Part shown: one piece after another, positions 1-64,000 of the stretch | Layout of the letters: each line of letters begins with the position of its first letter | How positions within the stretch are numbered: position 1 is the stretch's first letter | Virus record (IMG/VR): IMGVR_UViG_3300005253_001115 | Location: 186,001 to 250,000 of that record | DNA: 64,000 nucleotides | Direction: 5' to 3' (one strand) | The notes under the pieces: generated by a model | Told to the model about the DNA's origin: nothing | Database searches by the model: none | Seen by the model: only the letters and a program-made list of their open reading frames with translations | Program-made: the position numbers and the translations under genes

Positions 1-57
1 GGGCTTCAACTCGTTCTTCTAGCGTAGGGGTTTCATTTTCCATGCCCCTTCTTTAGC

Positions 58-357
58 CTAAGGACTATCTTCGTCCCTTACCAACTGGATGACGGGTGCG
101 TCTGGATGGCTGCCCTTCCTCAGAGGGGTTTTCATGACCGTTACAATGTAACCCTCCTGTAGTCCTCGGAGCTTGTCCCACAGCCGTCCAAATACGCCGG
201 ACCGTGCCAGCACCACAACGTGAGAAGCACAGAAATCTTCGAACTCTTCCTGGGTAAGTTTGAGGTGTCCCTCGTCCCCCAGGAACGCGATTAGTGCCTC
301 CTTGACCTGATTAGCCAGTCTGTCCAGGTCTTCGCCTGTGTAGGTGTAAACGTTCAT
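58..357 (-). CDS. hypothetical protein
   Basis: 99-aa ORF overlapping the ligase stop by 4 nt (coupled); no recognisable motif. Confidence 0.7.
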   Translation of the reverse strand: MNVYTYTGEDLDRLANQVKEALIAFLGDEGHLKLTQEEFEDFCASHVVVLARSGVFGRLWDKLRGLQEGYIVTVMKTPLRKGSHPDAPVIQLVRDEDSP

Positions 358-1739
358 ACAGTCTCCTTGGGAAGGTCGTCTCGTAGCCGCATGAAGACCG
401 GGTTCCGGGCAGCGTCACCGAGAGCGTGAGCATCCTTCTGTTGTGTCATTTCGATGATCATGCCGACAAGTTCATCTCGCCGAGTCCAGTGGTCCGCTCG
501 GTTCGCGTCACCCCGGACGTTACAGCGGGTCTCGGCACCGTTCGCCAGCCGAACCCGGTACCGACCGGCCCAATGCTCGTTACGCTTGCCCGCAGTTCCG
601 GGCATCACTTCTAGGAGGATGCCGTCAATGAACTCCTCTTCCTTACGCTTGAGCATGATGGGCGACCGGGACGGAAGATAAGGTGAGTTGAGATCCTTAA
701 TCATCGAGCCTTCGTGCTTCTCGCTCATGTACTGCTGGTGCGCGTCGGTAAGCTCCTCGTGGTTGTTGCAGATGACCTGGGGCATCAAGTTCGTAGAAGC
801 GTCCTCCTCACCTAGCGAGGCCACCAGCTTAACGAGATTCGCCCGCCGCTCATGGTGCGGCGTCCTGTCCATAGCGATCGTCGGATCGTACACGTCGAGA
901 CTGATGCGGTCGAAAGCCCAAAACTTCAACTCACTCTGAAGCTCAAGCCACATGTCGGGAGTAACCCGCTCCGGGCGGAAAATACCCTGGTAGGTGCCCG
1001 TCTTCAGCATGGCTGAAGTCTTTCCCCACGGCGACCTGTACTTCTTGCCACCGTAGGTGGAAAGAGGACCATTGGGTTCCCAATCAGCGTAGATTTCTCC
1101 ATCGACTGCGCCGTTGACGACTATCGGGGCCAACTCGTCAATGATGTGCTTGAGGACTTCGTTGTACTCCTTGCCGGAGCGGGTCTTCGCGACCCCTTTG
1201 CCGTCCGTGAAGACCATGGTAATGCGAAGCCCGTCATACTTGGGCTCGCAAGCTACCGGGAACTGAATCCCCATGTGGTGATCCTTGAACTTTTCTGCGA
1301 GGGAGACAGCGAAACTGGACGCTAGGTCAGGCCAGATCTCGCCGAAAGTGTTGACGTTCGCGCCAATCTGAAGGTTCCGGTTGAGGACGCGGCCGTACCA
1401 CTGAGCCCGATTGGGGTCGATGGCTCGCATGAAGCGGGTAATGGTGTCAATCGCTTCCTGCCCGGTGATGTTCCGAGCGGCAAGCTCATCGAGTATGGCG
1501 AGGAAAACGTCCCATTCCTCTTCCATCGAATACGAGTCGCCGAAGATGGCTTTTGCCTTGGGAAGGTCGAGCTGCTTCCATGTGATCCCATAGGTGGTCT
1601 TCCAGTCATAAGCCCGCCGAAACAACTCCTTCAAGATGGGGTTATTTGCGGCAGACCGCAGAAGATCCTTCTTCTCAGTCCGCTTGGAGGTGGCTTCGAC
1701 ATTCTCCAGGCACTTGATAGCGCGCTCTAGGTTCTGCAT
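354..1739 (-). CDS. ATP-dependent DNA ligase (T4 gp30-like)
   Basis: Motif I EPKYDGLR, DGEI, FWAFD, EGSMIK, MLKRK; N-terminal helical DNA-binding region and C-terminal OB-like end (NPVFMRLRDD). Confidence 0.93.
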   Translation of the reverse strand: MQNLERAIKCLENVEATSKRTEKKDLLRSAANNPILKELFRRAYDWKTTYGITWKQLDLPKAKAIFGDSYSMEEEWDVFLAILDELAARNITGQEAIDTITRFMRAIDPNRAQWYGRVLNRNLQIGANVNTFGEIWPDLASSFAVSLAEKFKDHHMGIQFPVACEPKYDGLRITMVFTDGKGVAKTRSGKEYNEVLKHIIDELAPIVVNGAVDGEIYADWEPNGPLSTYGGKKYRSPWGKTSAMLKTGTYQGIFRPERVTPDMWLELQSELKFWAFDRISLDVYDPTIAMDRTPHHERRANLVKLVASLGEEDASTNLMPQVICNNHEELTDAHQQYMSEKHEGSMIKDLNSPYLPSRSPIMLKRKEEEFIDGILLEVMPGTAGKRNEHWAGRYRVRLANGAETRCNVRGDANRADHWTRRDELVGMIIEMTQQKDAHALGDAARNPVFMRLRDDLPKETV

Positions 1740-1770
1740 TCATCTCTCTTCGGCGGTTAGCAGAGGAACT

Positions 1771-2343
1771 TTAGATAAAAACCAGTGCTTCGCTAACATC
1801 CGTAATTTCGTATCCCCAGCGTTCGTATTCGATTCCTGCGTTTGCTAGGTTAATAAGCGCCTGGGGATCGGTACCTGTGGCGTCGCCTTCCCATCGCTTG
1901 CCGGTCTCCGGGTCGCACTCAAACTTGTTCAGAGTGGGCCACACCACTCTGGTGATACCTGCTTGGATGATAGCCTGCGTGCAATTCGTACATGGAGGAC
2001 CAGTAAGATACATCGTCGCGCCCTTGAGCGCAACACCCTGGAAAGCAGCCGCGAAAACGGCGTTCCGGTCGCAGTGGGCGATATTAGCGTACTTGTACTC
2101 GCGATCAGCGTACAGCGCTTCATCGTCCGGGGCTCCCATCGGAAACCCGTTGTAACCCGTCGTGAGGATTCTCTTGTCCCTCTGGACAACGCAGCCAGTC
2201 TTGGTGCTGGGGTCCTTGGACTTCCGAGCCACAAGAAAGGCGATAGCGAGGAAATACTCGTCCCAGTTATCAATGTAGTCCTGCCTGCTAACGTCGTGCA
2301 ACAGGTCTTCCTTCGATACGGAACTGAATCTAAAGTCACTCAT
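1771..2343 (-). CDS. dCMP deaminase-like protein
   Basis: WDEYFLAIAFLVARKSKDPSTKTG, GYNGFP, HCDRNA (usually HAE), PPCTNC, IIQAGI; likely start MSDFRF at 2343 rather than 2601. Confidence 0.88.
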   Translation of the reverse strand: MSDFRFSSVSKEDLLHDVSRQDYIDNWDEYFLAIAFLVARKSKDPSTKTGCVVQRDKRILTTGYNGFPMGAPDDEALYADREYKYANIAHCDRNAVFAAAFQGVALKGATMYLTGPPCTNCTQAIIQAGITRVVWPTLNKFECDPETGKRWEGDATGTDPQALINLANAGIEYERWGYEITDVSEALVFI

Positions 2344-2875
2344 TGTCAAAATTTTCTCCCCAGTTAGGATTGCTGAAATCGTATTCTTCGCCCTCTTCTT
2401 CGGGCTGATAATTATCATCTTGCCACTGCGTGTCGAACTCATGCAGGTCGCTCTCGTCCAGGCTAGCCTTGGGCTTACGCCCTCTACGCTTAGGCTTCGC
2501 GCTGTTGTTCCTCTTCTTGCCTTCGTCGGACTCGGGGTCGAACTTATCAAAGACCTCCAGAAGGCAATCCAGGCCAACACTCCACGTATCAATGTCGTCA
2601 TACACCTTTAGGGTTATGCCCCGAGTCTTCGTATCGTATGCTTCGCTGAAGTAACAAGAGATGTCTGAGCCTTTTTGCCCATATTCTTTGTTGGAATCTT
2701 CATTGTAGATGCGAATAGACTGGCCCCGCTTGATCTTACGGATCATCTTGCTGGAGAGCTTATCTAGAGCGACAATCACATCAGTGGCCACCATGTGCAG
2801 GTCTTCCAGCGTGGTCTCTTCAGTACGCACAAGTTCACGTACACCGCTTCGCAGTCTTTTAGAATGATTGGACAT
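2336..2875 (-). CDS. hypothetical protein, acidic C-terminus
   Basis: 179-aa ORF coupled to the deaminase; CTAAAG motif upstream. Confidence 0.7.
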   Translation of the reverse strand: MSNHSKRLRSGVRELVRTEETTLEDLHMVATDVIVALDKLSSKMIRKIKRGQSIRIYNEDSNKEYGQKGSDISCYFSEAYDTKTRGITLKVYDDIDTWSVGLDCLLEVFDKFDPESDEGKKRNNSAKPKRRGRKPKASLDESDLHEFDTQWQDDNYQPEEEGEEYDFSNPNWGENFDNE

Positions 2876-2967
2876 GTCACAACTCTTTAGAGTAGCAAGG
2901 AAGAAATTCTCAACTTTTTCTCAAGTTCCTCCCGAATCCTCCGAAGAGGAGATCAAAGGAGGCAGAG

Positions 2968-3537
2968 ATGCCCGCATCGAAACGAATGGTCCGAGGGGGT
3001 GGAGACTTGCCCAGGAACCCTGCCCGTCTCAAGAAGAAGTCCGCAGACGCCGCAGGAGCGCCGCAGGAGTCCGCGCAGTTGGAACTAGTACCGGAGCCCC
3101 AGTCGGCTTCCGTTCCGGGTTCTGCGCCCGCTCAGACCATCTGTCGTGTCGTGGGCCTCGTCATTACGATCAAGTCCAGCACCTTGAGGGAGTCGGAGGG
3201 CAAGAGCCGTGATGGAAAGCCCCCGGTATATCGCTCGGTTATAGGTAAAGATGCCGGTGGGAAGTCCTACTGGATGGCCCTTGAAATGAAGGAGGCCAAT
3301 CCCCAGAAGGGAGAGCAGTGGGTCGTCCAGGGACGTGAGCGGAAGGCTTTCGGCAAGGAAAAAGATCCGCTACATCCCATTGACGTTACGTCCTTTAAGC
3401 CATTCGAGGAAGATTCTTCAGAATGTGCTAAAGTCTCGTCCACGTCAGCCGATACTCTGGTGCAGACCATGGCAGGGTTGGTCCGAGAGCATGGCAACTA
3501 CACCGTTCTCAAGGCGCTCGCCGAAGCTATCAAATAG
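2968..3537 (+). CDS. hypothetical protein
   Basis: 189-aa ORF with GGAGG SD upstream. Confidence 0.65.
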   Translation: MPASKRMVRGGGDLPRNPARLKKKSADAAGAPQESAQLELVPEPQSASVPGSAPAQTICRVVGLVITIKSSTLRESEGKSRDGKPPVYRSVIGKDAGGKSYWMALEMKEANPQKGEQWVVQGRERKAFGKEKDPLHPIDVTSFKPFEEDSSECAKVSSTSADTLVQTMAGLVREHGNYTVLKALAEAIK

Positions 3538-3545
3538 GAGCGAAC

Positions 3546-4367
3546 ATGGCATCCAAGATCAAGAGCCTCAAAGTGATCGAAATCATCCGAGACGGTGATT
3601 ATTTCTGGCAGACCGACGCCAAGATCCCCGCCACTATGCAGACCAAGCTCGGGTGGAAAGAGGTTGACGACGGCATTTTCGAGGTCCATCGTCCCCCGCG
3701 TTCTGGGCGGGCCGCTTACGGACGCGAGGTCGAGAGTTTCGGCTTCAAAATCAAGCGCACTGAGCAGCAGAAGGTAATTGCTCCTCCAGTCCTAGAGGAC
3801 GAGGAGAAATCCGAGGGCGAGAATAGGCTCCAGCTTTACCTCGACGCCAAGGATGAGGCTGCGCAGGCGAAGGAAACGTCCGACGACATGCGGGACGAGT
3901 TGAAGGATTGGATGGTGGCGCACGCTGCTCCCAAGGACCCCGCTCACGCCGACGCACGTATCGCGCAGATCGGCAAGTACAAGGTTCACAATTCCTGGGT
4001 GAACGGACGCGAGACGAAGTGGGACGACCGAGACCACAAGCCGGTTGGCGATTGGGCCATAGGTGAGGGTTGCGCCGACGAGTTGGTTCAGGTGATAATC
4101 CACCGAACGGTCACGTTTTCGGACTACGAAGAGAACGGTATCCCGGACGGCTTCGAGGGCAATATCTCAATTGACCCGGATGTTTACGACTTCTACGTGC
4201 GCACGGGTGCGGTCCCGAAAGAGATCCACGACACATTCGAGGCCCGGGGTAAGGGTTACTACGGGGTCAAGGTATACGAGACAAAGGACACCTCTTGCAC
4301 GAACTGCGGATCAAAGGTCGCGAAGACGGCGAAGTTCTGCGGTGAGTGTGGAACGAAGCAGGCATGA
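3546..4367 (+). CDS. hypothetical protein with C-terminal zinc ribbon
   Basis: C-terminal CTNCG...FCGECG; AGGAG SD. Confidence 0.75.
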   Translation: MASKIKSLKVIEIIRDGDYFWQTDAKIPATMQTKLGWKEVDDGIFEVHRPPRSGRAAYGREVESFGFKIKRTEQQKVIAPPVLEDEEKSEGENRLQLYLDAKDEAAQAKETSDDMRDELKDWMVAHAAPKDPAHADARIAQIGKYKVHNSWVNGRETKWDDRDHKPVGDWAIGEGCADELVQVIIHRTVTFSDYEENGIPDGFEGNISIDPDVYDFYVRTGAVPKEIHDTFEARGKGYYGVKVYETKDTSCTNCGSKVAKTAKFCGECGTKQA

Positions 4368-4687
4368 GCGACTATCCTGCTACTCCCGAGCTAGACAAGA
4401 TACGGGCGCATCGAGACACGTCCCAGGCGATAGGGTCATTCATTGACTGGCTCGCCACCGAGGCCCGATTTGGACCGCAGAGCGGAGAAGGTCGTAAAGC
4501 GGCAATACGCGCGCAAAAGCTCAACAACTCGCCCGTAAAGCTGTGCTTGTTTGATGAGCACTGGAATGAGTGGAGGCCGGTTGCCCTCAGGATAGAGGAA
4601 ATGCTGGCCCGGTACTTTGAGATTGACCTCAACAAGGTTGAAGAGGAGCGTAGAGCCCTCTTGGAGCACATACGAGAAGAAGGTTAG
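4364..4687 (+). CDS. hypothetical protein
   Basis: ATGA overlap with the upstream stop; contains GRKAAIRAQK motif. Confidence 0.7.
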   Translation: MSDYPATPELDKIRAHRDTSQAIGSFIDWLATEARFGPQSGEGRKAAIRAQKLNNSPVKLCLFDEHWNEWRPVALRIEEMLARYFEIDLNKVEEERRALLEHIREEG

Positions 4688-4790
4688 AATAAAGACAAAG
4701 GGCTAAAGATTCGGCCTGCCAGGCCGAAGAGTAGAATATGCCTCACAGATGGGTGAGGCAGACTGAAGCGTAAGAAAAGGAATCAATCAA

Positions 4791-6008
4791 ATGGGAAAGT
4801 CCTATTTCGTAGAACTGGGTATCATTGGGTGGGAGCATATCGAACCTATCATTCTCGGTGCGATACTCTGTAACAAGTCGGTACTCCTCAACGGCATGCA
4901 CGGTTCCAATAAGACGGAAGGCTGCGCGCTAATCAGCGAAGCGGTCTTCGGCGAGGGAACTAAGTTCGTACCCTACGATACGTCTCTCGTCAATGCTGAC
5001 GATCTGCTCGGGTTCCTGAACCCGGCGTGTCTTCAGGCTGGAGAGATCGAGTACATTTCCACTCCTGACTCGATCTGGGATGCTACGTCCTGTCTTCTCG
5101 ATGAAATCAACCGATGTAACCCCTACAATGCTGCGAAGTTCTTCGAAATCGTCCGTGCTCGCACGATCAACGGTCGCCCGACTGACCTTCAGTTCGTGTG
5201 GGCGGCTTGTAATCCCCCGGACAAGTACAACACTGCGCACATGGACCCTGCCCAGGTGTCCCGATTCGTGGTGCTGAACGTTCCGACCTACGGTGAACTC
5301 TCGAACTCTGACCAAAAGAGGATCATGAATCTTGGGGAGCATGGGGCGGCTGGTTCGCTCAAGCCTTTGCTCGATCAGGCTAGAGCAGCAAGCATCCCCG
5401 CTGGACAGGCCAAGGCGATCGAGGCGAAGGTCACCAAGCTCGCCGAGACCATGAACAAGTCTGGTATCCAGTTCTCCGGTCGTCAGGTTCGGGATCTGCA
5501 CAACATATTCTCGAACATGGATCGCATTTCTCAGGTCTTCGATGGTCTGGAAATCAATGAACAGATTCTCTGTACTGCGGTCATGGGTCTGATTCCCGAG
5601 ACTACAGGATTGATTCGAACTACGATCGACAGGATGAAGGTCGAGGCGGAAATCGCTACGGTCCTCCACGGGTTCAAGCTGAGCGATCCGGTTCTGACTG
5701 CCGCCAACGTGGCTGAACTCTGCAAGGCTAAGATCAGGGATGGTGCAGGACTCGCCGCTGCCATCGCAGACATGCTCCATACTGAGGACGACCCGAAGAT
5801 GATCGAAAAGGCATGGCAGAACATCACGGCGCGACAGGATATTCAGCCTGACGTGTTCAAAACTCTGCGGCAGACGTTTGCAGCGCGGGTAGCTCTAATC
5901 AAGCTTCCCAAGGATGCCAAGATCGAAGACGCTGCGGCGGCGGTCAAGGTAGAACTCAACAACTACGGTCCCAAAGCTGCCCGCTCGGGACGAAAGAAGA
6001 AGGCATAG
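4791..6008 (+). CDS. MoxR-type AAA+ ATPase
   Basis: Walker A variant GMHGSNKT, Walker B LLDEINR, sensor AACNP, MDPAQVSRF arginine finger. Confidence 0.85.
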   Translation: MGKSYFVELGIIGWEHIEPIILGAILCNKSVLLNGMHGSNKTEGCALISEAVFGEGTKFVPYDTSLVNADDLLGFLNPACLQAGEIEYISTPDSIWDATSCLLDEINRCNPYNAAKFFEIVRARTINGRPTDLQFVWAACNPPDKYNTAHMDPAQVSRFVVLNVPTYGELSNSDQKRIMNLGEHGAAGSLKPLLDQARAASIPAGQAKAIEAKVTKLAETMNKSGIQFSGRQVRDLHNIFSNMDRISQVFDGLEINEQILCTAVMGLIPETTGLIRTTIDRMKVEAEIATVLHGFKLSDPVLTAANVAELCKAKIRDGAGLAAAIADMLHTEDDPKMIEKAWQNITARQDIQPDVFKTLRQTFAARVALIKLPKDAKIEDAAAAVKVELNNYGPKAARSGRKKKA

Positions 6009-6017
6009 GAGAAAGAG

Positions 6018-6608
6018 ATGACTACCGGAAAACGACTGAAGGAACAGTGGCACAAGGGTACTGATAAGTACGAGGAGGGAAAGACACTCACAGATATCTT
6101 CGCCCATGAGGTGGAGAACCCGAAGATGGCATGGTACGTCGATTACTACACCGAAGACCCGGGACGTTACCGGGTGCGCTATCTGGCAGTGTCGCCCCGG
6201 AACACGATTTTCATGACTAATGAAAACAAGGACGAGCGCGATCCGGCGGATCTTGAATCATCACAGTGGGGCGGCGCGGACGTTGCCGAGTGGTTCTCTC
6301 CCGATGGCTCGAATGTCGAGCATCGTTGGGTGTTCCTCTTCCAGCATGCCTCAGGTGAGGTGTACGGGATTCACTGCGAGGCGAACCGGGTGTTTGCCTT
6401 CGGCCCGGCGAGCCTGTCTCTCCCGATGGTGAACCTCTGGGAAGAGTATGTAGAGCATGGCATCCTCGGCCCGGTACAGGCTTGCTCCAAGATCTCTGAG
6501 TCGAAGCTCTTCGGCATCATTGAGGACCCGAACGTACAGGGTCAGTTGGTGAAGGCGGGGCTGCTACAGGAGTACCTGGGCGCTCTCGCGGCGCTTCTGG
6601 ACGAGTAG
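6018..6608 (+). CDS. hypothetical protein
   Basis: 196-aa ORF between the ATPase and vWA genes; AGGAG SD. Confidence 0.7.
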   Translation: MTTGKRLKEQWHKGTDKYEEGKTLTDIFAHEVENPKMAWYVDYYTEDPGRYRVRYLAVSPRNTIFMTNENKDERDPADLESSQWGGADVAEWFSPDGSNVEHRWVFLFQHASGEVYGIHCEANRVFAFGPASLSLPMVNLWEEYVEHGILGPVQACSKISESKLFGIIEDPNVQGQLVKAGLLQEYLGALAALLDE

Positions 6609-6728
6609 GGCACGGGGGCAGGGTCCATCTCTCCCTGTCCCCGAGGGGCCTCCAGGTAGTTGTGATTCCTCTGCCGGGAGGCCCCACTTTTCACTAAAGT
6701 AATCCGACGGGAGACCGAAGAGTAAAGT

Positions 6729-8825
6729 ATGGCTACAGACTACCTCACGGGGATCAAAACGAAGATCGAGCGGGGCGACCTCAAAGGTGCCGAGCGTGAT
6801 CTTCATCTCCTCATCACCACTAAGGACTTCATGAGGGTCTGGGGTCGTAATGACCTTCCCGTCCTCTGGGGACATATTTCCCACATTACGCTGGACGAGT
6901 CAATTGGTACTGCAAGCGTGAACCTTTATACCGGCAGGCTCATGATCGCTCCCTCTCTTCTTCTGAAGACGGTCCACTCGATCCATGATCTCCTGTTCAT
7001 CATTATGCACGAGCGCGACCATCGTCTGCTCCGGCGCATTTACCGGGTGGACTGGTTCCGCCTACGTAAGCTCCTCGACTACAATGAAGACTGGTTCGAC
7101 AAGGTGTCGGGAGTGGTTGAGGATGCCTGGATCAATGCTAGCGTGCGGTCTTCGATGGGCATCAAGTCTGGCTTTCCCGAGCAGTTCTATTGCTGGACTC
7201 AGGCAGACATTGACAATCCAGGAAAACCCACTCCCGAGAACCCAAGAACTTCTGGCTTCGATCCAGCTAAGAGGCACAAGCTCGGCGACCCCCGGTCCCC
7301 GGAGTTCGCGCTTTTTACCTGCCTTTCTCCCTTCGTCCATGACGACATTCAGAAAGGGCACGAGGGTTTGTACTCGGACACTGACGAACTGCTGAAGGAG
7401 CACGGTCTTACTCCGGTCTCGCACCGAACCAGCAATCCTCGTCGCCGCCATCACCGATACGACTACGGGCGATACGGTACCATGCTCTCGTTCCCAGAGT
7501 GGTACACTGTATTCTGTGATTGGCTGGAGATACACAAGGACGACCTTGCTCGGCCTGCCCCCGGTACCGAGCACGAGGAAGATTGCCCACAGCACCCAGA
7601 TAACAGCGAAGACGAAGGCGAGGGCGAAGGCGAGGGCGAAGGCGAGGGTGAAGGCGAGGGTGAAGGCGAGGGTGAAGGCGAGGGTGAAGGCGAGGGTGAA
7701 GGCGAAGGCGAGGGTGAAGGCGAGGGTGAAGGCGAGGGTGAAGGCGAGGGTGAAGGCGAGGGTGAAGGCGAGGGTGAAGGCTCTGGTTCGGGTGATGACG
7801 CCGATAAGAACGACCCCGCAAAAGGTCACGGACACGGCGGACGAAAGCCTTGCACCTGCAACGGTGGTAACGGCCTGCTCGACGAGCCGATGACTTTGAA
7901 GGAGCGCCTTGCCCGGATACCGGGTCTCATCAAGTCGATTGATGAAATCATGAACAAAGCTCTCGATAAGGACATTCGGCGGGATGCCGGGGACAAGGAC
8001 CCAAACGGCAAGGATCAGCCCATCGAGGTTATGGAAATGTCTGGTCCCAAGGGTGTTAGTTGGGGCGGCAAGGTCCACGGTACAGAGATCGTTCCTAAAG
8101 AGATAGAGGATCTTGACGACTTCGATCGTGGGCTCCTCGAAATGGGTGGCTCGACACTGACCGATTCCCATAAGACTGATACGGTACAAATCAAGGGTGC
8201 GGTAAAGCGCTACGCTGACGATCTGGTACAAAACATCGCTACCATGCGAGTAACGGACCACAGGATTATTCGACCGGATTTCAACATCCCCGCGCGACCG
8301 TCGCGGCGGGATATAATGAGCCTCGGTATGGGTTACATGCCGCCGATGTGGGACCACAACCAGTACCTTGAGCAGAACGAATTGATCGTTTACACGGATG
8401 TATCGGGCTCGATGAGTAACTGGTACTCGGTTGCCCTGTACCTAACGAAGCAACTGCGAGAGTTCGGCTGCACTGCCTACCAGTTTTCGACGGTGATTTG
8501 CCAGCCTGTTCCGGGTCGCGACGACAACATTTTCTGGGGTACGGGCGGGACGCACTTCAATGCAGTCGCCGCCCACATTAAGGCAAAGGGCTTCAAGTCG
8601 GTTATCATCATTACCGACAACTGCGACAACCTGTCTCCTGACTGGCACGAGTTTCTGAGGGATGAGGTTCCCGAGCTATACCTTGTGTTCCTTGAGGATG
8701 GTAATCGACCCCCAAACCTCGATGAGCAGAAGTACGGTTGGGGTGGTGGAAGTCGCGCTCGCGGTTTCTTTGGCACCTCTGAGAACATCACGGGTATTTT
8801 CGACTCGGATGTGGGGAAGAAGTAA
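6729..8825 (+). CDS. metallopeptidase-like plus vWA domain protein (MoxR partner)
   Basis: HExxH (HERDH) followed by an ED-x-x-IN motif; C-terminal MIDAS DVSGS, GGT, IIITD; central (GE)n linker. Confidence 0.82.
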   Translation: MATDYLTGIKTKIERGDLKGAERDLHLLITTKDFMRVWGRNDLPVLWGHISHITLDESIGTASVNLYTGRLMIAPSLLLKTVHSIHDLLFIIMHERDHRLLRRIYRVDWFRLRKLLDYNEDWFDKVSGVVEDAWINASVRSSMGIKSGFPEQFYCWTQADIDNPGKPTPENPRTSGFDPAKRHKLGDPRSPEFALFTCLSPFVHDDIQKGHEGLYSDTDELLKEHGLTPVSHRTSNPRRRHHRYDYGRYGTMLSFPEWYTVFCDWLEIHKDDLARPAPGTEHEEDCPQHPDNSEDEGEGEGEGEGEGEGEGEGEGEGEGEGEGEGEGEGEGEGEGEGEGEGEGEGEGEGEGSGSGDDADKNDPAKGHGHGGRKPCTCNGGNGLLDEPMTLKERLARIPGLIKSIDEIMNKALDKDIRRDAGDKDPNGKDQPIEVMEMSGPKGVSWGGKVHGTEIVPKEIEDLDDFDRGLLEMGGSTLTDSHKTDTVQIKGAVKRYADDLVQNIATMRVTDHRIIRPDFNIPARPSRRDIMSLGMGYMPPMWDHNQYLEQNELIVYTDVSGSMSNWYSVALYLTKQLREFGCTAYQFSTVICQPVPGRDDNIFWGTGGTHFNAVAAHIKAKGFKSVIIITDNCDNLSPDWHEFLRDEVPELYLVFLEDGNRPPNLDEQKYGWGGGSRARGFFGTSENITGIFDSDVGKK
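7614..7781 (+). repeat. in-frame microsatellite (GAAGGCGAGGGT)n encoding poly-(Glu-Gly)
   Basis: About 168 nt of 6/12-nt tandem repeat, directly visible. Confidence 0.97.
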
Positions 8826-8827
8826 TT

Positions 8828-9181
8828 GTGACGATCTCGGTGTACACGATAGGTTGGTGCGCGTTGGCGCTGTCGTTGGTTTACCTGTGGTACTGTAACT
8901 TCGGCGTCAATATTCGTAGCAGGGTTTCAAAACGGTTCACAAAAAGTGTGCCGTTACAGTTCGCCGTCGTGTACGACCAGTTCGGGGAGGTTGTTCCGGT
9001 TTGCGGGTATATTCGTCCCGGTGAGTGGCAATGCAACTGCAAGGCGAAGCCGTGTTGTAGCGTCCTTGTACGCATACGAGCAAAGGCGAAGGCGGATGCC
9101 CAGCAGCACGACAAGCCGGAGATCACCGACCGCCGTGGGTTGATTGCCGCCCAGAAAGCAAGGAAACGGAATGGAAGTTAA
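8828..9181 (+). CDS. membrane-anchored hypothetical protein
   Basis: N-terminal hydrophobic helix, Cys cluster, C-terminal RRGLIAAQKARK. Confidence 0.65.
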   Translation: MTISVYTIGWCALALSLVYLWYCNFGVNIRSRVSKRFTKSVPLQFAVVYDQFGEVVPVCGYIRPGEWQCNCKAKPCCSVLVRIRAKAKADAQQHDKPEITDRRGLIAAQKARKRNGS

Positions 9182-9398
9182 GGCAGGCTGCTATTACAGG
9201 CGAGAAGACGGACCGATCGTTAAAGTCCTTCACGGAAACGTGACCCCTTTCTGCGGGCACAAAAATCATCGGTCTGTAGTATACAGGTACCGGGAAGGCG
9301 AGTGGCCTACCCCGTCTGAATACATGTCTTACGACCTGTTCGTAGAGATGCACGAAGGCCCACTAGGTTGGGACGAAGCACTGAAGGAGTTTAAGTGA
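9171..9398 (+). CDS. hypothetical protein
   Basis: Likely start MEVKAG at 9171, downstream of AAGGA. Confidence 0.55.
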   Translation: MEVKAGCYYRREDGPIVKVLHGNVTPFCGHKNHRSVVYRYREGEWPTPSEYMSYDLFVEMHEGPLGWDEALKEFK

Positions 9399-9592
9399 TG
9401 GCTGAAGAATTGATCCATGGACTACAGCTTCTCGTGGAGGCTGGAGGCAAGAACTTCTTGTGCTGCGCTGAGCACGACGTTATCTATGCCGATGCGAGAA
9501 TCACCCCGGATAGCATGGAACCCAGTGTAGTGTCCGCTCTGGAAAAGGCCGGGTGGGGCTACGGAGAACACGGGTGGTATCATTTTGTCTAA
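9398..9592 (+). CDS. small hypothetical phage protein
   Basis: Coupled ORF with AEHDVIY motif; AAGGAG SD. Confidence 0.55.
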   Translation: MAEELIHGLQLLVEAGGKNFLCCAEHDVIYADARITPDSMEPSVVSALEKAGWGYGEHGWYHFV

Positions 9593-9608
9593 AGTGGAGA
9601 ACACGAGA

Positions 9609-10004
9609 ATGAGTGAATACACCCGATTCTCAAACTTGGCCGGGTCTGAGGCTTCAGATGAGGTTTGTACTCGTGAGCTAGAAAGGGCTGGTATCGAGGT
9701 GGTCAAACTGCCGGAGATCTGCCGATACGGCGAGCCTAAGACCGTCGTCATGGGGCAGCTTGGACCGTGGGGTTTCCGGCGAACATGGTACTACTGGGTA
9801 GCAGAGGGTCCGGGTATTCCGCCCGTAGAGGCTGAGGCTCTGCACGAGGAGCACGGCAAGGTCGTCCGTGTAGACGGGCACTGTGGTGCTCCGTCTCCTC
9901 TGGAGTGGTTCAAAGGATTCGCAGTCGGCCACTATCACGTCGATGCCCAAGAGGGTCTGACAGCACTGGCCGAAACCATTAACACATTGAGGAGAGACCG
10001 ATGA
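9609..10004 (+). CDS. hypothetical phage protein
   Basis: WGFRRTWYYWVA, VRVDGHCG and YHVD motifs; start uncertain (9585 or 9609). Confidence 0.65.
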   Translation: MSEYTRFSNLAGSEASDEVCTRELERAGIEVVKLPEICRYGEPKTVVMGQLGPWGFRRTWYYWVAEGPGIPPVEAEALHEEHGKVVRVDGHCGAPSPLEWFKGFAVGHYHVDAQEGLTALAETINTLRRDR

Positions 10005-10477
10005 ACATCATTAGCCGCGTGAGAGACTTCTTTTCACCTGCAACCAAACAGGTCACTACTGACATTTCACCTGCAACCAAACAGGTCACTACTGACAAGT
10101 GGGGCGACCTCTGGCTTGACCCACGCATCACGTACTCAGGAAATCAGCCGGACTTGGCAGCCTGCCAGCGGCGGAATTCCTTTGCGCACAACAAATGTCC
10201 GCATTGCGGACAAGAAGAATTGCGGCTGGGGCCGCGTGGAGGCATGTCGCAGAACATTCTGTGCGCAGCTTGCGGGTCTAAGTTCAACGATACTGGTATC
10301 TTTGGTATCGATCTTCTGCGGGATTGTACCAATCCAATCCCGGAAATGGACAACACCCCTGCAACACACGACCATTTCGGCACCGTACAGCCATCTGCGC
10401 CTGTAGTTCGCCAAGTAAGTACAGGACATCATCACCGACCGCCGTGGAGAAAGAACCCGTATATGAAAGAATCCTAA
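10001..10477 (+). CDS. zinc-ribbon hypothetical protein
   Basis: CPHC...CAAC; internal 11-aa duplication. Confidence 0.65.
   Translation: MNIISRVRDFFSPATKQVTTDISPATKQVTTDKWGDLWLDPRITYSGNQPDLAACQRRNSFAHNKCPHCGQEELRLGPRGGMSQNILCAACGSKFNDTGIFGIDLLRDCTNPIPEMDNTPATHDHFGTVQPSAPVVRQVSTGHHHRPPWRKNPYMKES
10032..10097 (+). repeat. 33-bp exact tandem duplication
   Basis: TTTCACCTGCAACCAAACAGGTCACTACTGACA twice, in frame (SPATKQVTTD x2). Confidence 0.95.
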
Positions 10478-10580
10478 AGTTTCGGTCAAATTGGCCGATT
10501 AGACTAAAGAATCCACAGAGAGTGTTATCTCTGTACTGTAGGGCCGAAAAATCGGTTCGAAAGAAGAAAAGAGGTGAAGC

Positions 10581-11693
10581 ATGCACCACGATTATTCGTG
10601 TGCCGTCATTATCGGACGGTTCCAACCCTTCCATAGTACCCACCAAGCATTGGTCGAGCAGGCCCTCAGGATCGCCGACAAGGTTCTGATCCTCGTGGGC
10701 AGCTCCCACGCAGCTCGCACTCCCAAGAACCCGTTTACGTTCGAAGAACGGCGTCAGATGATCTTCGACTCGATGGGCGTCGATATCCCTGGCCTGCCCA
10801 GCGGACGCATCTTTGTCGAGCCCATCCGGGACTTCTTCTACAGCGACGAAGTGTGGTTGTCCCAGGTGCAGTCCGTCACATCGGAGTACATCGAGGACGG
10901 CGAGACCGTGGCACTTTTGGGAGGATACAGGGATTCGTCCTCGTATTACCTGAATCTATTCCCGCAGTGGGAGTATGTGGCTCCTACGACGCTATCAAAG
11001 ATGGACGCGACACAGGTCAGGGAAGTGCTATTCGATGTGACCCTCGGGCGTACTTGGGGAGACCGGGCCTCTGAGGGGGTTCCTACCATCACGGAAGAGG
11101 ACACCTTCTCGCACACGAAACATTTCAACGAAATGGTTCCCCATACTACGATGCTGTTTCTGGAGAGTTTCCGCACTACCCAGGCATACGGCAGGCTGGT
11201 GGAAGAGTTCCACGCTAACAGGGCCTACAGGGACGCCTGGGAGTCGGCCCCATTTCCTCCGGTCTTCGTTACTGCTGACGCCGTTGTTACTTGCTCCGGC
11301 CACGTTCTCGTGGTCAAGCGAGGAGGCAATCCGGGTAAGGGGCTACTGGCCCTCCCAGGCGGCTTTGTAAGATCGAACGAAAGGATCAAAGATGCTGCCC
11401 TTAGGGAACTGAAGGAAGAAACCCGCATCAAGGTGGATAAACTAATCTTGAAGTCCAACATTGTTACCAGTGCCGTGTTTGATTACCCTGGCCGTAGTTT
11501 GCGTGGTAGAACCGTTACACATGCGTTTCATGTAAGGCTACGAGATGGAAAATTGCCGGAAGTGAAAGGGTCGGACGATGCCGTAGGAGCTTTTTGGCTG
11601 CCCCTTGCCGAAGTATTCAAAAGAGAGGAAGAATTCTTTGAAGACCACTTGACAATTATCCAAAAAATGATCGGAGGGGGGCTTTATGGCTAG
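10581..11693 (+). CDS. nadM: bifunctional NMN adenylyltransferase / ADP-ribose pyrophosphatase (NadM-Nudix, NatV-like)
   Basis: [34 protein letters not shown], Nudix box [27 protein letters not shown]. Confidence 0.95.
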
Positions 11694-12243
11694 TGTTGTC
11701 AAAAAGAAACCATGGGTCAAAAGAATACCTGAAGACATGGTTGGCAGGCGTTTCAAAAATCTTACAGTAATGTGTTTTTCTCGTAGATTGAAAAACAGAA
11801 GGATGTGGAAATGTTCATGTGTATGCGGGGGAGAAAAAGAAGTAGCCACTAGCGATTTGAACAGCGGACATGTAAAATCTTGCGGGTGTCTTGGTAGAGT
11901 AAACGCCTTAGCTTATGGAGAATCCTCTTTCAACAAGCTATTCGGGGCGTACAGACACCAAGCAAAAACACGCGGTCTGGGATTTAGCCTTTCCAAGAAA
12001 CATTTTAGAGAACTGGTAACTAATAGTTGCCACTACTGTGGCATACCACCAAGTAATAGCGTTAAAAAGAAAGGATCTAACGGAGAATTCGTCTATAGCG
12101 GTATTGACCGAGTAGCTACCAAGTACGGTTATTCCGTAAAAAATTGCGTCCCTTGTTGCAAAACTTGCAACTGGGCGAAGGGTACCATGAACCTAGAAGA
12201 GTTCAAATCATGGATAACACGGATCGCAGCACATAACTCGTAG
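11686..12243 (+). CDS. HNH-family homing endonuclease
   Basis: WKCSCVCG...SCGC N-terminal domain, CHYCG, GIDRV...GY...NCVPCCKTCNWAK; AT-rich relative to flanks. Confidence 0.85.
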   Translation: MASVVKKKPWVKRIPEDMVGRRFKNLTVMCFSRRLKNRRMWKCSCVCGGEKEVATSDLNSGHVKSCGCLGRVNALAYGESSFNKLFGAYRHQAKTRGLGFSLSKKHFRELVTNSCHYCGIPPSNSVKKKGSNGEFVYSGIDRVATKYGYSVKNCVPCCKTCNWAKGTMNLEEFKSWITRIAAHNS

Positions 12244-12274
12244 GACCGCAGAAGCCGGTCTGAAAGGAAACACA

Positions 12275-13726
12275 ATGATTACTGGAATGCTTGAAGACAA
12301 TTTCATCCTGGCGGCTGACTCATACAAGGTCGGCCACATCAACCACCTCCCGATAGGGACTCGCAAGACCCACACCTCCATGGTGCCACGGAAGCCCTTC
12401 GTGGACGAGGAACACGGTATCTTGATTGACGAAATCGTCGTTCTCGGTCCCCAGGTCGTCGCTGCGGTCCTCCAGTCTGTAGTCATCACCGATGCGATGA
12501 TTGACGAGGCCGAAATCGAAATCACGGAACAGGGTTACGACTTCCCCCGAGCACAATGGGAATACCTTCGTGACCTTGGGTACCTGCCTCTCGACGTGCG
12601 GGCGATGCCGGAAGGCACTATCGTACAGCCCGGTATCCCGATCATGACGATCGAGAACACGGACGACCGCTCCGCGTGGCTCCCCGCCTACGTCGAGACG
12701 TGGACCCAGGATATCGTGTGGTGTCTTTCGACTATTGCCTCCAAGGTTCGCTGGCTTCGTAATCAGGTGGATATCTTCAACGAGAACACCGGCTGCGACT
12801 ACGAGAACGGCGAGTACATGATCCACAACTTTGGGGATCGTGGGGCTGGTGGACGAGACGGGGCCATCATGGCTGGCATCGCTCACGCCGTGTTCTTCAG
12901 TGGGTCCGACTGCCTTTCGGCTAACCGTTACATCAAGCGGATCTACAACATGGACGGCCCGGTGCTGTCCTCGGTGGATGCCAACGAACACTCGACGGTA
13001 TGTGCCAACTCTGACTGCGATAACAAGGACGACTCGGCAGCGTTCGAGATGACCCTCGCGAATCTGGAGAAGGTGGTAGAGCGCGCCAACCGGGGCATCG
13101 GGGTTCCGGTCCAGTCATGCTTGATCGACACTTTCGATGACGAGCGGTACATCAAGGAGTTCGTGATTCCGAACATCAAGCGGATCAGAGAAAGCGGCGG
13201 CAAGTACGTATGCCGCCCGGACTCGGGAAACGCCATCACGAAGCCTATCGAGGTATGCCAGTGGCTTCTCGATGGATTCGGTCCCGGTCGGCTACTAAAT
13301 TGCAGGGAGTTCGAGATGCTTCCCGAGTACCTTGGAGTCATCCAAGGTGACGGGCTGAAGCTGTGGGACTTCACTACCATCTTCCGGCTTGCCGAGAAGA
13401 ACAAGCTGGCGGCTAGCAACTTCGTCTTCGGCTTCGGTGGTGGCCTGACCAATGGCTCCGGTCGGGACGACTTCAGCTTCTCGATGAAGGCCACAGCCCG
13501 CCAGAACGCTGCCGGTGTATGGGAAGCCATGCACAAGCAACCCAAGACGGACCCGGGCAAGAACTCGCTCCGGGGCCGGGTCGGGGTAATCTCCAAGGGT
13601 GGACAGTTCGTCGTATCAGAATACGAATACGGTGAGTATCATCAGGAAATGGTCTCCATCTATTTCGACGGCGGTCTGCTCTACACCCGGGCCTTCGATG
13701 AGGTCCGAGAAGCAGCGAGGATGTAG
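12275..13726 (+). CDS. nadV: nicotinamide phosphoribosyltransferase
   Basis: DSYKVGH, PEGT, HNFGDRG, ANEHS, CRPDSG, VIQGDG, FGFGGGL, RDDFSFSMKAT, KQPKTDPGKNS. Confidence 0.93.
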   Translation: MITGMLEDNFILAADSYKVGHINHLPIGTRKTHTSMVPRKPFVDEEHGILIDEIVVLGPQVVAAVLQSVVITDAMIDEAEIEITEQGYDFPRAQWEYLRDLGYLPLDVRAMPEGTIVQPGIPIMTIENTDDRSAWLPAYVETWTQDIVWCLSTIASKVRWLRNQVDIFNENTGCDYENGEYMIHNFGDRGAGGRDGAIMAGIAHAVFFSGSDCLSANRYIKRIYNMDGPVLSSVDANEHSTVCANSDCDNKDDSAAFEMTLANLEKVVERANRGIGVPVQSCLIDTFDDERYIKEFVIPNIKRIRESGGKYVCRPDSGNAITKPIEVCQWLLDGFGPGRLLNCREFEMLPEYLGVIQGDGLKLWDFTTIFRLAEKNKLAASNFVFGFGGGLTNGSGRDDFSFSMKATARQNAAGVWEAMHKQPKTDPGKNSLRGRVGVISKGGQFVVSEYEYGEYHQEMVSIYFDGGLLYTRAFDEVREAARM

Positions 13727-13727
13727 C

Positions 13728-14108
13728 GTGGGTCTACGTGCAAAACTTCTTTGGATGCTGCTCGGACAAGCTCTACTTCTGCTGTTTGTGTGGGCCAACC
13801 TTACACTTTGGGCTGGTGAACTCATCGACGCAACATGTACGGAAGGCAGACTCAGCAGTCACCAAGCAGAGTGCATCAACGTCCGAGAGTGGGACAAATG
13901 TCCTAAGTACCGACATGCTCAATCTGGCCTTGTCCGCAACGACGTTTGCGGTCACGGCCCGTCCGGGGCCTGTCAGGCAGAAGTGGGCTATAGAGTCATC
14001 GTTCGAGAATGCTCAGAATTCATGCGAAAGTGGTCTCTGAGAGACAATGAAACGTGGGAGCCTATTCGAAAGAGGCTACAGATCTTTTTCTTTGGAAAGA
14101 AGATTTAG
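13728..14108 (+). CDS. membrane-anchored Cys-rich hypothetical protein
   Basis: GTG start directly after the nadV stop, with GAGGA SD; hydrophobic N-terminus. Confidence 0.5.
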   Translation: MGLRAKLLWMLLGQALLLLFVWANLTLWAGELIDATCTEGRLSSHQAECINVREWDKCPKYRHAQSGLVRNDVCGHGPSGACQAEVGYRVIVRECSEFMRKWSLRDNETWEPIRKRLQIFFFGKKI

Positions 14109-14122
14109 AGAGGAAGACAGAA

Positions 14123-14548
14123 ATGAAATTTGGATTCGACATTCACGGGGTACTAGACACCCACCCGGAAGTATACGCAGCAATGACCCAGGCTCTAGTA
14201 GCGGCAGGTCACGAAGTCCACGTCATCACCGGGGCCATCTGGACTCAAAAAGCAGACGACCAGCTCAAAGAATTCGGGATCGCGTGGACCCACTTCTTCT
14301 CCATCACCACCTACCACGAAGAAAAGGGTGAGATAGAGGTCAAGTGGGTCGATGGGAAGCCCTACATGGACGCTGACGCCTGGAACTGCACCAAGGCTGA
14401 ATACTGCCGGGACAACGACATCGCTTGGCTCATTGACGACAGTCCTGTCTATGGGAAACATTTCGATGACGCCAACATCTATGTCCTACAGCGGGACCCC
14501 AGAGCGACCGAGCGCTGGAACATTCTGGGAGCTACGGGGCATCGCTAG
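14123..14548 (+). CDS. HAD-superfamily hydrolase (5'-nucleotidase-like)
   Basis: FGFDIHGVLD motif I, HVITG, K and LIDD motif IV. Confidence 0.75.
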   Translation: MKFGFDIHGVLDTHPEVYAAMTQALVAAGHEVHVITGAIWTQKADDQLKEFGIAWTHFFSITTYHEEKGEIEVKWVDGKPYMDADAWNCTKAEYCRDNDIAWLIDDSPVYGKHFDDANIYVLQRDPRATERWNILGATGHR

Positions 14549-14566
14549 AGCGGCGATTGGCGTGTC

Positions 14567-15337
14567 CTATTCTCGGGCAGCTCGCAATTTTGTGGGAACC
14601 TCGAAATCGAACTTGATGTCGGCCTCCGGCGGAACGAGCGTCACAATCTGCCTGAGATCCTCAAGATCCGCATCTGAGAACAGTGCGGCTTGTTTGCTTT
14701 CGGTGCCATACAGGGCCATGTCCATGAAGGCGTGGGTCAGATTAACACCAGCGTCTCCCTCTACGTATTGCTGGACCTTCAGCACTCGGGCCTGATCCTT
14801 ACGCCCGGAACGCTTCAGGGCGGCAAAAGTGACGAGACCTAGAAGGTACTTCGTAGCAGTCTTCTGGAAGGGCACGGAAGCTCCAGCCAAGGTAGCCACG
14901 AGCACACCATCTCGATTTGCAATCTCTATCTTCTCGTCACCTGTGTAGTTCTTGCGGTAGTCTTCGAGAGCCGTCATGGCCATCTTCTGGAGAGCCGGGT
15001 TCAGAGACGTAGGCTTCAAGGGCAGCAGCTTCTTAATGTCTCCGTCAACCCCCATGTCGATTAGGGTGTCGGTCACAGTCTCCAGCCGGTCACAAACATC
15101 GAAGATGACTAGGCGAACCTTCTGTTCAGGGAACAGGGCAGCAACCTTGTGTAGAGTATCCACACCCTCAACAAGCAGCAGCTTCCGAGCGCCGCCTCGT
15201 GCCTTCTTCGAGAATAGAGTTTCCAGGGCTTCCTGGGTTCCCTCCTCAAATTCTGAGGGGACCACAACGGTAGCAAACCGCTCACGATCAATCATGAGAC
15301 TCACTAGCGACGGGGGATGAAAGACTATTCCGAACAT
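14567..15337 (-). CDS. hypothetical protein
   Basis: 256-aa ORF; no confident motif. Confidence 0.65.
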   Translation of the reverse strand: MFGIVFHPPSLVSLMIDRERFATVVVPSEFEEGTQEALETLFSKKARGGARKLLLVEGVDTLHKVAALFPEQKVRLVIFDVCDRLETVTDTLIDMGVDGDIKKLLPLKPTSLNPALQKMAMTALEDYRKNYTGDEKIEIANRDGVLVATLAGASVPFQKTATKYLLGLVTFAALKRSGRKDQARVLKVQQYVEGDAGVNLTHAFMDMALYGTESKQAALFSDADLEDLRQIVTLVPPEADIKFDFEVPTKLRAARE

Positions 15338-15597
15338 TCTGTTCCTCGATTATGATCACGCATCTGATTGATGGTGTACGTCCCAAAGGAGTAAAAGATT
15401 CCCTGGACGAACCCAAGCCAGCGATTGGCTTTGCCTAGCTTGTCTTCGGCAACGAATTCCTCGATCTTGTCGAGCATCCACTTGGCGTGAGCGTGAGCCT
15501 CAAGCGGCTCCGGCTCGGCGTCATCGGAAAATCTTGAGGCATTTACGTTCTCAAGCAATTCACGATATTGTTCTACTACGGCTAGATGGTGGTCCAT
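15325..15597 (-). CDS. hypothetical phage protein
   Basis: KANRWLGFVQG motif; CTAAAG-N7-ATG upstream. Confidence 0.7.
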   Translation of the reverse strand: MDHHLAVVEQYRELLENVNASRFSDDAEPEPLEAHAHAKWMLDKIEEFVAEDKLGKANRWLGFVQGIFYSFGTYTINQMRDHNRGTECSE

Positions 15598-15606
15598 GGT
15601 TTTCCT

Positions 15607-17967
15607 TTAGTCTATGCTGAAGGTACTGACGTTATCTTTTTTCGTCACCGTCCAATGGGTGTCGAACTGGGCAGCAGCGATGCCAGACCTGTGAGATGTA
15701 CAAATAACTGTATCTTGGATCAGCTTCGGAAGGAGTTGCGAGGCAAACGCCTCCTCACCGATCGGATCGAGTCCGTCACCGACCTCATCGAGAATGACCA
15801 AGTTGCAACGCTTCCGGGGTGATACCAGCTCGGCTAGGGAGAAGATCATGGCAACCGCCAGCCGCTTCTTCTCGCCGCCGCTCAGCTTGCCGACCGGGTA
15901 CTCTGATGTCCCCTCGGGGGTGAATCTCCGCACGAAAAACTCGATGTCTGTAGAGTCCGGGTCGTTGTCCACGAAGAACTCGACTCTGGGCTCCTGAAAC
16001 ATGATCGTGGTGTATTTGGGCAGGGTCCGACAGATCGCGTTACAGACCTTCTTCAGTTGGTGGATCTTCAGCCCCTTGGGACCGTAGGCAGCCTTCATGG
16101 CCTCGAAGAGCGACCTTCTGAGCTGCACGCTCTCCCAGACCGATAGCTGGGTATCAAGTTCACTGAGGCGATTCTGGAGCGTCTCAGCCGTCTTCTTGCT
16201 GGCTTCCGCCTGCTGCTTCTGGACTGCCAGCTCTGTCACGGCGTTCTGGTAAAATTCGGACATTTCCGAGATGTGGACGTACTCATCATCGGGGATAATG
16301 TCAATCTCCTCCATGCCAGAGAACTGCTCTTTCAGCACCTTGATGGTCTCCAGCTTCCCGAGGGACTTCTCCAGCTTGGATGACTTTTCGCGGTAATCCT
16401 CCAGCTTGGATACGTCAAGAGAGTCAGGGAACTCGACCAGAGACTCGACTATCTCAGCCAGTCGCTTGGAGATACGGACGTTCTCTCTAGCCTGCTCCAG
16501 AACTTCCTGCATCGGTGGGATGCTCTTCTCTGTCTCGTCAATGCTCTCCCTGTGCTCTGTAAGATCAATCGTCGGAAGCTCACCAATCTGAGCTGCCAGT
16601 TTGTTGTACTCGTCCAAAGTATCGCACAAGCCTCTGAGTGCCACGACCTCTGTTGTGGTGGTCTTCAGAGCTGACTTCATGGTCCTGGCCATTCCCTCGG
16701 CCTTGGTAAGCTGCTCGGCAATGGCTTCGGTATCGAGCGGCTGTCCACAAGTGGGGCACTCCGACTCTGTGAGTTTGGCTAGCTTGGTAATGTTTGTCTT
16801 GGACTCCTCAAGCTGGTGCTCGATGACGCTCAACGCGCCTTGTGCATCCTTCAAACGTTCGGGCACGTCGTCACCGATTTGTCTTACCTGGGGGAGCTTC
16901 TCCTCCAGAACAATACGCCGCCTAATGCCATCAAGCTCCGCTTGCAGCTTAGCCAGACGGGTCTGAGACCTGCCTAGAGACGCAGCCGCCTCTTGTTCCG
17001 TCATGCCTACGTCTGAATCGTAGGCTGCCTCCAACTCGGTCTTCTCAGAAACTAGAGCCTCAAGCTCTTCCAGTTTCGAGATGCGAGCGTTGAGCTTGCG
17101 CAACTTGGCTTGCCGTGTTTCGGACACGTCATTCACATCTAGTTCATCCCACTTGGGAAACATCAGGTCTAGCTTCTGCCGGACACCCTTACGGTCCGCA
17201 TAGCGCGATAGAGTCGAATCGGCTTCCTTGATGCGAGCACCCCACACGGCGTTTTTGTCATGTACGAACTGGGACGTGTTCTCGATACTGTCGGACATGG
17301 CCGCGAAGTCGGCGGAAGACATGGGGAGGGCAGCAAGCTGGGATTCTACCTCGTCCCTTACAGCAGCCTTCTCTGATAGAGCTGCAATCTGTGCCTTAAC
17401 TGCCTCCAGCTCGTCATCAACACCCTCCTTCACAAGGTCGTAGCGGTCGAGGCTGAACAGGTCAGACAGGTAATTCCGCTTCTCTGCTCCCTTGCCAGAG
17501 ATTAGTACGTGACCCGCGCCCTCCTGGGCTAGATACACGTACCCTCGGAATTCCTCTTCGGTGATCCCGATGATTTCCTTGATGTAGGTGATGCAATCGG
17601 CCATGTGACGAGTACCCTTAGGGGTAACGTCTACCTTGTCCTTGTAGATCTTGTAGCCGTTGGTGCGCTCTTGCTTCTTGGCACCACGGAACTGAAGGAT
17701 CTTGTACTCGTGGGAATCGACTTCTAGGATCAACTCTGCGAAGTAGCCGTCACCAGCGAACTGGTTCCGGGCGAAGCCTTTGGAGGTGGAAGAGAACAGG
17801 ATGTGCTGTAGCACCTCGAAGATGGTACTCTTGCCAGCGCCGTTGCTGCCGCCGGTATCCTTGTTATCGCCCTTGAGAAACACCCGTCCCTGGTGCTCCA
17901 AAGGGATCAATACAGTTTCTTGGAATGTAACGGCGTTCTTATACCGCAGACTTTTGAATCGAATCAT
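15607..17967 (-). CDS. sbcC: SbcC/Rad50/gp46-like SMC ATPase
   Basis: Walker A SNGAGKST, Q-loop YLAQ, coiled coil with zinc hook CPTCG, signature LSGGE, Walker B ILDE, H-loop TSH. Confidence 0.93.
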   Translation of the reverse strand: MIRFKSLRYKNAVTFQETVLIPLEHQGRVFLKGDNKDTGGSNGAGKSTIFEVLQHILFSSTSKGFARNQFAGDGYFAELILEVDSHEYKILQFRGAKKQERTNGYKIYKDKVDVTPKGTRHMADCITYIKEIIGITEEEFRGYVYLAQEGAGHVLISGKGAEKRNYLSDLFSLDRYDLVKEGVDDELEAVKAQIAALSEKAAVRDEVESQLAALPMSSADFAAMSDSIENTSQFVHDKNAVWGARIKEADSTLSRYADRKGVRQKLDLMFPKWDELDVNDVSETRQAKLRKLNARISKLEELEALVSEKTELEAAYDSDVGMTEQEAAASLGRSQTRLAKLQAELDGIRRRIVLEEKLPQVRQIGDDVPERLKDAQGALSVIEHQLEESKTNITKLAKLTESECPTCGQPLDTEAIAEQLTKAEGMARTMKSALKTTTTEVVALRGLCDTLDEYNKLAAQIGELPTIDLTEHRESIDETEKSIPPMQEVLEQARENVRISKRLAEIVESLVEFPDSLDVSKLEDYREKSSKLEKSLGKLETIKVLKEQFSGMEEIDIIPDDEYVHISEMSEFYQNAVTELAVQKQQAEASKKTAETLQNRLSELDTQLSVWESVQLRRSLFEAMKAAYGPKGLKIHQLKKVCNAICRTLPKYTTIMFQEPRVEFFVDNDPDSTDIEFFVRRFTPEGTSEYPVGKLSGGEKKRLAVAMIFSLAELVSPRKRCNLVILDEVGDGLDPIGEEAFASQLLPKLIQDTVICTSHRSGIAAAQFDTHWTVTKKDNVSTFSID

Positions 17968-18688
17968 ATCCGTATCTCATCATTGTCAACTGTGCAACTA
18001 CTGGCAACATGGAAGTAGTGATTCTGGTGTTGGGCTCCCGGTGCCTGTTTGTAGTACAGGAAATGTCCCCGAGAACCGCTTTGATCTCTCCCTCACCTTT
18101 AGTGTGTTCGGGGTCGATCACCTTGCAAATATCCTGTAACAGAGTCCAGTTCTCTGTTGTAAGGTCTTCGAGGCGGTACCTAATATACTGGAGGTCCGCA
18201 CGCCGCAGGACCGCAGACTCAATCCACAGGTTCCAGTTCATCCACCAGTGGATTAACCTCTGGATCTCCCCAGGCCCTTCATGTTCTTCTGCCGCACCCT
18301 CGGGCCATACCCAGTCCTGGGTGGTGTCCCAGATGAACCTCTTCCAGGGGATGCTCTTGTTGTACAGCGGGTCGGACTCCAGACCTGCATTCTCGTCCCA
18401 AGTCCTGAAGTAGCTATCACCATCCGGCGGGAGATTCGAGTTCAGCACGTTAATGGGATTCCGTAGCTGGTGGAACACAACGGTGCCGGGTGGCAGTCCT
18501 TTCAAGTAAGGCACAGACATCCAGCTCGCGTCGCCCCAGATTCCATCCTCTGTCCGTTCCACAGTAGCTTTCTCGTACCCAAAGTGGCGCTCGTGGCCAC
18601 AATCGAGACTCATACTCGTGAGAACCTTGGCTATATATTTGGTGCCGGACCTAGGAAGCCCGGCAACTACGTACCGGATATTGCCCAC
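17939..18688 (-). CDS. sulfotransferase-like P-loop protein
   Basis: 5'-PSB-like GLPRSGT, 3'-PB-like LRNP...S, RLEDL, C-terminal YGY. Confidence 0.7.
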   Translation of the reverse strand: MGNIRYVVAGLPRSGTKYIAKVLTSMSLDCGHERHFGYEKATVERTEDGIWGDASWMSVPYLKGLPPGTVVFHQLRNPINVLNSNLPPDGDSYFRTWDENAGLESDPLYNKSIPWKRFIWDTTQDWVWPEGAAEEHEGPGEIQRLIHWWMNWNLWIESAVLRRADLQYIRYRLEDLTTENWTLLQDICKVIDPEHTKGEGEIKAVLGDISCTTNRHREPNTRITTSMLPVVAQLTMMRYGYDSIQKSAV

Positions 18689-18945
18689 TACTCCCCCTTC
18701 TTGTCCGGGATGTTGAGGATGGATCGAACGCCGAGCTTGCGACTGCTGGCACCCAGTATGTGGCGCAGGGCACCCGCCGTCTTTCCGCTTCGACCGATAA
18801 GCTTTCCAACGTCGTCCTTGTCCACATCCACCACGAACAGGAACGTAGGACCAATCCCCTTATCAGGATCTCCTGCCGCTTCTGTGTGAGCTATGTGAAT
18901 CGCTTCTTCGTTGTCAACAAGAGCCATCACCATTGCAAGTAACAA
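18688..18945 (-). CDS. khpA: KH-domain RNA-binding protein (KhpA/UPF0109-like)
   Basis: LVDNEEAI...DVGKLIGRSGKTAGALRHIL (GxxG loop); start uncertain, ORF open to 18978. Confidence 0.85.
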   Translation of the reverse strand: MLLAMVMALVDNEEAIHIAHTEAAGDPDKGIGPTFLFVVDVDKDDVGKLIGRSGKTAGALRHILGASSRKLGVRSILNIPDKKGE

Positions 18946-18992
18946 CTCTACTAGAATGTCCGCTGCGTGTCTTCCCATTTATACATTCCCTT

Positions 18993-21149
18993 TCATCTAT
19001 TATTGATATCGAACTCGATTGGGCAACCACCGCTGTCGCATTCGAGTGCATCCCCTACGGCTTCATTCGTGTATCGGTCGATGTTGCCCGCGAGGCTCTC
19101 GTAATACTCTTTAGTGATTTTCTCCTCCGGCACATAGACATACGCGCTTTTGGAGATGCTGGGCATGACAGCGCATGCCTTCACAGTAGGTTGATTCTCC
19201 AGAAGCATGTCAGCAAACTCTACGAAACTAACTACTTCCGGGTCATACTTCAGCGTGTAGCTAACTTGGTTATGGCATCCACGCCCCCCAAGCCAGTGCT
19301 TCTCCAGCAAACGAATCCATTCGTATTGCTCCATAGGAGACGCCGCGCTAGCAATGGTAACGTCATCGCCCATCAGGTCTGAAATAGGCTGCCTCGTCGG
19401 AAACCCTATCGCGCAATGTCCAGAATATTGCTCGTCGATGTCCTTGACTGGGTAACCTCGCTTTTTGTGTGCCGCGACCTGCGAATCGCCCTTAGGGTAC
19501 TGGACCCACCGGATGTACCAAAGCAGGGCAGCCAAGTGAGCACCCTCAGTGCAATTCATCACCTTACTGACTGTACCACTAGGCTTAATGGTAGTCATGG
19601 TATGGGGAATAGCCACACCAATCTCTTCGGCGTAGTCCACCGCAGAGATCTCTACAGCTCGCCGCATTTCGTCAATGAACGACCAGAACTCAAGGGACTT
19701 CTCTTCGTCAAGGATATCTAGGAACGTCAGGCCGAATTGCTTGTAGGCAAACTCGTGAATTCCTGTAAGCCCAACACCAATACGATTTGTTCGTGTCACC
19801 TCGCTAGCGTATAACGAAGGCATGAGGTTGACTCTCATCAGGAATCGTGCCATTAGGCGTGCAGCGTTCAAGCAGTCCTGTGTGTTTTCGGCATTGGCCA
19901 GACACAGGTCACCAATAACGCAATAGCCTCCCATAAGAGATATACAGATCTCTGCACAAGGGTTCACGATGAACTTGTATCTCTTCTTCTTGGCCCACCG
20001 TAGGGTGTGCTCAATCAACTCCATCGTCTTGGGGTGCAAATCGAGCATCTTCTGCATCTTGGCACTGATGTAGGTGTCAGGTGTGATGTTATCTAGACCT
20101 GTCTCATTATTCGTGAGTAGATCCACATTGAGGAAGCCGGGCTCTCCTGTCTTGTCGAAGTACGCCGCTCCAACAGCAGCCTCATATACACGACGGGCAT
20201 GAGAAGGCTCAGGACGCAGAGCACCAGCCCAAAACTCAGCATCCACAGCAATAGAGTTATTCGCACTATAGAGCTTGGCTCTAGGCGATGCGACACGCTT
20301 AATGTCGATGAACTCGATGACATCCTTGTCTCTCCAGCTCTTCACTGCGATACGAGCAGACCTGCGAATACCACCGACAGCTACACAAGATGATAGGTAG
20401 TGGTCAATGAACATCGCCTGCTTCCAGGGCTTCATGCCAGCACCTTTGATGGTGGACACCTTGCCTAGAGAGTGCATGAAGGGAACAGGACCAGAAGCCG
20501 GTCGTCCCTGCTGTCCCTTAATAGGCTCACCCGCCCCGCGCACCTTAGAGAAGTCGAAGATATACAACTTGTCTTGATGCTTGGCCTGAGAAGAGGCAGT
20601 CTCAAGAATCTCTACGACCTTGACCCACCCCTCCCCAGAATCCGCAACCTCGAACCAACGAACATCCTCAGACTCGCTATCGTACTTATGAACAGCCTCT
20701 TCTAGAGACTCAATTCCCTCTTGGTAGTCCGGGTGCTTCTCGGAAAGCACAAACCGGCAGTTCGGCATGAAGTCCCAGTTAACTCGACACAGATCCGAGT
20801 CGTAACAACGGCCTACACCAGAGCCCTTCAGCAAAAGCCAGAATTCAATAAAGCTGAACATAGCTGTAGAGCAATTGACGAATACCTCGCCAATCTTGTC
20901 CGGCTGCCGCAGATCTCCGTGCTGTAGATGACGACCCGAGAAGGGCATAATACCTGCTCTCGCAAGTTCCATGGTCTCCCGCATCTCTTCTTCGTAGTCG
21001 TCCCGTGTACGGGGGTCTAATAGAAAGTTGCCCTCTACAACCTCAGTGACCCGCTCGCTCCACGTCTGGAAACCCGTATCGGTTTTCCGAGCGTATTTGT
21101 TCTCCCAAACCGATCGGGGCATTCCCTCCGGCACCTCAAATACTTGCAT
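18993..21149 (-). CDS. nrdJ: class II (B12-dependent) ribonucleotide reductase
   Basis: VNC, GSGVG, GGIRRSA, GEPGF, NPCAEI, RIGVGLTG, TTIKPSGT, C-terminal CxxGxC; no beta subunit nearby. Confidence 0.88.
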   Translation of the reverse strand: MQVFEVPEGMPRSVWENKYARKTDTGFQTWSERVTEVVEGNFLLDPRTRDDYEEEMRETMELARAGIMPFSGRHLQHGDLRQPDKIGEVFVNCSTAMFSFIEFWLLLKGSGVGRCYDSDLCRVNWDFMPNCRFVLSEKHPDYQEGIESLEEAVHKYDSESEDVRWFEVADSGEGWVKVVEILETASSQAKHQDKLYIFDFSKVRGAGEPIKGQQGRPASGPVPFMHSLGKVSTIKGAGMKPWKQAMFIDHYLSSCVAVGGIRRSARIAVKSWRDKDVIEFIDIKRVASPRAKLYSANNSIAVDAEFWAGALRPEPSHARRVYEAAVGAAYFDKTGEPGFLNVDLLTNNETGLDNITPDTYISAKMQKMLDLHPKTMELIEHTLRWAKKKRYKFIVNPCAEICISLMGGYCVIGDLCLANAENTQDCLNAARLMARFLMRVNLMPSLYASEVTRTNRIGVGLTGIHEFAYKQFGLTFLDILDEEKSLEFWSFIDEMRRAVEISAVDYAEEIGVAIPHTMTTIKPSGTVSKVMNCTEGAHLAALLWYIRWVQYPKGDSQVAAHKKRGYPVKDIDEQYSGHCAIGFPTRQPISDLMGDDVTIASAASPMEQYEWIRLLEKHWLGGRGCHNQVSYTLKYDPEVVSFVEFADMLLENQPTVKACAVMPSISKSAYVYVPEEKITKEYYESLAGNIDRYTNEAVGDALECDSGGCPIEFDINNR

Positions 21150-21153
21150 TTAT

Positions 21154-22224
21154 TTACTCCTCTGGCTGTGCATTTCTTTTGATGATGGTTACAAGTCGCG
21201 CAGTCAGAGCCACAAGTACATGGTTAGCGTCTACGGTTCGTTCCTTTGCAAGGACCAAACTCTTGAGCATCTCGTCAAGAACTTCAGACATCACCTCTAC
21301 AGAGATCGAGTCCCGAGTGATGCCCTTAGAGGTAAGCAAAGCAATCCAGCGATCAGAATATGATGTCAACAATTTCGAGCTAATGAAAGAGAACATGGCT
21401 TCCTTGTGCGTATCCATCGCACAAGACAGGAAGTAATCTACGTTCTCTACAAGACCGGCTATACCCAGGGCAGTAGTGTACTTACCTCGGTAAATAGAGA
21501 GCATGTAACGGCGCAGGTAATCGCTAGGTGGTACTTGAACAACCTGCTCCACTGCGGAGACTACGTTTTCAGCATTAGTAACGTCTCCCCCGCCAGCAAT
21601 ATAGTTGACGACCGCTTCAAGCGCTTGCAGTGCATCTCTTGGGTGTCCTTTGGTTAGACGTGCAATTTGCTTGAACACGTCCACGGGTAGATCTTGTCCC
21701 TCTTTCTCAGCAGTTCGCTTCAATAGGGCGAAGCAATCCTTGAGAGAAACCTTGCTGAGCCTGATCGGGTGGCACCTATTAATAATGGTATTCGGCAGCT
21801 TCTCGGGCTCGTTGGTGCAAAGGATGAAGATGGTCTTCGACGGCGGCTCCTCAAGCATTTTGAGGAACGCCTGCTTGGCCTGGGGGGTCCATTGGTGGAT
21901 CTCATCGAGAATGAAGACGCGGTAATTCCTCTTCGGAGCGTACTTCGCAGCCTTGATGAGCTGACGAACGTCGTCAATTCCCCGGGCCTCCGCTCCGTTC
22001 AGCTCTACTACGTCAACGAGCTTGGTAGCGTCGGCGGGGAGATCATTTGCCATTCTGGCGATGATTCTGGCGATAGTGGTCTTGCCGCTTCCCGTGGGGC
22101 CGGACAGGAGAATCGAGTTCGCAATATTCCCTGTGGAGAACATTCCCTTGATTTGGAGGACGGCAGCTTCTTGGCCAACCAAATCTTCGAGCACGAGGGG
22201 GCGATATTTCAAGGCATATGACAT
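21154..22224 (-). CDS. dnaX: DNA polymerase III gamma/tau-like clamp loader subunit
   Basis: LKYRP, GPTGSGKTT, VFILDEIH, LKMLEEPP, TIINRC, GHPRDAL. Confidence 0.9.
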   Translation of the reverse strand: MSYALKYRPLVLEDLVGQEAAVLQIKGMFSTGNIANSILLSGPTGSGKTTIARIIARMANDLPADATKLVDVVELNGAEARGIDDVRQLIKAAKYAPKRNYRVFILDEIHQWTPQAKQAFLKMLEEPPSKTIFILCTNEPEKLPNTIINRCHPIRLSKVSLKDCFALLKRTAEKEGQDLPVDVFKQIARLTKGHPRDALQALEAVVNYIAGGGDVTNAENVVSAVEQVVQVPPSDYLRRYMLSIYRGKYTTALGIAGLVENVDYFLSCAMDTHKEAMFSFISSKLLTSYSDRWIALLTSKGITRDSISVEVMSEVLDEMLKSLVLAKERTVDANHVLVALTARLVTIIKRNAQPEE

Positions 22225-22299
22225 TACAGCTCCTTATCAACTATCAGCTTAGGGTTTACATAACCCCTTGCACAACGTCTTTAGTCTCACCGCTCTCGG

Positions 22300-22830
22300 T
22301 TAGATCAGGGTGCTTAGCTTCGAGTGCAAATTCTCGTAACTTGACCCCAAAATTAGGGCAAAAAGACGCTCGATTTTTTCGATCAGCTCCTCTTCCGTAC
22401 CATTGTTGTCGATGATAATATCGCAATCGGTAGCCAGGATTTTGCATGTCGGGTCCACTTGGGGTACTCTTTTCCCCGCCTCGACCCAGATCGCCATATC
22501 TGACAGATGCCTAGAGGCGATAAACTCAACCCTGCTCCGAATTCCTACGTACATGTCGTAGCTTGCGAAAATCGCCGCAGACAGCTTAGACTCATCGTTC
22601 TCGTTGAAGGCCCGGATCGCATTGTACCACTCGACCCGGTGATTCACCCGGTCCTCGTAACACTCATCGAGAGAGTCGTAAGTGATTCCCAGCTTCTCCA
22701 ACCAAGGGGTGACTACGTGCTCAGCACAGAACATCGAGGAGGACTCGAACGTCAGCCCCGTCATGTCCCTAATGACCTCCCCCACTGTGTCCTTCCCGTG
22801 CCGCCCGTGACCTATGACAAAGATTTTCAT
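22300..22830 (-). CDS. deoxynucleoside monophosphate kinase-like protein
   Basis: IGHGRHGKDT P-loop, GIR...E, DIIIDNNGT. Confidence 0.75.
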   Translation of the reverse strand: MKIFVIGHGRHGKDTVGEVIRDMTGLTFESSSMFCAEHVVTPWLEKLGITYDSLDECYEDRVNHRVEWYNAIRAFNENDESKLSAAIFASYDMYVGIRSRVEFIASRHLSDMAIWVEAGKRVPQVDPTCKILATDCDIIIDNNGTEEELIEKIERLFALILGSSYENLHSKLSTLI

Positions 22831-23180
22831 TACTCGAAGTCCTTCATGCGGGAATCAATTGCGCCCCATACGCTGATGAGCATTTCGTCCCGGTTAGGCC
22901 AATCTTGTGGGAGAGCAATCTCGAAGAGGAACTGATTAGCACCGTTGAATGTGATGGACACTGGAACGGTTAAGCTAGACATTACCTTTTGCCGCAGGTT
23001 CTCCAGTGTACGTAGATCCTTTACTGTAAACAAGATGAAAGGGTGTTCCGGCAAGTTATGGTGACCTTCGTAGTCGTAGCCAGAACATGCCGACAGCACC
23101 GAGACAGACTTCAGCCCGTCCAATCTACCAAGTAAATTAGTGATGGGAGATCCCGGCTGCCTGCACTGCTTACATTTCAT
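22830..23180 (-). CDS. hypothetical protein
   Basis: Likely start MKCKQC at 23180, overlapping the guaB/C stop; SACSG motif. Confidence 0.55.
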   Translation of the reverse strand: MKCKQCRQPGSPITNLLGRLDGLKSVSVLSACSGYDYEGHHNLPEHPFILFTVKDLRTLENLRQKVMSSLTVPVSITFNGANQFLFEIALPQDWPNRDEMLISVWGAIDSRMKDFE

Positions 23181-24199
23181 CCTTCCCGTACTCCGTTCTC
23201 TAGATTGGCTCCTGCGGACACGCTCCAAAAGTTGCCACGGCACTTTCTCTGAAGCTCGTACACGTCTCTGGCCCCACCGTAGGTCAGGGCGCTTCTGAGA
23301 GAGCCTGATAGATAATCGAGGTAGTCCTCGGCGGAGCCCCAAACCTCGGCGTACATGGACTCCCCTTCCGGGACAGTACCGGGACGCAGCCCTCCGTAGT
23401 ATTCCAACTGGAACTCGGCGCTTGCTTGCCCGCGATACTTGGCAACGTAAGGGCCTGTTCGGTTTAGCTCTCCATCAAGGTGCCCCTTCCAGGCAGCACT
23501 CTCGTCGCAAACAGCGAACTGCTTGCCCATCATAACGGTACTAGCACCCGCAGCCAGAGCCTTAGCGATATCATCAGGACCGCTGATACCTCCGTCTGCG
23601 ATGAAGGGGACGTGTAGCTTCATAGCCTCTTTCCCGATCTCGTAGACGGCTGTGAATTGGGGTACCCCGAACCCGGTGATTTTGCGGGTGGTGCAGGCAG
23701 CACCCGGGCCGATTCCCACCTTAACGGCGTCGGCTCCCCATTCTACCAAGTCCTTGTATCCATCAACCGAGCATACGTTGCCAGCGATTACCTTGGTTCC
23801 GGCTTGCTTCAGCGTCGCGATGGCGGGCTTCATGCGAGAATCGTGACCATGGGCGATATCAATACAGACACCTGTCAAACCCATATCTACCAGACGAAGG
23901 GCTTCCTTGATCTCAGAATCTTTGATGCCTGACGAAATGAAGCAACCCTCGAAGTCGTTGATCCACCCTACCTTCGTATCGAAGTCGGTGAACCTGTGAA
24001 AGATCGGTACGCCGCCACGCTCGAAGATGATCTTAGCTAGCGCCGGTCCGATCACTGTGTCCATGTTGGCCGGGATGAACGGAAGCTCTGTTTCCACACC
24101 CACGGCTAATTTGGTAGTCAGGGTCGGCTCTCCGCGAGAAGCTACGTTGTTGTACACCGGCTCGATGCAAACGTCACTATAGGTATATGCCCGCCTCAC
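23177..24199 (-). CDS. IMP dehydrogenase / GMP reductase family protein (no CBS domains)
   Basis: [56 protein letters not shown]. Confidence 0.9.
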
Positions 24200-24492
24200 G
24201 TCTTCACCCCTACAATCAGACCAGCCTTCTCGCCCTCAGTCTGAATAGCTTCACACTTCACTCGGACTTTGGCTCCGGGTAGTGCCGCCATGCCCTTCAG
24301 GGATGTCAGGGGAGCCTCCATTGCAGATGCCGTGTCTTCTGCGGCCATCTTGATAGGGTCCGGGTCTGTGTAAGTCTCAGGGTCCACTTCGTATTCGACC
24401 TGAAAGGACAGAATGAATCTCATCTTCTGCCTCTTGGGTCCACTAATGATCTTCGTCATCTTAGATCTCAAATCCTCTATTGATTTTCTCAC
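24196..24492 (-). CDS. hypothetical protein
   Basis: 98-aa coupled ORF. Confidence 0.6.
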   Translation of the reverse strand: MRKSIEDLRSKMTKIISGPKRQKMRFILSFQVEYEVDPETYTDPDPIKMAAEDTASAMEAPLTSLKGMAALPGAKVRVKCEAIQTEGEKAGLIVGVKT

Positions 24493-24537
24493 ACCAATCC
24501 ACCTTTATCCCTATTGGGACTGCCCATTGCATGAATC

Positions 24538-24741
24538 TCATTCTCGTGCCCATCCCATCACTTTGTATTTTAGGAATTCCCCAGCTCTACGAGCTATGTC
24601 GCAGTGACTCTTGTTAACCCCGTATGTCGTACAATGTTCACGACCACTGTCACCAACTTTTCGAGCGATTATGATTACCTGATCGTAATCATACTTTTCC
24701 GCTATTTCCTTTGCAGCAGCTATCGGTATATCTTGAGTCAT
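24538..24741 (-). CDS. small hypothetical phage protein
   Basis: IPIAAAKEIAEKYDYDQVII; overlaps the sbcD stop. Confidence 0.65.
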   Translation of the reverse strand: MTQDIPIAAAKEIAEKYDYDQVIIIARKVGDSGREHCTTYGVNKSHCDIARRAGEFLKYKVMGWARE

Positions 24742-25769
24742 TTTACGTATTTCTCCTGCACCCAGCGAACACCCTCTTCTTGAAGCTCCGCTGATACTCC
24801 TTTAGTGTGGAGGAAGTCTGTGAGGCCCTCTGTCAGAGAGTCCGTGAACTCCATCTGGACAGGTCCGTCTTCTGAATCCTCGCCTTCTGCCTCAGGAGCG
24901 ACTCCTTCAGTCTTTATGACGTTTTCGGGCAGCTCCATCAGGCTCTCTAGGGGACCCAAATACCTGATGTAACAGTCCGTGGGCCACTCCTCAGGCAGCT
25001 CTGTAATCGTAACTAGGGACTTGATGCCATCCAGCTCGACCAGCTCCGTGGTGGGGTTTCCGTCTTTTTCGGCCCCTACGACCAGAACGCCCTTTGGCTG
25101 GTGATCGCCGAAATCGTGCTGGATCGGGCTACCGCTGTACCAAGCATTGTGCCCAATCTCCTGGGATCGGTGAATGTCCCCAACAGCCCAATAATCCACA
25201 AATGCCAGGTCAGGAATACGGGGTCCTCCGCTGATATTGTAGCCGATATCTGTGTTCGCGCCACTGATGGTGGCATGTAGCATCACCACGAAAGGTCGTT
25301 CGTCTTCGATGGTGCCGTGCCACATTCTTGTTACTTCAGCCGCCAACTCCTTGGTCGTCATGTTGTTGTTCACAACGGGGATGACGGCAATGTCGAAATC
25401 TGGCAGGTTGATTACACGGGGATCTCCGTCAATAATGTAGGTTCGCTTCAGACCACCAGCCTTCTCCACCATGGCAGGGAGCCAAAGATGCGACACACCT
25501 GTAGCCAATTCGTCATGGTTGCCGTTGCAAATGACCGTGGTGAAGCCATTGGCGTCGGCCTCGAACATCTTCTCCATGAAGAGTTGCTGCTCTTCCCACT
25601 TGATGTTCTTCGACTCGAAGATGTCACCGGCCATAAGGACGGTCTTGATGCCTCTGGCTTTGGCTACCTTGTAGATTCCATCCAGCATTAGCTCCTGCCG
25701 CTCCAGATAATCCGGTAGCGTCCGGCTCTTGCCGATGTGCAGGTCCGCTGTGTGGATGAATTTGGTCAT
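24738..25769 (-). CDS. sbcD: SbcD/Mre11/gp47-like metallophosphoesterase nuclease
   Basis: HTADLHIG, AGDIF, GNHD, MLH, GDIH, YSGSP. Confidence 0.92.
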   Translation of the reverse strand: MTKFIHTADLHIGKSRTLPDYLERQELMLDGIYKVAKARGIKTVLMAGDIFESKNIKWEEQQLFMEKMFEADANGFTTVICNGNHDELATGVSHLWLPAMVEKAGGLKRTYIIDGDPRVINLPDFDIAVIPVVNNNMTTKELAAEVTRMWHGTIEDERPFVVMLHATISGANTDIGYNISGGPRIPDLAFVDYWAVGDIHRSQEIGHNAWYSGSPIQHDFGDHQPKGVLVVGAEKDGNPTTELVELDGIKSLVTITELPEEWPTDCYIRYLGPLESLMELPENVIKTEGVAPEAEGEDSEDGPVQMEFTDSLTEGLTDFLHTKGVSAELQEEGVRWVQEKYVK

Positions 25770-26758
25770 TACTTACACTCGTCGCATATCAATCTGGGCT
25801 TGCCGAAGCTATACATGTACGAGAAGTTCTTCTTACACTTCTTGCACGTAACTTCCTTTAGAGAATGGGGCTTGTATGTGAGCTTCCTCTTCGGCTTCTC
25901 AGTAGGTTCATCGAGATCTATTGTCTCTGATGACGCCACGTCGATTTTTACGGCCTTTGCGGGCTCTTTCTTGGGCTTGGATGCCTTACGCCTATTCTTA
26001 GGTTCCTTCTCTTCCGTGCTCCATGTGCTCAGCCAAGCGCCAGCAAAGTAAACCCCTACAGCTTCGATATCGCCGTCATAGTGACCGGCTACTCGCATGG
26101 ATCTTGTGTCCAGCGGTGTGATGCCACGCTGCTCTAGATTTGATAGTCTGTCAAATATGACAATGGCTTTGGCGTGGTGTTTAAGGCCATCCACGTAATT
26201 CCAGTATGCTCCGTAGCTGAAGTTAGATACGTTATATGCGGCTTGAGATCCGTCATAAGGCGGATCAAGAATAGCTACCCTACCGTGCGCGAGACCGTAG
26301 GGCAGCTCAGAATAGTGCATGTCCGTAACAATAGGCTTCAGCTCTTCCCATCTGGCTAGAGCCTCAGCGTACTCCTCTACAACACTTACAGGACCGATAG
26401 GTTCTCCATCTTTGGATTTCTTTATGGGTACGTTGTATCCGTTCTTGCTGTACCTAAACACGCCGGAGAAGCTCATTCTTTGCAAGCAGTACGCATGCCT
26501 CCACCAGTCCGGCTCACTGCGTACCCTGTAGTAATCGTGAGACGAAAACGTCTCTGGAACCTCCTGCCTGTTGAAGTATTTCAGAATTTTATAGATTTCG
26601 GGATCTATGTCATTCAAAATAGCTTTGCTGGCCAAATTGGCCGATAGGACTGCGCTCCCGCAGAAATACTCAATGAACTCGTCGCCCTTGAATAAAGGTG
26701 CAAGACGATCAACCCACTGCTTCTTGCTTCCCACGTATGAGGGGAGAAACTTTATCAT
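25769..26758 (-). CDS. Dam-like (D12 class) DNA adenine methyltransferase
   Basis: YVGSK, EYFCGSA, LNDI, FSGVFRY...GYNVP, LDPPY; C-terminal CxxC..CxxC. Confidence 0.88.
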   Translation of the reverse strand: MIKFLPSYVGSKKQWVDRLAPLFKGDEFIEYFCGSAVLSANLASKAILNDIDPEIYKILKYFNRQEVPETFSSHDYYRVRSEPDWWRHAYCLQRMSFSGVFRYSKNGYNVPIKKSKDGEPIGPVSVVEEYAEALARWEELKPIVTDMHYSELPYGLAHGRVAILDPPYDGSQAAYNVSNFSYGAYWNYVDGLKHHAKAIVIFDRLSNLEQRGITPLDTRSMRVAGHYDGDIEAVGVYFAGAWLSTWSTEEKEPKNRRKASKPKKEPAKAVKIDVASSETIDLDEPTEKPKRKLTYKPHSLKEVTCKKCKKNFSYMYSFGKPRLICDECK

Positions 26759-27309
26759 TTAGGCTTTCCTAGTGGCGTGCCAATAGCAGACAATGGATGC
26801 TGCCTGAAGCCCTCGCATTCTTTTATATCGTCGATAGGGATTGGACGAAATAGAGTGTTATTGGGTTGTGTGTCATTAACGTGGGGGCCTAGTAGCGAAT
26901 ACTGTTGTTCTGCGTTTGCTTCACGATACCAGTCCCTTAAAGGTCCCATTGTCATAGAGAACATCTTGGGGATCTTTATGTCGTACTTTGATTGGCTGTT
27001 GGGCTCCAACCCCACAGCATACAGCAGAAGGGTGTCATCATTTAGGGTTTCGAACCACCCTGGAGAGTTGAGATCGTGCCCCTCTTCAATGAAGTTCGAC
27101 CAAATCTCTATAGCAAGGTTTCCATGATAGTTCTTCTCCGCCTTGACCTCCAGATTCCAGATCTTACCGTCTTTGCTTACTAGGAAATCTCCTCTTGGAT
27201 CCTTTTTAGGGTGTTTTTCGACGGTGTAGCCCTTCCGTGCAAGCCACGGCAAAAAGTGATCTCTGTTCATGCGCGCTTCAAAAGCTAAGTCCGCGTCAAA
27301 CTGGCTCAT
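26755..27309 (-). CDS. PD-(D/E)xK nuclease-like protein
   Basis: GDFLV...LEVKAE, GNLAIEIWS, PGW. Confidence 0.7.
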   Translation of the reverse strand: MSQFDADLAFEARMNRDHFLPWLARKGYTVEKHPKKDPRGDFLVSKDGKIWNLEVKAEKNYHGNLAIEIWSNFIEEGHDLNSPGWFETLNDDTLLLYAVGLEPNSQSKYDIKIPKMFSMTMGPLRDWYREANAEQQYSLLGPHVNDTQPNNTLFRPIPIDDIKECEGFRQHPLSAIGTPLGKPK

Positions 27310-27608
27310 TTCAAATCCTCCTCAATCTTGCGCAGAAACTCTCGCCAGTCTTTTGGAGAGGAGTTCATGTCTGCTTCGTTCTCTACAGGATTGGAAATAG
27401 TTGGACCCAGATATTCGAAGTCATCGCCCTCTGGAAACCCAAATTGGCTATACCCAGGAATGCGGGCAGCGTACATGGCATCCCACTGCTCTAGTTCTTC
27501 TTCGATCTGGGCTTCCGTGTCTGCCTGGGCCTCTGCCTGGGCCTCTGCCTGGGCCTCTGCCTGGGCCTCTGCATCGTCTTGTATAGCCTTCGGGTGTCTA
27601 GACATCAT
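27306..27608 (-). CDS. acidic hypothetical protein with (AEAQ)n repeat
   Basis: 12-nt tandem repeat GCCTGGGCCTCT at about 27523-27570. Confidence 0.6.
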   Translation of the reverse strand: MMSRHPKAIQDDAEAQAEAQAEAQAEAQADTEAQIEEELEQWDAMYAARIPGYSQFGFPEGDDFEYLGPTISNPVENEADMNSSPKDWREFLRKIEEDLK

Positions 27609-28360
27609 CTAGCCTTGAACACATAATCTCCGTGGCCTACACCGTTACCTACGGACTCGTAGATAAGCTGTAGACCCGCTAACTCACACATCATCTTTAG
27701 TGCTTTTTGCGAAAAGATTATTGGGTGAACCTGAAAGTGATACTCGGTAAGATGCCAGCGTGTCAGACCATCCGTGTCGTTGAGTGGAGTCCTTAGGAAA
27801 ATCACGCCGTTATGATTCAACAAGCTCTTCATCTTCAGTAATGCGACCACCGGCTCGTGGAAATGCTCGATGACATGCACCATCGAGATAAGGTCAAACC
27901 GCTTAGGTCCGAAGTCGTGCTCCATGAAGTCTGCTTGGATCATTGGCACACCCAGCTCGTTGCCATAGGTCTCAGCATAGGGGCTACCATCCACCCCTAG
28001 GGTGGTCAAAACGCCCTTGTCCTGCATGTACTTCAGCAGTAGTGGATAACTAGGTCCAATGTCCAGAACGGAGTCTGGATCGTATTCCTTCACTAGGAAG
28101 TCAGCAAGCCACTGGAAGTGGCCTGCCTCTGACAGTATGCCAGCTTTCATACCTGCTTCGCTTTTGTCGTCCGCTTCGTACTGGAATGGCGGCGGAGGGA
28201 ACTGAAGCCAGAGCCCGCACCGAGAACAAGCCTCGTAGGGCAGAACGTCCGGTACGTTCTGTCGAACGGCCTCTTGGGCTTCAGTCAGTTGGACAGGATT
28301 CAACTTAGTGGTACCACAAATGGTACACCGGATCACTTTTATTTCAACAGCAACGTCCAT
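27605..28360 (-). CDS. class I SAM-dependent methyltransferase
   Basis: N-terminal CxxC..CxxC, VLDIG, FDLISMVHVIEHF, GVIFLRTP; probable start at 28360. Confidence 0.82.
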   Translation of the reverse strand: MDVAVEIKVIRCTICGTTKLNPVQLTEAQEAVRQNVPDVLPYEACSRCGLWLQFPPPPFQYEADDKSEAGMKAGILSEAGHFQWLADFLVKEYDPDSVLDIGPSYPLLLKYMQDKGVLTTLGVDGSPYAETYGNELGVPMIQADFMEHDFGPKRFDLISMVHVIEHFHEPVVALLKMKSLLNHNGVIFLRTPLNDTDGLTRWHLTEYHFQVHPIIFSQKALKMMCELAGLQLIYESVGNGVGHGDYVFKAR

Positions 28361-29724
28361 TATGCGTTTCCATCCTGGGGGGTATTGAAGTATCGCTGGA
28401 ATCCATCGCCTTCGCGCATTTGGGTCCAGCACGCCTGTCGAAGCGCGTCCTTGTTGGCGGGATCGAGCACCAGAGCCTTGAAGCCAGCACTGTCTACCTG
28501 GGTCTCGTGCCCAGGAAGCTCGATACCGAACTTGGTTCCGCTCTTAGAGAGCTGCCCCGTCATCTTGAGGTACTGGAACGTGTCGAACACGGGATCAATA
28601 CCGGGTCCCGGAGCGCCATTGGCTTCGAACCACCAACGTACCCATGCGACCTTGTGCGGCATGAAGTCCTTCGACTTCTCGCTCTTCAGGATCGAGAACG
28701 TGTAGCGGTCCTTGCCTTTGCCGTCCCAGCAGGTCTCCTCTTGGATACCGCTAGTGCCAGACCAGCCTGCGGGCGGAGCCCGCTTGGTCATCTTCACACG
28801 GTTATCGTGGGAGTGTGCCAGCATGTGACCACCCGGTGCGTAACCCGGGTCACCATAGGTGACGCCCGGCTTCTCACGGAACTGGTTGGTAACCACGAGG
28901 GTGAACCGCTTCTCCACCATGGCTGACGTGATACCTGCAAGGTGGTTCGATAGAGTTCTGGCCAGAAGTGCTTGAGCACCCGTGCCGTCCTTCCATTCAT
29001 CCTTTTTCTTCTTACCAATCATCGCTTCCGGCTTCATAGCCGCAATCGAATCGATGTAAATGACAGCCTGGGCTCGTCCATCCTCAGCGGGTACCCAGAC
29101 ACCGGCACCGCATTCGCGGGTGACCTTCGGGTCGAAAGGAATGTTCTGGGCCTTCGCTTCCTTTTGGGTCATCCCCAACATGACGTAGTACCACTGATCG
29201 TTGTACTGCCTCTTGTCCGGGTAGCTGTGCATGAGTCTGCTGATGAACTTCAGGGACTTCTCCGCAGAATCAGGAGCGTAGTACCGGAGGTTCGGACCAG
29301 CCGAGAACCCCTGTGCGGTCTTGGCCTCTTGCTGCGCTTCATCGTCCTTGAAGTTACCGTAAAGCTCTATGCCAATGCGTCCCCAGTACCCCGGATCAGC
29401 AGAACCCTCGTGATCGAAAAAGATCGACCGGATTCCACGCTTCTGGGATTGAGCGATGCTACTGGCACAGGCGGTGGACTTTCCACCAGCCTCAGGACCG
29501 TACTGGCCGCAGAAGCGACCGGGCCCAAAGCCACCACCCACAGCAAGGTCATAGGCAAGAAGCCCTGTGGACACGCAATTTTTTACGTGGTCCGACCTGT
29601 CTAGGGAGATGGGGACAAGACCGACGCTCTGGCTGATAGCCTCGTCAATCGTGTCATAATCAGGAGTCCAGGCGGCGGGAGCCTCCTCGACTGCCTCAGT
29701 CTTCTTTTTCTTGCGTGCTGCCAT
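28360..29724 (-). CDS. recA: RecA/UvsX-like recombinase
   Basis: STGLLAYDLAVGGG, GPEAGGKST, FFDHE, IYIDSIAAM, NQFREKPGVTYGDP, PGG. Confidence 0.9.
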   Translation of the reverse strand: MAARKKKKTEAVEEAPAAWTPDYDTIDEAISQSVGLVPISLDRSDHVKNCVSTGLLAYDLAVGGGFGPGRFCGQYGPEAGGKSTACASSIAQSQKRGIRSIFFDHEGSADPGYWGRIGIELYGNFKDDEAQQEAKTAQGFSAGPNLRYYAPDSAEKSLKFISRLMHSYPDKRQYNDQWYYVMLGMTQKEAKAQNIPFDPKVTRECGAGVWVPAEDGRAQAVIYIDSIAAMKPEAMIGKKKKDEWKDGTGAQALLARTLSNHLAGITSAMVEKRFTLVVTNQFREKPGVTYGDPGYAPGGHMLAHSHDNRVKMTKRAPPAGWSGTSGIQEETCWDGKGKDRYTFSILKSEKSKDFMPHKVAWVRWWFEANGAPGPGIDPVFDTFQYLKMTGQLSKSGTKFGIELPGHETQVDSAGFKALVLDPANKDALRQACWTQMREGDGFQRYFNTPQDGNA

Positions 29725-29756
29725 GACAATTCCTCCTTCGATGGGTTATACGGGCA

Positions 29757-29784
29757 GGGAAGAAGGCGGGGCCGAAGCCCCGCC
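29757..29784 (-). terminator. GC hairpin with cUUCGg tetraloop downstream of SSB
   Basis: Minus strand GGCGGGGC-TTCG-GCCCCGCC followed by TTCTTCCC. Confidence 0.7.
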
Positions 29785-29795
29785 AACTCTAGTTC

Positions 29796-30899
29796 CTACT
29801 CGAAATCGTCATCATCGAAATCGAACTCGTCATCGTCGTCTTCGACGACTTCGGCCTTAGCCTTGGACTTCTTGGTCTTTGCCTTGGACTTTGCCTTGAC
29901 GGGCTCCTCATCGAACTCGTCGTCGTCATCGTCGTCGGCAACTTCGGAATCATCGTCCAGTCCGAGATCATCGTCCTCGTCCTCAAACGAATCATCCTCT
30001 TCGACAACAGGCTTGGAAGCCTTGGCGGGGGTCTCCTCCGCACCCTCGTCGTCGTCGTCGAGAAGCTCAGCGCCCCCCTTCATGGTGGACTTGCTTACCT
30101 TCGTAGACGAACCAGCCGCCGCAACCTCTGCGGGGTCCTCATCCGGCTCCACGATAATGTAACCGTGTCGCTTGAGGGAAGCCGCGATCTTCTCGGGGCT
30201 GTCCTTCGGGTAGATGCTGACCGACTCAGGGATCAATTCGCACTGCTTCATCTCAGCCTTGGTAAGCTCCACAGCATCGCCAAGCATGATGTTGTACTTA
30301 GCTTCTGCCGCTGCCGAGGAGTCGAACTTGAAGAAGAGATCGAAACCGTCCTTAGGATCGGTCGGATCTGCCGTGCTCTTGGTCTTCTTCTCGAACATCT
30401 CGATGGCGTTCTGGACCTCGCGTGCGAATGCCGTCGGAACAGTTGCGCACTTGATGTCACTGAACTTGACCGGCTGCTGGAACTTCTTCTTGAGGGGGAT
30501 GCCCTCAGTCTCTTCCTGACGCTCGCGGTCGATGAAGAAGATGAGGTAGTTCTTCGTGGGCTTCAAGCGCCCCCACGATGTAGAACCGTCATCCTCTATC
30601 TTCGGGTAGTGAGCCTTGCGGTAGAGACAATCGTTCGCATTGAACTCTTCCGTTTCGGCATCGAAGTCCATGCAGATCGACGGGTACATCTTGCACTTCG
30701 TCTTGTACGGATCGTAAGCCTTCTTGGCTTCGGTAGGAACCCAGAACCGCATGAACGGCTCGATGTGTCCGACAAGTCGGATACCGTGGTACTCACCCTT
30801 GGCAATCTGGCGGATATCCACCAGTTCGAAGGGAAGTTCGTCTTCCCACTTGTCGCCGTCGTCTACCTTGGTTTTTGCTGTCTTGAATGTCTTACCCAT
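29796..30899 (-). CDS. single-stranded DNA-binding protein (gp32-like)
   Basis: DPTDPKDGFDL motif, long acidic tail ending DDDDFE, position upstream of recA. Confidence 0.72.
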   Translation of the reverse strand: MGKTFKTAKTKVDDGDKWEDELPFELVDIRQIAKGEYHGIRLVGHIEPFMRFWVPTEAKKAYDPYKTKCKMYPSICMDFDAETEEFNANDCLYRKAHYPKIEDDGSTSWGRLKPTKNYLIFFIDRERQEETEGIPLKKKFQQPVKFSDIKCATVPTAFAREVQNAIEMFEKKTKSTADPTDPKDGFDLFFKFDSSAAAEAKYNIMLGDAVELTKAEMKQCELIPESVSIYPKDSPEKIAASLKRHGYIIVEPDEDPAEVAAAGSSTKVSKSTMKGGAELLDDDDEGAEETPAKASKPVVEEDDSFEDEDDDLGLDDDSEVADDDDDDEFDEEPVKAKSKAKTKKSKAKAEVVEDDDDEFDFDDDDFE

Positions 30900-30978
30900 T
30901 GTCTCTTTCCTTTTCTCGTGTTTATGCCCAGTTGGCGTTTTGATGAGATCGGCATGGGTGCCGATGTCAAAGAGATCT

Positions 30979-32181
30979 TTATTCTACTGTATGGAAGCGC
31001 ATGAGCGCGAGCGTTTGTCTGAGTTGCTCCTTTAGAATGTCCGGTTCAGTAAGGGCCTCATCGGCCTCTATATGAGAGATAACACCGAATTTCAGGCAGA
31101 TGAACTTCTGGGACGTAGAATCAAGCGAGGTAAGCATTTTTCCGATCGCCATCCCCAACTCCCTCTCCGCAACGTCTTCCTCGTAGTCGGCATCAATCAA
31201 GGTATCTAGCAATTTGGCTATTTCTTCACCCTGTTGGACAGGCTGCTCAAGCGGAACCAACTTAATGACACTCACGTACTGACGAATCTTCTCGCTATTT
31301 TCGTCAACCTTTTCGCCTCTTTCTATCTTGTTGTACACATGCCACACGGCACCGGGGATGCGAAAGAAGCTGACCTCTTCCTTCAGAGAGAGGAGAATTG
31401 CCTGCCGGACCCACCACCGGGCGTAGGAAGAAAAGTACGTCTGGCGGCTCAGGAAAAAGGTCGAGATGGACCTGATAAGGCCAAATACCCCAGACTGGAA
31501 CACGTCCTCGAAAATAGACCTCTGGTCCCCGGAAAGTTTTCCTGCCTCAGCGAAAACAAGTCTCAGGTAAGGCTGGATGATAATGTTCCTCAGTTCCAGA
31601 TAGCGATCGTAATGATACTGTACTCCGCTGATGGTTCCGTAGAGTCGCTCTTGAGAGAGCCCTGTGGCTCTCTCAATGGCGTCCTTGCCCAATCGGATGC
31701 TGCCTAGCTTGGCCCCCAGAGCGGGCCGCAGAGAGGCACACAGGATGGCCTCGTCGGCGCACATTTCCTTATAGCCCTCTGTGATCCGCAGAAAGTCATC
31801 AGCTAGTTCCTCGAACAGTAGGCGTACCCAACACATCTTCCGAAGAAGCTTCTTCGTTTCACGTATGTTAGAATACGTCTTTCGGCTAGCCGTGAGGTGT
31901 AGAAGTTCCCCGCCCAGAGCGTGCCACTGATCTTGGCTAGCTTCGGTTTTGTTAAATAGAACCCTATTGTAGGTCATATTGCCCATCGAGCGTATCGTCA
32001 CCTCAGACAAGCGGTTCTCCACGAAGCGCGTGGGGGCGTCCAGCATGTACCCCATACACTTCCAGATCTCCTCATCCATCATCTCGAAGGTGCTGTTGCT
32101 CTTTTCTCGGCTCAAAAGATCGTCGTTTCCGAAGACTCCTGCCCGGATGTGTTCTAGTGCGTCGGTTGTTTGTAATTCCAT
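30979..32181 (-). CDS. sigma-70 family RNA polymerase sigma factor
   Basis: Region 2: YLRLV...EDVFQSGVFGLIRSI...FSSYARWWVRQAI; region 3/4-like LEQPV, ICLKFG. Confidence 0.82.
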   Translation of the reverse strand: MELQTTDALEHIRAGVFGNDDLLSREKSNSTFEMMDEEIWKCMGYMLDAPTRFVENRLSEVTIRSMGNMTYNRVLFNKTEASQDQWHALGGELLHLTASRKTYSNIRETKKLLRKMCWVRLLFEELADDFLRITEGYKEMCADEAILCASLRPALGAKLGSIRLGKDAIERATGLSQERLYGTISGVQYHYDRYLELRNIIIQPYLRLVFAEAGKLSGDQRSIFEDVFQSGVFGLIRSISTFFLSRQTYFSSYARWWVRQAILLSLKEEVSFFRIPGAVWHVYNKIERGEKVDENSEKIRQYVSVIKLVPLEQPVQQGEEIAKLLDTLIDADYEEDVAERELGMAIGKMLTSLDSTSQKFICLKFGVISHIEADEALTEPDILKEQLRQTLALMRFHTVE

Positions 32182-32193
32182 TATCTCTCTACT

Positions 32194-32910
32194 ATGACCA
32201 TGTTGACTTTAGGACAGCTTCTCAAGGCCACCCAGTCAGCCTCCCAGAGAGGCAGCGGGCGGAGTGTCTCCGAGCGTGCCTCCAAGGTTTCTATTTCAGG
32301 TGTTAAGACAGGCTTCCGCGATGGCTGGAAGGTCCCTGACACTGCTTACTGGGGTTCCCCCGGGGTGCAGGAAATCCTCTTTGTGACCCAGGCTTCGGAC
32401 TCCAAGACCGACCGGCGTTTCAGGAAGCCCTACCGGACGATGTATAGGTTCCCACTGAATCAGGCGTCTGGGAGCCCCTACCCGTCCGGTGCTAGTGCTA
32501 ATGACTTGCCAGTATGGGTCAACTGCACTTGTCCCGCATTCCGGTATTACAGTGAAGTCGCCCTCACCAAGAAGAACAGCTCCGATGTCATCGAGTCTGA
32601 CGGCTCCCTCCCCAGGCAGAACAATCCCCAGATGGAGCCCTACATTTGCAAGCACCTCTACGCCACTGCCAAAATGGCTATGGACAAGAGACGTACTATC
32701 GGGGTGACTGCCTCTATTGCTACTCTGCAAGATGATCCCATGAAGCCCAAGGGTCGAGACCCTGAAAGAGTTGATACCCAGACGCCGAAATCCCAGAAGG
32801 GTCGTAAGACCCCCAAGGTCAGTGCTACTGCTGCTAAGCCCACCACCATCCCTCAAACGTGGTTGGGCCGTTTGGCTTACATTCTCTTTAATGAACGGGC
32901 TGGACGCTAG
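32194..32910 (+). CDS. SWIM-type zinc finger protein
   Basis: VWVNCTCPAFRY...ICKHL. Confidence 0.7.
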   Translation: MTMLTLGQLLKATQSASQRGSGRSVSERASKVSISGVKTGFRDGWKVPDTAYWGSPGVQEILFVTQASDSKTDRRFRKPYRTMYRFPLNQASGSPYPSGASANDLPVWVNCTCPAFRYYSEVALTKKNSSDVIESDGSLPRQNNPQMEPYICKHLYATAKMAMDKRRTIGVTASIATLQDDPMKPKGRDPERVDTQTPKSQKGRKTPKVSATAAKPTTIPQTWLGRLAYILFNERAGR

Positions 32911-33188
32911 GCGAACGCATCCCGATAGGATCGAAGCAGACCCACCACCTCGTCCCACATTAACATCACTATCTGTTCCCTACCTGTACAACTGGCGACT
33001 TGTAGATTCAGGTCCCGGATATCTTGTCCGAGCAGAGAATCCACATCAACGTGAATTCGCAGTTTGTTCAACATTACAACGCCTATTCTAAGTAGGCTAG
33101 CTTTTTCTTCTTCTTTGTCCGCGTTATCACAAAAGACCAAAAATCGGTCGAGAACGTTCTTGAACCGAATCCGGCTAATCTGATCCAT
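32907..33188 (-). CDS. hypothetical protein
   Basis: 93-aa ORF coupled to the Cas4-like gene. Confidence 0.55.
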   Translation of the reverse strand: MDQISRIRFKNVLDRFLVFCDNADKEEEKASLLRIGVVMLNKLRIHVDVDSLLGQDIRDLNLQVASCTGREQIVMLMWDEVVGLLRSYRDAFA

Positions 33189-34131
33189 CCGTCTCCTCTC
33201 CGAGCACCTCTCGCTCGGCTTTCTTGATCTTAATGAGTTCCCTGCGTTTTCCCTTCAGGAACTTAGTCCGGTCCGGTCGGAAACATTGACCGGCGAACTC
33301 ACAATAGCGCATCTTACGCGCATATTTCTCGTTGGGGCAGATGGCCCTGGCATCCTCGATGTTGCCCTTCTTCATGATCTCCTTGACCTCGGGGTACTCG
33401 ACCCGGAAGTCCTCTAGCGCCTGGGGCGCAAGATCATGGAACATGAAGCGCATCTTATTGGGGTAATCCCTCGGAATGTAACAGAAAGCGATTCCCTCGA
33501 TATCCTGATCCAGACCCCAATCCCTCGGGGTGCAGAGTTCGGCGTATGTTCCCGCTTGGGCTACGTGTGGGGGATCAGGCTCCTTCAGGGCTCTCACAAC
33601 AGACGAGGACGCCTTCGTTTTGACCTCAAGTAGGTACAGGTGCCCCCCGATAAGAATGAGGCCGTCACAGGAGCCCTTGAGCCCTGAGACGGGATCTATC
33701 AGCTCGAACTCGACGTACCGAGTAGCGAAACCCTTGCAGCAAGGGCCTTCCTCGGGTCCGATAGGGTTGCCTTCCCTGTCCTCCCCACGGGTCCATTCTG
33801 ACCGATGATCCCCGCAATAGGGTGTCCCCAGACCCGGGGATGAGGTATACCAGCACTTCTTGCACTTCCACCTACCGTAAAGGAGCCCTACGCGCCCCAG
33901 GTAAGTCTGGATGACCTCATGGGTCGCAGTTCCGATATTGACGAAGATCTTTCCCATGAAATTGTCACCCACGGAGGCGTTAATGGGGTCCAACATCGCG
34001 AAAAGGTACTCGATTTGACAGAAGGGGAACGAAGATGGCCGAATCCGCACCTTGTACGGGGCCTTCCAGCTCTCGTTCTCAAGCAGCTCCTTCGAGACGT
34101 TCTCAAGGATCTTGTCATGGTTCGCTGTCAT
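33175..34131 (-). CDS. Cas4-like PD-(D/E)xK exonuclease
   Basis: RPSSFPFC, GTATHE, GSCDG, LLEVKT, QAGTY, C-terminal C..C..C Fe-S-type cysteines. Confidence 0.8.
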   Translation of the reverse strand: MTANHDKILENVSKELLENESWKAPYKVRIRPSSFPFCQIEYLFAMLDPINASVGDNFMGKIFVNIGTATHEVIQTYLGRVGLLYGRWKCKKCWYTSSPGLGTPYCGDHRSEWTRGEDREGNPIGPEEGPCCKGFATRYVEFELIDPVSGLKGSCDGLILIGGHLYLLEVKTKASSSVVRALKEPDPPHVAQAGTYAELCTPRDWGLDQDIEGIAFCYIPRDYPNKMRFMFHDLAPQALEDFRVEYPEVKEIMKKGNIEDARAICPNEKYARKMRYCEFAGQCFRPDRTKFLKGKRRELIKIKKAEREVLGEETDGSD

Positions 34132-34138
34132 GCAACTT

Positions 34139-34151
34139 CTTTAGTCTAAAG
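34139..34151. promoter_or_regulatory. palindromic CTTTAG-T-CTAAAG element serving two divergent genes
   Basis: Each CTAAAG lies exactly 7 nt before the ATG of the Cas4-like gene (34131) or the primase (34159). Confidence 0.6.
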
Positions 34152-34158
34152 GCTTGTC

Positions 34159-35100
34159 ATGGAACGAAAACCAAAACCCGAACTAGACAGAGATTTTATT
34201 GTTGACCAGTTGGAGCGAGTTTGCTCAGATACCAAGATCCACCGGCATGATATAGCCATCCCCTGTCCATTCAAGGCCCACTCCAATCCCAAGCCGTCCT
34301 GCATGGTACACCTATCCGGCCACAAGACCGGAGTGGGCGTGTTCCATTGCTGGAAGTGCGATGCTAAGGGCGGGTGGCCCCGACTAGCCGAGGCTCTGGG
34401 CCTGGAATACGGCGAGAACTACGCTCCCCAGAACCCCTTTAGTGCAAAAAGCCGCGCCATGAAGCAAATTCGGGCGGATGCCGACGAGCAGCTTGAGGCC
34501 CGGTATCGCGATTTCATGCCTCTTGGGGTGACACCTTGGGAGCATGGAGCCTTTCGAGGGCTGCCAGAAGAGTTTCTAGTCAAGGTCGGGGCGAAGAGGT
34601 TCTACGACGACCAGACCGAGTGTTACCGAATCGTATTCCCCGTTAAGAACAAGAACGGGACCACGTTGGGTAGCGTTGCTCGAAGGACTGACAAGGGCAC
34701 CTTCATGCCCTGGCTTAACGCTCCCGGACCCTGGGCTCGGCGAGCGCTGTTCCCTCTACACATCTTGGATCGGCCCCTGGAAACCGTGGTTCTGGTTGAG
34801 GGTTCTTTCGACTCTCTGCGCCTCTGCTATCTGGGAATCCCTGCCCTCTCCATCCTCGGAGCATCTAATTGGACGCCCACCAAACTGAGTACACTGCAAG
34901 GTATGGGCTGCAAGAAGCTCATCATCTGTATGGACGGTGATAAAGCAGGTCGAATAGCTGAGGCACAGATCTTCGAGGAAACAGCAGACAAGATCAAGCG
35001 CAAGAGGTTCCGGTTGCCCATCAACGTAGCAGATCCCGTTGACCCAGGTAACATGAACGAGGAGTTGATCGAGGCTCTCAGAGAGTTCGGCGGCTTTTAG
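34159..35100 (+). CDS. DnaG-like DNA primase
   Basis: Zinc finger CPF..H...FHCWKC; TOPRIM VLVEGSFD, ICMDGDKAG, DPG. Confidence 0.88.
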   Translation: MERKPKPELDRDFIVDQLERVCSDTKIHRHDIAIPCPFKAHSNPKPSCMVHLSGHKTGVGVFHCWKCDAKGGWPRLAEALGLEYGENYAPQNPFSAKSRAMKQIRADADEQLEARYRDFMPLGVTPWEHGAFRGLPEEFLVKVGAKRFYDDQTECYRIVFPVKNKNGTTLGSVARRTDKGTFMPWLNAPGPWARRALFPLHILDRPLETVVLVEGSFDSLRLCYLGIPALSILGASNWTPTKLSTLQGMGCKKLIICMDGDKAGRIAEAQIFEETADKIKRKRFRLPINVADPVDPGNMNEELIEALREFGGF

Positions 35101-38100
35101 GGGGAATCTATAGTTCGGTTAGACACGTCCATGTTGACACCGCTCAAATCAATCAGCGTGCTGTGGTTGCCCGTATCCTCACCAATATTAGCGATATTTT
35201 GGCCTAGCTGCCACCAGTGCAGCAGAGTGGCGGAAGACACGTAACTGCCAGAGTCAGTGAGCAAGTCGAATCCCGTAGAGCCGCCATTGTAAATTGCGGT
35301 CACCTCACCCGCCGTTAGTGCATTGCTCCACATGGACATTTGGTGATTGACACCCGGCCATTCAGTGCCACCGAAAGCGGCAGTGCCGCCTATTTCCACA
35401 AGCCGAACGATGGTATTGTCCTGAGGCCCAAGATTGTCCTTAGAAGCAGAATCCGCCACTCCTTGGTCAACTCCGTCAATGTAGAGTGTTACAGGGTCCC
35501 CGCCAACTGCTCCGTCGTAGGTGAATACGAAGTGAATCCAAGTGTCATCTGGTATCACATTGAACCATTCCAAATCCTTGAACTCAAAACCCCCAGGTTG
35601 GTTCGCATTGATTTGGATGCGTCCATTGGGCTGTGCAAGAACAGGTGTCTTGGTTTGGATAGTGATCGAGTTCCCTGCCGCCGTGGCTCGCCACAATACG
35701 TCAAATGTGGAAGAGGTAATTTGATCGTTCTTGATCCAACCCATGATGCTCCAAGCATCCACTGAACCCAGATCCTTGGCGATCCCTCCGGTCATGTACT
35801 CGTCAGTACCGTTGAAGACCAGACTGAAACTGGTCGGGGATGAACCGTCCACAGACCCGGGAGCGTCTCCCAGAACGATGACTGTTCCGTTCTCTACCGT
35901 CATTGATCTGACGTTTATGCCGCGCATAGTGTTCATGAAGTCCCTTCCCTTCAGAAAGGTATCTTCGCCCAGCTTGTGGTAGTGTTGTAGGTTAGCTCCA
36001 CTAACGTACTCATTCTTGTTATACCGGAGGTCAAGACCGTGACCTAGTGATGCAACTGTGCGCGCTTCGTTTGCACTTAGAGCCGAGTCCCACATCCCCA
36101 CATGGCTGATCTTACCGGTGAAGGCTAGACCGGCCGAAGCTGCTAGCACCTCGTTAGAACCGCCCAGCTCCACGAAGCGTGACGAGTCAATCATAGTACC
36201 GGCGTTTGTTGTATCCACAACAGGAGCTACGAACCCTCCGTTATAGTACATCGTGATAAAGTTGTCGAACCATACCATGGTGACATGTTGCCACTCTCCC
36301 TCCACTAGAAGGTTGTTGTACCTAACACGCTGCAACACTGTACCTGCCGAATCGGTGACTTGCAGGATAAGTGGCTTTTGTGCGTCGTCGGCGTCAATTT
36401 GCCATGTGATCTCATTGGCGGACAGACCTGCTTGTGCTGGTCCCACGAACACGGGGTACTGCATGCCTGCACTAAGATCGTTCGGCTTTATCCAGGCTGA
36501 AATAGTCCACGAGTTGACCAAACCAATGGGAAGGGCTGTTGCGGTTGCAAGGTTGGCAGTGTCATCAAAGTCTGCGCAGTTACCCACTAGGCTGGTCTCG
36601 ATGATGCCACGGTTACGCATCTCGGCACCAACCCCAGTCTGTTCCGTGGAGATGGTGTATCCACCCGGTACACGATCAGGGAACTGTGTATCTCCTGCGG
36701 GATGTGTTAGGCTGGCTGAAGGGTCTCCAAGCACCCACCAGTGTACCAAGGACGGAGCCTCACCGTAGCACGGGTGCTCTACACGAAGATCTAGATTCTT
36801 CCAACCACCACTATAGACTGCCTTAACCCCGTTTTCCGTTACAGGAACAGACCACAGAGCTACAGAGTGTAGATCACCGTCAAACTGGTCGTTGACGCCT
36901 CGGCCATCGTAAAGGAAGTGGGTGCTTCGGGAAACGTTCGTTGTCGAGACAATACCACCGATCACAGGAGGCAGGTCATCCAGCCCATTAACAAAGAACC
37001 TAGCCGAGAACGTATCCTGCTTGCAGCCGAGGATATGGTACCACTGATCCTCTACTACCGGAGTGGTTCCTGTCAGAACGTTGAACGTCCCTGCCGCGTT
37101 GGAGAACTCGTACTCCCAAAAAGACACGCCGCCAGATGTGACAAGACTGAGAGCGATCTGGTCGAAGTTGCTGATGCCGTTAGTGACTCGCCAAACTTCC
37201 CGAGTAACGCCCTCAGCAGGAAGGCTTGTGGGCTTGACCCAGGCGGCAACTGTATGAGCGTTACCGACACCCTGAAACTTGTCGGTCTCGCCAACGGTAC
37301 CTGCTGCATCCTTACGGTAGAAAGATCCTTCAGGAGCAGAACGACGAACCTTTTCCGCTGTCTGCGTGCTATCAACATCAGGGATAGCTGTAGGAGCAAA
37401 GTTTGTGTGGACGGCACTACTAGGGGAGTCCCCATACCTGTACCACGTCTCTAGGTTGCCGTTACTGACGTAATCTCCGTGCCCCAGATTGAAATCGACA
37501 TCGGTGCCAGAACCAGCATTGTAAATGGTTGAGATCTCGGCTTGCCCCAGTGGAAGGTTCCAGTGTGCGTGCGAATGGATGAAACCTTCAAACTTCTGGG
37601 CGAGGGAGGGGGTGTGAAGATTCCCCGCCGTGATGGACCGCAGTGTGTTGGTCTGGCTACCTGAGATGTCCGTCACGTTCGTCATGTAGGAGTTCATGTT
37701 AAGGCCGTTACGATAGACCGTCAGGGTCGCGCCGTCCCAGGTAACAACAATCTGGTGCCAGGAATTAACCCCGAAGAAGAACCCGTCTACTCCCGCCGTG
37801 TCGGTGTCTTCGACAGCGATCTGTCGCTTCTTGAAGACGGTGCCACCAGAGTTGTACATTGTGACGGAGAAGATGCCGCCCGTCTCAATAGCGATATCTA
37901 AAGAATTGGTAAGGCCACCGTTAAGAGTACCCATGCTGTAGATGGTTTGGTTGCTGGCAGGGGACAGAGAGGTGGGGGCGCACCAAACCATGTGGGTCCA
38001 AGCGTTAGTTACGTTTAGATCCGAGTCACCAGAAATAACAGCGGAGTCGCTGGTGCCGTTGAAGAACATGGCGGCGTTGTGGTGCGTCTTGGACTGGGGG

Positions 38101-38192
38101 TTCGCCAAAAAACTGTTCGAGCGATTACACGACTGGGTAGGCTGGCCACCTCCGAGTAGTCGGTACGGGATATCTCCTGCAAGTCTAGGCAT
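35097..38192 (-). CDS. LamG/concanavalin-A-like repeat protein (probable virion or tail-associated adhesin)
   Basis: Four repeats of W(T/S)xxxWxKP...WxHxxxTxDG...YxNG...LWxxxL...IYNxG. Confidence 0.78.
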   Translation of the reverse strand: MPRLAGDIPYRLLGGGQPTQSCNRSNSFLANPQSKTHHNAAMFFNGTSDSAVISGDSDLNVTNAWTHMVWCAPTSLSPASNQTIYSMGTLNGGLTNSLDIAIETGGIFSVTMYNSGGTVFKKRQIAVEDTDTAGVDGFFFGVNSWHQIVVTWDGATLTVYRNGLNMNSYMTNVTDISGSQTNTLRSITAGNLHTPSLAQKFEGFIHSHAHWNLPLGQAEISTIYNAGSGTDVDFNLGHGDYVSNGNLETWYRYGDSPSSAVHTNFAPTAIPDVDSTQTAEKVRRSAPEGSFYRKDAAGTVGETDKFQGVGNAHTVAAWVKPTSLPAEGVTREVWRVTNGISNFDQIALSLVTSGGVSFWEYEFSNAAGTFNVLTGTTPVVEDQWYHILGCKQDTFSARFFVNGLDDLPPVIGGIVSTTNVSRSTHFLYDGRGVNDQFDGDLHSVALWSVPVTENGVKAVYSGGWKNLDLRVEHPCYGEAPSLVHWWVLGDPSASLTHPAGDTQFPDRVPGGYTISTEQTGVGAEMRNRGIIETSLVGNCADFDDTANLATATALPIGLVNSWTISAWIKPNDLSAGMQYPVFVGPAQAGLSANEITWQIDADDAQKPLILQVTDSAGTVLQRVRYNNLLVEGEWQHVTMVWFDNFITMYYNGGFVAPVVDTTNAGTMIDSSRFVELGGSNEVLAASAGLAFTGKISHVGMWDSALSANEARTVASLGHGLDLRYNKNEYVSGANLQHYHKLGEDTFLKGRDFMNTMRGINVRSMTVENGTVIVLGDAPGSVDGSSPTSFSLVFNGTDEYMTGGIAKDLGSVDAWSIMGWIKNDQITSSTFDVLWRATAAGNSITIQTKTPVLAQPNGRIQINANQPGGFEFKDLEWFNVIPDDTWIHFVFTYDGAVGGDPVTLYIDGVDQGVADSASKDNLGPQDNTIVRLVEIGGTAAFGGTEWPGVNHQMSMWSNALTAGEVTAIYNGGSTGFDLLTDSGSYVSSATLLHWWQLGQNIANIGEDTGNHSTLIDLSGVNMDVSNRTIDSP

Positions 38193-38556
38193 TCTTTTCC
38201 CATCTCCCGGGCTTTGGATTCTCTACCAGAAAAGACAGCAGGCCATTGAAGCTTCCATCGAATCTGTAACCCCTGTCGTCTACGTAAATTGCGGCCTCAG
38301 GCTTCTCAAGGCTCACCGGAATAGGGGGGAACCCCCAGTGTTGTAACCAATTCTCGATCGCTTCGACCCCGCCCGGCTCATTTGCTCTTGCGGAGAAGAT
38401 CACCAGATTGTATCTTTGCCCCATCCACGCTACTGCGCCTTTGGCTCCGGGAACCGGCTTGCCCCCTGGGGTAGGAAAGTTCTCTTCTCGCTCTTTGTAT
38501 TCGTGCAGCACACCGTCAAAGTCTAAAGCAATGGTGAGGTCTCGGTCGTAAGTCAC
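38185..38556 (-). CDS. HAD-superfamily hydrolase
   Basis: IALDFDGVL, FSAR, KP...YVDDR. Confidence 0.8.
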   Translation of the reverse strand: MTYDRDLTIALDFDGVLHEYKEREENFPTPGGKPVPGAKGAVAWMGQRYNLVIFSARANEPGGVEAIENWLQHWGFPPIPVSLEKPEAAIYVDDRGYRFDGSFNGLLSFLVENPKPGRWEKNA

Positions 38557-38617
38557 TTGATTCTCCGCTATTTGAAAGATAACAGGCCCTACCCCCTCTT
38601 TACTCTAAAGGAGTAGC

Positions 38618-38806
38618 ATGTCTAGAAAAGTCCAAATTCGGGTCGATCTCCCCCAGGAAGAATACGAGGCAGTCAAGCTGGTGGCGGGAAGCTCCGCTAG
38701 CGTCCCGGGCTACATGAGAAATGCTCTGAAGGAGCACATCGAGAGATGGCGAAGAAGTCTGGCTGGCACAAGCTCTTCGGTAGAGCCTACCACAAGGCAA
38801 CGCTAA
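38618..38806 (+). CDS. ribbon-helix-helix-like small DNA-binding protein
   Basis: KVQIRVDL strand followed by two helices (SVPGYMRNAL). Confidence 0.55.
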   Translation: MSRKVQIRVDLPQEEYEAVKLVAGSSASVPGYMRNALKEHIERWRRSLAGTSSSVEPTTRQR

Positions 38807-39036
38807 TGGCACCTGTGTATGAATATCTGTGTAACAAAGGCCACGAGACCGAGATAGAACAGCGAATCGTAGAGGATGCCCTCACGGTATGCCCTAAGAA
38901 GGGGTGCAGATGTAAGGCTAAGCGCCTGATTTCCCGAACGAATTTTCAGTTGAAGGGCAACGGCTGGTTCAACCAGGGCTACTCTGGTTCCAGCAACGTG
39001 GCCCCGACAACCAGGGCAAAAGCGAAGGGTAAATAG
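38806..39036 (+). CDS. FmdB-family zinc-ribbon protein
   Basis: MAPVYEYLC..GH...CP..GC...RLIS..FQLKG.GW. Confidence 0.8.
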   Translation: MAPVYEYLCNKGHETEIEQRIVEDALTVCPKKGCRCKAKRLISRTNFQLKGNGWFNQGYSGSSNVAPTTRAKAKGK

Positions 39037-39053
39037 GGGGTTATCTCTACGAT

Positions 39054-39416
39054 ATGTACTGGGGCGGTGTTACACCTGAAATGCTGGCAGCAATGCAGAG
39101 AGGCACCTATGTGTCTCCTGCCTCGAAGGAGGCGAAGGAGAAGGCTGAGCAAGTTGCTGCCGACGCCAAGAAAACGCCTGATGAGAAGTTGCGGGACGGG
39201 TTTCGGTCTTGCAAAGAGGCCGGAAAGAAGCTACCAAGAAGGCTCCTTGGGATCGTAGATCGCGAGACCGGAAAGATGACCGACCAGTACACTGTCATGG
39301 AAGGCCATGAGAAAGAAGTTTCCAAGATCATCATGGATGCGTTCCTAGAACAGCTTGACATTGAACTGCTGGAACGAGGCTTGATTGTAGATGAAAAGCA
39401 GGAACAAGCACGATAG
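39054..39416 (+). CDS. hypothetical protein
   Basis: 120-aa ORF. Confidence 0.6.
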   Translation: MYWGGVTPEMLAAMQRGTYVSPASKEAKEKAEQVAADAKKTPDEKLRDGFRSCKEAGKKLPRRLLGIVDRETGKMTDQYTVMEGHEKEVSKIIMDAFLEQLDIELLERGLIVDEKQEQAR

Positions 39417-39650
39417 CTCATGCGCGTACTCGGAGGGGCTAGGGCCTTCAATCCCATCGCCCGAGGGATCATGCCCCTCTATGCGCTCCACTAACCCGAT
39501 CCTGGGGACATTATCATGTCCCAGGCTCATCAAGAAGATCATCTAAAATGTCCATCACCTGAAGACAGACACCGTAGCCGCGAGCCGCCCTAGTTGTTCG
39601 ATACGATCAATGTACTCTGTACACCAATCGAACATCTAAGGAGCGCTAAA

Positions 39651-40091
39651 ATGCGTACTGAAACAATCCGTGAAAACGGCTACTTCTACATCAAAGTCAA
39701 GATCCTCTCCCTGGCCGCAGAGGCCAAAATCATCCGCAAACAAGAGCAGAAGGCTCGCGCACACGGGAATCGTTCCCTGCGCATTGGCCTTGCCGACCAC
39801 CGTCGGGGCATCGTGCGTCACGAGGCGCGTCATGCCCAACTGGCGTATGGCTTCCTTCGTGGTATGCCCTACAAGAGGATGGAGGCCAAGTGCCACCCCG
39901 GTTGTGGGCCGGACTTCGCCAAGGTGAAGTCTTCCATCGAGCGGTACGTCTGTGCCCGCCGGGAGATCGGCACAGAAGTGGACGAGTACGGCTACACTGT
40001 CACTAAGTGGGAGCCCATCGAGGAGTTCAATGCGCGTAAGGCGCAGCTCCTAGCTGACTTCGACAAGTGGGTGGCCGAAGCCAAGGCGTAG
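39651..40091 (+). CDS. conserved-looking phage hypothetical protein
   Basis: TAAGGAG SD, start MRTETI; KVKILSLAAEAKIIR...HRR..VR.EAR..LAYGFLRG. Confidence 0.7.
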   Translation: MRTETIRENGYFYIKVKILSLAAEAKIIRKQEQKARAHGNRSLRIGLADHRRGIVRHEARHAQLAYGFLRGMPYKRMEAKCHPGCGPDFAKVKSSIERYVCARREIGTEVDEYGYTVTKWEPIEEFNARKAQLLADFDKWVAEAKA

Positions 40092-40098
40092 CGAGAAG

Positions 40099-40119
40099 CC
40101 CGGGAGGGTGCCTCCCGGG
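40099..40119. terminator. hairpin between convergent genes
   Basis: CCCGGGAGG-GTG-CCTCCCGGG perfect 9-bp stem. Confidence 0.55.
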
Positions 40120-40123
40120 TTAC

Positions 40124-40753
40124 CTACCCCACGCGAGAGGTAAAGACGTACTGTGCCATCACAGTGCTTCGTCCCATGTAGCAATAGTATTCGTAGTCCC
40201 GATTGAACCAGATATCTCTTTCCTTCTGAGAAAGCTTCTCTCCCAAGTTGTGAATGAAGTCTTCGGAATTCCAGCGATCATTGGAATACGCTGGGTTATT
40301 CAGCATAACGTTGACGCATAGCATGGTATTAAACGGGCACCTGTGCATAGTGTTTACGGTCATGCTAACCAGTGCTGACGAGATAGCTGTACTGGTGGTA
40401 TCCAAATACACCAAGGCGGGGTTAAATGCTGACAGGTTCGTTGACAGCACCATATCCCACATGCCGTAAAACCATTCGGCCTCAGGCCAACACAGCCTGT
40501 TACCTAGAATGAACTCTTCATTGTTATCCACACCCCGAAGCTGCTCGGCGGTGGCCAAACCAGAAGCCACAATCTGTGCAGATTCAGAATTGGTTCTGGT
40601 TTGCTTGTTGCACAAGAACCAGTATTGGCGGTCCAGCGGAATAACGTAACCGAACACTTTCATGTACAGATTGAACAGCCACGCTCGGGCCGCTATCTTT
40701 TCATCGTTGTTGTATTCTTCTAGCATATTATGCTCCTCTGGTGTTGAAGACAT
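40124..40753 (-). CDS. hypothetical protein
   Basis: 209-aa ORF at the end of the helicase operon. Confidence 0.65.
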   Translation of the reverse strand: MSSTPEEHNMLEEYNNDEKIAARAWLFNLYMKVFGYVIPLDRQYWFLCNKQTRTNSESAQIVASGLATAEQLRGVDNNEEFILGNRLCWPEAEWFYGMWDMVLSTNLSAFNPALVYLDTTSTAISSALVSMTVNTMHRCPFNTMLCVNVMLNNPAYSNDRWNSEDFIHNLGEKLSQKERDIWFNRDYEYYCYMGRSTVMAQYVFTSRVG

Positions 40754-41594
40754 CAGTGTATCCTCGTTTTTTAGCGAGCTTCAAGAGCTTAGGTCCGTAG
40801 AGAGGCCAACCATCTTTGTTGTTCTTTTTCTTCTCTCTCATAGTAGAGAGCTTATTTCCTAGGGACTTCTCTACATGATCCTTAGAGACAGTGCTAGGAG
40901 CCCTGTCTTCGTGAGAATTCATCCACAGGAAAAGCTCTTCAGCCCATTCTAGAGCTTCACGGGTTAGATCGACCCTATTGAAAACAGCAGGGTAACCCCG
41001 TTTCTTAGCAAGCTTCATGAGCTTAGAACCATAGATAAGCCAGCCTCTTTTGTTGTTCTTTTTGATGTCTCTCATAGTAGAGAGTTTGCTTCCGAGAGCT
41101 TTCTCTACTGTGTCTTTAGACACAGCGCTAGGAGTCTTACTTTCGTGAGAATCCATCCACTCGAAAAGTTCTTCGGCCCGGGCCATAGCTACCTTGGTAA
41201 GATCGGTTCTGTTGAAGACATCAAGATAACCACGTTTTTTAGAGAGCTTTAGAAGCTCTGATCCGTAGATAGGCCAGCCCTCTTTGTTGTTCTTCTTGTT
41301 GGTTCTCATCTTAGAAAGCTTTCTACCTAGAACCTTTTCTGTCCGGTCTTTGGATTTCTGACTAGGAATCTTGCCTCCGTGGGAATCCATAAAGGAGAAA
41401 AGAGTTTTGGCCCACTCTATCGCTGAAGCAGTAAGATCCCCATCAGAGTCAGACAAGAACCACGCCAAGTCTTCGGCGTTTCTTTCCCAATACACCATGT
41501 CTTCGGGTCTATGTGAAGACGGCAAGCCTTTGTCGTACCTGTGTCTCTGGTTCCTAAGGTACACGGCGTAGTTGTCGTATGCTTCAGTGTTCAT
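40728..41594 (-). CDS. repeat protein (3 x ~78-aa helicase-associated-like repeats)
   Basis: Repeats EWAxELFxWMDSHxxKxP...EKxLGxKLSxMRxxKK...KRGYxxVFN; shared N-terminal cap. Confidence 0.8.
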   Translation of the reverse strand: MNTEAYDNYAVYLRNQRHRYDKGLPSSHRPEDMVYWERNAEDLAWFLSDSDGDLTASAIEWAKTLFSFMDSHGGKIPSQKSKDRTEKVLGRKLSKMRTNKKNNKEGWPIYGSELLKLSKKRGYLDVFNRTDLTKVAMARAEELFEWMDSHESKTPSAVSKDTVEKALGSKLSTMRDIKKNNKRGWLIYGSKLMKLAKKRGYPAVFNRVDLTREALEWAEELFLWMNSHEDRAPSTVSKDHVEKSLGNKLSTMREKKKNNKDGWPLYGPKLLKLAKKRGYTDVFNTRGA

Positions 41595-42466
41595 CTGGAG
41601 CCTCTGGTGTTGAAGACACGGGGATAACCACGTTGCTTAGCAAGCTTCAACAGTTTTGCACCGTAGGTGGTCCAACCATCTTTGTTGTTCTTTTTTCTTC
41701 TTTTCATATTAGAAAGCTTAGTTCCTAGAACCTTTTCTACTGGGTCTGTAGACATCTGGCTGGGAGCCTTTCCACCGTGGGAATCCATCCAATCAAAAAT
41801 CTCACCAGCTCCCTTTAGGGCTTCACTGTTTAGATCAATAGTGTCAAAGACATCTTGGTAACCACGTTTCTTAGCGAGCTTCAAGAGCTTAGGTCCGTAG
41901 AGTTTCCAACCACCCCTGTTGTTCTTTTTCTTCCTTCTCATGTCGGAGAGCTTACTTCCTAGAGCTTTTTCTACCGGGTCTTTAGAAGACATTCTAGGAG
42001 TTTTTTCGTCGTGAGAGTCCATCCAACCGAAAAGCTCTTTTGCCCACTCTAGAGCTTCTCTGGTTAGATCTGTGGTGTTGAAGACATCAGGGTAACCACG
42101 TTTCTTAGCGAGCGTCAGAAGCTCTGATCCGTAGGTAGTAGTCCAACCACCCCTGTTGTTCTTTTTGTTATGTCTCCAATATGACAGCTTAGTTCCTAGA
42201 ACCTTTTCTACTTGGTCTATAGACCCCTGGGTGGGAGCCTTTCCGCCGTGGGAATCCATCCAATCAAAAACCTCACCAGCTCCCCTTAGAGCTGAGGTAA
42301 CAAGTCCCACGTCAGTGTCGGACAAGAACCACGCCAAGTCCTCAGGATTCCTTTCCCAGTACACTATGTCTTCTGGTTTGTGCGAAGACGGCAAGCCGTT
42401 GTCATACCGGCGTCTCTGGTTCCTCAAGTGTAGAGCATAGTTGTCGTATTTGTCGGAGGCTAGCAT
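41591..42466 (-). CDS. repeat protein (3 x ~78-aa helicase-associated-like repeats)
   Basis: Paralog of both neighbours. Confidence 0.8.
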   Translation of the reverse strand: MLASDKYDNYALHLRNQRRRYDNGLPSSHKPEDIVYWERNPEDLAWFLSDTDVGLVTSALRGAGEVFDWMDSHGGKAPTQGSIDQVEKVLGTKLSYWRHNKKNNRGGWTTTYGSELLTLAKKRGYPDVFNTTDLTREALEWAKELFGWMDSHDEKTPRMSSKDPVEKALGSKLSDMRRKKKNNRGGWKLYGPKLLKLAKKRGYQDVFDTIDLNSEALKGAGEIFDWMDSHGGKAPSQMSTDPVEKVLGTKLSNMKRRKKNNKDGWTTYGAKLLKLAKQRGYPRVFNTRGSR

Positions 42467-43818
42467 TTGGAGCCTCCGGTATTGAAGACACAGGGGTAAC
42501 CTCGTTGCTTGGCGAGCTTCAGAAGCTTAGAACCGTAGGTGGTCCAACCATTTTTGTTGTTCTTTTTGTTCTTTCTCATATTGGAGAGCTTAATCCCTAA
42601 AGCCTTTTCTACTGGGTCTTTGGACCTCCTGCTAGGAAATTTCTCTTCGTGAGCATACATCCAATCGAAAAGTTCGTCAGCCCACTCTAGAGCCTCGCTG
42701 GTTAGATCAACCCTGTTGAAGACACGGGGGTAACCACGTTTCTTAGCAAGCTTCAAGAGCTTAGAGCCGTAGGTAGTCCAGCCATCTTTGTTGTTCTTTT
42801 TGTTCTTTCTCATATTGGAGAGCTTACTGATAAGAGCTTTTTCCACTGGATCTTTGGACCTTTCCTTAGGAACTTTGCCTCCATGGGAAGCCATCCAATC
42901 AAAAAGCTCCTCTGCCCATATTAGAGCCTCGCTGGTTAGATCAACCCTGTTGAAGACACGGGGGTAACCACGTTTCTTAGCAAGCTTCAAGAGCTTAGAA
43001 CCATAGGTAGTCCATCCTCTATCGTTATTCTTTTTGATCTGTTTCATAGCGGAGAGCTTGACCCCTAAAGACTTTTCTACAGGGTCTTTAGCCGTCGTAA
43101 TTGGAGCTTTACCTTCGTGCGAGTCCATCCAAAGGAAAAGCTCTTCAGCCCACTCTAGAGCGTTATAGGTTAGATCAGCCATGTTGAAAACATCAGGATA
43201 ATCACGTTTCTTAGCAAGCTTCAGAAGCTCTGATCCGTAGATGGGCCAGCCTCTATTGTTGCTCATTTGATTCTGCCTCATAGTAGAAAGCTTACTACCT
43301 AGAGATTTTTCTATAAGATCTTTGGACTTCTTGCTAGGAAGCTTGTCCTCGTGCGAGTCCATCCAAAGGAAAAGCTCTTCAGCCCACTCTAGAGTTTCGC
43401 TGATGGGGTCACGACTATTGAAAACATCAGGATAACCCCGCTTCTTAGCGCTCTTTAAGAGGCTGGAACCGTAGGTAGTCCAACCATTTTTGTTGCTTTT
43501 TTTATCTTGTTTCGTATTGGAGAGCTTACTACCTAGAGCTTTTTCTACAGGGTCTTTGCTTCCATCGCGGGGAGCCTTGCCCTCGTTAGAGTCCATCCAA
43601 AGGAAAAGCTCTTCAGCCCGCTCTAGAGCTGAAGCGGTAAGGTCCCCACTAGAGTCAGACAAGAACCATGCTAGGTCTTCGGCGTTTCTTTCCCAGTACA
43701 CGATGTCTTCGGGTATGTGAGAAGATGGCAAGCCATTTTCGTACCTGACACGCTCGTTGCGCAGGAACTTAGCCTTGGCGTCGAAAAAGTCTTCCTTGCT
43801 CTTCTCAGTCCTACGCAT
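42460..43818 (-). CDS. repeat protein (5 x ~78-aa helicase-associated-like repeats)
   Basis: 234-nt periodicity (e.g. 42487, 42721, 42955). Confidence 0.82.
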   Translation of the reverse strand: MRRTEKSKEDFFDAKAKFLRNERVRYENGLPSSHIPEDIVYWERNAEDLAWFLSDSSGDLTASALERAEELFLWMDSNEGKAPRDGSKDPVEKALGSKLSNTKQDKKSNKNGWTTYGSSLLKSAKKRGYPDVFNSRDPISETLEWAEELFLWMDSHEDKLPSKKSKDLIEKSLGSKLSTMRQNQMSNNRGWPIYGSELLKLAKKRDYPDVFNMADLTYNALEWAEELFLWMDSHEGKAPITTAKDPVEKSLGVKLSAMKQIKKNNDRGWTTYGSKLLKLAKKRGYPRVFNRVDLTSEALIWAEELFDWMASHGGKVPKERSKDPVEKALISKLSNMRKNKKNNKDGWTTYGSKLLKLAKKRGYPRVFNRVDLTSEALEWADELFDWMYAHEEKFPSRRSKDPVEKALGIKLSNMRKNKKNNKNGWTTYGSKLLKLAKQRGYPCVFNTGGSKC

Positions 43819-45697
43819 TGGAGGGCCTTATTCTCTTACGGTCCCAGAACTCATCACGCCAGTCCTTGCAAATTTCGTAGAACTTCTTCAACTCTTTCTC
43901 TGAAAAGCTTCCGTAGTGTGTGGTCTTGTCCTTATCAATCCTCTCGAACAACACCTCACCGTATTTCTTCAAGAACTCAGCAAGCTCTTTGTAGCAGGCC
44001 ACACGGATCTTCTTGGCACCGAACAAATTCAAGAGCTTGAGCTTGAAATGGTCGGCAGCATGCTGCATGTGCTCCTCTGGGGTGTTGTATTGCACCAAGA
44101 GCTTCTCGATAAACAGGACTATATGCTCCATGTCCGTCAGACCCTCGGGCTTCGGGGCACATCTATACTCTTCCAGAACAGCCCCCAGAAGCCTCTGGTA
44201 CACCTCATGACCGTACATATCCTCGATTGTAGTGGCGTCGGGATCGCTCTCGCCCCGAGCTGACTTAGTTTTCATCGAAGGCAGCATACAAGGGTACGCC
44301 AAATTATCAACAATCAGGAAGAACAGCAGAATACGAGTACGGTGCCCCAGAAGCTCCGCTCGGCTAGAGCAGCCTTTAGGGATTACGAACTTGGGAATGT
44401 AAGCCACGTACTTGACTGTAGTCTTTCCGTGAAACGATCGGAACATTCGACCCATCGTCTGGATGTTGTTCGTAATGGACTTCTTGGGAGCCGACTCGTG
44501 AATACGGTCGCAAATGACCCAATCTGTACCCTCACGCACGATGTCGCAAGCAACCACGATGTCGAAAGCGTGCGCGTCCCCTCGCTGGAGAGCTTCGTTG
44601 TCCTCCAGCAAAAGGTGCTTGTTAAAGTCTCGTTCGGATGCTGACAACCCTTCTCTGATTACCAGATCACAAATTCGCCCAGGCTTTAGAGCCTTGAGCC
44701 CTTTGATTAGCTTTCGCAGTAGCTTTTCTCCCTTGGCACCCTTCCTCCACGCTTCTCCCGTTCGCGGACAAGGCAGCAGGTGATATCTGTTAGGCTCCTG
44801 TGCTACAGCGTCAAGCATCATCTGCACAGGGTCTCTATTGTACTCCGTGTATTCCATCTTGAATGATCGAATACCCAAAGTCTTCCAGTTGTCCAGCCAT
44901 TTGTGTTCGTACACCGTGAACTGTACGTCGTCCGGGAAGATCTTCTGGCAATCCCCACGAAACGGAGTAGCAGTGCTGTAGCAGACCTTGTACGACTTGC
45001 ACCGGCTAGCGAACAAAAACCGATAGAATCGCCCCAGACCGTTAATGTCTGATTCGTCAGAAGAGGCAATGTGGTGCATTTCGTCGGGGCGGAATGTGGT
45101 GTTCTTGGGGATGCTATTGAGGCGCGCTCTTGCGGCCTTTCGCTCAGCCGCGCTCCCTTCCAGGGTCCGTGCCACCAATCTGTCGAACACAGCAACCAGT
45201 AGCGCATTTGAACATACTGCCACGAGCCCCCTGAAGCTGTCAGGGTCCTTACATGCTCCACGCTTTGCGGCGGACGTAAGGCACATCCAGTGCTCCAGAG
45301 CGTCCATCTTGGACTCTAAAGAGGAAAAGTCTCGCGTGAAGTTCTCGCTGTCGCTCACCATGTATTTGTATACTGGACCATCAACATCAAATTGGAAGTC
45401 TTGCTTCTTGACGAAGCCGAAGCCAATGTGCAGTTGGGGGACTGGGATCAACTGGGCTTGGGTGAAGTTACTATCCACCATGTCTAGAATTGACATGAAG
45501 ATCTGAAATGTGGTCTTACCACATCCGCAGGGTGCAATTATCCCACACAAGCGGCAGCCATGCAGAGCTTCAACGCCCATTCGCTGCCATTCGCGAGGCC
45601 AACGCTTCTTCATGTATTCGGAGAAAGAGGGGAGTGGAGGCTTGTGCAGTTTCCAGTCCGGGTTGTCCAGAGCAACTGTAGCGAGATTCTTTGGCAT
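43811..45697 (-). CDS. superfamily 2 helicase
   Basis: APCGCGKTT, DEMHH, STATPFRGD, VREGTDW, QTMGRMFR. Confidence 0.85.
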   Translation of the reverse strand: MPKNLATVALDNPDWKLHKPPLPSFSEYMKKRWPREWQRMGVEALHGCRLCGIIAPCGCGKTTFQIFMSILDMVDSNFTQAQLIPVPQLHIGFGFVKKQDFQFDVDGPVYKYMVSDSENFTRDFSSLESKMDALEHWMCLTSAAKRGACKDPDSFRGLVAVCSNALLVAVFDRLVARTLEGSAAERKAARARLNSIPKNTTFRPDEMHHIASSDESDINGLGRFYRFLFASRCKSYKVCYSTATPFRGDCQKIFPDDVQFTVYEHKWLDNWKTLGIRSFKMEYTEYNRDPVQMMLDAVAQEPNRYHLLPCPRTGEAWRKGAKGEKLLRKLIKGLKALKPGRICDLVIREGLSASERDFNKHLLLEDNEALQRGDAHAFDIVVACDIVREGTDWVICDRIHESAPKKSITNNIQTMGRMFRSFHGKTTVKYVAYIPKFVIPKGCSSRAELLGHRTRILLFFLIVDNLAYPCMLPSMKTKSARGESDPDATTIEDMYGHEVYQRLLGAVLEEYRCAPKPEGLTDMEHIVLFIEKLLVQYNTPEEHMQHAADHFKLKLLNLFGAKKIRVACYKELAEFLKKYGEVLFERIDKDKTTHYGSFSEKELKKFYEICKDWRDEFWDRKRIRPSNA

Positions 45698-45761
45698 GTC
45701 AGGTATATCGACCCCGAGCTGAGAATCTTGAGCTAAATCTTAGACAAGTGGCTGCTGAGAC

Positions 45762-45791
45762 GAAAGAAACGGCCCCGGGAGACCGGGGGCC
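45762..45791 (-). terminator. putative intrinsic terminator after the ParB-like gene
   Basis: Minus strand GGCCCCCGG-TCTC-CCGGGGCC followed by GTTTCTTTC. Confidence 0.5.
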
Positions 45792-45804
45792 ACGGGCGCG
45801 TCGC

Positions 45805-46830
45805 CTAGGAAAGGAGCTTTTCAATCCTCTCTTCCGTTCGTTCGCGCTTCCCGCTCTTTCCCGACGTGATGTCAGGGATCAACCCATCCAGCTTGAAGCC
45901 GTGCTTGTTGAGCTTCGCCGCGAAAATCTTCGTGGACCGGACGCTCAGGCACTTTTTGCCAGCGACGTGCCACATCATCAGCAGCCCGATGAAAGCCGTC
46001 TTTTTGAGAGGGATGGCACCAGAGTTCTTGTCCACATTGGCGCAAACACCCTCGATCCACTGCATCGCAGCAATGATCTTCTGGCGATTGGCGGGGGAAA
46101 GGCCAACAGGGGAGACGGTAGCGGACTCGCCTGCCTGCGGACCCACCTGACTACGCAAAGGAAACACATCTGAATAGTTGCCGGATACGGGAACGCTTCC
46201 CCTGGTCGCCAGGTACTCGATGATGTAAGCAAGCTGGATGGTCTCCGTCTTTCCTACTTGGGCGATGCCCGCCCTGATCGCCATGTCTAGGATGATATCC
46301 CCGTAGCGAAGAAGGGGATTGGAGGTCTTCTCACCCGTGTTGTGCGACCGGTTGGTATTGAGGATCGAGTAGACTTGCTGGAACTCCGTAGCAGGAACAA
46401 TGGAAAGCGAAACAACAGTCCGCAGGTCGGAGGCCGACAACACACCTGCCTCGTAGGCTGCCATCAGCCCGCCAATGGTTCGATTGTGTCCATCAGCCAG
46501 CTTGATGTAAGGCTTTCCCTGCTCGTCCTTGAACACGGCCCCTGTGATTTGTCCGAAGGCTGCCGCACAGAAGTCCGAGACCATCTTTTTGATGAGCCTG
46601 GGACTGAATTGGTCTCCAGTCCCTCGATTGAACTCGAACGGCTTGATGCGCCTGTGAATGATGTTCTGGATCAGAGCGTCCAGAGTAAACACCCAAAGGT
46701 TTTTGGAGCCACCTTCTTTGATAGAAGCCGCTTTGGCGAAGCCAGGAGTGAGGGGAAAATCGTGCAGACAGTCGAACCCTTTGATGGCTTTCGCAGCCGC
46801 TTCTACGTCAATGTAGGTCTTACCACTCAT
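45805..46830 (-). CDS. ParB/Srx-like (DGQHR-type) domain protein
   Basis: FNR motif, then LADGHNR, then LN motif typical of DUF262/DGQHR-type ParB-fold proteins. Confidence 0.6.
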   Translation of the reverse strand: MSGKTYIDVEAAAKAIKGFDCLHDFPLTPGFAKAASIKEGGSKNLWVFTLDALIQNIIHRRIKPFEFNRGTGDQFSPRLIKKMVSDFCAAAFGQITGAVFKDEQGKPYIKLADGHNRTIGGLMAAYEAGVLSASDLRTVVSLSIVPATEFQQVYSILNTNRSHNTGEKTSNPLLRYGDIILDMAIRAGIAQVGKTETIQLAYIIEYLATRGSVPVSGNYSDVFPLRSQVGPQAGESATVSPVGLSPANRQKIIAAMQWIEGVCANVDKNSGAIPLKKTAFIGLLMMWHVAGKKCLSVRSTKIFAAKLNKHGFKLDGLIPDITSGKSGKRERTEERIEKLLS

Positions 46831-47585
46831 CCTTGTTCTCCTTCGGCTTTCAGCCTATTTTCAGCAATTTCAAAAAAACTCTCGTCCATCTCGAAACCCA
46901 GTCCAACCCTGTTGGTTCTCTGGGCTGCCAGAAGCGTCGTACCCGATCCTGCGAATGGATCGAGCACTGTAGCACCTTCTTGGGTCATCCACAAGAGGAA
47001 TTGTTTAGCGAGCGCCACCGGTTTCTGTGTGGGGTGTCCGCACTTCTCCTTGCTTCCCAGAGTAAACACCCAATCTTCAATCTCCGATATTCTCTTGCGC
47101 TCTACTAACTCACCTTTCCTCTTCACATCTATGGGGTTGAGAGAAGGCTTGCCTTTGGCAAGGTAGATAATTGGTTCCCAGTCCCGCTTCGCGGCACCTT
47201 TCAAATCACCGCCGATAGCGAACCGCTTGTTCCAGGCGATTGTTCCTTTGTACGTGAACCCCGACCGTTTTATGTTCTCCCAACGCTGTCCCAAGAAGGG
47301 CGGATTAGCGTGCAGCACGCAATAACTGTCGTCTTTCAACACCCTGAAGCACTCTGAGAAGAAGTCGTCCCAGGCAATAGCGGCGTTCTCTTCCGGTTCG
47401 TCCCCCGCGATGGGTTTTGAGAAACGGCTCTTAGATTCGCCGGATTTGTTCCAATTTTTCGATCCGGGTATATTTGAAACGTACCCAAGGCCATACGGTG
47501 GGTCCGTCAATACCAGATCCACAGACCCCTCTGTCACCTTCGGCAACAGGTCTTCCCACCTACCCCAGTGCATTCCGTTTAGCAT
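46827..47585 (-). CDS. beta-class N4-C/N6-A DNA methyltransferase
   Basis: VDLVLTDPPY, IAWNK, HPTQKP, VLDPFAGSGTT. Confidence 0.92.
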   Translation of the reverse strand: MLNGMHWGRWEDLLPKVTEGSVDLVLTDPPYGLGYVSNIPGSKNWNKSGESKSRFSKPIAGDEPEENAAIAWDDFFSECFRVLKDDSYCVLHANPPFLGQRWENIKRSGFTYKGTIAWNKRFAIGGDLKGAAKRDWEPIIYLAKGKPSLNPIDVKRKGELVERKRISEIEDWVFTLGSKEKCGHPTQKPVALAKQFLLWMTQEGATVLDPFAGSGTTLLAAQRTNRVGLGFEMDESFFEIAENRLKAEGEQG

Positions 47586-47598
47586 ACTCCTCTTTAGT

Positions 47599-48318
47599 CT
47601 ACCACTCTACAAGAGTGCCGAGGGATGTTTTTGCTTCTTCAAGAATCTTCTCCGCTTCCTCCAAAGAAGTAAAAGTGCCAAGAGAAAGGACAACCCGGTA
47701 CTGGTCTTCGAGCCCAGCCACCCGTTTTTTTCCTTTGTGGCTAAGGGGTTTTGTGGTAGCTTTTTGCCTGTAAATCCCCGGAGGTAAATCTCTGTTAAGG
47801 GTTGTGCGCCTGTTGAGTGTTTGTTGCCTATGTGTTGCCCACCGCAAATTACCGGGTTCATAGTTTCCGTCGTTGTTAATTCGATCAAGAGAGTGCTCTT
47901 CGGGGCGTGGTCCCAGGTTTTCCTCCAGCCACCGTATAAACGCGCCTGCGTCGTCTATCCACGGCTCATACATCTTAATGCCACGAGCACTGTAGTAGGC
48001 ATGATACTTGCGACTTTTTCCACCACATCTTTCTTTAATGGAACACCACAGAGAGTACATAGGATTCTTTCCTCCTACTGGACTATATCCGTGCTTCTGT
48101 CTGTGCATATTTGCGCCGCAACTTTTGGTTACACCACTCACACAATTGCCCAAATATACAATTTTCTCGACACCGCATTCACATATAGTGGCGACCTGAC
48201 GACCGTTCTTTATTGTGGGAAACACCTCGTGTAGTACGGTCAGGGTTCCATAGACATTCCCCACCACATCCTTAGGCAAGGAACTACGTCGGCGCTTCCA
48301 GTTTTCTCCTCGGGGCAT
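47599..48318 (-). CDS. HNH homing endonuclease with AP2-like C-terminus
   Basis: CECG...SCG, Y..RGI, SLDRINNDGNYEPGNLRWAT, LGTFTSLEEA; start probably MPRGEN. Confidence 0.85.
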   Translation of the reverse strand: MPRGENWKRRRSSLPKDVVGNVYGTLTVLHEVFPTIKNGRQVATICECGVEKIVYLGNCVSGVTKSCGANMHRQKHGYSPVGGKNPMYSLWCSIKERCGGKSRKYHAYYSARGIKMYEPWIDDAGAFIRWLEENLGPRPEEHSLDRINNDGNYEPGNLRWATHRQQTLNRRTTLNRDLPPGIYRQKATTKPLSHKGKKRVAGLEDQYRVVLSLGTFTSLEEAEKILEEAKTSLGTLVEW

Positions 48319-48335
48319 GTAAATTCCTAGTTCGC

Positions 48336-48761
48336 CTATATCTTCGCCACCTTCGCACATTTGTCGCACTTCTGCCTATGGATTTTGGCGTACCCAAATA
48401 GCTCATGGCTACAGTCAGTACCTGTGCAGAACACTCGGTGCTCGCCAGCGTTGGGCGTAATGGCAAACAGGTCTCCGGGTCCAGCCTCCGAGGGTTTCAC
48501 CTTCGTGAACCACCCATCGGCGTTCAAGTCTGCCAGGAACCGGGAGAGCTTGCCTCGCGTGGACAGATGCCCGCCCCCGCTCTTGAAGCCAGAAATGCGC
48601 TCGTAATCGCCTTTCTTCAACTTCTCAATCCAGATGTAAACAAAAGTCCGCTCGCCGTTCATGTCCGTGATCCAAAGGCTATCGGGATTGATCCCGAACT
48701 CCTTGGCAATGAAGTCAGTCCATTTGTGAGTGAACTCTTTTGCTTTCTTTGTAACGGGCAT
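48336..48761 (-). CDS. hypothetical protein with C-terminal zinc finger
   Basis: C...C...CDKC; start probably MPVTKK. Confidence 0.55.
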   Translation of the reverse strand: MPVTKKAKEFTHKWTDFIAKEFGINPDSLWITDMNGERTFVYIWIEKLKKGDYERISGFKSGGGHLSTRGKLSRFLADLNADGWFTKVKPSEAGPGDLFAITPNAGEHRVFCTGTDCSHELFGYAKIHRQKCDKCAKVAKI

Positions 48762-49228
48762 TAGCGATACACCTGCATTGTAGGTAGCGGCTGCGGATCG
48801 AGAGACAACGGGATCAGCCAACGCAGATTGAATAGCACAGACCCAGGCAGTTGGTCAACATACGTGATGACAACTTTCTCGTCTGTCGTGGATTTCAGTT
48901 GCTCAAGCGGGATGTTGAAAGCCTTGAAGCACTCTACCTGCCACGAGTCGTTACCCATTATATGGAATGATTGCCAGACCTCGACTTGCGTACTGAATCC
49001 GGTTTCTTCTCGAAACTCCCGAACCATGGCCTCTAGACCGGCACAGCTAGCGCCATGATCGCGATCGAAGTCCTCTATCATACCACCGATGCCATTCAGG
49101 TGCCCTGCCTGCCACTCAGGCTTGATTTTGCGGATCAATGCCACCCTACCCCGTTGGGGCCACATGTTTGGCTTAGGCTGGGGGATGTCGAATGCGAATC
49201 CGAGACAGTAACTCGTGAATTCTGTCAT
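48761..49228 (-). CDS. Nudix hydrolase
   Basis: KPEWQAGHLNGIGG.IE...AMVREFREETG, with an insertion in the Nudix box. Confidence 0.85.
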   Translation of the reverse strand: MTEFTSYCLGFAFDIPQPKPNMWPQRGRVALIRKIKPEWQAGHLNGIGGMIEDFDRDHGASCAGLEAMVREFREETGFSTQVEVWQSFHIMGNDSWQVECFKAFNIPLEQLKSTTDEKVVITYVDQLPGSVLFNLRWLIPLSLDPQPLPTMQVYR

Positions 49229-49602
49229 TCGCTGACCTTGCGGTCAGGGTTGCGGGCGCTCCACTTCTTGCCCCTCTGGGCACGGCGGCGCTCCTCGAAT
49301 GCAGACTGCCCATCGTCACCAAGAGGGTGACGGTCGGACATGGCAATCTTCGTATTGACAGCCGCAGCCATCCCTTTCACCGCATCCTTGAGGCCACGGA
49401 TGCGATCCTTCTCATCGCCGTCCATGTTGCCCGTCCAGATACGGAGGGTATTCTTGCGGAACTTACGACGACGCGCAACGTCCGGGTCCCCGGAGGACAT
49501 GGGGACAGCATCAAGGAAAACTGCCGAGGGGTCAATCCCGAGGAACGTAGCGACATCATCAACAAGGCCGACCTGCTTTCTGCGAGACTTGGGCACGGGC
49601 AT
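49225..49602 (-). CDS. hypothetical protein
   Basis: 125-aa ORF with a GAGGAG SD upstream; weak similarity to the 48336 ORF (FLGIDP / FGINP). Confidence 0.6.
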   Translation of the reverse strand: MPVPKSRRKQVGLVDDVATFLGIDPSAVFLDAVPMSSGDPDVARRRKFRKNTLRIWTGNMDGDEKDRIRGLKDAVKGMAAAVNTKIAMSDRHPLGDDGQSAFEERRRAQRGKKWSARNPDRKVSE

Positions 49603-49715
49603 CTCTTACTCCTCGGTCTCTGCGGCTCAGAACTTTAGCGAAAACTTATACCGGGTGTGGTTTCCCACTTGAACGGCTTCTCAGCGGTTTCCCGCTCCAC
49701 CACGCAGCCCGGCGG

Positions 49716-49967
49716 CTACGAAGGGTTTGTGTATCTCTCCACGAGGAGAGGCGCGGCATCAAGGATCGACATGATATCCTTCTTGCCAACCCCCGTTGCG
49801 TCGTGCAACAGTAGCACAATCGCTCGTCTTTTCAAGCCAGATTCGTTGATCTGGTCGAAGCCGTCTGCCACTTTGTGGAGGCTGGAGACTATGATGCTGA
49901 GCGGCTCCTCAGTATCGTTATCGACCGTAACATGGGAGTTCTTGAGTTCTTTCTTAGGTCTGGGCAT
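49716..49967 (-). CDS. hypothetical protein
   Basis: 83-aa coupled ORF. Confidence 0.6.
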   Translation of the reverse strand: MPRPKKELKNSHVTVDNDTEEPLSIIVSSLHKVADGFDQINESGLKRRAIVLLLHDATGVGKKDIMSILDAAPLLVERYTNPS

Positions 49968-50229
49968 TCTTCCTCGCTTTCTGCGCCTCTATTGCTGCTC
50001 GTCTACCTGTAGATGCGGCGTTCTTGGGCGTGGCCTCTGCAAGATCGCTGGGCCAGTGTTTCGGGTTGTCCGTCCAGTCATTGCCATCTTGATGCAAGAA
50101 GACACCCCACATCTTACCTTCATGCTCTGTCTTAGCAAAACAGTCCAGCCCTTGACTGTGCCCTTTGGGTCGGATACATCCCAGACCCAGACTGGGATAG
50201 CCCATGCTGCACAGTTCACCGCCCGGCAT
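49954..50229 (-). CDS. hypothetical protein with GRRAAIEAQKARK tail
   Basis: Probable start MPGGEL at 50229. Confidence 0.55.
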   Translation of the reverse strand: MPGGELCSMGYPSLGLGCIRPKGHSQGLDCFAKTEHEGKMWGVFLHQDGNDWTDNPKHWPSDLAEATPKNAASTGRRAAIEAQKARKNAQT

Positions 50230-50398
50230 TTTTCCTCGCTTTCTGCGCCGCGATTGCTGCTCGTCTGCCTGTCGGCTCGACCTTAGGTAGCTCGGTCTTC
50301 GCCTTGGGCATGGTACTGATAGCCTCAGCACACAGATTAAACGCCCAGATGGCGTAGTCCCCAGGATACGATACGTCTTCATTCTTTTTATACGGCAT
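50216..50398 (-). CDS. hypothetical protein with GRRAAIAAQKARK tail
   Basis: 60-aa coupled ORF. Confidence 0.55.
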   Translation of the reverse strand: MPYKKNEDVSYPGDYAIWAFNLCAEAISTMPKAKTELPKVEPTGRRAAIAAQKARKNAGR

Positions 50399-50573
50399 TT
50401 TTCCACCACTCCTTGTCTATCTTCTCAAGCTCCGGCCCGAGTTTACTAGGAAAGACCACGGCGTAGCCCTCATCGTCGTTGATCTCGATGTGGTCGTGGT
50501 TGGTAGTGAGACGTGCAACTGCCTTGTAGAAAGCGCGCAACTTATCTAGTTCGGCTGCTTCTTTCTCAGTCAT
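50388..50573 (-). CDS. hypothetical protein
   Basis: Small ORF in a minus-strand run. Confidence 0.5.
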   Translation of the reverse strand: MTEKEAAELDKLRAFYKAVARLTTNHDHIEINDDEGYAVVFPSKLGPELEKIDKEWWKNAV

Positions 50574-50583
50574 TTGCGTCTCA

Positions 50584-50796
50584 TCAATGTAACAGCGCTC
50601 TACGCTGCAACACCTGCGCCATGGCAGCCTTGAAGTTGGCTGCTGCGATCAGTATGTCCTGGGTGTTTCGGTCTTTCACCACCTGTACCAACTCATCGAG
50701 AGGCAGTGGCTCCAACGATTCTGCGAACGTAACGAACGCCCGAGACAGCGTGGGCAGATCTGCAAGTACATCGTTAACTGATAGATTCTTCATCAA
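50584..50796 (-). CDS. hypothetical protein
   Basis: Small ORF in a minus-strand run. Confidence 0.5.
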   Translation of the reverse strand: MMKNLSVNDVLADLPTLSRAFVTFAESLEPLPLDELVQVVKDRNTQDILIAAANFKAAMAQVLQRRALLH

Positions 50797-51088
50797 AAAA
50801 CTGCCTCAAGACCACTTTGGTACGGTCGGCAATGACCATACCCATCGCTTCCACCACGGCTTCCACCGGACCGTTGTATGAGCCTACTAGCAAGTTTCCC
50901 GCCAACACCCGGGAAGGACCCTCGTCCCGTATGTGGACAGTGTATCCCTTGATCGTCAGGATTCCGGTTGAGGAGTCTGCCTTGACGTGGAAGTCGTGAG
51001 AGTCCTCAGGACCGCCCTCAAACAGCTCCACTGCCCTTTCGGCTGCCATCAGGGCCTTGCTGAAATTACTCATCTTGCTCTGGTCCAT
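50774..51088 (-). CDS. hypothetical protein
   Basis: 104-aa ORF. Confidence 0.55.
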   Translation of the reverse strand: MDQSKMSNFSKALMAAERAVELFEGGPEDSHDFHVKADSSTGILTIKGYTVHIRDEGPSRVLAGNLLVGSYNGPVEAVVEAMGMVIADRTKVVLRQFFDEESIS

Positions 51089-51290
51089 ACTGAACTCCCA
51101 TTCGCTCCTCGTAGGAGGGCGTCTTAGGGTAGAGATCTTTTACCCTTTGTTGGCGTTTTTCTTCCTCATCCCACGCAACCGCTCTATTTTTTGCGTCCTG
51201 CCACAAAAGAAAATGCACCCAGCCAAACACAGAGATGACGATCCCTGCGGGAAGCCATGCAACTACAGTGACCCAGACCTCAGCGTTCAT
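51066..51290 (-). CDS. small membrane protein
   Basis: N-terminal hydrophobic helix. Confidence 0.55.
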   Translation of the reverse strand: MNAEVWVTVVAWLPAGIVISVFGWVHFLLWQDAKNRAVAWDEEEKRQQRVKDLYPKTPSYEERMGVQYGPEQDE

Positions 51291-51600
51291 GACGCTTTCT
51301 CAGGCCGAACCAGAACTCTTGCATCTTGCCCAGCATGTAGTGGGTGATCTCCCCCACGCTGAGTTTGGCGATCACTGAATCGATGCCACAAAAGGGGCAC
51401 AGTGCCGTGGCGTTACCGTGCATACCTGCATCCGGCATGCGAGATAAGAACGGGGTATCGTCAATCCACTCCTTGATAGGAAAATCCAGAGGGTCCCAGA
51501 TGCGCTCGCAACAGAAACACCCCACCTGATTCGATGCCTCGATGGCGTGTCGATTCAGAGTGGACTTGCTGTGGATCTCGTGAAGCTGGCTTTCATTCAT
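51280..51600 (-). CDS. zinc-binding hypothetical protein
   Basis: GCFCC...EWID...TALCPFCGIDSV. Confidence 0.7.
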   Translation of the reverse strand: MNESQLHEIHSKSTLNRHAIEASNQVGCFCCERIWDPLDFPIKEWIDDTPFLSRMPDAGMHGNATALCPFCGIDSVIAKLSVGEITHYMLGKMQEFWFGLRKRHER

Positions 51601-51957
51601 GAGTTACCTTTAGACAAGCTGAAAAAGTTTGGCTCCAATCCCGAATTTCTAAAAAGCTGGCGTATCTCTGTGGTAGTTCCGGGAACGATCAACCCGGGTA
51701 CGATAGCAGCAGACGTGGAGAATGTACGGAGTTCTCTCCCGATGGCCACTGGCGCTGCGCCAATAGGCGATTCTGGTTTTGGGGCGTCTCCCTGAGGTCC
51801 AGATGAATTGTATCCAAAGACCAGAGACATCTGCGAGGACTAGGGCAACCAGAGAACAACTGCTCCACTGTAACACATGATATCACCCCAATATTGATAT
51901 GAAATAGAGTAGATAGCATGACTCTGATACACAAGCCACCCACCAACTTGAAGGAAT

Positions 51958-52485
51958 ATGATAGTGAAATCACTCAAAGAAATGATGGAATTAGGACATA
52001 CTGTACAACTCGATGATGCCGAAGAGGAGATATATGCGGCACTCGCTGGCTCTGGTCACCTTGATTCGCACATGTTGACACTTGCCGGACCGCTCGACGG
52101 GAAGCCTCGGCCACCTGAATGGTTTCGGGAGGAATTCCACACTATGTGTGCCGCTTACTTGCGCATGTACGACGAAAACCCTCAATGGCACATGGTGATA
52201 AATCGAGGCTGGTCCGGCACTGGTCAATGGAGTGCGCACGTAACTTGGGTGAACGAGAAGCCCCGGAAATTGAAATTCTTCACTTGGTGGTGGAATAAGC
52301 GTTTCGGCACGATGCGTTGTGTGCTATCTGTACACTCGAATGGTCTCCGGTATATCGTAAAGAACATGGTGCAACCCGACGCCCGGACCTACGAAGGAGC
52401 ACGAAATCGCCGAAATACCAAAAAAAGAGGTAAAGGTTTCCGTGGGGTTACCGATAAAGAGACCGATGCCGAAATCGAAGGATGA
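51958..52485 (+). CDS. hypothetical protein
   Basis: 175-aa ORF after a strand switch. Confidence 0.6.
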   Translation: MIVKSLKEMMELGHTVQLDDAEEEIYAALAGSGHLDSHMLTLAGPLDGKPRPPEWFREEFHTMCAAYLRMYDENPQWHMVINRGWSGTGQWSAHVTWVNEKPRKLKFFTWWWNKRFGTMRCVLSVHSNGLRYIVKNMVQPDARTYEGARNRRNTKKRGKGFRGVTDKETDAEIEG

Positions 52486-52750
52486 CCCCAGAGAATTCAA
52501 GAACGAGAGCCTGCGAGACTGCTCAATGGACCGAGACGCCCAAGATATCCGCCGTCACGGGGAGCTTGAGAAGGCCAAGGACCGGGGCACCGCCAACATC
52601 GCCGAATACTTCTCTGGGATTCCGGCCGATCTGCTGACTGGGCTACCGGAGGTCATCAAGTCCCTTCCTGGGAAACTCGATGAGGACATGCTCGATATTT
52701 TGGCTGGTGCTCAACAAGCTCTGGAGATGCGGGACGCAGAAGACGACTAG
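52466..52750 (+). CDS. hypothetical protein
   Basis: Likely start MPKSKD. Confidence 0.55.
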   Translation: MPKSKDDPREFKNESLRDCSMDRDAQDIRRHGELEKAKDRGTANIAEYFSGIPADLLTGLPEVIKSLPGKLDEDMLDILAGAQQALEMRDAEDD

Positions 52751-52938
52751 GGCCTGTGCTGCCAACACTGGATAACGTCCTCGATATCCTCCCGCTGGCG
52801 TTTGCATCTCGAACCGGCCCGGGTATCTTCAACGCAGCGCATCAAGTCTGCCTCAAGATACTCCATGATGTGCTTGAGACGAGTACGCAACTCGTTCGTG
52901 ACGCGCTCGGAATCCCAGTCTAAATCGCTGTCGGCCAT
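52747..52938 (-). CDS. hypothetical protein
   Basis: 63-aa ORF with GAGG SD. Confidence 0.5.
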   Translation of the reverse strand: MADSDLDWDSERVTNELRTRLKHIMEYLEADLMRCVEDTRAGSRCKRQREDIEDVIQCWQHRP

Positions 52939-52954
52939 GCTGCCTCGCTCCCTA

Positions 52955-53296
52955 TTAGTGTATCCTACCTTTCATGGTCGCAGTTGAGACTGAAGTGGTG
53001 TCCTTCAGCGGATCTTGTCCTGCGGGAACGATGTAATCGAAACCCCGTATTTCTTGCTTTACTTTATTCAAGGTCGCTACCACACCATCCCAATACATCG
53101 AGAGATCCGGTGGCATGTCCCCGCCAGAGACCACTACGTGGTAGGCATTCGTCCTGATCTTCTGCTCAATCGCGAATCCAAGCTGGTGAGGGCCGGTGAT
53201 AATGGAACCCATCTGGCCCAGCTTGTCATTCCAGTTGACGATCTCGTAATCGAGGTATCCGATGCCTTTGCCGTTTAGCGTGAATCTGATACGCAT
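52955..53296 (-). CDS. hypothetical protein
   Basis: 113-aa ORF coupled to the upstream large gene. Confidence 0.6.
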   Translation of the reverse strand: MRIRFTLNGKGIGYLDYEIVNWNDKLGQMGSIITGPHQLGFAIEQKIRTNAYHVVVSGGDMPPDLSMYWDGVVATLNKVKQEIRGFDYIVPAGQDPLKDTTSVSTATMKGRIH

Positions 53297-55557
53297 TAGT
53301 AGCCCCTCAGCGTGGCGATGATAAGGGCCATGTGCTCAGGGTCGTCCCGAACCATAGCACCCCACATGTGCTCGTTGTAGAATGCCTGGACCCCCATAGA
53401 GACTAGCTCGCCATGCCCTTCCCGGTCACCGTAGCTCTTACCACAGTAGACAGAGAAGAAGTGGTCAGGAATGAACTCCTCGTTTTTGTCATAGTGCCTC
53501 AGGTCAGGATACGGCTGCCCTGTTTTGGGGTCAATATCCCCGTTCCTGACGAGGGGCTGGCCTTCTGTCCGGTTCTTGTAGAAACCAGAGAAACGTCGAG
53601 CTGTATCGGGGTTGCTAAACTCCATGTGGTGCGCGAATTCGTGGATGGCGATATCGTCCCTGTCCGAAGCCGACCCCCCGCTGTACTTGCGTGTGGTGTC
53701 CCACATCTCATGCTTAGGTACCTTCTTGAGGTCCGCCCCTACACTGAGGCAGATACGCCCGTCGGACGAGCTGGCGTAGGCTCGCACCATAACCTCCGAT
53801 TCCCATGTTATGCCCACCATCCCCGGCCCACCCACCACATCACGGTGGGCAATCGAGAACAGGTCTTGTAGGCTCTCTTGGATCTTAGCGGAATTCGGAT
53901 AGCGTGAGCTTTCCTCCAGCGTCTCCTTGGATATCTGGTCTCGGTGCTTCTGTCTCAAGACCAACAGCTTCTTTCCTGTCAAGCCAGCGATGCCCTTGCC
54001 TTTCGCGACTGTGTAGTCCTCATCTTTTTCGTTAATCTCAGCCCACGCAGCATTCCCTACATTGTGCAGTATTTCACCAGCGCTTTCGGCATCAATTTGG
54101 GTGTATTGGTTGACTTTCCTCATTGCATTTTTGATGGGTTGGCGAATTTTCTCCGCCTCCTTCAGGATCTTTTCGCTCGCCCGTAGTACGCCCATGTGCG
54201 CGTTTCTTCCGAGTTGGTCGATGGCATCTTTGTCGTCTTCTAGGTCAGAGACCAGTTTAGCGAATTCACCCGTCTCCAGAGACTTGCTGTCTCTACGCTT
54301 TAGGATGTCAGCCTTTCTAGTTTGGTACTCCTTTTCGAATTCCTCAGAAGCGTATTCTGCCTCTGCCAGGGCGGACCCTGCCAGCATGTAAGCTCTTTGT
54401 GCCGCGTCGATACCAGACCAATCAGCCCACTGCTTCATTTCCGTGGTCGCTTTCTCAGCAGCTTTGCGGTGATCGTGAAGATAGGAGTTCGGTGTCCATG
54501 ATTCACTTAGACCGAAGCTCTCCCACAACATCCTGTTCGCCGACTCATCTCCAACTCTGGCCGAGCGGTCTAGTATTGCCATCGCCAGCTTCGTATTAGT
54601 CTCGAAGGGGGACCTTTCAACGGGGTCGATTTGTTGCCCCATTCGCATTCGAAGCAAGTTCTGAAGAGTAACGGGTGCATCGGGATCATCCACGAACATC
54701 CTAGCTAAGTCGGCTCCTCCGAGTGTGGGCGACTCCCGCCAACTCGCCAGAAGCTCTTTCATTTTCGTTATCTTGCGGTAGGCGAGGTCCCGCCCAGAGT
54801 CCGGGATAGCGTCCATGTCAAAATTAGACAACTGTAGTAGATCTTCTACCTCTAGAGTTTCCGGTCTATTTTGTACCTTGTCCCAGGTTTGAATGTCTCG
54901 CGGGTCGTCAGCCTTGATCGAGCTATTGAACTGATCCACAGCGAACTGGGCTTTGTCTACTTTCTTTTTGAAGTAGTTACCGCCTCTCTTGCTGGGCGGA
55001 ATATCCTTATTGCTAATAAACTCCAGCGCCTCGTTTACAGCGGCTTGTAGCGCCTCGACGGCCTTCAGGTTCTCGGCCCTGTCGTCGCTTTGGAGAGCCT
55101 GGGCAGCCTCTTTCAGCTTGATGGCTTTGGTGTTGCCCTTCGGGGTTCTAACCAGTACAGCCTGAAGGGACTCAAGAGCTTGAGCCACCATGTCCTTCTG
55201 GCGTGCCCACTGTCCTTCCGGCACCAACTCAATAGCCTCCGCAGAGGGGCCAGGCTCCTCAGGAGCGGGCTCGCTGGGCTTGTTGTCATCCCAGTCCACA
55301 TCCCGCTCGTTACGCTCGTCAGCGGAGTTCTCGTCGGTCCAGTAAGGGTTCTCTCCTGGCTCTGGTCGGTGAGCTTCTCCGTCGTGGCAGTCCTTGTCTT
55401 TTGAGATCCACCCGTCACCACAAGGGATATCGTCGGGACTGTTAGGTACTTTGTCGCCCGCGTAAGCAGGGTCCTCGTCTTCCGTAATGAAGCTGTCCCA
55501 ATTCAAAAAATCACGCATCGGTAGCCACCTAAAGGGGTTTACACTAGAAATAACCAT
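53296..55557 (-). CDS. large protein with C-terminal HExxH zincin-like domain (possible virion or ejected protein)
   Basis: N-terminal CGDGWISKDKDCH, helical middle, IHEFAHHME...YCGKSY...ELVSMG. Confidence 0.65.
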   Translation of the reverse strand: MVISSVNPFRWLPMRDFLNWDSFITEDEDPAYAGDKVPNSPDDIPCGDGWISKDKDCHDGEAHRPEPGENPYWTDENSADERNERDVDWDDNKPSEPAPEEPGPSAEAIELVPEGQWARQKDMVAQALESLQAVLVRTPKGNTKAIKLKEAAQALQSDDRAENLKAVEALQAAVNEALEFISNKDIPPSKRGGNYFKKKVDKAQFAVDQFNSSIKADDPRDIQTWDKVQNRPETLEVEDLLQLSNFDMDAIPDSGRDLAYRKITKMKELLASWRESPTLGGADLARMFVDDPDAPVTLQNLLRMRMGQQIDPVERSPFETNTKLAMAILDRSARVGDESANRMLWESFGLSESWTPNSYLHDHRKAAEKATTEMKQWADWSGIDAAQRAYMLAGSALAEAEYASEEFEKEYQTRKADILKRRDSKSLETGEFAKLVSDLEDDKDAIDQLGRNAHMGVLRASEKILKEAEKIRQPIKNAMRKVNQYTQIDAESAGEILHNVGNAAWAEINEKDEDYTVAKGKGIAGLTGKKLLVLRQKHRDQISKETLEESSRYPNSAKIQESLQDLFSIAHRDVVGGPGMVGITWESEVMVRAYASSSDGRICLSVGADLKKVPKHEMWDTTRKYSGGSASDRDDIAIHEFAHHMEFSNPDTARRFSGFYKNRTEGQPLVRNGDIDPKTGQPYPDLRHYDKNEEFIPDHFFSVYCGKSYGDREGHGELVSMGVQAFYNEHMWGAMVRDDPEHMALIIATLRGY

Positions 55558-55578
55558 CTAATGAGGGCATCGGATTCC

Positions 55579-56115
55579 CTAGTTGCCCCTTTCTTTCATC
55601 TTTTTGGCCCACTTCTTCTGCCACTCGGACTGCGGAGTGTCGTTCAGAATATCCTCGACCGAAGCCGTAGCCCTGTGTGGCCCAGAGGCTCTTGTTTGCG
55701 ATCTACGGGCTTTTCTCCTTCTAGGCGATGGCGGAGTGGCCTTAGCGAAGAGGTGGTCCCTCTGCTCGTCATAGTAACCGTCAGGGCCAGATTTGTAATA
55801 CTTCAGGGTTGGATCGTTGGTTCCCCAGTTCGGCGGGGGCGGCTTCCTTCTGGCTTCCTTCCGCTTCTTCTCCCTATGGTGGTAAGAGGTCCCCGTGGGG
55901 GGTTTTGACCTTATCACCGGCTCTCGGTACGGACACTTCCCTGCCTTGGTGGGGTTGGTGATTGCTCGGTAGGCCCAATTGACCAATTGGAACTCCATAT
56001 CTGGTAGATCCGGGTTCAGGTCAGGATGGGTTTCCCTGGAGAGCTTCCGGTAAGCGTTCTTGATCCGCTTCCTAGTGGAACCTCTTTCAATTTCGAGCAC
56101 CTTGTACGGGTCCAT
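55579..56115 (-). CDS. J-domain (DnaJ-like) protein
   Basis: MDPYKVLEI...IKNAYRKLSRETHPDLN...FQLVNWAY. Confidence 0.85.
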   Translation of the reverse strand: MDPYKVLEIERGSTRKRIKNAYRKLSRETHPDLNPDLPDMEFQLVNWAYRAITNPTKAGKCPYREPVIRSKPPTGTSYHHREKKRKEARRKPPPPNWGTNDPTLKYYKSGPDGYYDEQRDHLFAKATPPSPRRRKARRSQTRASGPHRATASVEDILNDTPQSEWQKKWAKKMKERGN

Positions 56116-56273
56116 GCGTCTAAATAGCGCATTTAGATGTTACAGTCTCCAAAAGATAAAGCCTCCGAAGCCTAACATAGCCAAGAGCGCAATTACCTCA
56201 ATTATGTCCATTAGTGACCAACCGCACCTCAGTAGATATATTTCGGCGCGTACCAACCGTACACCTAAACTGT

Positions 56274-56678
56274 TCATTTTCTCTCCTCTGCCGCGAAATG
56301 CTGCTGAACATCCGACAGAAGCTCGTCCAGCTTCCCCTCAAGGATGTCCTTGTAGCGATAGGTCTTCCCGGAACGGTGGTCCTTCACACGCTGATCGGAC
56401 TCGTGATAAGTCCTTACACGTTCTGTACTTGTAGCCTCTACTTGCGTTTTAGCGGCCTCTTTCATCAGAGGCACGAGGATATTCGTCATGCGCTTGAAGG
56501 CAGCCTTCTTGTTCTTTCCCTGCTCCTTATGCTCCTCGGCTTTAGCTGTAATCCCAGTTTCTACATGTGTTAATCGAACAGCCGTATCCCTTTTATTTCG
56601 ATTTTGACCACCTTTGCCGCTAGCGCGGTAGTAGTCGATTCTGATGTCTTCTTTACGAACTGTCTGTGGCCACGCCAT
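56274..56678 (-). CDS. stand-alone GGQ peptide release factor domain protein (ArfB/PrfH-like)
   Basis: YRASGKGGQNRNKRDTAVRLTH...Q..NK..A...RVRTY...RVKDHR; start MAWPQT. Confidence 0.88.
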   Translation of the reverse strand: MAWPQTVRKEDIRIDYYRASGKGGQNRNKRDTAVRLTHVETGITAKAEEHKEQGKNKKAAFKRMTNILVPLMKEAAKTQVEATSTERVRTYHESDQRVKDHRSGKTYRYKDILEGKLDELLSDVQQHFAAEERK

Positions 56679-56736
56679 TTTGTTTCTCACATGCTTATGT
56701 TTAGGAGGGAGTATTACTAAAGAAAGGATCATCTTT

Positions 56737-57540
56737 ATGTTACTATCATTGCCTTTTGAAGAGATAATTGCACGGTACCAGAAAGGAGAATCCCAAGCAC
56801 AACTTGCTAATAGCTTTAGTGTAGACCGGCGAACTATTAGGAGAAGGCTGGTTAAAGCTGATATACCTCTTAGGTCTGGTGGAGAGGCTTCCAAGGTCCA
56901 AAAAAACAAAGCCTTTACTGCATCCACTGTGGTAAACGAATTGGTCGATGGAATGTTATTAGGTGATGCTTGGATAGAGCAAGGACAAGACAACGCTCGC
57001 CTTGGTATTGAAGTGACCAAAAAATCCGAAGGGTGGATAGAACAGATATCTGATATCCTCACAGCGCACGAGGTCAAGCATTCCATAGGGTATAGAAAAC
57101 CCAGAGAAAAAATAATAAACGGCATTCATACCCGATCAAAGGAAAGCGTTATGCTTAGGACCAGTCTATATCCTAATTTTGCTGTCCAAAGACTACGGTG
57201 GTATCCAGAAGGTACAAAAATAGTGCCCAGAGATTTAGAACTTACTGCAAGTAGTATAGCTCATTGGTATTGGGGTGACGGATCAACCAGCAAGTATATG
57301 GTCCGTCTATACACGAACAATTTCTTAGAAAAAGACTGTGAATTCCTAGTAAGCTGTCTGTTGGAGTTCGGAGTAAGTTTTTCAATAAGCAAAAGTCGCA
57401 AAAATCCTGTTCTTAGTCTGTACAACAATTCTGAAAGAGAAAGGTTTCTGGACCTAGTTCGGGACCACGTTCCAGAATGTTTCGAATACAAAGTACAAAA
57501 ACCTGTAATAGTGAGAAGAAGCAAGCCTACTCTTTTTTGA
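56737..57540 (+). CDS. LAGLIDADG homing endonuclease with N-terminal HTH
   Basis: GMLLGDAWI and HWYWGDGS motifs, WYPEGTKIVP, LYTNNF, FEYK; AT-rich. Confidence 0.85.
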   Translation: MLLSLPFEEIIARYQKGESQAQLANSFSVDRRTIRRRLVKADIPLRSGGEASKVQKNKAFTASTVVNELVDGMLLGDAWIEQGQDNARLGIEVTKKSEGWIEQISDILTAHEVKHSIGYRKPREKIINGIHTRSKESVMLRTSLYPNFAVQRLRWYPEGTKIVPRDLELTASSIAHWYWGDGSTSKYMVRLYTNNFLEKDCEFLVSCLLEFGVSFSISKSRKNPVLSLYNNSERERFLDLVRDHVPECFEYKVQKPVIVRRSKPTLF

Positions 57541-57546
57541 AAATTC

Positions 57547-57980
57547 CTGCGCCGTAGACACCATAGTACCGGATTACACTGTCATGTTGGTCTACGGCGC
57601 AGAACGAGGCACGGCATTCTCCTTTTGGATTACACTGCTATGTAGGACGTTCCTCTTTGAAAATTCCTGCGCCGCAGACATCATAATGTCGGGTTACATC
57701 ACCGAGTCGGTCTGCGGCGCAAGTTAAAATGTAGTAGACACGGCAAGACCACTCGGGCTACAACTTCAACACGGCCGTGTCTACTGTGTTAGAAAAGGAG
57801 GCGCGACATTCTCCTTTTGGGTTACACTGCTATGTGGGCCGTGCCTCTTTGAAAATTCCTGCGCTGCATGGCACGGCTCTGGGGGGTTACAACATCGCTA
57901 AGGCCACACAGCGCAGGTTAAAATGTAGTAGACACGGCATATCCCAAACGGGTTACAACATTCTGCTGGCCGTGTCTACT
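57547..57980 (-). ncRNA. TIGR-like stem-loop guide array A (7 units)
   Basis: Each unit on + strand: stem-CA-N9-NGG(G/A)TTACA-N9-NGG-stem; cores at 57559, 57615, 57679, 57744 (8-nt first spacer, GGGCTACA), 57807, 57872, 57938. Confidence 0.88.
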
Positions 57981-57989
57981 TTCGTTAGA

Positions 57990-58814
57990 TCAATCCGATA
58001 CCTTCCGCCACTGCTTCCACAGTTCCCGCAGGATGCGCTTCGACAGGAGCCTACGCTGGTGTAGGAAGATGTGGCCCGTTGTCCAGTCAGGGTGTGCAGC
58101 AGCAGCTTTGGCCTTCACTCCCTCAGAATATTGGTAGAATTCATTGTTGGTCTTCTTGCCGTTCTGGTGAACAGTACCCTGCACAACGAACATCATGGAT
58201 CTCCTGCTCGGGTTGTAACCGTGCAGTTTAGCCATTTCAGTGCCACGTCGAAGGCGCTGGCGAACCATGGGATCTTGCGCATTCTCGGACACCATACCTA
58301 GCCCAAAACGCTTCCACAATTTAGCGGGCGTGGCGAAATTACGCAAGTCGGCTCCGGCTTCTGCCAATATCCTTCCTACAGCTAGGAGGCTCAGGCCGGG
58401 GGTTCCTTTACCGGGGCGACCAACCCACGAAGCGATCGGCATACCTGCCACTATGGCAGTGATGTCTTTGTGGTATTGCCTTATTTGGGGGTCGAAGCCC
58501 CTGATAGCAGGGACCATAGCGAGCGCCATAATCTCCACTTTCGCAGCAAATACCTCTATTGGGTCGGTGGAGGTCCGATCAATCTCGTCAGGCTTCACAT
58601 GCAACATCCACTTTTTGTGGACGGCAGTTGCCAGCGCTCCGTCTTTTGTGCAGAGAGCGTACTTCTTAACGAAGCACGTCTTACCTTTGCAGTGGTGGTC
58701 CTGCACAGCACGCTTGATGACGCCATGTAACTGCTGGTTGAGGGACTCTCTTGCTCTCTCAAGATTCAGACAATCTCTATGGAGGCCGAGGAGTTTAGTG
58801 ATTTCGTTGTGCAT
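57990..58814 (-). CDS. Nop-domain / IS110 C-terminal-like RNA-binding protein lacking a nuclease domain (TasA-like)
   Basis: Starts directly with a coiled coil; PGLSLLAVGRILAEAG.DLRNFATPAKLWKRFGLG, GYNPSRRS, H..QRRLLSKRILRELWKQWR; no DEDD/RuvC or HNH domain and no IS110 SSG motif. Confidence 0.82.
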   Translation of the reverse strand: MHNEITKLLGLHRDCLNLERARESLNQQLHGVIKRAVQDHHCKGKTCFVKKYALCTKDGALATAVHKKWMLHVKPDEIDRTSTDPIEVFAAKVEIMALAMVPAIRGFDPQIRQYHKDITAIVAGMPIASWVGRPGKGTPGLSLLAVGRILAEAGADLRNFATPAKLWKRFGLGMVSENAQDPMVRQRLRRGTEMAKLHGYNPSRRSMMFVVQGTVHQNGKKTNNEFYQYSEGVKAKAAAAHPDWTTGHIFLHQRRLLSKRILRELWKQWRKVSD

Positions 58815-58829
58815 TTTCTAATCCTTGTA

Positions 58830-59152
58830 GGAGCGGCACGGAATGCTCCAAACGGGTTACACTGCATCTATGTCCGTGCCGCTCCGTAATATAGGGCGGT
58901 TGGTCAATGAGATTTCGGGTTACAAATGGGAGTTGGACCAACCATCCTGTAAAGTTGGGGCGACGCCGCACAGCGGATTCGGGTTGCATGAGCGCATCGA
59001 CAGCGTAGCCCCTTTGTAAGTTATGAGCGGCGCGACACTCTCCCAAAGGGTTGCATCACGGCGGTGGTCGCGCCGCTCTGTTATATTGAGTATTTTAGTG
59101 AGGTTGGTCACTCTTCTAGAGGGTTACACCGGTCTTTTGGACCAGCCTCACT
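58830..59152 (-). ncRNA. TIGR-like stem-loop guide array B (5 units)
   Basis: Same architecture; cores at 58842, 58905, 58969, 59036, 59109. Confidence 0.88.
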
Positions 59153-59157
59153 GTGAT

Positions 59158-59739
59158 TTACATGTAAGTCCTCTCGCGTAGTCTCTCGACAAACTCATCC
59201 TGAACGACTGAGCCTACCGTGCGCTTGTCTCCGGCGGAGACGCCTTCGGCCTGCATCTTGTCTGCAATGGCGAAGAGCATCCGTGCGTCACGTCCGAAGG
59301 TGCCAGACTTCTTGTCTCGCATCTGCGCCTCGGTGGTCACCTGATCGAACGTAGCAGAGCGCAACTTCACGCCCCCGTGGGTCAGGTAGAATGTGTCCAT
59401 GTAGAGCGCAGCGACGGTCTCAGCACTTGCTGCGTCGGCTGCTGCTGTTCTCTTGGACTTGTTTGGCTTGGCGGCTCCGGTTGAGGGTGCCTGGGGCGTG
59501 ATAGGCAGAACCCGAGACTGCGACCGAAGTCGCTGCACGATGTTGTTGATCTGACTGTTGGCGAAGCGCTTCCAGACTTCCGTCTCGATAGCAGACGCCA
59601 TCGCAGGGCTCAGATTATCAATCTCAGCATCAGCGACAGCAAGAAAGGCAGCTTTCGCCTTCTCCCAATCTCCGCTGCTTGCTGTCCACGCTGTCTCAGC
59701 CCACTTGGCAAAGACCTCTTCTATGTCTACGGAACTCAT
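59158..59739 (-). CDS. unknown protein embedded between guide arrays
   Basis: 193-aa ORF with AAGGA SD, co-oriented with the TasA-like gene. Confidence 0.75.
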   Translation of the reverse strand: MSSVDIEEVFAKWAETAWTASSGDWEKAKAAFLAVADAEIDNLSPAMASAIETEVWKRFANSQINNIVQRLRSQSRVLPITPQAPSTGAAKPNKSKRTAAADAASAETVAALYMDTFYLTHGGVKLRSATFDQVTTEAQMRDKKSGTFGRDARMLFAIADKMQAEGVSAGDKRTVGSVVQDEFVERLRERTYM

Positions 59740-59787
59740 ACGTTTTCCTTCTTTATCCCCGTGGCAAAATCGCCCGGTGGAAATGTA

Positions 59788-59903
59788 GCGGTCCTGACAC
59801 CTTGAAAGTGGGTTACAAGTTCTTTATGGTCAGGACCGCCGTTGAAGTATAGCAGGTCGGTCAGTGGCGACAAGGGTTACAAACACAGAAAGGACCGACA
59901 CTG
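59788..59903 (-). ncRNA. TIGR-like stem-loop guide array C (2 units)
   Basis: Cores at 59798 and 59862 with inverted-repeat stems. Confidence 0.85.
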
Positions 59904-59931
59904 AATCCAATGAATAGGTAGCTTTCGAACA

Positions 59932-60387
59932 TCAGCTTTCAACCTCTTTCTTCTCCAAGTAGAAGAAATCCAGACCCTCAGGTTCTTTCTCTCCTCGAAA
60001 GATGAGAGCAGCAGCCCCCATGCAAATATTGTCACCTAGGATCTTCTGTACCTTGGCAACCGCTTGCCCAGAAGACACCACATCGTCCACGATAAGGTAC
60101 TTCTTTTTGCTGAACCCAGGGCCGCGCGTGCGGTTCTCCAGGGTTAGCACCTTCACTCGTGGCTTGTTGAGTATCCCGGCCACCACGAAGGCAAGCTCGA
60201 TGCCGCCGATAATCGGGGTGGCGATAAAGTCTATCTCGTCTCGCAACGTTTCGGGGATCAACTCTGCAAGTTGCTCTGCATACTCTGTCGTAGCTCGGCT
60301 GTCGAGTAGATCGAAGTCGTAGTAATACGGAGAACTCCTACCAGAGGTAAGTTCGTGGTCTTCTTTGATCCGGCATTCCTCGAACAT
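59932..60387 (-). CDS. orotate phosphoribosyltransferase-like type I PRTase
   Basis: LTSGRSSPYYYD, PRPP-binding LIVDDVVSSG. Confidence 0.78.
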   Translation of the reverse strand: MFEECRIKEDHELTSGRSSPYYYDFDLLDSRATTEYAEQLAELIPETLRDEIDFIATPIIGGIELAFVVAGILNKPRVKVLTLENRTRGPGFSKKKYLIVDDVVSSGQAVAKVQKILGDNICMGAAALIFRGEKEPEGLDFFYLEKKEVES

Positions 60388-60399
60388 GCTGCCTACACC

Positions 60400-60720
60400 T
60401 TACGTATTTTCGATCCCTTTCGAGATGACCTTGTAAATTGTGTGTGGAGCATACGTTACCTTAGTTCCATCTGCAAGGGTGTGGGTATACCCTCGACGGA
60501 TGATGGACGAAACCTTGCAATCAACCAGAATCTCGGCTGCTGTTTCCCACCGGTCATTCATGTTGGTCGAGTAAGACAGCGGCAGTTTGAAGACCTGAAG
60601 CGGTCTGGGAATTCCTTGGGCGGTACCTTCGCTCGTGACGAATACCGTCACGAGGTAGTCCGTCTTCGTGAGAGTCGGAGGGCTCAAGATACCGAGCCGA
60701 ACTAGAATATGCCTAAACAT
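60400..60720 (-). CDS. hypothetical protein
   Basis: Likely start MFRHIL, downstream of AAGGAG. Confidence 0.5.
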   Translation of the reverse strand: MFRHILVRLGILSPPTLTKTDYLVTVFVTSEGTAQGIPRPLQVFKLPLSYSTNMNDRWETAAEILVDCKVSSIIRRGYTHTLADGTKVTYAPHTIYKVISKGIENT

Positions 60721-61054
60721 CACTTTCTCCTTTCGTTCCAACGGAACGGATTTGGTTTGACCGTCGGAGCCGCGATCGAATGCTACAAACAAGGGTGATA
60801 ATCGCGTAGGCCAATACGATTAGCGCGAATATCGTTGTTTTCATGCTGGTCTCCTGGGCGAATCGCTAGTCCGAATCACAGCGCAAGCTGGAAGTAACAA
60901 CTACGATGTTGTTACGGGATTCTTCCCGGTCGTAGTCGTCCACATCCCGGTCTCCCGGTGAAAAGTATTTACGCAAGCACTCAGCTTCCGTTCCCTCTGT
61001 GCAAATGATACTTTCGTTTGCACCGCTGTATACTATCAGTCCCATTTTGTCTCC

Positions 61055-61243
61055 TTAGGTGACAGGTGTAGTTTCCTCTTCGGCAGCCAGCCTCATAGCT
61101 TTAGCCTTTTTTTGAGCTTCTATGGCTTGCCTTCGACCGGACTTTTTTAGCTCTGCTGGATAAGCATGGCCATAACAGATGATACGGTTGGGAATTGCCT
61201 CTGCCTTGCACCCCTTGACTTCGCAGGTTTTCCAAATTGCCAT
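61055..61243 (-). CDS. small zinc-finger protein with GRRQAIEAQK motif
   Basis: C....C........C..H. Confidence 0.55.
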   Translation of the reverse strand: MAIWKTCEVKGCKAEAIPNRIICYGHAYPAELKKSGRRQAIEAQKKAKAMRLAAEEETTPVT

Positions 61244-61430
61244 GTCGCTTCTCCAGCGGGTAGATGCCTATTCCATGTCTCCTTCAACTTCAACCAGCTT
61301 TCGGTCTGTGTACTTGCCTCGAACTTTATTTACCTTGTCGGTCGCTTCGGCGATTTCTCTAGCCTCTTCGTCAGACAGGTCGTGATCCAGCACGAGCCTC
61401 TTCGCGGAGAACACAATTCTTTCGAATAGG

Positions 61431-61667
61431 TCAAGGACTTTCATTTTTACGCTCCTTCTGAGCCATTATCGCCTGACGGCGACTGCTCATCCGTGGTTCC
61501 TCCTTAGCCTCCTTGAGAGCGTGCCCGCGATACGCAAGGTCACCGATCCATCCACTCGGGTTGTCTATATAGTGATACTCCCCGCGCAGGGGCTTACTGT
61601 CGTCGGCGACGTACACTGCACCTAACTTGCGCAGTAACAGGTTGCTGTCCTCTAGTTTAGCAGCCAT
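61431..61667 (-). CDS. hypothetical protein with RRQAIMAQKERK tail
   Basis: Probable start MAAKLE at 61667. Confidence 0.5.
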   Translation of the reverse strand: MAAKLEDSNLLLRKLGAVYVADDSKPLRGEYHYIDNPSGWIGDLAYRGHALKEAKEEPRMSSRRQAIMAQKERKNESP

Positions 61668-62266
61668 GCCAAACCCACACAGAGGGCACCCAAAGCCGCC
61701 CCTGCCGAGAAACCGACGAGGAGCGCTGCCCGCAATGCCTTCTGCATCCGCCCTACAACCTGAGCAGCGTGCTGCACCTTGGCAACCGTGACGCAATGCT
61801 GGGCAGGCTCCCAATCGAGAACCATCTGGTTGATGCACTCGATCGGAACACCGTGGGTGTTTCGCTGAGCGGCAACAATAGTCGCAGGGTGGGGGAGTTC
61901 CACAATAACTACGCGGTAACCCTCAGCCTCAGCAGCCTTTATGTACGGGTGGTACTGTTCGGTCTTGACGTTCGTGTTGTCCACAATCACGCAAGGCTTC
62001 CCAGCGGCGCACGAGTCCTTGAAGTTCTGGAGGTTCTGGGCGTGCCGCTCCCCAGCCAGAGCCACATCGAACTTGTACTCGCCATCGACCATGCACAGAT
62101 CGTCGGTCGAGTGGATCGCTGCGTCAGTCAACCGCCGACTGCCGTCCCTGCTCGTCTTACCGGGGAAACAGCCCCGGGCGATCATTTTGGCAACAGTGGA
62201 TTTCCCAGAGCCCGGAATACCTCTCATTATGAATGCGAATTTTTTCATACTTTCCTCATCGGTCAC
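61652..62266 (-). CDS. P-loop polynucleotide-kinase-like (AAA_33/N4BP2-like) protein with C-terminal membrane anchor
   Basis: MRGIPGSGKST, HSTDD, VIVDNTN, RNTHGVP; hydrophobic C-terminus. Confidence 0.8.
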   Translation of the reverse strand: MTDEESMKKFAFIMRGIPGSGKSTVAKMIARGCFPGKTSRDGSRRLTDAAIHSTDDLCMVDGEYKFDVALAGERHAQNLQNFKDSCAAGKPCVIVDNTNVKTEQYHPYIKAAEAEGYRVVIVELPHPATIVAAQRNTHGVPIECINQMVLDWEPAQHCVTVAKVQHAAQVVGRMQKALRAALLVGFSAGAALGALCVGLAWLLN

Positions 62267-62300
62267 CTAGCGCAGAACATTAGCTTTTTATATCCCTGGC

Positions 62301-62537
62301 TTATTCGGTCTTTGGTTCCGGCTTCCAGTCCCCGTCGGCGTCCAAGTGTTCCGGGGGCCAACCCTGCATCGTCACCTTTATTGTTCTGAGGATTCGGTTG
62401 GGCAACACGAAGAAAATCGTCCGTAGGAACTGAAAAGTGCATAAAATCAGGAAGATAAGTCCCCAAAATGCGGTCCAGCCGAAAAATATCCAGTGTTCTC
62501 TACCCCACTCAACGAACGCCAGTAATACCTGATCCAT
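62301..62537 (-). CDS. small membrane protein
   Basis: TM helix followed by GWPPEHLDADGDW. Confidence 0.6.
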   Translation of the reverse strand: MDQVLLAFVEWGREHWIFFGWTAFWGLIFLILCTFQFLRTIFFVLPNRILRTIKVTMQGWPPEHLDADGDWKPEPKTE

Positions 62538-62554
62538 ATTTTATGCCAATTCCT

Positions 62555-63565
62555 TTAGATCGTTTCTCTGAAAAGCGAGGAGATGCTCTCTTCGTTGTTG
62601 GTGCGGCGAATTGCCTCACCCATTAGAGGTGCGATGCTTACTACCTGCACCTTGTTGTAACCGTCGTTCTCGGCGTTACGCGGGATTGGGTCTCGGGCAA
62701 TCAAAGCCACTGTATCGGTGGTGAGCAGCTTCGTGAGCCCCTTCGTGTTGCCCATAGTCTTGTAGGCGTTCCCCGAGAGAACCGGGTGTGTGATGGCCGC
62801 AATGGCGCTCGTTGCGCCCTGCTCCATCAGGGCATCGACGCCCTTGCACAAGGTACCGGCAGTGTCGATCATATCGTCAACAATCACGCAGACTTGACCC
62901 TCCACATCGCCTACGATATTCATGACTTCGTTCTCGTTGGAGCGAGCACGCCGCTTGTCGATGATGGCGATCGGTGCCTCAAGCCTCTTGGCGTAAGCCC
63001 GTGCCCTCTCTGTACCACCAGCATCCGGCGATATGATAGTGAAGGGGGTGAGTCCCACTTCCTTGCGGACAGATTCCAATAGAACAGGCTTGGCGTACAG
63101 GTTGTCTACCGGGCAATCGAAGAACGCCTGGATCTGCCCGGCATGCAGGTCCATGCACATTACACGGTCTGCGCCAGCCCTGTCGATCAGGGACGCTACC
63201 AGCTTGGAAGTGATGGGCATTCGAGCAGCGTTCTGCTGGTCCTGGCGAGAGTACCCGAAGTACGGGATGACTGCTGTGATGCGACCAGCAGAGGACCGAC
63301 GCAAGGCGTCGATCATAATGAGCAGTTCCATCAGGTTCCGGTTGGTGTGGGGCGGGCAAGTCGGTTGGACGATGAAACAATCAGCGCCTCTTACGTTCTC
63401 CCCGATTGCTACCTTGATCTCACCGTCGCTGAAACGATCTACCTCGGCCTTGCCTAGAGGGCGGTCCAGATAATCAGCCACGTCGTGGGCTAGCTGGGGG
63501 TTGGCGTTTCCAGTGAATACCCGGATATCACCCTTCATTCCTCGCTCCTTCATTTGTTGTACCAT
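62555..63565 (-). CDS. prs: ribose-phosphate pyrophosphokinase (PRPP synthetase)
   Basis: FSDGE, NLMELLIMIDALRRSSA, PYFGYSRQD, DLHAGQIQAFF, SPDAGG, IVDDMIDTAGT, THPVLS; start may be 63538. Confidence 0.93.
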   Translation of the reverse strand: MVQQMKERGMKGDIRVFTGNANPQLAHDVADYLDRPLGKAEVDRFSDGEIKVAIGENVRGADCFIVQPTCPPHTNRNLMELLIMIDALRRSSAGRITAVIPYFGYSRQDQQNAARMPITSKLVASLIDRAGADRVMCMDLHAGQIQAFFDCPVDNLYAKPVLLESVRKEVGLTPFTIISPDAGGTERARAYAKRLEAPIAIIDKRRARSNENEVMNIVGDVEGQVCVIVDDMIDTAGTLCKGVDALMEQGATSAIAAITHPVLSGNAYKTMGNTKGLTKLLTTDTVALIARDPIPRNAENDGYNKVQVVSIAPLMGEAIRRTNNEESISSLFRETI

Positions 63566-63774
63566 ATGACGTGGGTGAATTCACCCCGGTTTTTTCCTTG
63601 CTTGAAGTCCGATGGGAGGAACTCGATACTGGTTTTGTGGGTGGCGGTTGCATAGTACGCAATACCGTCACTATCGATGATGGCCCCGCTCTCCAGTATA
63701 GAGGAAAACTCCTCTTTAGTAAAGTGATCCCCAAAGTCAGGCAGAGGGCTGAGGGTGAAGTTGTCGTCACTCAT
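63550..63774 (-). CDS. small hypothetical phage protein
   Basis: IIDSDGIAYYAT...THVIWYNK. Confidence 0.6.
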   Translation of the reverse strand: MSDDNFTLSPLPDFGDHFTKEEFSSILESGAIIDSDGIAYYATATHKTSIEFLPSDFKQGKNRGEFTHVIWYNK

Positions 63775-64000
63775 TCGTCAATCTCCATTTTCGTGATGGT
63801 GTAATAGATGCCTAGGGGACTACCTTCACAATAGATCTCGCACCACAACTCAGTTTCCCCCTCGTCTCGGGGCTCGTGGACACAGAATGTGTACCCCGGT
63901 TCGCTCCAGCTTTCTTTGGAGTCAGCTACCGCTGCTAAAACTGCCCTGAAGAAGTCAGAGTAGACTCCCGTGTAGCTGGCATCGTTGCAGTCCTCAAAGA

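What the first reader, a model, noticed from the sequence alone, without database searches (positions are those of the whole stretch)
51..51613. Recurrent CTAAAG-N7-ATG motif: candidate phage-sigma promoter giving leaderless mRNAs
Seen: CTAAAG lies exactly 7 nt upstream of the ATG at 51-56(-) (a putative gene truncated by the window edge), 15605-10(-), 34139-44(-), 34146-51(+), 38605-10(+) and 51608-13(-). The spacing is 6 nt at 47592(-) and 9 nt at 2885(-). It also occurs further upstream at 1769, 4703, 6694, 10504, 49633 and 62553. At 34139-34151 it forms a palindrome placed symmetrically between two divergent genes that lack an SD. Inference: a -10-only promoter, analogous to the T4 late promoter, read by the phage sigma factor (30979-32181), with the transcription start at or near the ATG. 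Caveat: some copies overlap TAA stops or resemble an SD.
Basis: partly seen in the sequence, partly recalled or inferred. Interest (0 to 1): 0.6.

Follow-up and report, generated by a model that had tools for sequence, protein, structure and literature searches.

The report
CTAAAG marks two phage promoter classes
The repeated CTAAAG word is a real, conserved promoter signal of an uncultured 267-kb marine-sediment phage, but it works in two ways: right in front of start codons (probably giving messenger RNAs with no leader), and as the upstream half of a two-part promoter that looks exactly like those read by the bacterial flagellar sigma factor.

Summary
All listed copies exist. CTAAAG-N7-ATG occurs 6 times in the window (0.33 expected) and 18 times in the 266,640-bp genome (about 2.4 at other spacings). 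CTAAAG is the most enriched hexamer upstream of genes. Non-coding copies point toward the next gene 53:11. The motif is kept in relatives whose sigma is 59-91% identical.

The motif falls into two architectures.

- **Class A:** TA[GC]N-CTAAAG-N6-C-ATG, with no Shine-Dalgarno (SD) sequence. It precedes DNA polymerase, primase, exonuclease and methyltransferase genes. Its invariant A lies 11 nt before the A of ATG, the geometry of a -10 element on a leaderless mRNA.
- **Class B:** CT[A/C]AAG-15/16 nt-CCGA[A/T][G/A]A, 36 sites. It equals the sigma-28/FliA promoter in sequence and spacing, so here the hexamer is a -35 box.

The genome shows one RpoD-like sigma gene and no phage RNA polymerase. Which sigma reads which class is inferred, not shown. 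No RNA data exist.

The parts
41..60 (-). Class A site: CTAAAG (51-56), 7 nt, ATG (41-43). The 50-codon ORF runs off the window's left edge.
   Evidence: orthologous N7 site in L104:8292
1740..1774 (-). Class B (sigma-28-type) promoter: CTAAAG 1769-1774, 15 nt, CCGAAGAG. ATG of the DNA ligase gene (354-1739) begins 29 nt after the hexamer.
   Evidence: kept in L104:6865 and L105:8455
2876..2894 (-). Class A variant: TACT-CTAAAG (2885-2890), 9 nt, ATG of the 179-aa gene 2336-2875.
   Evidence: orthologues at N7 in L105:7197 and L106:2874
2920..2970 (+). Class B promoter with a CTCAAG -35 box, 15 nt, CCGAAGAG. A leader with SD AAAGGAGG follows, then the ATG of gene 2968-3537.
4703..4740 (+). Class B promoter upstream of the ATPase-like gene 4791-6008. 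ATG at N29 opens only 11 codons and is followed by a hairpin.
   Evidence: the orthologue L104:14250(-) has CTCAAG instead
6694..6731 (+). Class B promoter directly after a strong terminator-like hairpin. ATG of the 698-aa gene (6729-8825) lies 29 nt after the hexamer.
   Evidence: kept in L104:2048(-) and L105:4162(-)
10474..10580 (+). Tandem pair. A class B promoter (10474-10498) is followed at once by TAGA-CTAAAG (10504-10509). A 71-nt structured leader then leads to the NadR-like gene 10581-11693.
15595..15614 (-). Class A site before the 90-aa gene 15325-15597. Its TAA is also the stop codon of the SbcC-like gene 15607-17967.
22279..22284 (-). CTAAAG 54 nt upstream of the clamp-loader-like gene 21154-22224, with an SD in between.
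   Evidence: a copy 52 nt upstream of the orthologue in L009:18256
30979..32181 (-). The only sigma-70-family gene found in the genome (400 aa, RpoD-like).
34129..34161 (.). Back-to-back class A sites in the 27-nt gap between the Cas4-like exonuclease gene (33175-34131, -) and the primase gene (34159-35100, +). Each lies 7 nt from its ATG.
   Evidence: kept in L007, L026, L031, L032, L035 and L009
38601..38620 (+). Class A site (TACT-CTAAAG, 7 nt, ATG) before the 62-aa ORF 38618-38806.
   Evidence: same in L026:1200(-)
47583..47601 (-). Class A variant (TAGA-CTAAAG, 6 nt, ATG) before the DNA methyltransferase gene 46827-47585.
49600..49638 (-). Class B promoter (16-nt spacer, CCGAGGAG). ATG of the 125-aa gene 49225-49602 lies 30 nt after the hexamer.
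51598..51613 (-). Class A site before the 106-aa gene 51280-51600.
61080..61104 (-). Class B-type site (CTAAAG, 15 nt, CCGAAGAG) in non-coding DNA.
62553..62558 (-). Unclassified copy 15 nt before the ATG of ORF 62301-62537. Its TAA is the stop codon of gene 62555-63565 and it lacks the TA upstream. Promoter role doubtful.

Best explanation
CTAAAG is a strand-specific promoter hexamer of an uncultured jumbo phage (266.6 kb, marine sediment). The phage shows no RNA polymerase gene of its own and one RpoD-like sigma gene. The hexamer is used in two architectures. Class A is the 10-mer TA[GC]N-CTAAAG followed by 6 nt, a C and ATG. Read as a -10 region (T-12, A-11), it puts the transcription start on the A of ATG, so these genes (DNA polymerase, primase, Cas4-like exonuclease, endonuclease VII, methyltransferase and others) would be made from leaderless mRNAs. 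Class B is CT[A/C]AAG, 15-16 nt, CCGA[A/T][G/A]A. This is the sigma-28/FliA promoter, and the hexamer is its -35 box. With fliC numbering, the ATG that follows CCGA by 10 nt in about a third of the sites is again +1. The other class B sites have leaders with an SD. What is shown: the motifs, their spacing, orientation, conservation and the lack of SD. What is inferred: that they are promoters and where transcripts start. A weaker inference concerns who reads them. Class B (12 sites in a 13-kb block of small genes, and the only motif matching a bacterial sigma consensus) may be the early class read by a host sigma-28-like holoenzyme. Class A may be read by the phage sigma, which keeps the group-1 residues that read T-12 and A-11.
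For: CTAAAG-N15-CCGA occurs 16 times and N16 6 times, against about 0.8 at other spacings. In the window the count is 7 against 0.25. An unbiased dyad search of non-coding DNA returns only CTAAAG-linked dyads at the top (TAGA-n-TAAA, TAAA-N16-CCGA, CTAA-N8-CATG) and no TTGACA/TATAAT pair. TATAAT occurs once in non-coding DNA. Sigma-70-type sites are not enriched in the right-end region scanned (11 against 8.5). Orientation is 53:11. Class A genes have an SD core in 4 of 17 cases (random 12%, other genes 48-72%) and C at -1 in 15 of 17 against 26%. When the hexamer lies 20-50 nt upstream, an SD lies in between. Conservation: N7-ATG occurs 11 times against about 1.7 in 140 kb of relatives. The primase/exonuclease pair keeps the hexamer while the spacers differ. 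The primase N-terminus LDRDF starts 2-8 residues after that ATG. Class B is kept at the orthologous ligase, 698-aa and ATPase genes, and CTAAAG swaps with CTCAAG between orthologues. Literature: the sigma-28 consensus is TAAAGTTT-n11-GCCGATAA (PMC2859248), and P. aeruginosa fliC has (-36)TCTAAAG(-30) and (-15)GCCGATAA(-8) with A-11 flipped (PMC12784957). No T7-like or multisubunit RNAP and only one sigma were found. Strong terminator-like hairpins sit just upstream of two sites.
Against: There is no transcript evidence. No RNA run holds this DNA. In some relatives the class A spacing is 8 or 10 nt, which would leave a 1-3-nt leader or move the start. Half of the class A sites read CTAAAGG, and AAGG at that distance could act as a weak SD. 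The same hexamer serving as a -10 in one class and a -35 in the other is an unexplained coincidence. CTCAAG is not a good FliA -35 box. The phage sigma is not group-3-like, and the host is unknown, so a host FliA is an assumption. The genome is estimated 89% complete, so a second factor could be missing. My gene calls are crude: 285 genes covering 85% of the genome.
Confidence: 0.6

Rival explanations
1. One reading: every CTAAAG copy is one -10-only promoter read by the phage sigma. The ATG-distal copies simply have 5' leaders of about 22-30 nt that contain a conserved CCGAAGAGTAA ribosome-binding or regulatory region.
For: The same hexamer occurs in both sets. GAGGAG or GAAGAG lies 6 nt before the ATG in the N29 sites. 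A few leaders can form a TCGG...CCGA hairpin.
Against: The distance CTAAAG-CCGA is fixed at 15-16 nt even where the ATG is far away. The composite equals the sigma-28 consensus in sequence and spacing. Class B accepts CTCAAG and has no TA[GC]N upstream, while class A is strict. The hairpin is present in only about 5 of 15 sites.
Confidence: 0.12
2. The phage sigma itself has evolved sigma-28-like specificity and reads class B through its regions 4 and 2. Class A is then read by something else: the host sigma, an undetected gp55-like factor, or the same sigma in an extended -10 mode.
For: The sigma has a probable region 4 with a conserved REQ(L/I)RQT helix. Both motif classes and this sigma family are confined to the same clade. 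PaBG, NCTB and RSL1, which have a syntenic but distant sigma, have neither class.
Against: The sigma keeps WW where group-3 sigmas have the Arg that reads G-12. FliA_WhiG is a far weaker match than the RpoD-type models. If class B is the early class, the sigma would have to be delivered with the virion.
Confidence: 0.2
3. The ATG-proximal CTAAAG is a translation signal (an SD-like or other ribosome-binding element) on mRNAs that start further upstream.
For: A spacing of 6-10 nt is the SD range. AAAGG can pair with the CCUUU part of many 16S 3' tails. 8 of 14 sites have G after the hexamer.
Against: C, T and the upstream TA are invariant although they would not pair. Canonical GGAG-type SDs are the norm in this genome. 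The same extended motif occurs 20-71 nt upstream of other genes that have their own SD. In the 27-nt divergent gap there is no room for any other promoter. C at -1 fits a start-site rule, not an SD.
Confidence: 0.06
4. The enrichment is an artefact of TAA stop codons (termination-reinitiation junctions) or of coding repeats.
For: The TAA of the hexamer is in frame with the ATG at N7. Two window copies (15605, 62553) are real stop codons. Three paralogous genes share a coding repeat with the hexamer.
Against: Only 1 of 18 N7 sites ends a called gene, and the upstream open frames are mostly 3-24 codons. The enrichment is counted on raw sequence.
Confidence: 0.02

Closest known systems
Sigma-28 (FliA / SigD / WhiG, group 3) promoters of bacterial flagellar genes
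   Same: Class B has the same -35 word (P. aeruginosa consensus TCTAAAG). It has the same 15 nt between TAAAG and CCGA, and the same -10 core CCGA(T/A)A. Half of the sites read CCGATA.
   Different: Class B lies on a phage, in front of ligase, NAD-salvage, lysis-type and many small unknown genes. The -35 box also accepts CTCAAG. The -10 is often CCGAAGAG. The ATG often sits at the predicted +1. No FliA-like sigma is encoded.
T4 late promoter (TATAAATA, read by gp55 with gp33 and the gp45 clamp)
   Same: Class A is a short motif at the -10 position with nothing conserved at -35. The phage has T4-like replication and recombination genes.
   Different: The sequence is different. The genes served are replication genes, not late structural genes. 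The sigma is a 400-aa RpoD-like protein, not a minimal gp55. T4 late mRNAs have leaders.
Leaderless genes of Actinobacteria and Deinococcus-Thermus, and lambda cI from PRM (my own knowledge)
   Same: A -10-type element with A at -11 from the first base of the start codon. No SD. ATG is preferred. Pyrimidine at -1 and purine at +1.
   Different: The -10 word is TAAAGN rather than TANNNT. The feature is tied to phage-specific motif classes, and it is predicted only.
RpoD-like sigma factors of 'group 2' jumbo phages (for example PaBG gp118)
   Same: The sigma-SSB-UvsX gene order matches PaBG gp118-117-116. Jumbo phages without an RNAP but with an RpoD-like sigma are described (PMC7824862; PMC7412058).
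   Different: Cognate promoters of those sigmas are not given in those papers. PaBG, NCTB and RSL1 carry neither CTAAAG class.
Dense early-promoter blocks such as the SPO1 host-takeover module (my own knowledge)
   Same: 12 class B promoters in 13 kb, each before 1-3 small genes, at one end of the contig.
   Different: In SPO1 the promoters are read by the primary sigma. Here they look like sigma-28 promoters.

Membership tests
sigma-28/FliA-type promoter | -35 box TAAAG (TCTAAAG in P. aeruginosa) | tested here: met
   CTAAAG at 22 sites. CTCAAG (14) and a few CTGAAG also occur, which departs from the consensus.
sigma-28/FliA-type promoter | Fixed spacer: 11 nt between the octamers, which is 15 nt from TAAAG to CCGA | tested here: met
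   N15 16 times and N16 6 times, against about 0.8 at any other spacing from 0 to 39. In the window, 7 against 0.25.
sigma-28/FliA-type promoter | -10 box GCCGATAA | tested here: met
   CCGA is followed by A/T, G/A, A. About half read CCGATA and the rest CCGAAGAG. The core CGA[TA] is kept in relatives.
sigma-28/FliA-type promoter | Transcription depends on a group-3 sigma; start 7-8 nt after the -10 box | not testable with these tools
   No RNA runs; host unknown.
T4-type late promoter | TATAAATA at -10 | tested here: not met
   The class A consensus is TA[GC]N-CTAAAG.
T4-type late promoter | Read by a minimal gp55-type sigma with gp33 and the sliding clamp | tested here: not met
   The only sigma found is 400 aa. 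It aligns to RpoD regions 1.2-4.2, and Foldseek's best hits are sigma-70. gp55 and gp33 homologues were not searched specifically.
leaderless transcription unit | -10-type element with A at -11 from the first base of the start codon | tested here: met
   Class A: CTAAAG-N7-ATG. Class B: CCGA-N10-ATG. In both, the invariant A is 11 nt before the A of ATG.
leaderless transcription unit | No Shine-Dalgarno sequence | tested here: met
   4 of 17 class A genes have an SD core, against 48-72% of other genes and 12% at random.
leaderless transcription unit | mRNA 5' end at the start codon | not testable with these tools
   No transcript data.
sigma-70 family (the gene at 30979-32181) | Region 2 with the aromatic residues that read the -10 box | tested here: met
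   Pfam Sigma70_r2 6e-10. The FSxYARWWxRQ motif is invariant in 29 family members.
sigma-70 family (the gene at 30979-32181) | Region 4 (binds the -35 box) | tested here: inconclusive
   No Pfam r4 hit. However, phmmer alignments to RpoD reach residue about 390. A conserved REQ(L/I)RQT helix is present. AF2 predicts helices at 331-396 with pLDDT 55-70.
group 3 (FliA) sigma | Arg at the position of sigma-70 W434 | tested here: not met
   The phage sigma has WW. The rule comes from PMC12784957. FliA_WhiG scores only 35 bits, below the RpoD-type models.

The most novel reading that the evidence does not exclude
The phage starts infection with promoters keyed to the host's flagellar sigma-28, so early genes fire only in motile, flagellated cells, as would suit a flagellum-binding phage. 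It then switches to its own RpoD-like sigma, which reads a -10-only TA[GC]N-CTAAAG element and makes leaderless mRNAs. The shared hexamer (sigma-28 -35 box and phage-sigma -10 box) would let the two sigmas compete for or hand over the same sites.
Probability: 0.2. Interest if true: 0.8.

Novelty: new variant of a known kind. Interest (0 to 1): 0.55.

Why it matters
Promoters of uncultured jumbo phages that carry their own sigma factor are essentially unknown. This locus provides two sharply defined, clade-conserved promoter classes that can be cloned and tested with purified sigma and core polymerase. If class B really depends on a flagellar-type sigma, it would be a new way for a phage to sense the state of its host. 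If class A and a third of class B give leaderless mRNAs, the phage would be a compact model for leaderless expression. The result also improves annotation, because the motifs fix start codons and operon boundaries.

Tried and rejected
- **Near-DNA search in the phage collection:** no match.
- **Single-protein scans of viral contigs** with primase and sigma: only distant relatives or none. Relatives were reached instead through the protein word search and contig look-ups.
- **Whole-record search behind L007 and L009:** those records are not held, so motif counts in relatives rest on about 190 kb of fetched loci.
- **RNA evidence:** the stretch is held only by DNA runs of marine sediment metagenomes.
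- **Rfam on the window:** nothing.
- **Terminator-before-promoter test:** only about 4-5 of 47 sites have a clear hairpin plus T-run upstream, so support is weak.
- **Hairpin TCGG...CCGA in class B leaders:** present in a minority of sites. Rejected as the reason for the fixed spacing.
- **Class A as a sigma-28 -35 box with its -10 inside the ORF:** rejected. No CCGA lies at N15-17, and the conserved N-termini begin at that ATG.
- **Canonical sigma-70 promoters:** not enriched.
- **A second sigma:** weak region-4 hits at window 56644-57540 and genome 98514-99302 are ordinary HTH proteins. The latter looks like a GIY-YIG endonuclease.
- **Other motifs:** k-mer searches for a further (late) motif gave only TTATCTC and CTTATA, not followed up.


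Full report
**What the window is.** The window is bases 186,001-250,000 of a single 266,640-bp contig (GC 53%). IMG/VR classes the contig as a linear virus record, about 89% complete. The same DNA is held only by marine sediment metagenomes, and no RNA run holds it. The contig encodes T4-like replication and recombination proteins: UvsX, an SbcC-like protein, primase, family B DNA polymerase, clamp loader, RNR and ligase. It also carries 33 tRNA genes. Pfam models found no T7-like or multisubunit RNA polymerase, though the T7-like model also matched none of the 14 control genomes, so that absence is weakly tested. One sigma-70-family gene was found, at window 30979-32181(-). The order sigma-SSB-UvsX is that of Pseudomonas phage PaBG gp118-117-116. 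This places the phage among the jumbo phages that lack an RNAP but carry an RpoD-like sigma (PMC7824862; PMC7412058).

**The observation.**
- CTAAAG-N7-ATG occurs 6 times in the window against 0.33 expected.
- In the whole genome the spacing histogram has a single sharp peak: 18 at N7 against about 2.4 elsewhere.
- CTAAAG is the most enriched hexamer in the 50 nt upstream of my 285 crude gene calls (33 against 4).
- An unbiased search for spaced 4-mer pairs in non-coding DNA returns only CTAAAG-linked pairs at the top.
- Non-coding copies point toward the next gene 53:11.
Only 1 of the 18 N7 copies uses its TAA as the stop of a called gene.

**Class A.** The ATG-proximal copies share a longer consensus, TA[GC]N-CTAAAG-N6-C-ATG. 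Nothing is conserved further upstream (26 sites from the genome and relatives). Single-base variants of the hexamer are almost absent in this position.
- The genes served are DNA polymerase, primase, a Cas4-like exonuclease, endonuclease VII, a DNA methyltransferase, a glycosyltransferase, an epimerase and small ORFs.
- These genes have an SD core in 4 of 17 cases. That compares with 12% of random windows and 48-72% of the other genes. They have C at -1 in 15 of 17 cases against 26%.
- Where the same extended motif lies 20-71 nt from a start codon, an SD lies in between.
- Reading TAAAGN as -12..-7 puts the A of ATG at +1 with a pyrimidine at -1.

This is the standard geometry of leaderless genes. 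That comparison rests on my own knowledge.

**Class B.** 22 copies of CTAAAG are followed by CCGA after exactly 15 nt (16 sites) or 16 nt (6 sites). About 0.8 are expected at any other spacing. In the window the count is 7 against 0.25. Allowing CTCAAG adds 14 more, so there are 36 sites of the form CT[A/C]AAG-15/16-CCGA[A/T][G/A]A.
- This is the sigma-28 promoter. The consensus is TAAAGTTT-n11-GCCGATAA (PMC2859248). In P. aeruginosa fliC the boxes are (-36)TCTAAAG(-30) and (-15)GCCGATAA(-8) (PMC12784957). The spacing is identical to the nucleotide.
In them CTAAAG is a -35 box.
- With fliC numbering the start falls 10 nt after CCGA. In 11-12 of the 36 sites an ATG begins there (0.6 expected), including the ligase gene and the 698-aa gene. 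Other sites, such as window 2920, have a leader with a good SD.
- Twelve class B sites lie in a 13-kb block of small genes at 250-264 kb. This looks like an early region.

In both classes the invariant A lies 11 nt before the A of the ATG. This is the strongest sequence argument that transcripts start on the start codon.

**Conservation.** The sigma belongs to a family of about 35 metagenomic proteins that are 52-91% identical. Syntenic loci were fetched from them.
- In 140 kb around their sigma genes, N7-ATG occurs 11 times against about 1.7.
- The divergent primase/exonuclease pair keeps a hexamer on each side in six relatives, although GC ranges from 42 to 52% and the spacers are unrelated. 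The spacing is 7, 8 or 10 nt.
- The conserved primase N-terminus begins 2-8 residues after that ATG, so the ATG is the true start.
- Class B is kept before the orthologous ligase, 698-aa and ATPase genes. CTAAAG in the window corresponds to CTCAAG in L104 at one orthologous promoter.
- PaBG, NCTB and RSL1 have neither class, so the motifs are specific to this clade.

**Who reads them (inference).**
- The sigma aligns with primary sigmas from region 1.2 to about region 4.2.
- Its best NCBIfam matches are MzaA, a sigma-70-family model, and RpoD-type models, and FliA_WhiG scores lower.
- The AF2 model (pLDDT 71) finds sigma-70 chains first.
- It keeps Y, WW and Q of regions 2.3-2.4. It has Leu-Leu where sigma-70 has T440 and R441, and it lacks the H455/E458 pair.
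- Group-3 sigmas have Arg at the W434 position to read G-12, and this protein does not.

I therefore favour two assignments: the phage sigma reads class A (T-12, A-11), and class B is read by a host sigma-28-type holoenzyme. Class B is the only motif in the genome that matches a bacterial sigma consensus, and canonical sigma-70 promoters are not enriched. The opposite assignment, or one sigma reading both classes, is not excluded. It remains unexplained why the same hexamer serves at -10 in one class and at -35 in the other.

**Verdict.**
- The promoter reading is well supported by sequence statistics and conservation.
- The leaderless reading is supported by geometry and by the lack of SD.
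- The link to the phage sigma is open.
- The library searches found no paper that describes phage promoters of the sigma-28 type or this motif. The library is incomplete.

Noticed in passing
whole genome (G000), for example no TCCGGA, CTCGAG, GAGCTC, GTCGAC or CTTAAG anywhere: Extreme palindrome avoidance. 22 of the 64 palindromic hexamers occur at most twice in 266,640 bp, although 8-94 copies of each are expected from their 5-mers. Palindromic 4-mers are near expectation. This suggests strong selection against many type II restriction sites.
   Followed up: partly
window 32182-32194 (+); also window 39042 (+), genome 251239 (+), 32078 (-): A third motif, TATCTCT(A), occurs 49 times against 27 expected, with 17 copies in non-coding DNA. 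In four places it sits 6 nt before an ATG, which again puts an A at -11. The copy in the 12-nt gap between the sigma gene and its divergent neighbour is kept in all eight relatives examined, at a fixed distance from the neighbour's ATG, not from sigma's. It may be a third promoter class. In some places it forms the 3' arm of a GAGAG-N4-CTCTC hairpin.
   Followed up: partly
window 10510-10580 (+); L105:1890-1975 (-): The 71-nt leader of the NadR-like (cytidyltransferase/NUDIX) gene folds into two hairpins that are kept in a relative with compensatory changes. There is no Rfam match. It could be an attenuator or a small riboswitch-like element for the NAD-salvage genes.
   Followed up: partly
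genome 250,000-264,300 (L023), minus strand: 12 sigma-28-type promoters, mostly with a CTCAAG -35 box, lie in 13 kb. Each precedes 1-3 small genes of unknown function, which gives the look of an early or host-takeover region.
   Followed up: partly
window 19262/19294 of the genome (L012/L013) and window 10474/10504: In two places a class B promoter is followed at once by TA[CG]A-CTAAAG, so that the predicted class B start falls inside the second hexamer. TAAAG also recurs 4 nt after CCGA in five other class B sites. Unexplained.
   Followed up: no
window 40728-43818 (-): Three tandem paralogous genes (288, 291 and 452 aa) share an internal coding repeat that contains CTAAAG. This causes the N38 bump in the spacing histogram.
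   Followed up: no
genome 1-24,100 (L012, L013): 33 tRNA genes lie in one block. Class A and class B sites sit between them, and one class A site directly follows tRNA-Thr.
   Followed up: no
L007:19865-21209 and L106:9912-11645: In relatives the RNR gene carries intein/LAGLIDADG insertions, and the PhoH gene carries a LAGLIDADG insertion. Both are absent from the window's copies.
   Followed up: no
window 35097-38192 (-): A 1031-aa protein with four Laminin_G_3 (concanavalin-like lectin) repeats and a virion-structural PHROG match lies next to the primase gene. In relatives it is split or fused differently: 269+758, 276+802 or 1345 aa.
   Followed up: no

What the first reader, a model, noticed from the sequence alone, without database searches (positions are those of the whole stretch)
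4484..61500. Short peptide tag GRRxAIxAQKxRK shared by six otherwise unrelated small proteins
Seen: EGRKAAIRAQK (4364 ORF), TDRRGLIAAQKARK (8828), TGRRAAIEAQKARK (49954), TGRRAAIAAQKARK (50216), SGRRQAIEAQKKAK (61055) and SSRRQAIMAQKERK (61431). The motif is mostly C-terminal, spans 57 kb and both strands, and uses varied codons. In four cases its 3' end also supplies the SD and ATG of the next gene (e.g. GCGAGGAAGAATG). Inference: a shared targeting, packaging or partner-binding signal, or a small mobile coupling cassette that shuffles ORFans by recombination.
Basis: partly seen in the sequence, partly recalled or inferred. Interest (0 to 1): 0.6.

Follow-up and report, generated by a model that had tools for sequence, protein, structure and literature searches.

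The report
Shared C-terminal peptide tag, jumbo phage
An uncultivated 267-kb jumbo phage attaches the same 14-residue basic helix, through a floppy linker, to the end of at least 13 otherwise unrelated small proteins; selection acts on the peptide, not the DNA, so it most likely ties them all to one still-unknown partner.

Summary
All six sites are confirmed. The whole 266,640-bp phage record holds 13 copies, against about 0.5 expected in six frames and 0.04-0.06 in the proteome. Three related ~260-kb jumbo phages hold none.

Consensus is [E/P]-x-T-[G/D/N]-R-R-x-A-I-x-A-Q-K-A-[R/K]-K, usually followed by 1-5 residues and the stop. Carriers share nothing else, and many are Cys-rich or zinc-finger-like. 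AlphaFold2 gives a low-confidence linker followed by a helix.

Synonymous sites among the tails are saturated (31% identical codons against 35% expected at random), so the peptide itself is under selection. Among 1.84 billion representative proteins, only 36 match. Thirty-four are small proteins with the match at or near the C-terminus, spread over a dozen or more body families.

Orthologous bodies occur with and without the tail. One syntenic slot holds alternative tail-ending cassettes.

Best reading: a lineage-specific, modular docking helix for a common cytoplasmic partner, either nucleic acid or a protein hub. The partner is unidentified. The "recombination cassette" idea holds only at one slot. 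The SD/ATG overlap is real (6 of 13) but secondary. Expression could not be checked.

The parts
4364..4687 (+). Carrier c3 (107 aa). It holds a weaker, internal copy of the motif (EGRKAAIRAQKLNN at 4487-4528), 55 residues before the stop. It may be an old fusion with a downstream ORF.
   Evidence: The C-terminal part matches phrog_21869. The orthologue in G001 keeps the motif (dN/dS 0.06).
8828..9181 (+). Carrier c4 (117 aa). It has an N-terminal hydrophobic (transmembrane-like) helix, a Cys-rich body, and the tail TDRRGLIAAQKARK at 9125-9166, four residues before the stop.
   Evidence: Family members P0012, P0016, P0023, P0025 and P0033 all keep the TM segment, the CGQIRPGEWQCNC body and the tail.
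9171..9398 (+). Downstream gene (75 aa). Its ATG lies 11 nt inside the end of c4, and its SD-like AAGGAAA is formed by the tail's K-A-R-K codons.
49954..50229 (-). Carrier c5 (91 aa) with the tail TGRRAAIEAQKARK at 49969-50010. Relative to L005 it is an inserted cassette (tail 3' part, then body, then tail 5' part).
   Evidence: 90% nucleotide identity to the c6 tail. Orthologues are P0026 and P0039. The same c6+c5 tandem occurs on another contig.
50216..50398 (-). Carrier c6 (60 aa): one helix, a flexible linker, then the tail TGRRAAIAAQKARK at 50231-50272.
   Evidence: five orthologues; linker indels; tail invariant except at the x positions. AF2 gives helix 12-29, a low-pLDDT linker at 30-44 and a tail helix at 45-59. 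dN/dS is 0.17-0.22.
49716..49967 (-). Conserved downstream gene (83 aa, begins MPRPKK...). Its ATG lies 14 nt inside the end of c5. It forms the right-hand flank of the variable cassette slot.
50388..50573 (-). Conserved upstream gene (61 aa, ends ...KEWWKNAV). It forms the left-hand flank of the cassette slot. Its last codons contain the ATG of c6, with the same K-N-A / M-P junction.
61055..61243 (-). Carrier c7 (62 aa) with a zinc-finger-like body (C..GC...C..H) and the tail SGRRQAIEAQKKAK at 61100-61141, 14-17 residues before the stop.
   Evidence: Family members are P0009, P0017, P0022 and P0035.
61431..61667 (-). Carrier c8 (78 aa) with the tail SSRRQAIMAQKERK at 61446-61487, four residues before the stop.
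   Evidence: It is identical to representative P0008.
61268..61444 (-). Downstream gene (58 aa). Its ATG lies 14 nt inside the end of c8, and its SD AAGGAG is formed by the tail's K-E codons.

Best explanation
The motif is a portable C-terminal docking helix. It has a capped N-terminus ([E/P]-x-T-[G/D/N]) followed by R-R-x-A-I-x-A-Q-K-A-[R/K]-K, and it hangs on a flexible Pro/Glu-rich linker behind small, unrelated, often Cys-rich or zinc-binding bodies. About two-thirds of the helix surface is invariant and one face varies. I therefore infer that the helix inserts into a groove of one common partner present in the infected cell's cytoplasm. This would tether a whole set of accessory proteins to that partner. 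The partner is unknown. I split the odds roughly equally between a nucleic acid (an RNA or DNA groove, as with arginine-rich-motif peptides) and an acidic protein hub. Shown: the motif's existence, its non-randomness, peptide-level selection, the helix-plus-linker prediction, the C-terminal placement, modular gain and loss, and restriction to one phage lineage. Inferred: that it binds anything, and what it binds. The tail spreads by recombination that places it behind new bodies. Its purine-rich K/R codons are re-used as the ribosome-binding site and start codon of the next gene.
For: There are 13 copies against about 0.5 or fewer expected. PaBG, NCTB and Dickeya phage AD1 hold none. Synonymous sites are saturated while the amino acids are kept. 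In orthologue pairs the tails accumulate synonymous changes and whole-gene dN/dS is 0.06-0.22. Among 57 distinct tails, R1, R2, A4, I5, A7, Q8 and K9 each carry 3.6-4.3 bits. The most variable positions, x3 and x6, fall at 140-200 degrees of the helical wheel; x10 lies in the same arc but is mostly Ala. AF2 predicts a tail helix after a low-confidence linker in two unrelated carriers, and linker length varies by indels among orthologues. The profile search of 1.84e9 representatives gives 36 hits. Thirty-four are 59-162-aa proteins with the match at or near the C-terminus, on a dozen or more body families. Of 62 tails, 53 end within 6 residues of the C-terminus. The c9 family keeps the tail down to about 51% identity. 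More distant homologues of the c9 body lack it, in virus records with no motif at all. One orthologous body has linker plus tail in G001 and neither in this genome. Membrane-anchored families, whose positive-inside orientation puts the tail in the cytoplasm, argue for a cytoplasmic partner (orientation inferred from sequence).
Against: No partner has been identified, and no binding test was run. No known family, PDB chain or paper matches the peptide. A k-mer scan found no recurrent hairpin or site that could serve as a nucleic-acid target (not exhaustive). Both AF2 models have modest confidence (mean pLDDT 68 and 61). The tight distance to the stop codon and the frequent start-codon overlap are also compatible with a role during translation.
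Confidence: 0.55

Rival explanations
1. Virion-packaging (capsid-targeting) signal. The basic helix would load the small proteins into the head, perhaps riding on DNA or scaffold, so that they are injected with the genome as a first wave.
For: The architecture of cargo, flexible linker and short conserved terminal peptide is what encapsulin cargo-loading peptides and the T4 capsid-targeting sequence look like (established knowledge). The carriers are small accessory proteins in non-structural regions, as injected anti-defence proteins often are.
Against: At least six representative carriers (the c4 type and P0021) begin with a hydrophobic membrane-anchor-like segment, and integral membrane proteins are not expected inside tailed-phage heads. 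No carrier lies in or next to the head module (portal and terminase are at genome 47.8-52.2 kb; nearest carrier 30.6 kb). No proteomics exists for this uncultivated phage.
Confidence: 0.12
2. Timer or degradation tag. A host or phage AAA+ protease or chaperone would recognise the tail, giving all carriers a common, short lifetime or common handling. Two carriers flank a weak MoxR-like AAA+ ATPase plus vWA protein module.
For: C-terminal peptide tags are how AAA+ machines such as ClpX pick substrates (established knowledge). Carriers c3 and c4 flank window 4791-6008 (AAA_3, 18 bits, below the cut-off) and 6729-8825 (DxSxS vWA-like motif, (GE)n repeat).
Against: Known C-terminal degrons need defined, mostly non-polar final residues. 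Here the last 1-5 residues are polar and unconserved. The adjacency involves 2 of 13 carriers and could be chance. Internal copies keep the motif (c3, the carrier at genome 18.7 kb, P0030, P0060).
Confidence: 0.1
3. Nascent-peptide or translational-coupling element. While still in the ribosome exit tunnel, the peptide would slow termination at the nearby stop and so control re-initiation on the overlapping downstream gene.
For: Of 62 tails, 53 end 0-6 residues before the stop, which places the conserved residues roughly 5-18 residues from the peptidyl-transferase centre at termination. That is a range used by known arrest peptides (established knowledge). Six of 11 C-terminal carriers have the next ATG 8-14 nt inside their end, against 10-13% of gene pairs genome-wide.
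Against: Five of 11 C-terminal carriers have no overlapping downstream start, and one is followed by a tRNA gene. The motif is kept when it lies 13-78 residues from the stop. The residues next to the stop are unconserved, unlike in known arrest peptides. The overlap statistic rests on few and partly duplicated cases (c5/c6).
Confidence: 0.08
4. A pure recombination patch. The shared sequence would matter only as DNA homology that lets ORFan cassettes be shuffled, and the peptide itself would have no function.
For: At one slot, unrelated bodies are exchanged or added with breakpoints at the tail. The neighbouring c5 and c6 tails are 90% identical in DNA, with an 18-nt exact match.
Against: Across the 13 copies, median nucleotide identity is 55% and the median longest exact match is 6 nt. 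Codon identity at conserved residues (31%) is no higher than random codon choice (35%). Sequence kept only for DNA homology would conserve nucleotides, not amino acids. A strict back-translated pattern finds no other IMG/VR contig apart from one out-of-frame chance hit.
Confidence: 0.04

Closest known systems
Encapsulin cargo-loading peptides and bacterial-microcompartment encapsulation peptides
   Same: A short conserved terminal peptide is joined by a poorly conserved flexible linker to otherwise unrelated proteins. It is portable between bodies and directs them all to one destination.
   Different: The consensus is unrelated (basic R-R-x-A-I-x-A-Q-K here). No shell gene is associated. Some carriers look membrane-anchored. 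The destination is unknown. The comparison rests on established knowledge, not on a sequence match.
Shared C-terminal hub-binding tails of phage replication and transcription proteins (T4 gp43, gp33 and gp55 binding the gp45 clamp; acidic tails of T7 gp2.5 and gp4)
   Same: Unrelated phage proteins carry the same short C-terminal peptide so that they can dock on one hub protein.
   Different: Those tails are hydrophobic/aromatic or acidic and sit on a few well-known enzymes. This one is basic and Ala-rich, and it sits on 13 or more tiny proteins of unknown function. No clamp or other hub was identified here.
Arginine-rich-motif RNA-binding helices (lambdoid N peptides) and appended basic helices of RNA-binding proteins (N-terminal helix of bS20, Lys-rich helix of eukaryotic class IIb aminoacyl-tRNA synthetases)
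   Same: A short basic Ala-rich helix flanked by disordered sequence, with conserved Arg/Gln/Lys on most of its surface. By eye it resembles RRxAIE-like stretches in these peptides (from memory). The genome is rich in tRNA biology: 33 tRNA genes and a CCA-adding enzyme.
   Different: The position is C-terminal rather than N-terminal. It has only two arginines plus lysines. The Pfam bS20 model does not match and the PDB profile search does not recover S20. No recurrent hairpin target was found.
PeSL-type mobile regulatory cassettes of T4-type phages (modular shuffling of ORFans)
   Same: At one slot, alternative small ORFs are exchanged between relatives, with breakpoints at a shared sequence that also carries translation-initiation signals for the next gene.
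   Different: PeSLs are intergenic promoter/stem-loop DNA repeats conserved at the nucleotide level. Here the shared element is coding, is conserved at the amino-acid level only, and most copies share no usable DNA homology.

Membership tests
Ribosomal protein bS20 (Pfam PF01649) | A significant match to the S20p profile. | tested here: not met
   Searching PF01649 against the whole phage genome gives no match at E<=10, while 10 control genomes score above the cut-off. The Pfam scan of 9 carriers at E<=1 is empty. The PDB profile search does not list S20 chains.
Lambdoid N-type arginine-rich motif (ARM) peptides | An N-terminal Arg-rich helix that binds a recurrent boxB-like RNA hairpin in the same genome. 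| tested here: inconclusive
   The position is C-terminal, so that part is not met. The k-mer scan found no recurrent element other than collagen-like and (GE)n coding repeats, but degenerate hairpins were not modelled. RNA binding cannot be tested here.
Encapsulin cargo-loading peptide / microcompartment encapsulation peptide | A terminal peptide behind a flexible linker on diverse cargo. | tested here: met
Encapsulin cargo-loading peptide / microcompartment encapsulation peptide | The family consensus peptide and an associated shell protein gene. | tested here: not met
   The consensus here is basic R-R-x-A-I-x-A-Q-K, unlike the Gly/Ser/Leu-rich encapsulin consensus (established knowledge). 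No shell gene was seen among the annotated neighbours. The phage's own capsid gene was not examined as a possible partner.
T4-type capsid-targeting sequence | An N-terminal peptide removed by the prohead protease. | tested here: not met
   The motif is C-terminal in 11 of 13 genomic copies and in 53 of 62 collected tails. Cleavage cannot be tested here.
Sliding-clamp-binding C-terminal motifs | A hydrophobic/aromatic consensus (QL[SD]LF-like, or the T4 gp45-binding tail). | tested here: not met
   The consensus has a single Ile and no aromatic residue. The comparison with clamp motifs comes from established knowledge.
PeSL-like mobile DNA cassettes | Nucleotide-level conservation of an intergenic repeat at cassette borders. 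| tested here: not met
   The element is coding. Median nucleotide identity is 55% and codon identity is at random expectation; only the c5/c6 pair is 90% identical. Breakpoints at the tail are seen at one slot only.
ClpX C-motif-2 type degron (MuA-like) | Basic residues followed by non-polar residues at the extreme C-terminus. | tested here: not met
   The last 1-5 residues are polar and variable (NAQT, NAGR, RNGS, NESP, ASRS).

The most novel reading that the evidence does not exclude
This jumbo-phage lineage has evolved its own 'address label'. A 14-residue helix recruits a whole repertoire of small zinc-finger-like and membrane-anchored accessory proteins to a single hub in the infected cell. 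The hub could be a host machine such as the ribosome, RNA or the nucleoid, or a phage-built structure. New effectors would be created simply by recombining new bodies in front of the label. That would amount to a phage-specific short-linear-motif network, with an exon-shuffling-like way of growing it.
Probability: 0.3. Interest if true: 0.85.

Novelty: new variant of a known kind. Interest (0 to 1): 0.66.

Why it matters
Most genes of jumbo phages are small ORFans with no handle for study. A single peptide shared by 13 or more of them in one genome, and by a dozen or more body families in metagenomes, provides such a handle. One pull-down with an 18-residue peptide could reveal the hub they converge on and assign a common context to many unknown proteins at once. 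It would also be a clear bacterial-virus example of a short-linear-motif network. It shows how such a network grows: by recombination placing a ready-made tail behind new bodies. If the partner turns out to be RNA or the translation apparatus, it would connect to this phage's unusually large investment in tRNA biology.

Tried and rejected
1. Chance or a low-complexity basic C-terminus. Rejected: 13 observed against about 0.5 or fewer expected, and none in three related 260-kb phages.

2. A DNA or RNA repeat. Rejected by the codon analysis.

3. Paralogy of the carriers. Rejected: masked BLASTP finds nothing.

4. Known families. Pfam finds nothing for 9 carriers at E<=1. PHROGs matches only body parts of c1 and c3. 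The PDB profile search gives only chance-level hits.

5. Homology to bS20, a resemblance I recalled from memory. The Pfam S20 model finds nothing.

6. Deposited phages. Megablast and tblastn give no close relative. The terminase is only 31-35% identical to PaBG-like phages.

7. A strict back-translated DNA pattern in IMG/VR. It gives one out-of-frame chance hit in a collagen-like gene.

8. A recurrent hairpin or site as a nucleic-acid target. The k-mer scan found only coding repeats.

9. The c9 fold. The AF2 model is of low confidence (pLDDT 61), so no fold search was run on it.

10. Literature. Neither the peptide strings nor general terms found anything relevant.

12. Complex prediction was not used. 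I have no specific candidate partner, and gene adjacency (the MoxR-like ATPase and vWA protein) is not reason enough.
Full report
WHAT THE WINDOW IS

The window is bases 186001-250000 of a 266,640-bp IMG/VR virus record, estimated 89% complete, with 53% G+C.

The genome encodes:
- a portal, a large terminase, a tail sheath and collagen-like fibres;
- a DNA polymerase, a UvsX-like recombinase, an SbcC-like nuclease and ribonucleotide reductase;
- an NAD-salvage set;
- a 33-gene tRNA array and a CCA-adding enzyme fusion.

No deposited phage is close. Megablast and a tblastn search with a 1031-aa virion protein find nothing. The terminase is 31-35% identical to PaBG, phage NCTB and the Erwinia/Dickeya AD1 group. 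This is therefore a divergent, uncultivated jumbo myovirus. IMG/VR holds one closer relative, G001 (184 kb, terminase 91% identical), plus some fragments.

THE OBSERVATION

In the whole genome a regular expression finds nine copies, and a profile built from those finds thirteen. The seven outside the window lie at genome 11.5, 18.7, 21.0, 24.5, 30.6, 161.2 and 260.5 kb.

Chance would give about 0.5 copies in six frames, based on twenty Markov-2 genomes with a maximum of 2. It would give 0.04-0.06 in the proteome. The same profile finds nothing in PaBG, NCTB or Dickeya phage AD1, each about 260 kb.

Eleven of the thirteen copies lie within 17 residues of the stop, nine of them within 1-5 residues. 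With the motif masked, the carriers show no similarity to one another. None has a Pfam match.

PEPTIDE OR DNA?

The copies use six Arg codons, four Ala codons, three Ile codons and both Gln and Lys codons. Across all pairs of tails, positions with the same amino acid use the same codon in 31% of cases. Random draws from the genome's codon usage would give 35%. Median nucleotide identity is 55%, and the median longest shared exact string is 6 nt.

Only the adjacent pair c5/c6 is alike in DNA, at 90% identity with an 18-nt exact run. Selection therefore acts on the amino acids. The copies are old, apart from one recent duplication.

The carriers are real genes. Against orthologues in G001 or in metagenome contigs, dN/dS is 0.06-0.22. 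Within the tails, synonymous changes are frequent while the core residues stay fixed.

SHAPE

They give the consensus [E/P]-x-T-[G/D/N]-R-R-x-A-I-x-A-Q-K-A-[R/K]-K.
- R1, R2, A4, I5, A7, Q8 and K9 each carry 3.6-4.3 bits.
- The most variable positions, x3 and x6, lie on one arc of a helical wheel (140-200 degrees); x10 falls in that arc too but is mostly Ala. About two-thirds of the surface is therefore conserved.
- The conserved T and D/N/G before the arginines look like a helix cap. This is an inference.

AlphaFold2 models were made of two unrelated carriers, each with its own orthologue alignment. Both give a low-confidence linker followed by a helix over exactly the motif: c6 residues 45-59 and c9 residues 115-129. 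The confidences are modest.

Among c6 orthologues the linker changes length by 2-17 residues, while the tail changes only at the x positions.

DISTRIBUTION

I searched a 38-position profile of 17 C-terminal segments against 1.84 billion representative proteins. It gave 36 hits at E<=0.001.

Two hits are long proteins matched in many stretches; I treated them as noise without reading their sequences. The other 34 are proteins of 59-162 residues with the match at or near the C-terminus. They fall into a dozen or more unrelated body types:
- a membrane-anchor plus Cys-rich type (like c4);
- several zinc-finger-like types (like c7, and P0040);
- a SWIM-like protein with two tails in tandem (P0030);
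- the c5, c6, c1 and 30.6-kb types, and others.

Of 62 tails in all fetched proteins, 53 end within six residues of the C-terminus.

The c9 family keeps the tail in about twenty homologues, down to roughly 51% identity. Its R, A, I and K positions are as conserved as the body core. More distant homologues of the same body (30-37% identity) sit in three other virus records, one of them complete. They lack the tail, and those records hold no motif at all.

G001 has five carriers:
- three are orthologues of c1, c2 and c3 that keep the motif;
- one has no counterpart here;
- one has an orthologous body that in this genome stops just before the linker and tail.

The tail is thus a module that has been added to, and lost from, independent bodies within one phage lineage.

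THE CASSETTE SLOT

Between a conserved upstream gene (window 50388-50573) and a conserved downstream gene (49716-49967), relatives carry four arrangements:
- c6 alone (L005);
- an unrelated body with the same tail (L007);
- c6 plus a member of that second family (L031);
- c6 plus c5 (this genome, and one other contig).

In the three-way alignment, unrelated DNA ends exactly where the tail codons begin. The insertion in this genome runs from inside one tail to inside the next. Each cassette's ATG sits in the K-N-A codons of the preceding gene.

Elsewhere the tails are too different in DNA to recombine.

THE SD/ATG OVERLAP

In 6 of 13 carriers the next gene's ATG lies 8-14 nt inside the carrier's end. 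The tail's K-A/E-R-K codons form an SD-like purine run there. With a home-made gene caller, 36% of same-strand neighbours overlap genome-wide, and 10-13% overlap by 8-14 nt.

Carriers are therefore enriched for this arrangement. However, the numbers are small and c5/c6 are not independent. Carriers with no overlapping neighbour keep the same residues, and one is followed by a tRNA gene. I read the overlap as opportunistic re-use of purine-rich Lys/Arg codons, not as the reason for the motif.

MECHANISM

The combination of features is that of a short linear docking motif: an unrelated body, a flexible linker, a short capped helix with most of its surface conserved, and a position held near the C-terminus. 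I commit to that reading at 0.55. The tail ties many small accessory proteins to one partner.

Several carrier families start with a hydrophobic anchor followed by basic residues. This would leave the tail in the cytoplasm (inferred from sequence). That points to a cytoplasmic partner and argues against capsid loading.

The basic, Ala-rich character, the many zinc-finger-like bodies and the genome's heavy tRNA investment lean towards a nucleic-acid target. But no known RNA-binding family matches, and no recurrent target site was seen. An acidic protein hub is equally possible.

Carriers c3 and c4 flank a weak MoxR-like AAA+ ATPase and a vWA-like protein with a (GE)n repeat. I record this as a lead only.

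The rival explanations, with the tests that would settle them, are listed separately: packaging signal, degradation or handling tag, nascent-peptide control of coupling, and a pure recombination patch.

LIMITS

- The gene map comes from a simple codon-usage caller.
- The host is unknown.
- No binding test was attempted, because there is no specific candidate partner.

NOVELTY

No Pfam or PHROG family, PDB sequence or searchable paper covers the peptide. The general principle of a portable terminal peptide that directs unrelated proteins to one place is well known. Examples are encapsulin and microcompartment cargo, and clamp- and polymerase-binding tails of T4 and T7 proteins. This motif, its scale within a phage genome and its mode of spread appear undescribed. 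I rate it a new variant of a known kind, with interest 0.66.

Noticed in passing
genome 1-24,000 (loci L008, L009), outside the window: An array of 33 tRNA genes on the + strand is interleaved with small ORFs. Five motif carriers lie in or beside it. Next to it is a 1013-aa protein whose N-terminal part is a tRNA nucleotidyltransferase (genome 32092-35133).
   Followed up: partly
window 4791-6008 and 6729-8825: There is a weak MoxR-like AAA+ ATPase (AAA_3, 18 bits, below the cut-off). Nearby is a 698-aa protein with a ~29-unit Gly-Glu repeat and a DxSxS vWA-like motif. The pair is flanked by carriers c3 and c4.
   Followed up: partly
window 10581-11693, 12275-13726, 62555-63565: An NAD-salvage set: an NMN adenylyltransferase/Nudix fusion, nicotinamide phosphoribosyltransferase and ribose-phosphate pyrophosphokinase.
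   Followed up: no
window 61652-62266 (-), 354-1739 (-): A polynucleotide-kinase-like ATPase whose end overlaps the start of carrier c8, and an ATP-dependent ligase. Together with the CCA-adding enzyme and the tRNA array, this looks like an RNA/tRNA repair kit.
   Followed up: no
window 11686-12243 (+), 47599-48369 (-), 46827-47585 (-): Two HNH endonuclease genes and a DNA methyltransferase lie among the accessory genes.
   Followed up: no
protein P0030 (metagenome, 154 aa): A SWIM-like zinc-finger protein carries two copies of the tail in tandem, followed by about 30 further residues. This shows the tail can be duplicated and can be internal.
   Followed up: no
loci L032-L034 (virus records G004-G006): Distant homologues of the c9 body (YHRNGVxG...WRGDHF) exist in other phage lineages without the tail. 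The body is a conserved phage domain of unknown function with no Pfam or PHROG match.
   Followed up: partly
genome 64-88 kb (loci L011, L012), outside the window: Several large tail-fibre genes contain long collagen-like repeats. These account for nearly all repeated k-mers in the genome.
   Followed up: no
window 3546-4367 (+): A 273-aa protein ending in a zinc-ribbon (Pfam Zn_Ribbon_1) lies directly upstream of carrier c3. Small zinc-binding modules are unusually common in this region.
   Followed up: no

What the first reader, a model, noticed from the sequence alone, without database searches (positions are those of the whole stretch)
57535..57980. Array A grew by block duplication, and spacers were rewritten inside retained scaffolds
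Seen: the stems fall into three families in the order alpha-beta-alpha-gamma-beta-alpha-gamma. Alpha units (1, 3, 6) are all preceded by TTTGAAAATTCCTGCGC. Gamma units (4, 7) share GTTAAAATGTAGTAGACACGGCA...GGCCGTGTCTACT. Beta units (2, 5) keep identical spacers. A block of about 190 bp (beta-alpha-gamma) was therefore duplicated; the alpha and gamma copies now have unrelated 9-mers inside similar or identical scaffolds, while beta spacers are conserved despite stem mutations. Inference: spacers are replaced in a localised way or are under strong diversifying selection, and the beta guide is under purifying selection. This is a clue to how such arrays acquire specificity.
Basis: partly seen in the sequence, partly recalled or inferred. 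Interest (0 to 1): 0.75.

Follow-up and report, generated by a model that had tools for sequence, protein, structure and literature searches.

The report
Phage TIGR guide array grown by recombination
The seven hairpins are a guide-RNA array (a stem-loop TIGR array) next to its TasA protein gene in a 267-kb phage. The array did grow by duplication of a three-unit block, but the differing guide sequences in the two copies are older variants shared with related phages, not recent rewrites.

Summary
Window 57547-57980 has seven hairpin units in three stem families, with a block of about 193 bp present twice.

- **Sense strand.** The minus strand is the sense strand. Each unit reads stem-CC-N10-TG-TAAY-CC-N10(9)-TG-stem, a box C/box D dual-spacer stem-loop TIGR unit.
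- **Protein.** The array starts 9 nt after the stop of a 274-aa gene (57990-58814, minus). Profile and fold searches identify this gene as a nuclease-less Tas protein (TasA).
- **Not an artefact.** The array is identical in an independent record. A one-run assembly contig spans it, and three further records carry it.
- **Duplication junction.** Unit beta5 is a hybrid, so the duplication came from unequal recombination between two beta-type units. Relatives carry an extra unit (beta') before gamma7, giving a (beta-gamma-alpha) period of about three.
- **Rewriting only partly supported.** Identical scaffolds with different spacers are common in this phage group. Both spacer sets of the window also occur in relatives, some spacer series differ stepwise, and the four records of this array type (window, L025, L049, L050) show no change in 139 spacer nucleotides.
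- **Beta guide.** It is conserved across lineages and reads like a gene start.

The system is a known kind. The recombination scars and spacer series bear on the open question of how TIGR arrays change.

The parts
57990..58814 (-). tasA: 274-aa TIGR-associated protein with an N-terminal coiled coil and a C-terminal Nop-like RNA-binding domain, and no nuclease domain
   Evidence: Profile A2 hits PDB 9MTY TasR at E 3.9e-26 and TasH at 8e-12. The AF2 model has pLDDT 95.8. Foldseek ranks TasR and TasH first, then IS621 and Nop5. 23 of 73 family members hit Pfam Transposase_20.
57927..57980 (-). Unit gamma7, first unit after tas. Stem AGTAGACACGG/CCGTGTCTACT, spacer A AGCAGAATGT, loop TGTAACCC, spacer B GTTTGGGATA.
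   Evidence: The same spacers, with 0-2 changes, occur in L044, L045-48, L049 and L050.
57858..57917 (-). Unit alpha6. Stem CCTGCGCTGTGTGG/CCATGCAGCGCAGG, spacers TTAGCGATGT / CCCAGAGCCG.
   Evidence: The near-identical stem (0-2 of 22 positions differ) occurs in L021, L052, L044 and L045, with other or related spacers.
57795..57850 (-). Unit beta5, the hybrid unit at the duplication junction. The 5' flank, 5' arm (GAGGCACGG) and both spacers are of beta type. The 3' arm (TCGCGCCTCC) and the following linker TTCTAACAC are of beta' type. The crossover zone is about 57804-57814.
   Evidence: The stem mismatch sits at the one base pair that differs between beta (A-U) and beta' (G-C). The MFE fold pairs its 5' arm with the 3' arm of beta2.
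57733..57785 (-). Unit gamma4. Same stem as gamma7, spacers GTGTTGAAGT / GAGTGGTCT (9 nt), loop TGTAGCCC.
   Evidence: Its spacers are related to those of the gamma units of L001 and L021, with 6-9 of 19 positions different.
57666..57723 (-). Unit alpha3. Spacers GACTCGGTGA / GACATTATGA.
   Evidence: The L001/L051 alpha unit has the identical spacer B and 7/10 matching positions in spacer A.
57603..57658 (-). Unit beta2. Spacers TACATAGCAG / AAAAGGAGAA. The stem is degenerate, with 9 of 12 pairs.
57547..57602 (-). Unit alpha1, the last unit. Spacers AACATGACAG / GGTACTATGG. It abuts beta2 with no gamma unit between them.
57603..57989 (-). Two tandem copies of the block of about 193 bp (gamma-alpha-beta in tas sense): 57795-57989 and 57603-57794.
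   Evidence: Direct repeats D1, D3 and D4 have spacings of 192-195 bp. Alignment, segment counts.
58830..59152 (-). Array B: five units of the same architecture upstream of tas.
   Evidence: L050 is 483/483 identical across 58815-59297, which includes this array.
59787..59899 (-). Array C: two further units between the 193-aa gene and the phosphoribosyltransferase gene.
56644..57540 (+). LAGLIDADG homing endonuclease gene, inserted at the end of array A. It interrupts an alpha-to-beta-type linker (GGAATTTTCAAA|GAGGCACGG).
   Evidence: Pfam LAGLIDADG_2 at 4e-22. It is absent from L049 and from a read variant.

Best explanation
**What it is.** Array A is the downstream stem-loop TIGR array of a tasA locus in a jumbo phage (a 266,640-bp virus record).
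- It is read on the minus strand.
- Each hairpin carries two 10-nt spacers, each flanked by box C (CC) and box D (UG).
- By analogy with characterised TasA systems, each processed hairpin would guide a TasA dimer to DNA, with one spacer pairing to each strand, to bind and repress rather than cut.

**How the array is built.** It is remodelled by homologous recombination between similar units.
- An ancestral order beta'-gamma-alpha-beta underwent an unequal crossover between beta and beta'. The crossover lay inside the shared GGAGAAUGCCG at the spacer B / 3'-arm border.
- This produced beta'-gamma-alpha-[beta/beta' hybrid = beta5]-gamma-alpha-beta.
- Further events gave the third partial period (beta2-alpha1). 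In the window's lineage, beta' was then deleted.

**What the two blocks are.** They are old paralogues or alleles. Each gamma-alpha spacer set exists on its own in relatives.

**How spacers change.** They change much faster than stems, loops and linkers, which pairing and protein or processing contacts hold in place.
- Part of that change is stepwise substitution and 1-nt indels.
- Part looks abrupt, and its mechanism is unknown.
- Some guides are conserved: beta, gamma7 and u0 (the first downstream unit of L021 and L052).

**Shown and inferred.** Shown here: architecture, Tas homology, duplication, hybrid unit, comparative pattern. Inferred: transcription, processing, DNA targeting, order of events.
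For: **Architecture**
-.
- Stem covariation: across 67 distinct units, 91-100% of pairs are canonical at each of 11 stem positions, against 12-49% with the partner shifted. Four to six pair types occur per position.

**Tas identity**
-.
- Distant Tas relatives also sit beside units of the same pattern.
- All 14 convincing units in the genome lie at this locus.

**The array is real**
- LAZR01000125.1 is 100% identical over 5822 bp.
- A 5385-nt one-run contig spans the array with 0 differences. An independent 2019 sample spans 57536-57967 with 1 difference.

**Junction and history**
- beta5 composition and the beta' unit in L049 and L050. The X4 contig is read the same way.
- Recombination scars: an apparent gamma 3'-arm scar in L045, and a beta/epsilon remnant in L049.

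**Spacer sets are older than this array**
- gamma7/alpha6 spacers in L044 and L045; gamma4/alpha3-type in L001, L051 and L021.

**Rate contrast**
-.
- L021 against L052: stems differ at 9/110 positions, spacers at 31/100. Beta plus u0 spacers differ at 2/40, the other units at 29/60 (counted and the L021/L052 unit sequences).

**Literature**
- Stem-loop TIGR units and TasA repression are described in PMC12045711 and bioRxiv 10.64898/2026.09.09.750476.
Against: - There is no expression or processing data for this locus.
- No target was found in the phage's own genome.
- The hybrid status of beta5 rests on one covarying base pair plus flanks and spacers.
- The order of events (old duplication with differential loss, or a crossover between diverged co-infecting genomes) is not resolved.
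- tas is a poor clock, because the locus is mosaic.
- Some spacer changes are too abrupt for ordinary substitution. For example alpha6' spacer A differs at 7/10 positions between L021 and L052, whose tas genes differ at 3/79 fourfold sites.
- Complex prediction was not run by the tool.
Confidence: 0.68

Rival explanations
1. A recent duplication in this genome was followed by a dedicated, localised spacer-replacement process, a TIGR counterpart of adaptation. That process swapped the 10-mers of the alpha and gamma copies and left the scaffolds untouched.
For: - gamma4 and gamma7 have identical stems and linkers (1/43 positions differ), but their spacers differ at 11/19 positions.
- Near-identical genomes L021 and L052 differ at 7/10 and 9/10 positions in spacer A of two units whose stems are unchanged.
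- New spacers are not copies of other units' spacers.
Against: - Both spacer sets exist separately in relatives.
- There are 0 changes in 139 spacer nt among the four records of this array type.
- The gamma4-class and alpha6 spacer-B series are stepwise and include indels.
- alpha6 and alpha3 also differ in the inner stem.
- No candidate adaptation gene was seen among the annotated neighbours, and the genome has no reverse transcriptase.
Confidence: 0.2
2. The two blocks are alleles from two diverged phage lineages. A single unequal crossover during co-infection placed them in tandem, so no spacer change at all followed the duplication.
For: - The locus is mosaic. Between the window and L050, tas is 91.8% identical while the upstream array region is 483/483 and array A 99.3%.
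- L049 and L050 share an identical tas but have different upstream arrays.
- Single-block arrays exist with either spacer set.
Against: - L045 keeps what looks like a scar of a second gamma unit. This suggests the double block is ancestral to several lineages and was later lost.
- L021 combines a gamma4-class unit with an alpha6-class unit, so units reassort individually.
Confidence: 0.3
3. The tandem block is an assembly artefact of a repeat-rich region.
For: The copies share exact stretches of up to 29-41 nt, which could confuse a short k-mer assembler.
Against: - An independent record is identical.
- One-run contigs span the whole array with 0-1 differences in two unrelated studies.
- Two ENA scaffolds carry the same order.
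Confidence: 0.02
4. The hairpins are not DNA-targeting guides. They could be box C/D-like guides for RNA modification, or structural elements such as terminators or recombination sites.
For: - The protein fold is shared with Nop5 and the IS110 RNA-binding domain.
- No DNA target was found.
Against: - The closest sequence and fold matches are TasR and TasH, not Nop5.
- The unit geometry matches published stem-loop tigRNAs.
- TasA proteins were shown to bind DNA and repress (bioRxiv 10.64898/2026.09.09.750476; 10.64898/2026.08.11.744272).
- The protein has no DEDD or RuvC domain.
- Terminator and promoter scans are at background level.
Confidence: 0.05

Closest known systems
Stem-loop TIGR arrays with TasA (Peromyscus gut PlTasA, Bifidobacterium longum BlTasA; Faure et al. 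2025, PMC12045711; Xu et al. 2026, bioRxiv 10.64898/2026.09.09.750476)
   Same: - A nuclease-less Nop-domain protein with a coiled coil.
- Sub-arrays upstream and downstream of tas.
- Units made of a variable palindromic stem, box C, spacer A, a short conserved loop, spacer B and box D.
- Stem sequence conserved only next to the boxes.
- Found in a phage.
   Different: - Here the stems fall into a few families arranged periodically, so the array's duplication history can be read.
- A CUU processing motif is not consistently present at the stem bases.
- Nothing has been tested experimentally.
Dual-repeat TIGR arrays (TasR, TasH; 36-nt tigRNA)
   Same: [quoted passage not shown] Relatives at about 50% Tas identity (L022, L024, L027) have one shared 12-nt palindromic stem with a 42-nt period, which approaches a repeat array.
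   Different: There is no fixed edge repeat, the stems are 11-15 bp long and heterogeneous, and the protein has no nuclease domain.
CRISPR arrays
   Same: A tandem array of conserved scaffolds with variable guide segments on a mobile element. Arrays lose and gain units by recombination between repeats.
   Different: There is no Cas1/Cas2-type adaptation module and no polarised leader-end growth. The spacers are split and 10 nt long. The scaffolds themselves differ between units.
IS110/IS621 bridge RNA and archaeal or eukaryotic box C/D snoRNA clusters
   Same: A homologous RNA-binding domain and the logic of two guide segments flanked by box C/D-like anchors (PMC12045711).
   Different: There is no DEDD recombinase domain, no fibrillarin partner and no K-turn. 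This is a multi-unit array rather than a single bridge RNA.

Membership tests
TIGR-Tas system | A Tas protein with a Nop-type RNA-binding domain homologous to TasR, TasH or TasA | tested here: met
   The profile of the family hits 9MTY TasR at E 3.9e-26 and TasH at 8e-12. The model has pLDDT 95.8, and its best folds are TasR and TasH with TM 0.5-0.65.
TIGR-Tas system | A coiled-coil dimerisation region N-terminal to the Nop domain | tested here: inconclusive
   The model has long helices at residues 2-37 and 56-123, and the Foldseek alignments to TasR and TasH span 269-295 columns, about the whole 274-aa model. Dimerisation itself was not tested.
TIGR-Tas system | [quoted passage not shown] | tested here: met
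   14 units at the locus read CC-N10-TG-N4-CC-N10-TG on the tas strand. The same pattern sits beside tas in more than 10 relatives.
Stem-loop subtype of TIGR | Variable but consistently palindromic flanks that form a stem supported by covariation | tested here: met
   Across 67 distinct units, 91-100% of pairs are canonical at 11 stem positions, with 4-6 pair types per position. The shifted control gives 12-49%. Units were selected by stem score, so the percentage is inflated, but the diversity of pair types is not.
TasA subtype | No HNH or RuvC nuclease domain | tested here: met
   The protein has 274 aa and no Pfam nuclease hit. The model is all-helical except for one short hairpin. The TasH alignment begins at TasH residue 56.
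TIGR-Tas system | The array is transcribed and processed into unit-length tigRNAs bound by Tas | not testable with these tools
   No RNA data were laid on the locus.
TIGR-Tas system | Guide-dependent binding of double-stranded DNA through both spacers | not testable with these tools
   No significant target in the phage's own genome. One exact 20-nt match for the beta guide in another jumbo phage is within chance expectation.
CRISPR-Cas | Identical direct repeats of 23-50 nt with cas genes, including an adaptation module | tested here: not met
   There is no constant repeat, no Rfam CRISPR family and no cas domain among the neighbours.
Diversity-generating retroelement | A reverse transcriptase with a template/variable repeat pair | tested here: not met
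   There is no RVT_1 match in the 266,640-bp genome, while the control genomes do match.

The most novel reading that the evidence does not exclude
TIGR spacers may turn over through a localised process that is not ordinary point mutation and that can act on one spacer of a unit.
- Spacer A is replaced in two units between two near-identical phages, while spacer B, the stems and the neighbouring guides stay put.
- Arrays grow and shrink by unit-level unequal recombination.
- This recombination may be stimulated by a homing endonuclease whose apparent insertion site is repeated inside the array.
- The conserved beta guide would track the ribosome-binding site and start codon of a specific target gene.
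Probability: 0.22. Interest if true: 0.85.

Novelty: new member of a known kind. Interest (0 to 1): 0.58.

Why it matters
Both primary TIGR papers state that how TIGR arrays emerge, expand and acquire spacers is unknown, and that no adaptation machinery has been found (PMC12045711; bioRxiv 10.64898/2026.09.09.750476).

In this phage group the stems differ between units, so each unit carries its own tag and the array's history can be read. The available records show:
- a duplication junction;
- deletions and recombination scars;
- conserved guides next to fast-changing guides;
- pairs of near-identical genomes that differ in a single spacer.

Together they form a natural series for testing whether TIGR specificity changes by recombination, by mutation under selection, or by a dedicated mechanism. 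They also help find natural targets. The system itself is not new.

Tried and rejected
- **Databases with no hit.** Rfam found no family. The phage collection gave no DNA match. A PDB search with the shallow 8-sequence profile found nothing, and the deeper profile was needed. The first AF2 model built from 8 sequences was poor in the Nop domain.
- **Self-targeting.** Both possible spacer geometries were searched in the genome. Hits with up to 4 mismatches match the shuffled null.
- **Spacers borrowed from other units.** Sharing between stem families is not above the null: 6 observed against 4.2 ± 2.1.
- **DGR.** No reverse transcriptase.
- **Promoter and terminator scan.** At background level.
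- **More relatives via the gamma stem pattern.** None in viral contigs or genome contigs.
- **Target scans in viral contigs for the gamma7 and beta guides.** One exact hit, which is within chance expectation.
- **Protein-RNA complex prediction.** The tool did not fold it.
- **A reading I withdrew.** I first took the X4 contig to show gene conversion of beta' spacer B. The laid piece only had to be 80% alike, so it is equally consistent with the L049-type beta'.
- **tas as a clock.** I dropped tas fourfold-site divergence as a clock for the arrays once the locus proved mosaic.

Full report
**1. The observation**

Window 57547-57980 holds seven hairpins with 11-15 bp stems around a 29-30 nt interior. 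The interior is centred on GGRTTACA. That octamer occurs 18 times in the window against 2.4 expected.

- TTTGAAAATTCCTGCGC occurs exactly three times, once before each alpha unit.
- The gamma units share 29- and 37-nt stretches. The beta-plus-linker stretch of 74 nt is 89% identical between copies. All have a spacing of 192-195 bp.

**2. What the units are**

Read on the minus strand, every unit is stem-CC-N10-TG-TAAY-CC-N10-TG-stem. Spacer B of gamma4 has 9 nt. This is the published stem-loop TIGR unit: two short spacers, each bounded by box C and box D, a short loop between them and a variable palindromic stem outside (PMC12045711, section 9; bioRxiv 10.64898/2026.09.09.750476).

The array begins 9 nt after the stop codon of a 274-aa minus-strand ORF (57990-58814).
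- The ORF has no Pfam hit of its own.
- A 73-sequence profile headed by it matches the Nop domain of TasR (PDB 9MTY, E 3.9e-26) and TasH (8e-12). 9MTY is the TasR structure of Faure et al..
- The AlphaFold model has pLDDT 95.8. Its best structural matches are TasR, TasH, IS621 and Nop5, in that order.
- There is no nuclease domain, so the protein is a TasA.

Seven more units lie upstream, at 58830-59152 and 59787-59899. These 14 are the only convincing units in the 266,640-bp virus record. Across 67 distinct units from this phage group, each of 11 stem positions is 91-100% paired with four to six pair types. The array RNA folds with z = -7.8.

**3. Artefact excluded**

- LAZR01000125.1 is 100% identical over window 55493-61314.
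- In Logan's one-run assemblies, a 5385-nt contig of the likely source run covers 57536-60500 with no difference.
- A 621-nt contig from an unrelated 2019 study covers 57536-57967 with one difference.
- Two ENA scaffolds (L049, L050) carry the same unit order.

**4. Substitution density between the two blocks**

| Segment | Differences |
|---|---|
| Linkers | 0/16 |
| gamma stems | 0/22 |
| alpha outer stems | 1/13 |
| Boxes plus loops | 2/36 |
| gamma spacers | 11/19 |
| alpha spacers | 14/20 |
| beta spacers | 1/20 |
| beta stems | 5/24 |

- gamma scaffold against gamma spacers gives p = 1.5e-6.
- beta spacers against the other spacers gives p = 1.4e-5.
- beta stems against beta spacers gives p = 0.20.
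- The inner 6-7 bp of the alpha stems also differ, with compensation, so for alpha only the outer scaffold is retained.

**5. Relatives**

Protein searches and exact look-ups gave eleven close loci with Tas 80-95% identical. In tas sense, the downstream arrays are as follows:

| Locus | Downstream array |
|---|---|
| Window | g7 a6 b5 g4 a3 b2 a1, then the homing endonuclease |
| L049, L050 | b' g7 a6 b5 g4 a3 b2 a1 |
| L044 | g7 a6 a |
| L045-48 | g7 a6 epsilon, an apparent gamma 3'-arm scar, a |
| L001, L051 | g4-like a3-like |
| L021 | u0 b' g a6' a'' b and three more |
| L052 | u0 a6'' a'' b and one more |

The X4 contig also continues from gamma7 into an extra unit whose 5' half, AGAGGCGCGG-CC-CTCCAGCCCT, is that of beta'. 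The full array is therefore (beta gamma alpha) repeated nearly three times. The window has lost beta'.

**6. The junction**

Beta and beta' differ in four ways:
- one covarying stem pair (A-U against G-C);
- spacer A;
- the first four positions of spacer B;
- their flanks.

Beta5 has the 5' flank, 5' arm, spacer A and spacer B of beta. It has the 3' arm base and the downstream linker-plus-gamma of beta'. Its stem mismatch sits at the diagnostic pair.

An unequal crossover between beta and beta', inside the shared GGAGAATGCCG, turns b'-g-a-b into b'-g-a-b5-g-a-b, which is the array observed. The fold of the whole transcript pairs the beta5 5' arm with the beta2 3' arm, as expected if those two arms were once one hairpin. 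Other scars show that such events recur: the gamma 3'-arm remnant in L045 and a beta/epsilon remnant after alpha1 in L049.

**7. Were spacers rewritten?**

*For the pattern.*
- Among 74 pairs of distinct units with at most 2/22 stem differences, stems differ at 3.7% of positions, loops at 8.8%, spacer A at 50% and spacer B at 45%. Unrelated units differ at 72%.
- L021 and L052, whose tas genes differ at 3 of 79 fourfold sites, differ at 7/10 and 9/10 positions in spacer A of two units with unchanged stems. Their beta and u0 guides differ at 0/20 and 2/20.

*Against rewriting after this particular duplication.*
- gamma7 and alpha6 spacers recur with 0-2 changes in L044, L045-48, L049 and L050.
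- gamma4 spacers are related to those of L001 and L021 (6-9 of 19 positions different, well below the 72% of unrelated pairs).
- alpha3 spacer B is identical in L001.
- The window differs from L050 at 3 positions and from L049 at 4 within array A. All lie in stems or a loop, and none falls in the 139 spacer nt.
- The alpha6 spacer-B series (CCCAGAGCCG, CCAGAGCCCG, CCCGAGCCGA, CCGGGGCCGA) is stepwise with indels.

Spacers are not copied from other units, and the genome has no reverse transcriptase. Both spacer sets are therefore older than the window's array. Spacer change is heterogeneous between guides. Its mechanism is unresolved: mutation under selection, very short conversion tracts, or something dedicated.

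**8. Mosaicism**

Between the window and L050:
- the stretch upstream of tas that holds array B is 483/483 identical;
- tas is 91.8% identical, with 67 mismatches and a 12-nt indel;
- array A is 99.3% identical;
- the downstream flank is 97.8% identical.

L049 and L050 share an identical tas but have different upstream arrays. Recombination breakpoints therefore cluster at the arrays, and tas divergence cannot date them.

**9. Function**

No target exists in the phage's own genome. The beta guide, read as spacer B plus the reverse complement of spacer A, is AAAAGGAGAA-CTGCTATGTR. That is a Shine-Dalgarno sequence, seven bases and ATG.
- Only beta units have this property, 5 of 69 distinct units.
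- The L021/L052 allele, CAAAGGAGAACTGTTATGCT, changes only positions outside the SD and the ATG.
- This fits a guide that tracks a gene start, in line with the reported repressor activity of TasA.
- One exact match lies at a gene start in an unrelated 240-kb phage. My rough expectation for one such scan is about 0.2 chance hits, based on an assumed collection size. I do not count the match as a target.

**10. Novelty**

The system is a member of the known stem-loop TIGR-TasA class. What is not in the literature I could search is a readable example of array growth by unequal recombination and of unit-by-unit spacer dynamics.

Noticed in passing
window 56644-57540 (+); L049 4275-4303; window 57836-57864: The LAGLIDADG homing endonuclease gene is polymorphic. 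It is absent from L049 and from a variant that is minor in run X1 and major in X4. It interrupts an alpha-to-beta-type linker at GGAATTTTCAAA|GAGGCACGG. The uninterrupted 29-nt site of L049 is still present intact inside array A, at the alpha6-to-beta5 junction. The enzyme might therefore cut within its own array and promote recombination there.
   Followed up: partly
window 57990-58814 versus L050 485-1297: tas is a divergence island. It is 91.8% identical (67 mismatches, a 12-nt indel, 25 amino-acid changes), while the flanking upstream array region is 483/483 identical and array A is 99.3%. Between L021 and L052, tas has 12 amino-acid changes in 179 residues but only 3 of 79 fourfold-site changes. 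This suggests allele exchange or positive selection on Tas.
   Followed up: partly
window 57809-57836 and 57617-57644 (beta5 and beta2 spacers); L053 8116-8135: The beta guide read as B + rc(A) is AAAAGGAGAACTGCTATGTR, that is SD-N7-ATG. Beta alleles in relatives vary only outside the SD and the ATG. An exact match lies at the start of a gene of unknown function in a complete 239,960-bp phage (IMGVR_UViG_3300028045_000001) that has no Tas homologue. The match is probably chance.
   Followed up: partly
window 57839-57850 with 57603-57614: The MFE fold of the array RNA pairs the beta5 5' arm with the beta2 3' arm, enclosing gamma4 and alpha3. The two beta units may therefore not form their own hairpins.
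   Followed up: no
window 58830-58885 (unit B1): In this unit the closing pair between box C and box D is A-U instead of C-G (AC...TT rather than CC...TG), a covariation at the box pair itself. Its spacer B, GTTTGGAGCA, resembles that of gamma7, GTTTGGGATA (7/10).
   Followed up: no
L022 3729-4204, L024 1546-1770, L027 3346-3758: Relatives with about 50% Tas identity have arrays in which one 12-nt palindromic stem (GCCGCCGGGCTC / GAGCCCGGCGGC) is shared by neighbouring units, with a 42-nt period. This is an intermediate between stem-loop and dual-repeat arrays. Gene callers annotate the array as an ORF.
   Followed up: no
window 53296-56700 versus L001 5640-8866: The block of RF-1-domain gene, DnaJ-domain gene and 753-aa gene is on the tas strand in the window, L049 and L050, but inverted in L001, L051 and L045. 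In those loci a 94-aa ORF follows the array. Array A sits at the rearrangement boundary.
   Followed up: no
window 59787-59899 versus L001 2832-2957 and 9947-10012: The array C units of the window and of L001 share neither stems nor spacers, so whole units have turned over. L001 also has a dispersed copy of one unit 7 kb away on the other strand, with related spacers.
   Followed up: no
window 40742-43629: There are long tandem repeats with a period of 234 bp (also 468 bp), about 10 copies at 74-76% identity. They were seen in the tandem-repeat scan and not examined.
   Followed up: no
window 7614-7781 and 27520-27572: There are 12-bp tandem repeats of 14.5 and 4.4 copies, probably coding repeats. 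They were not examined.
   Followed up: no
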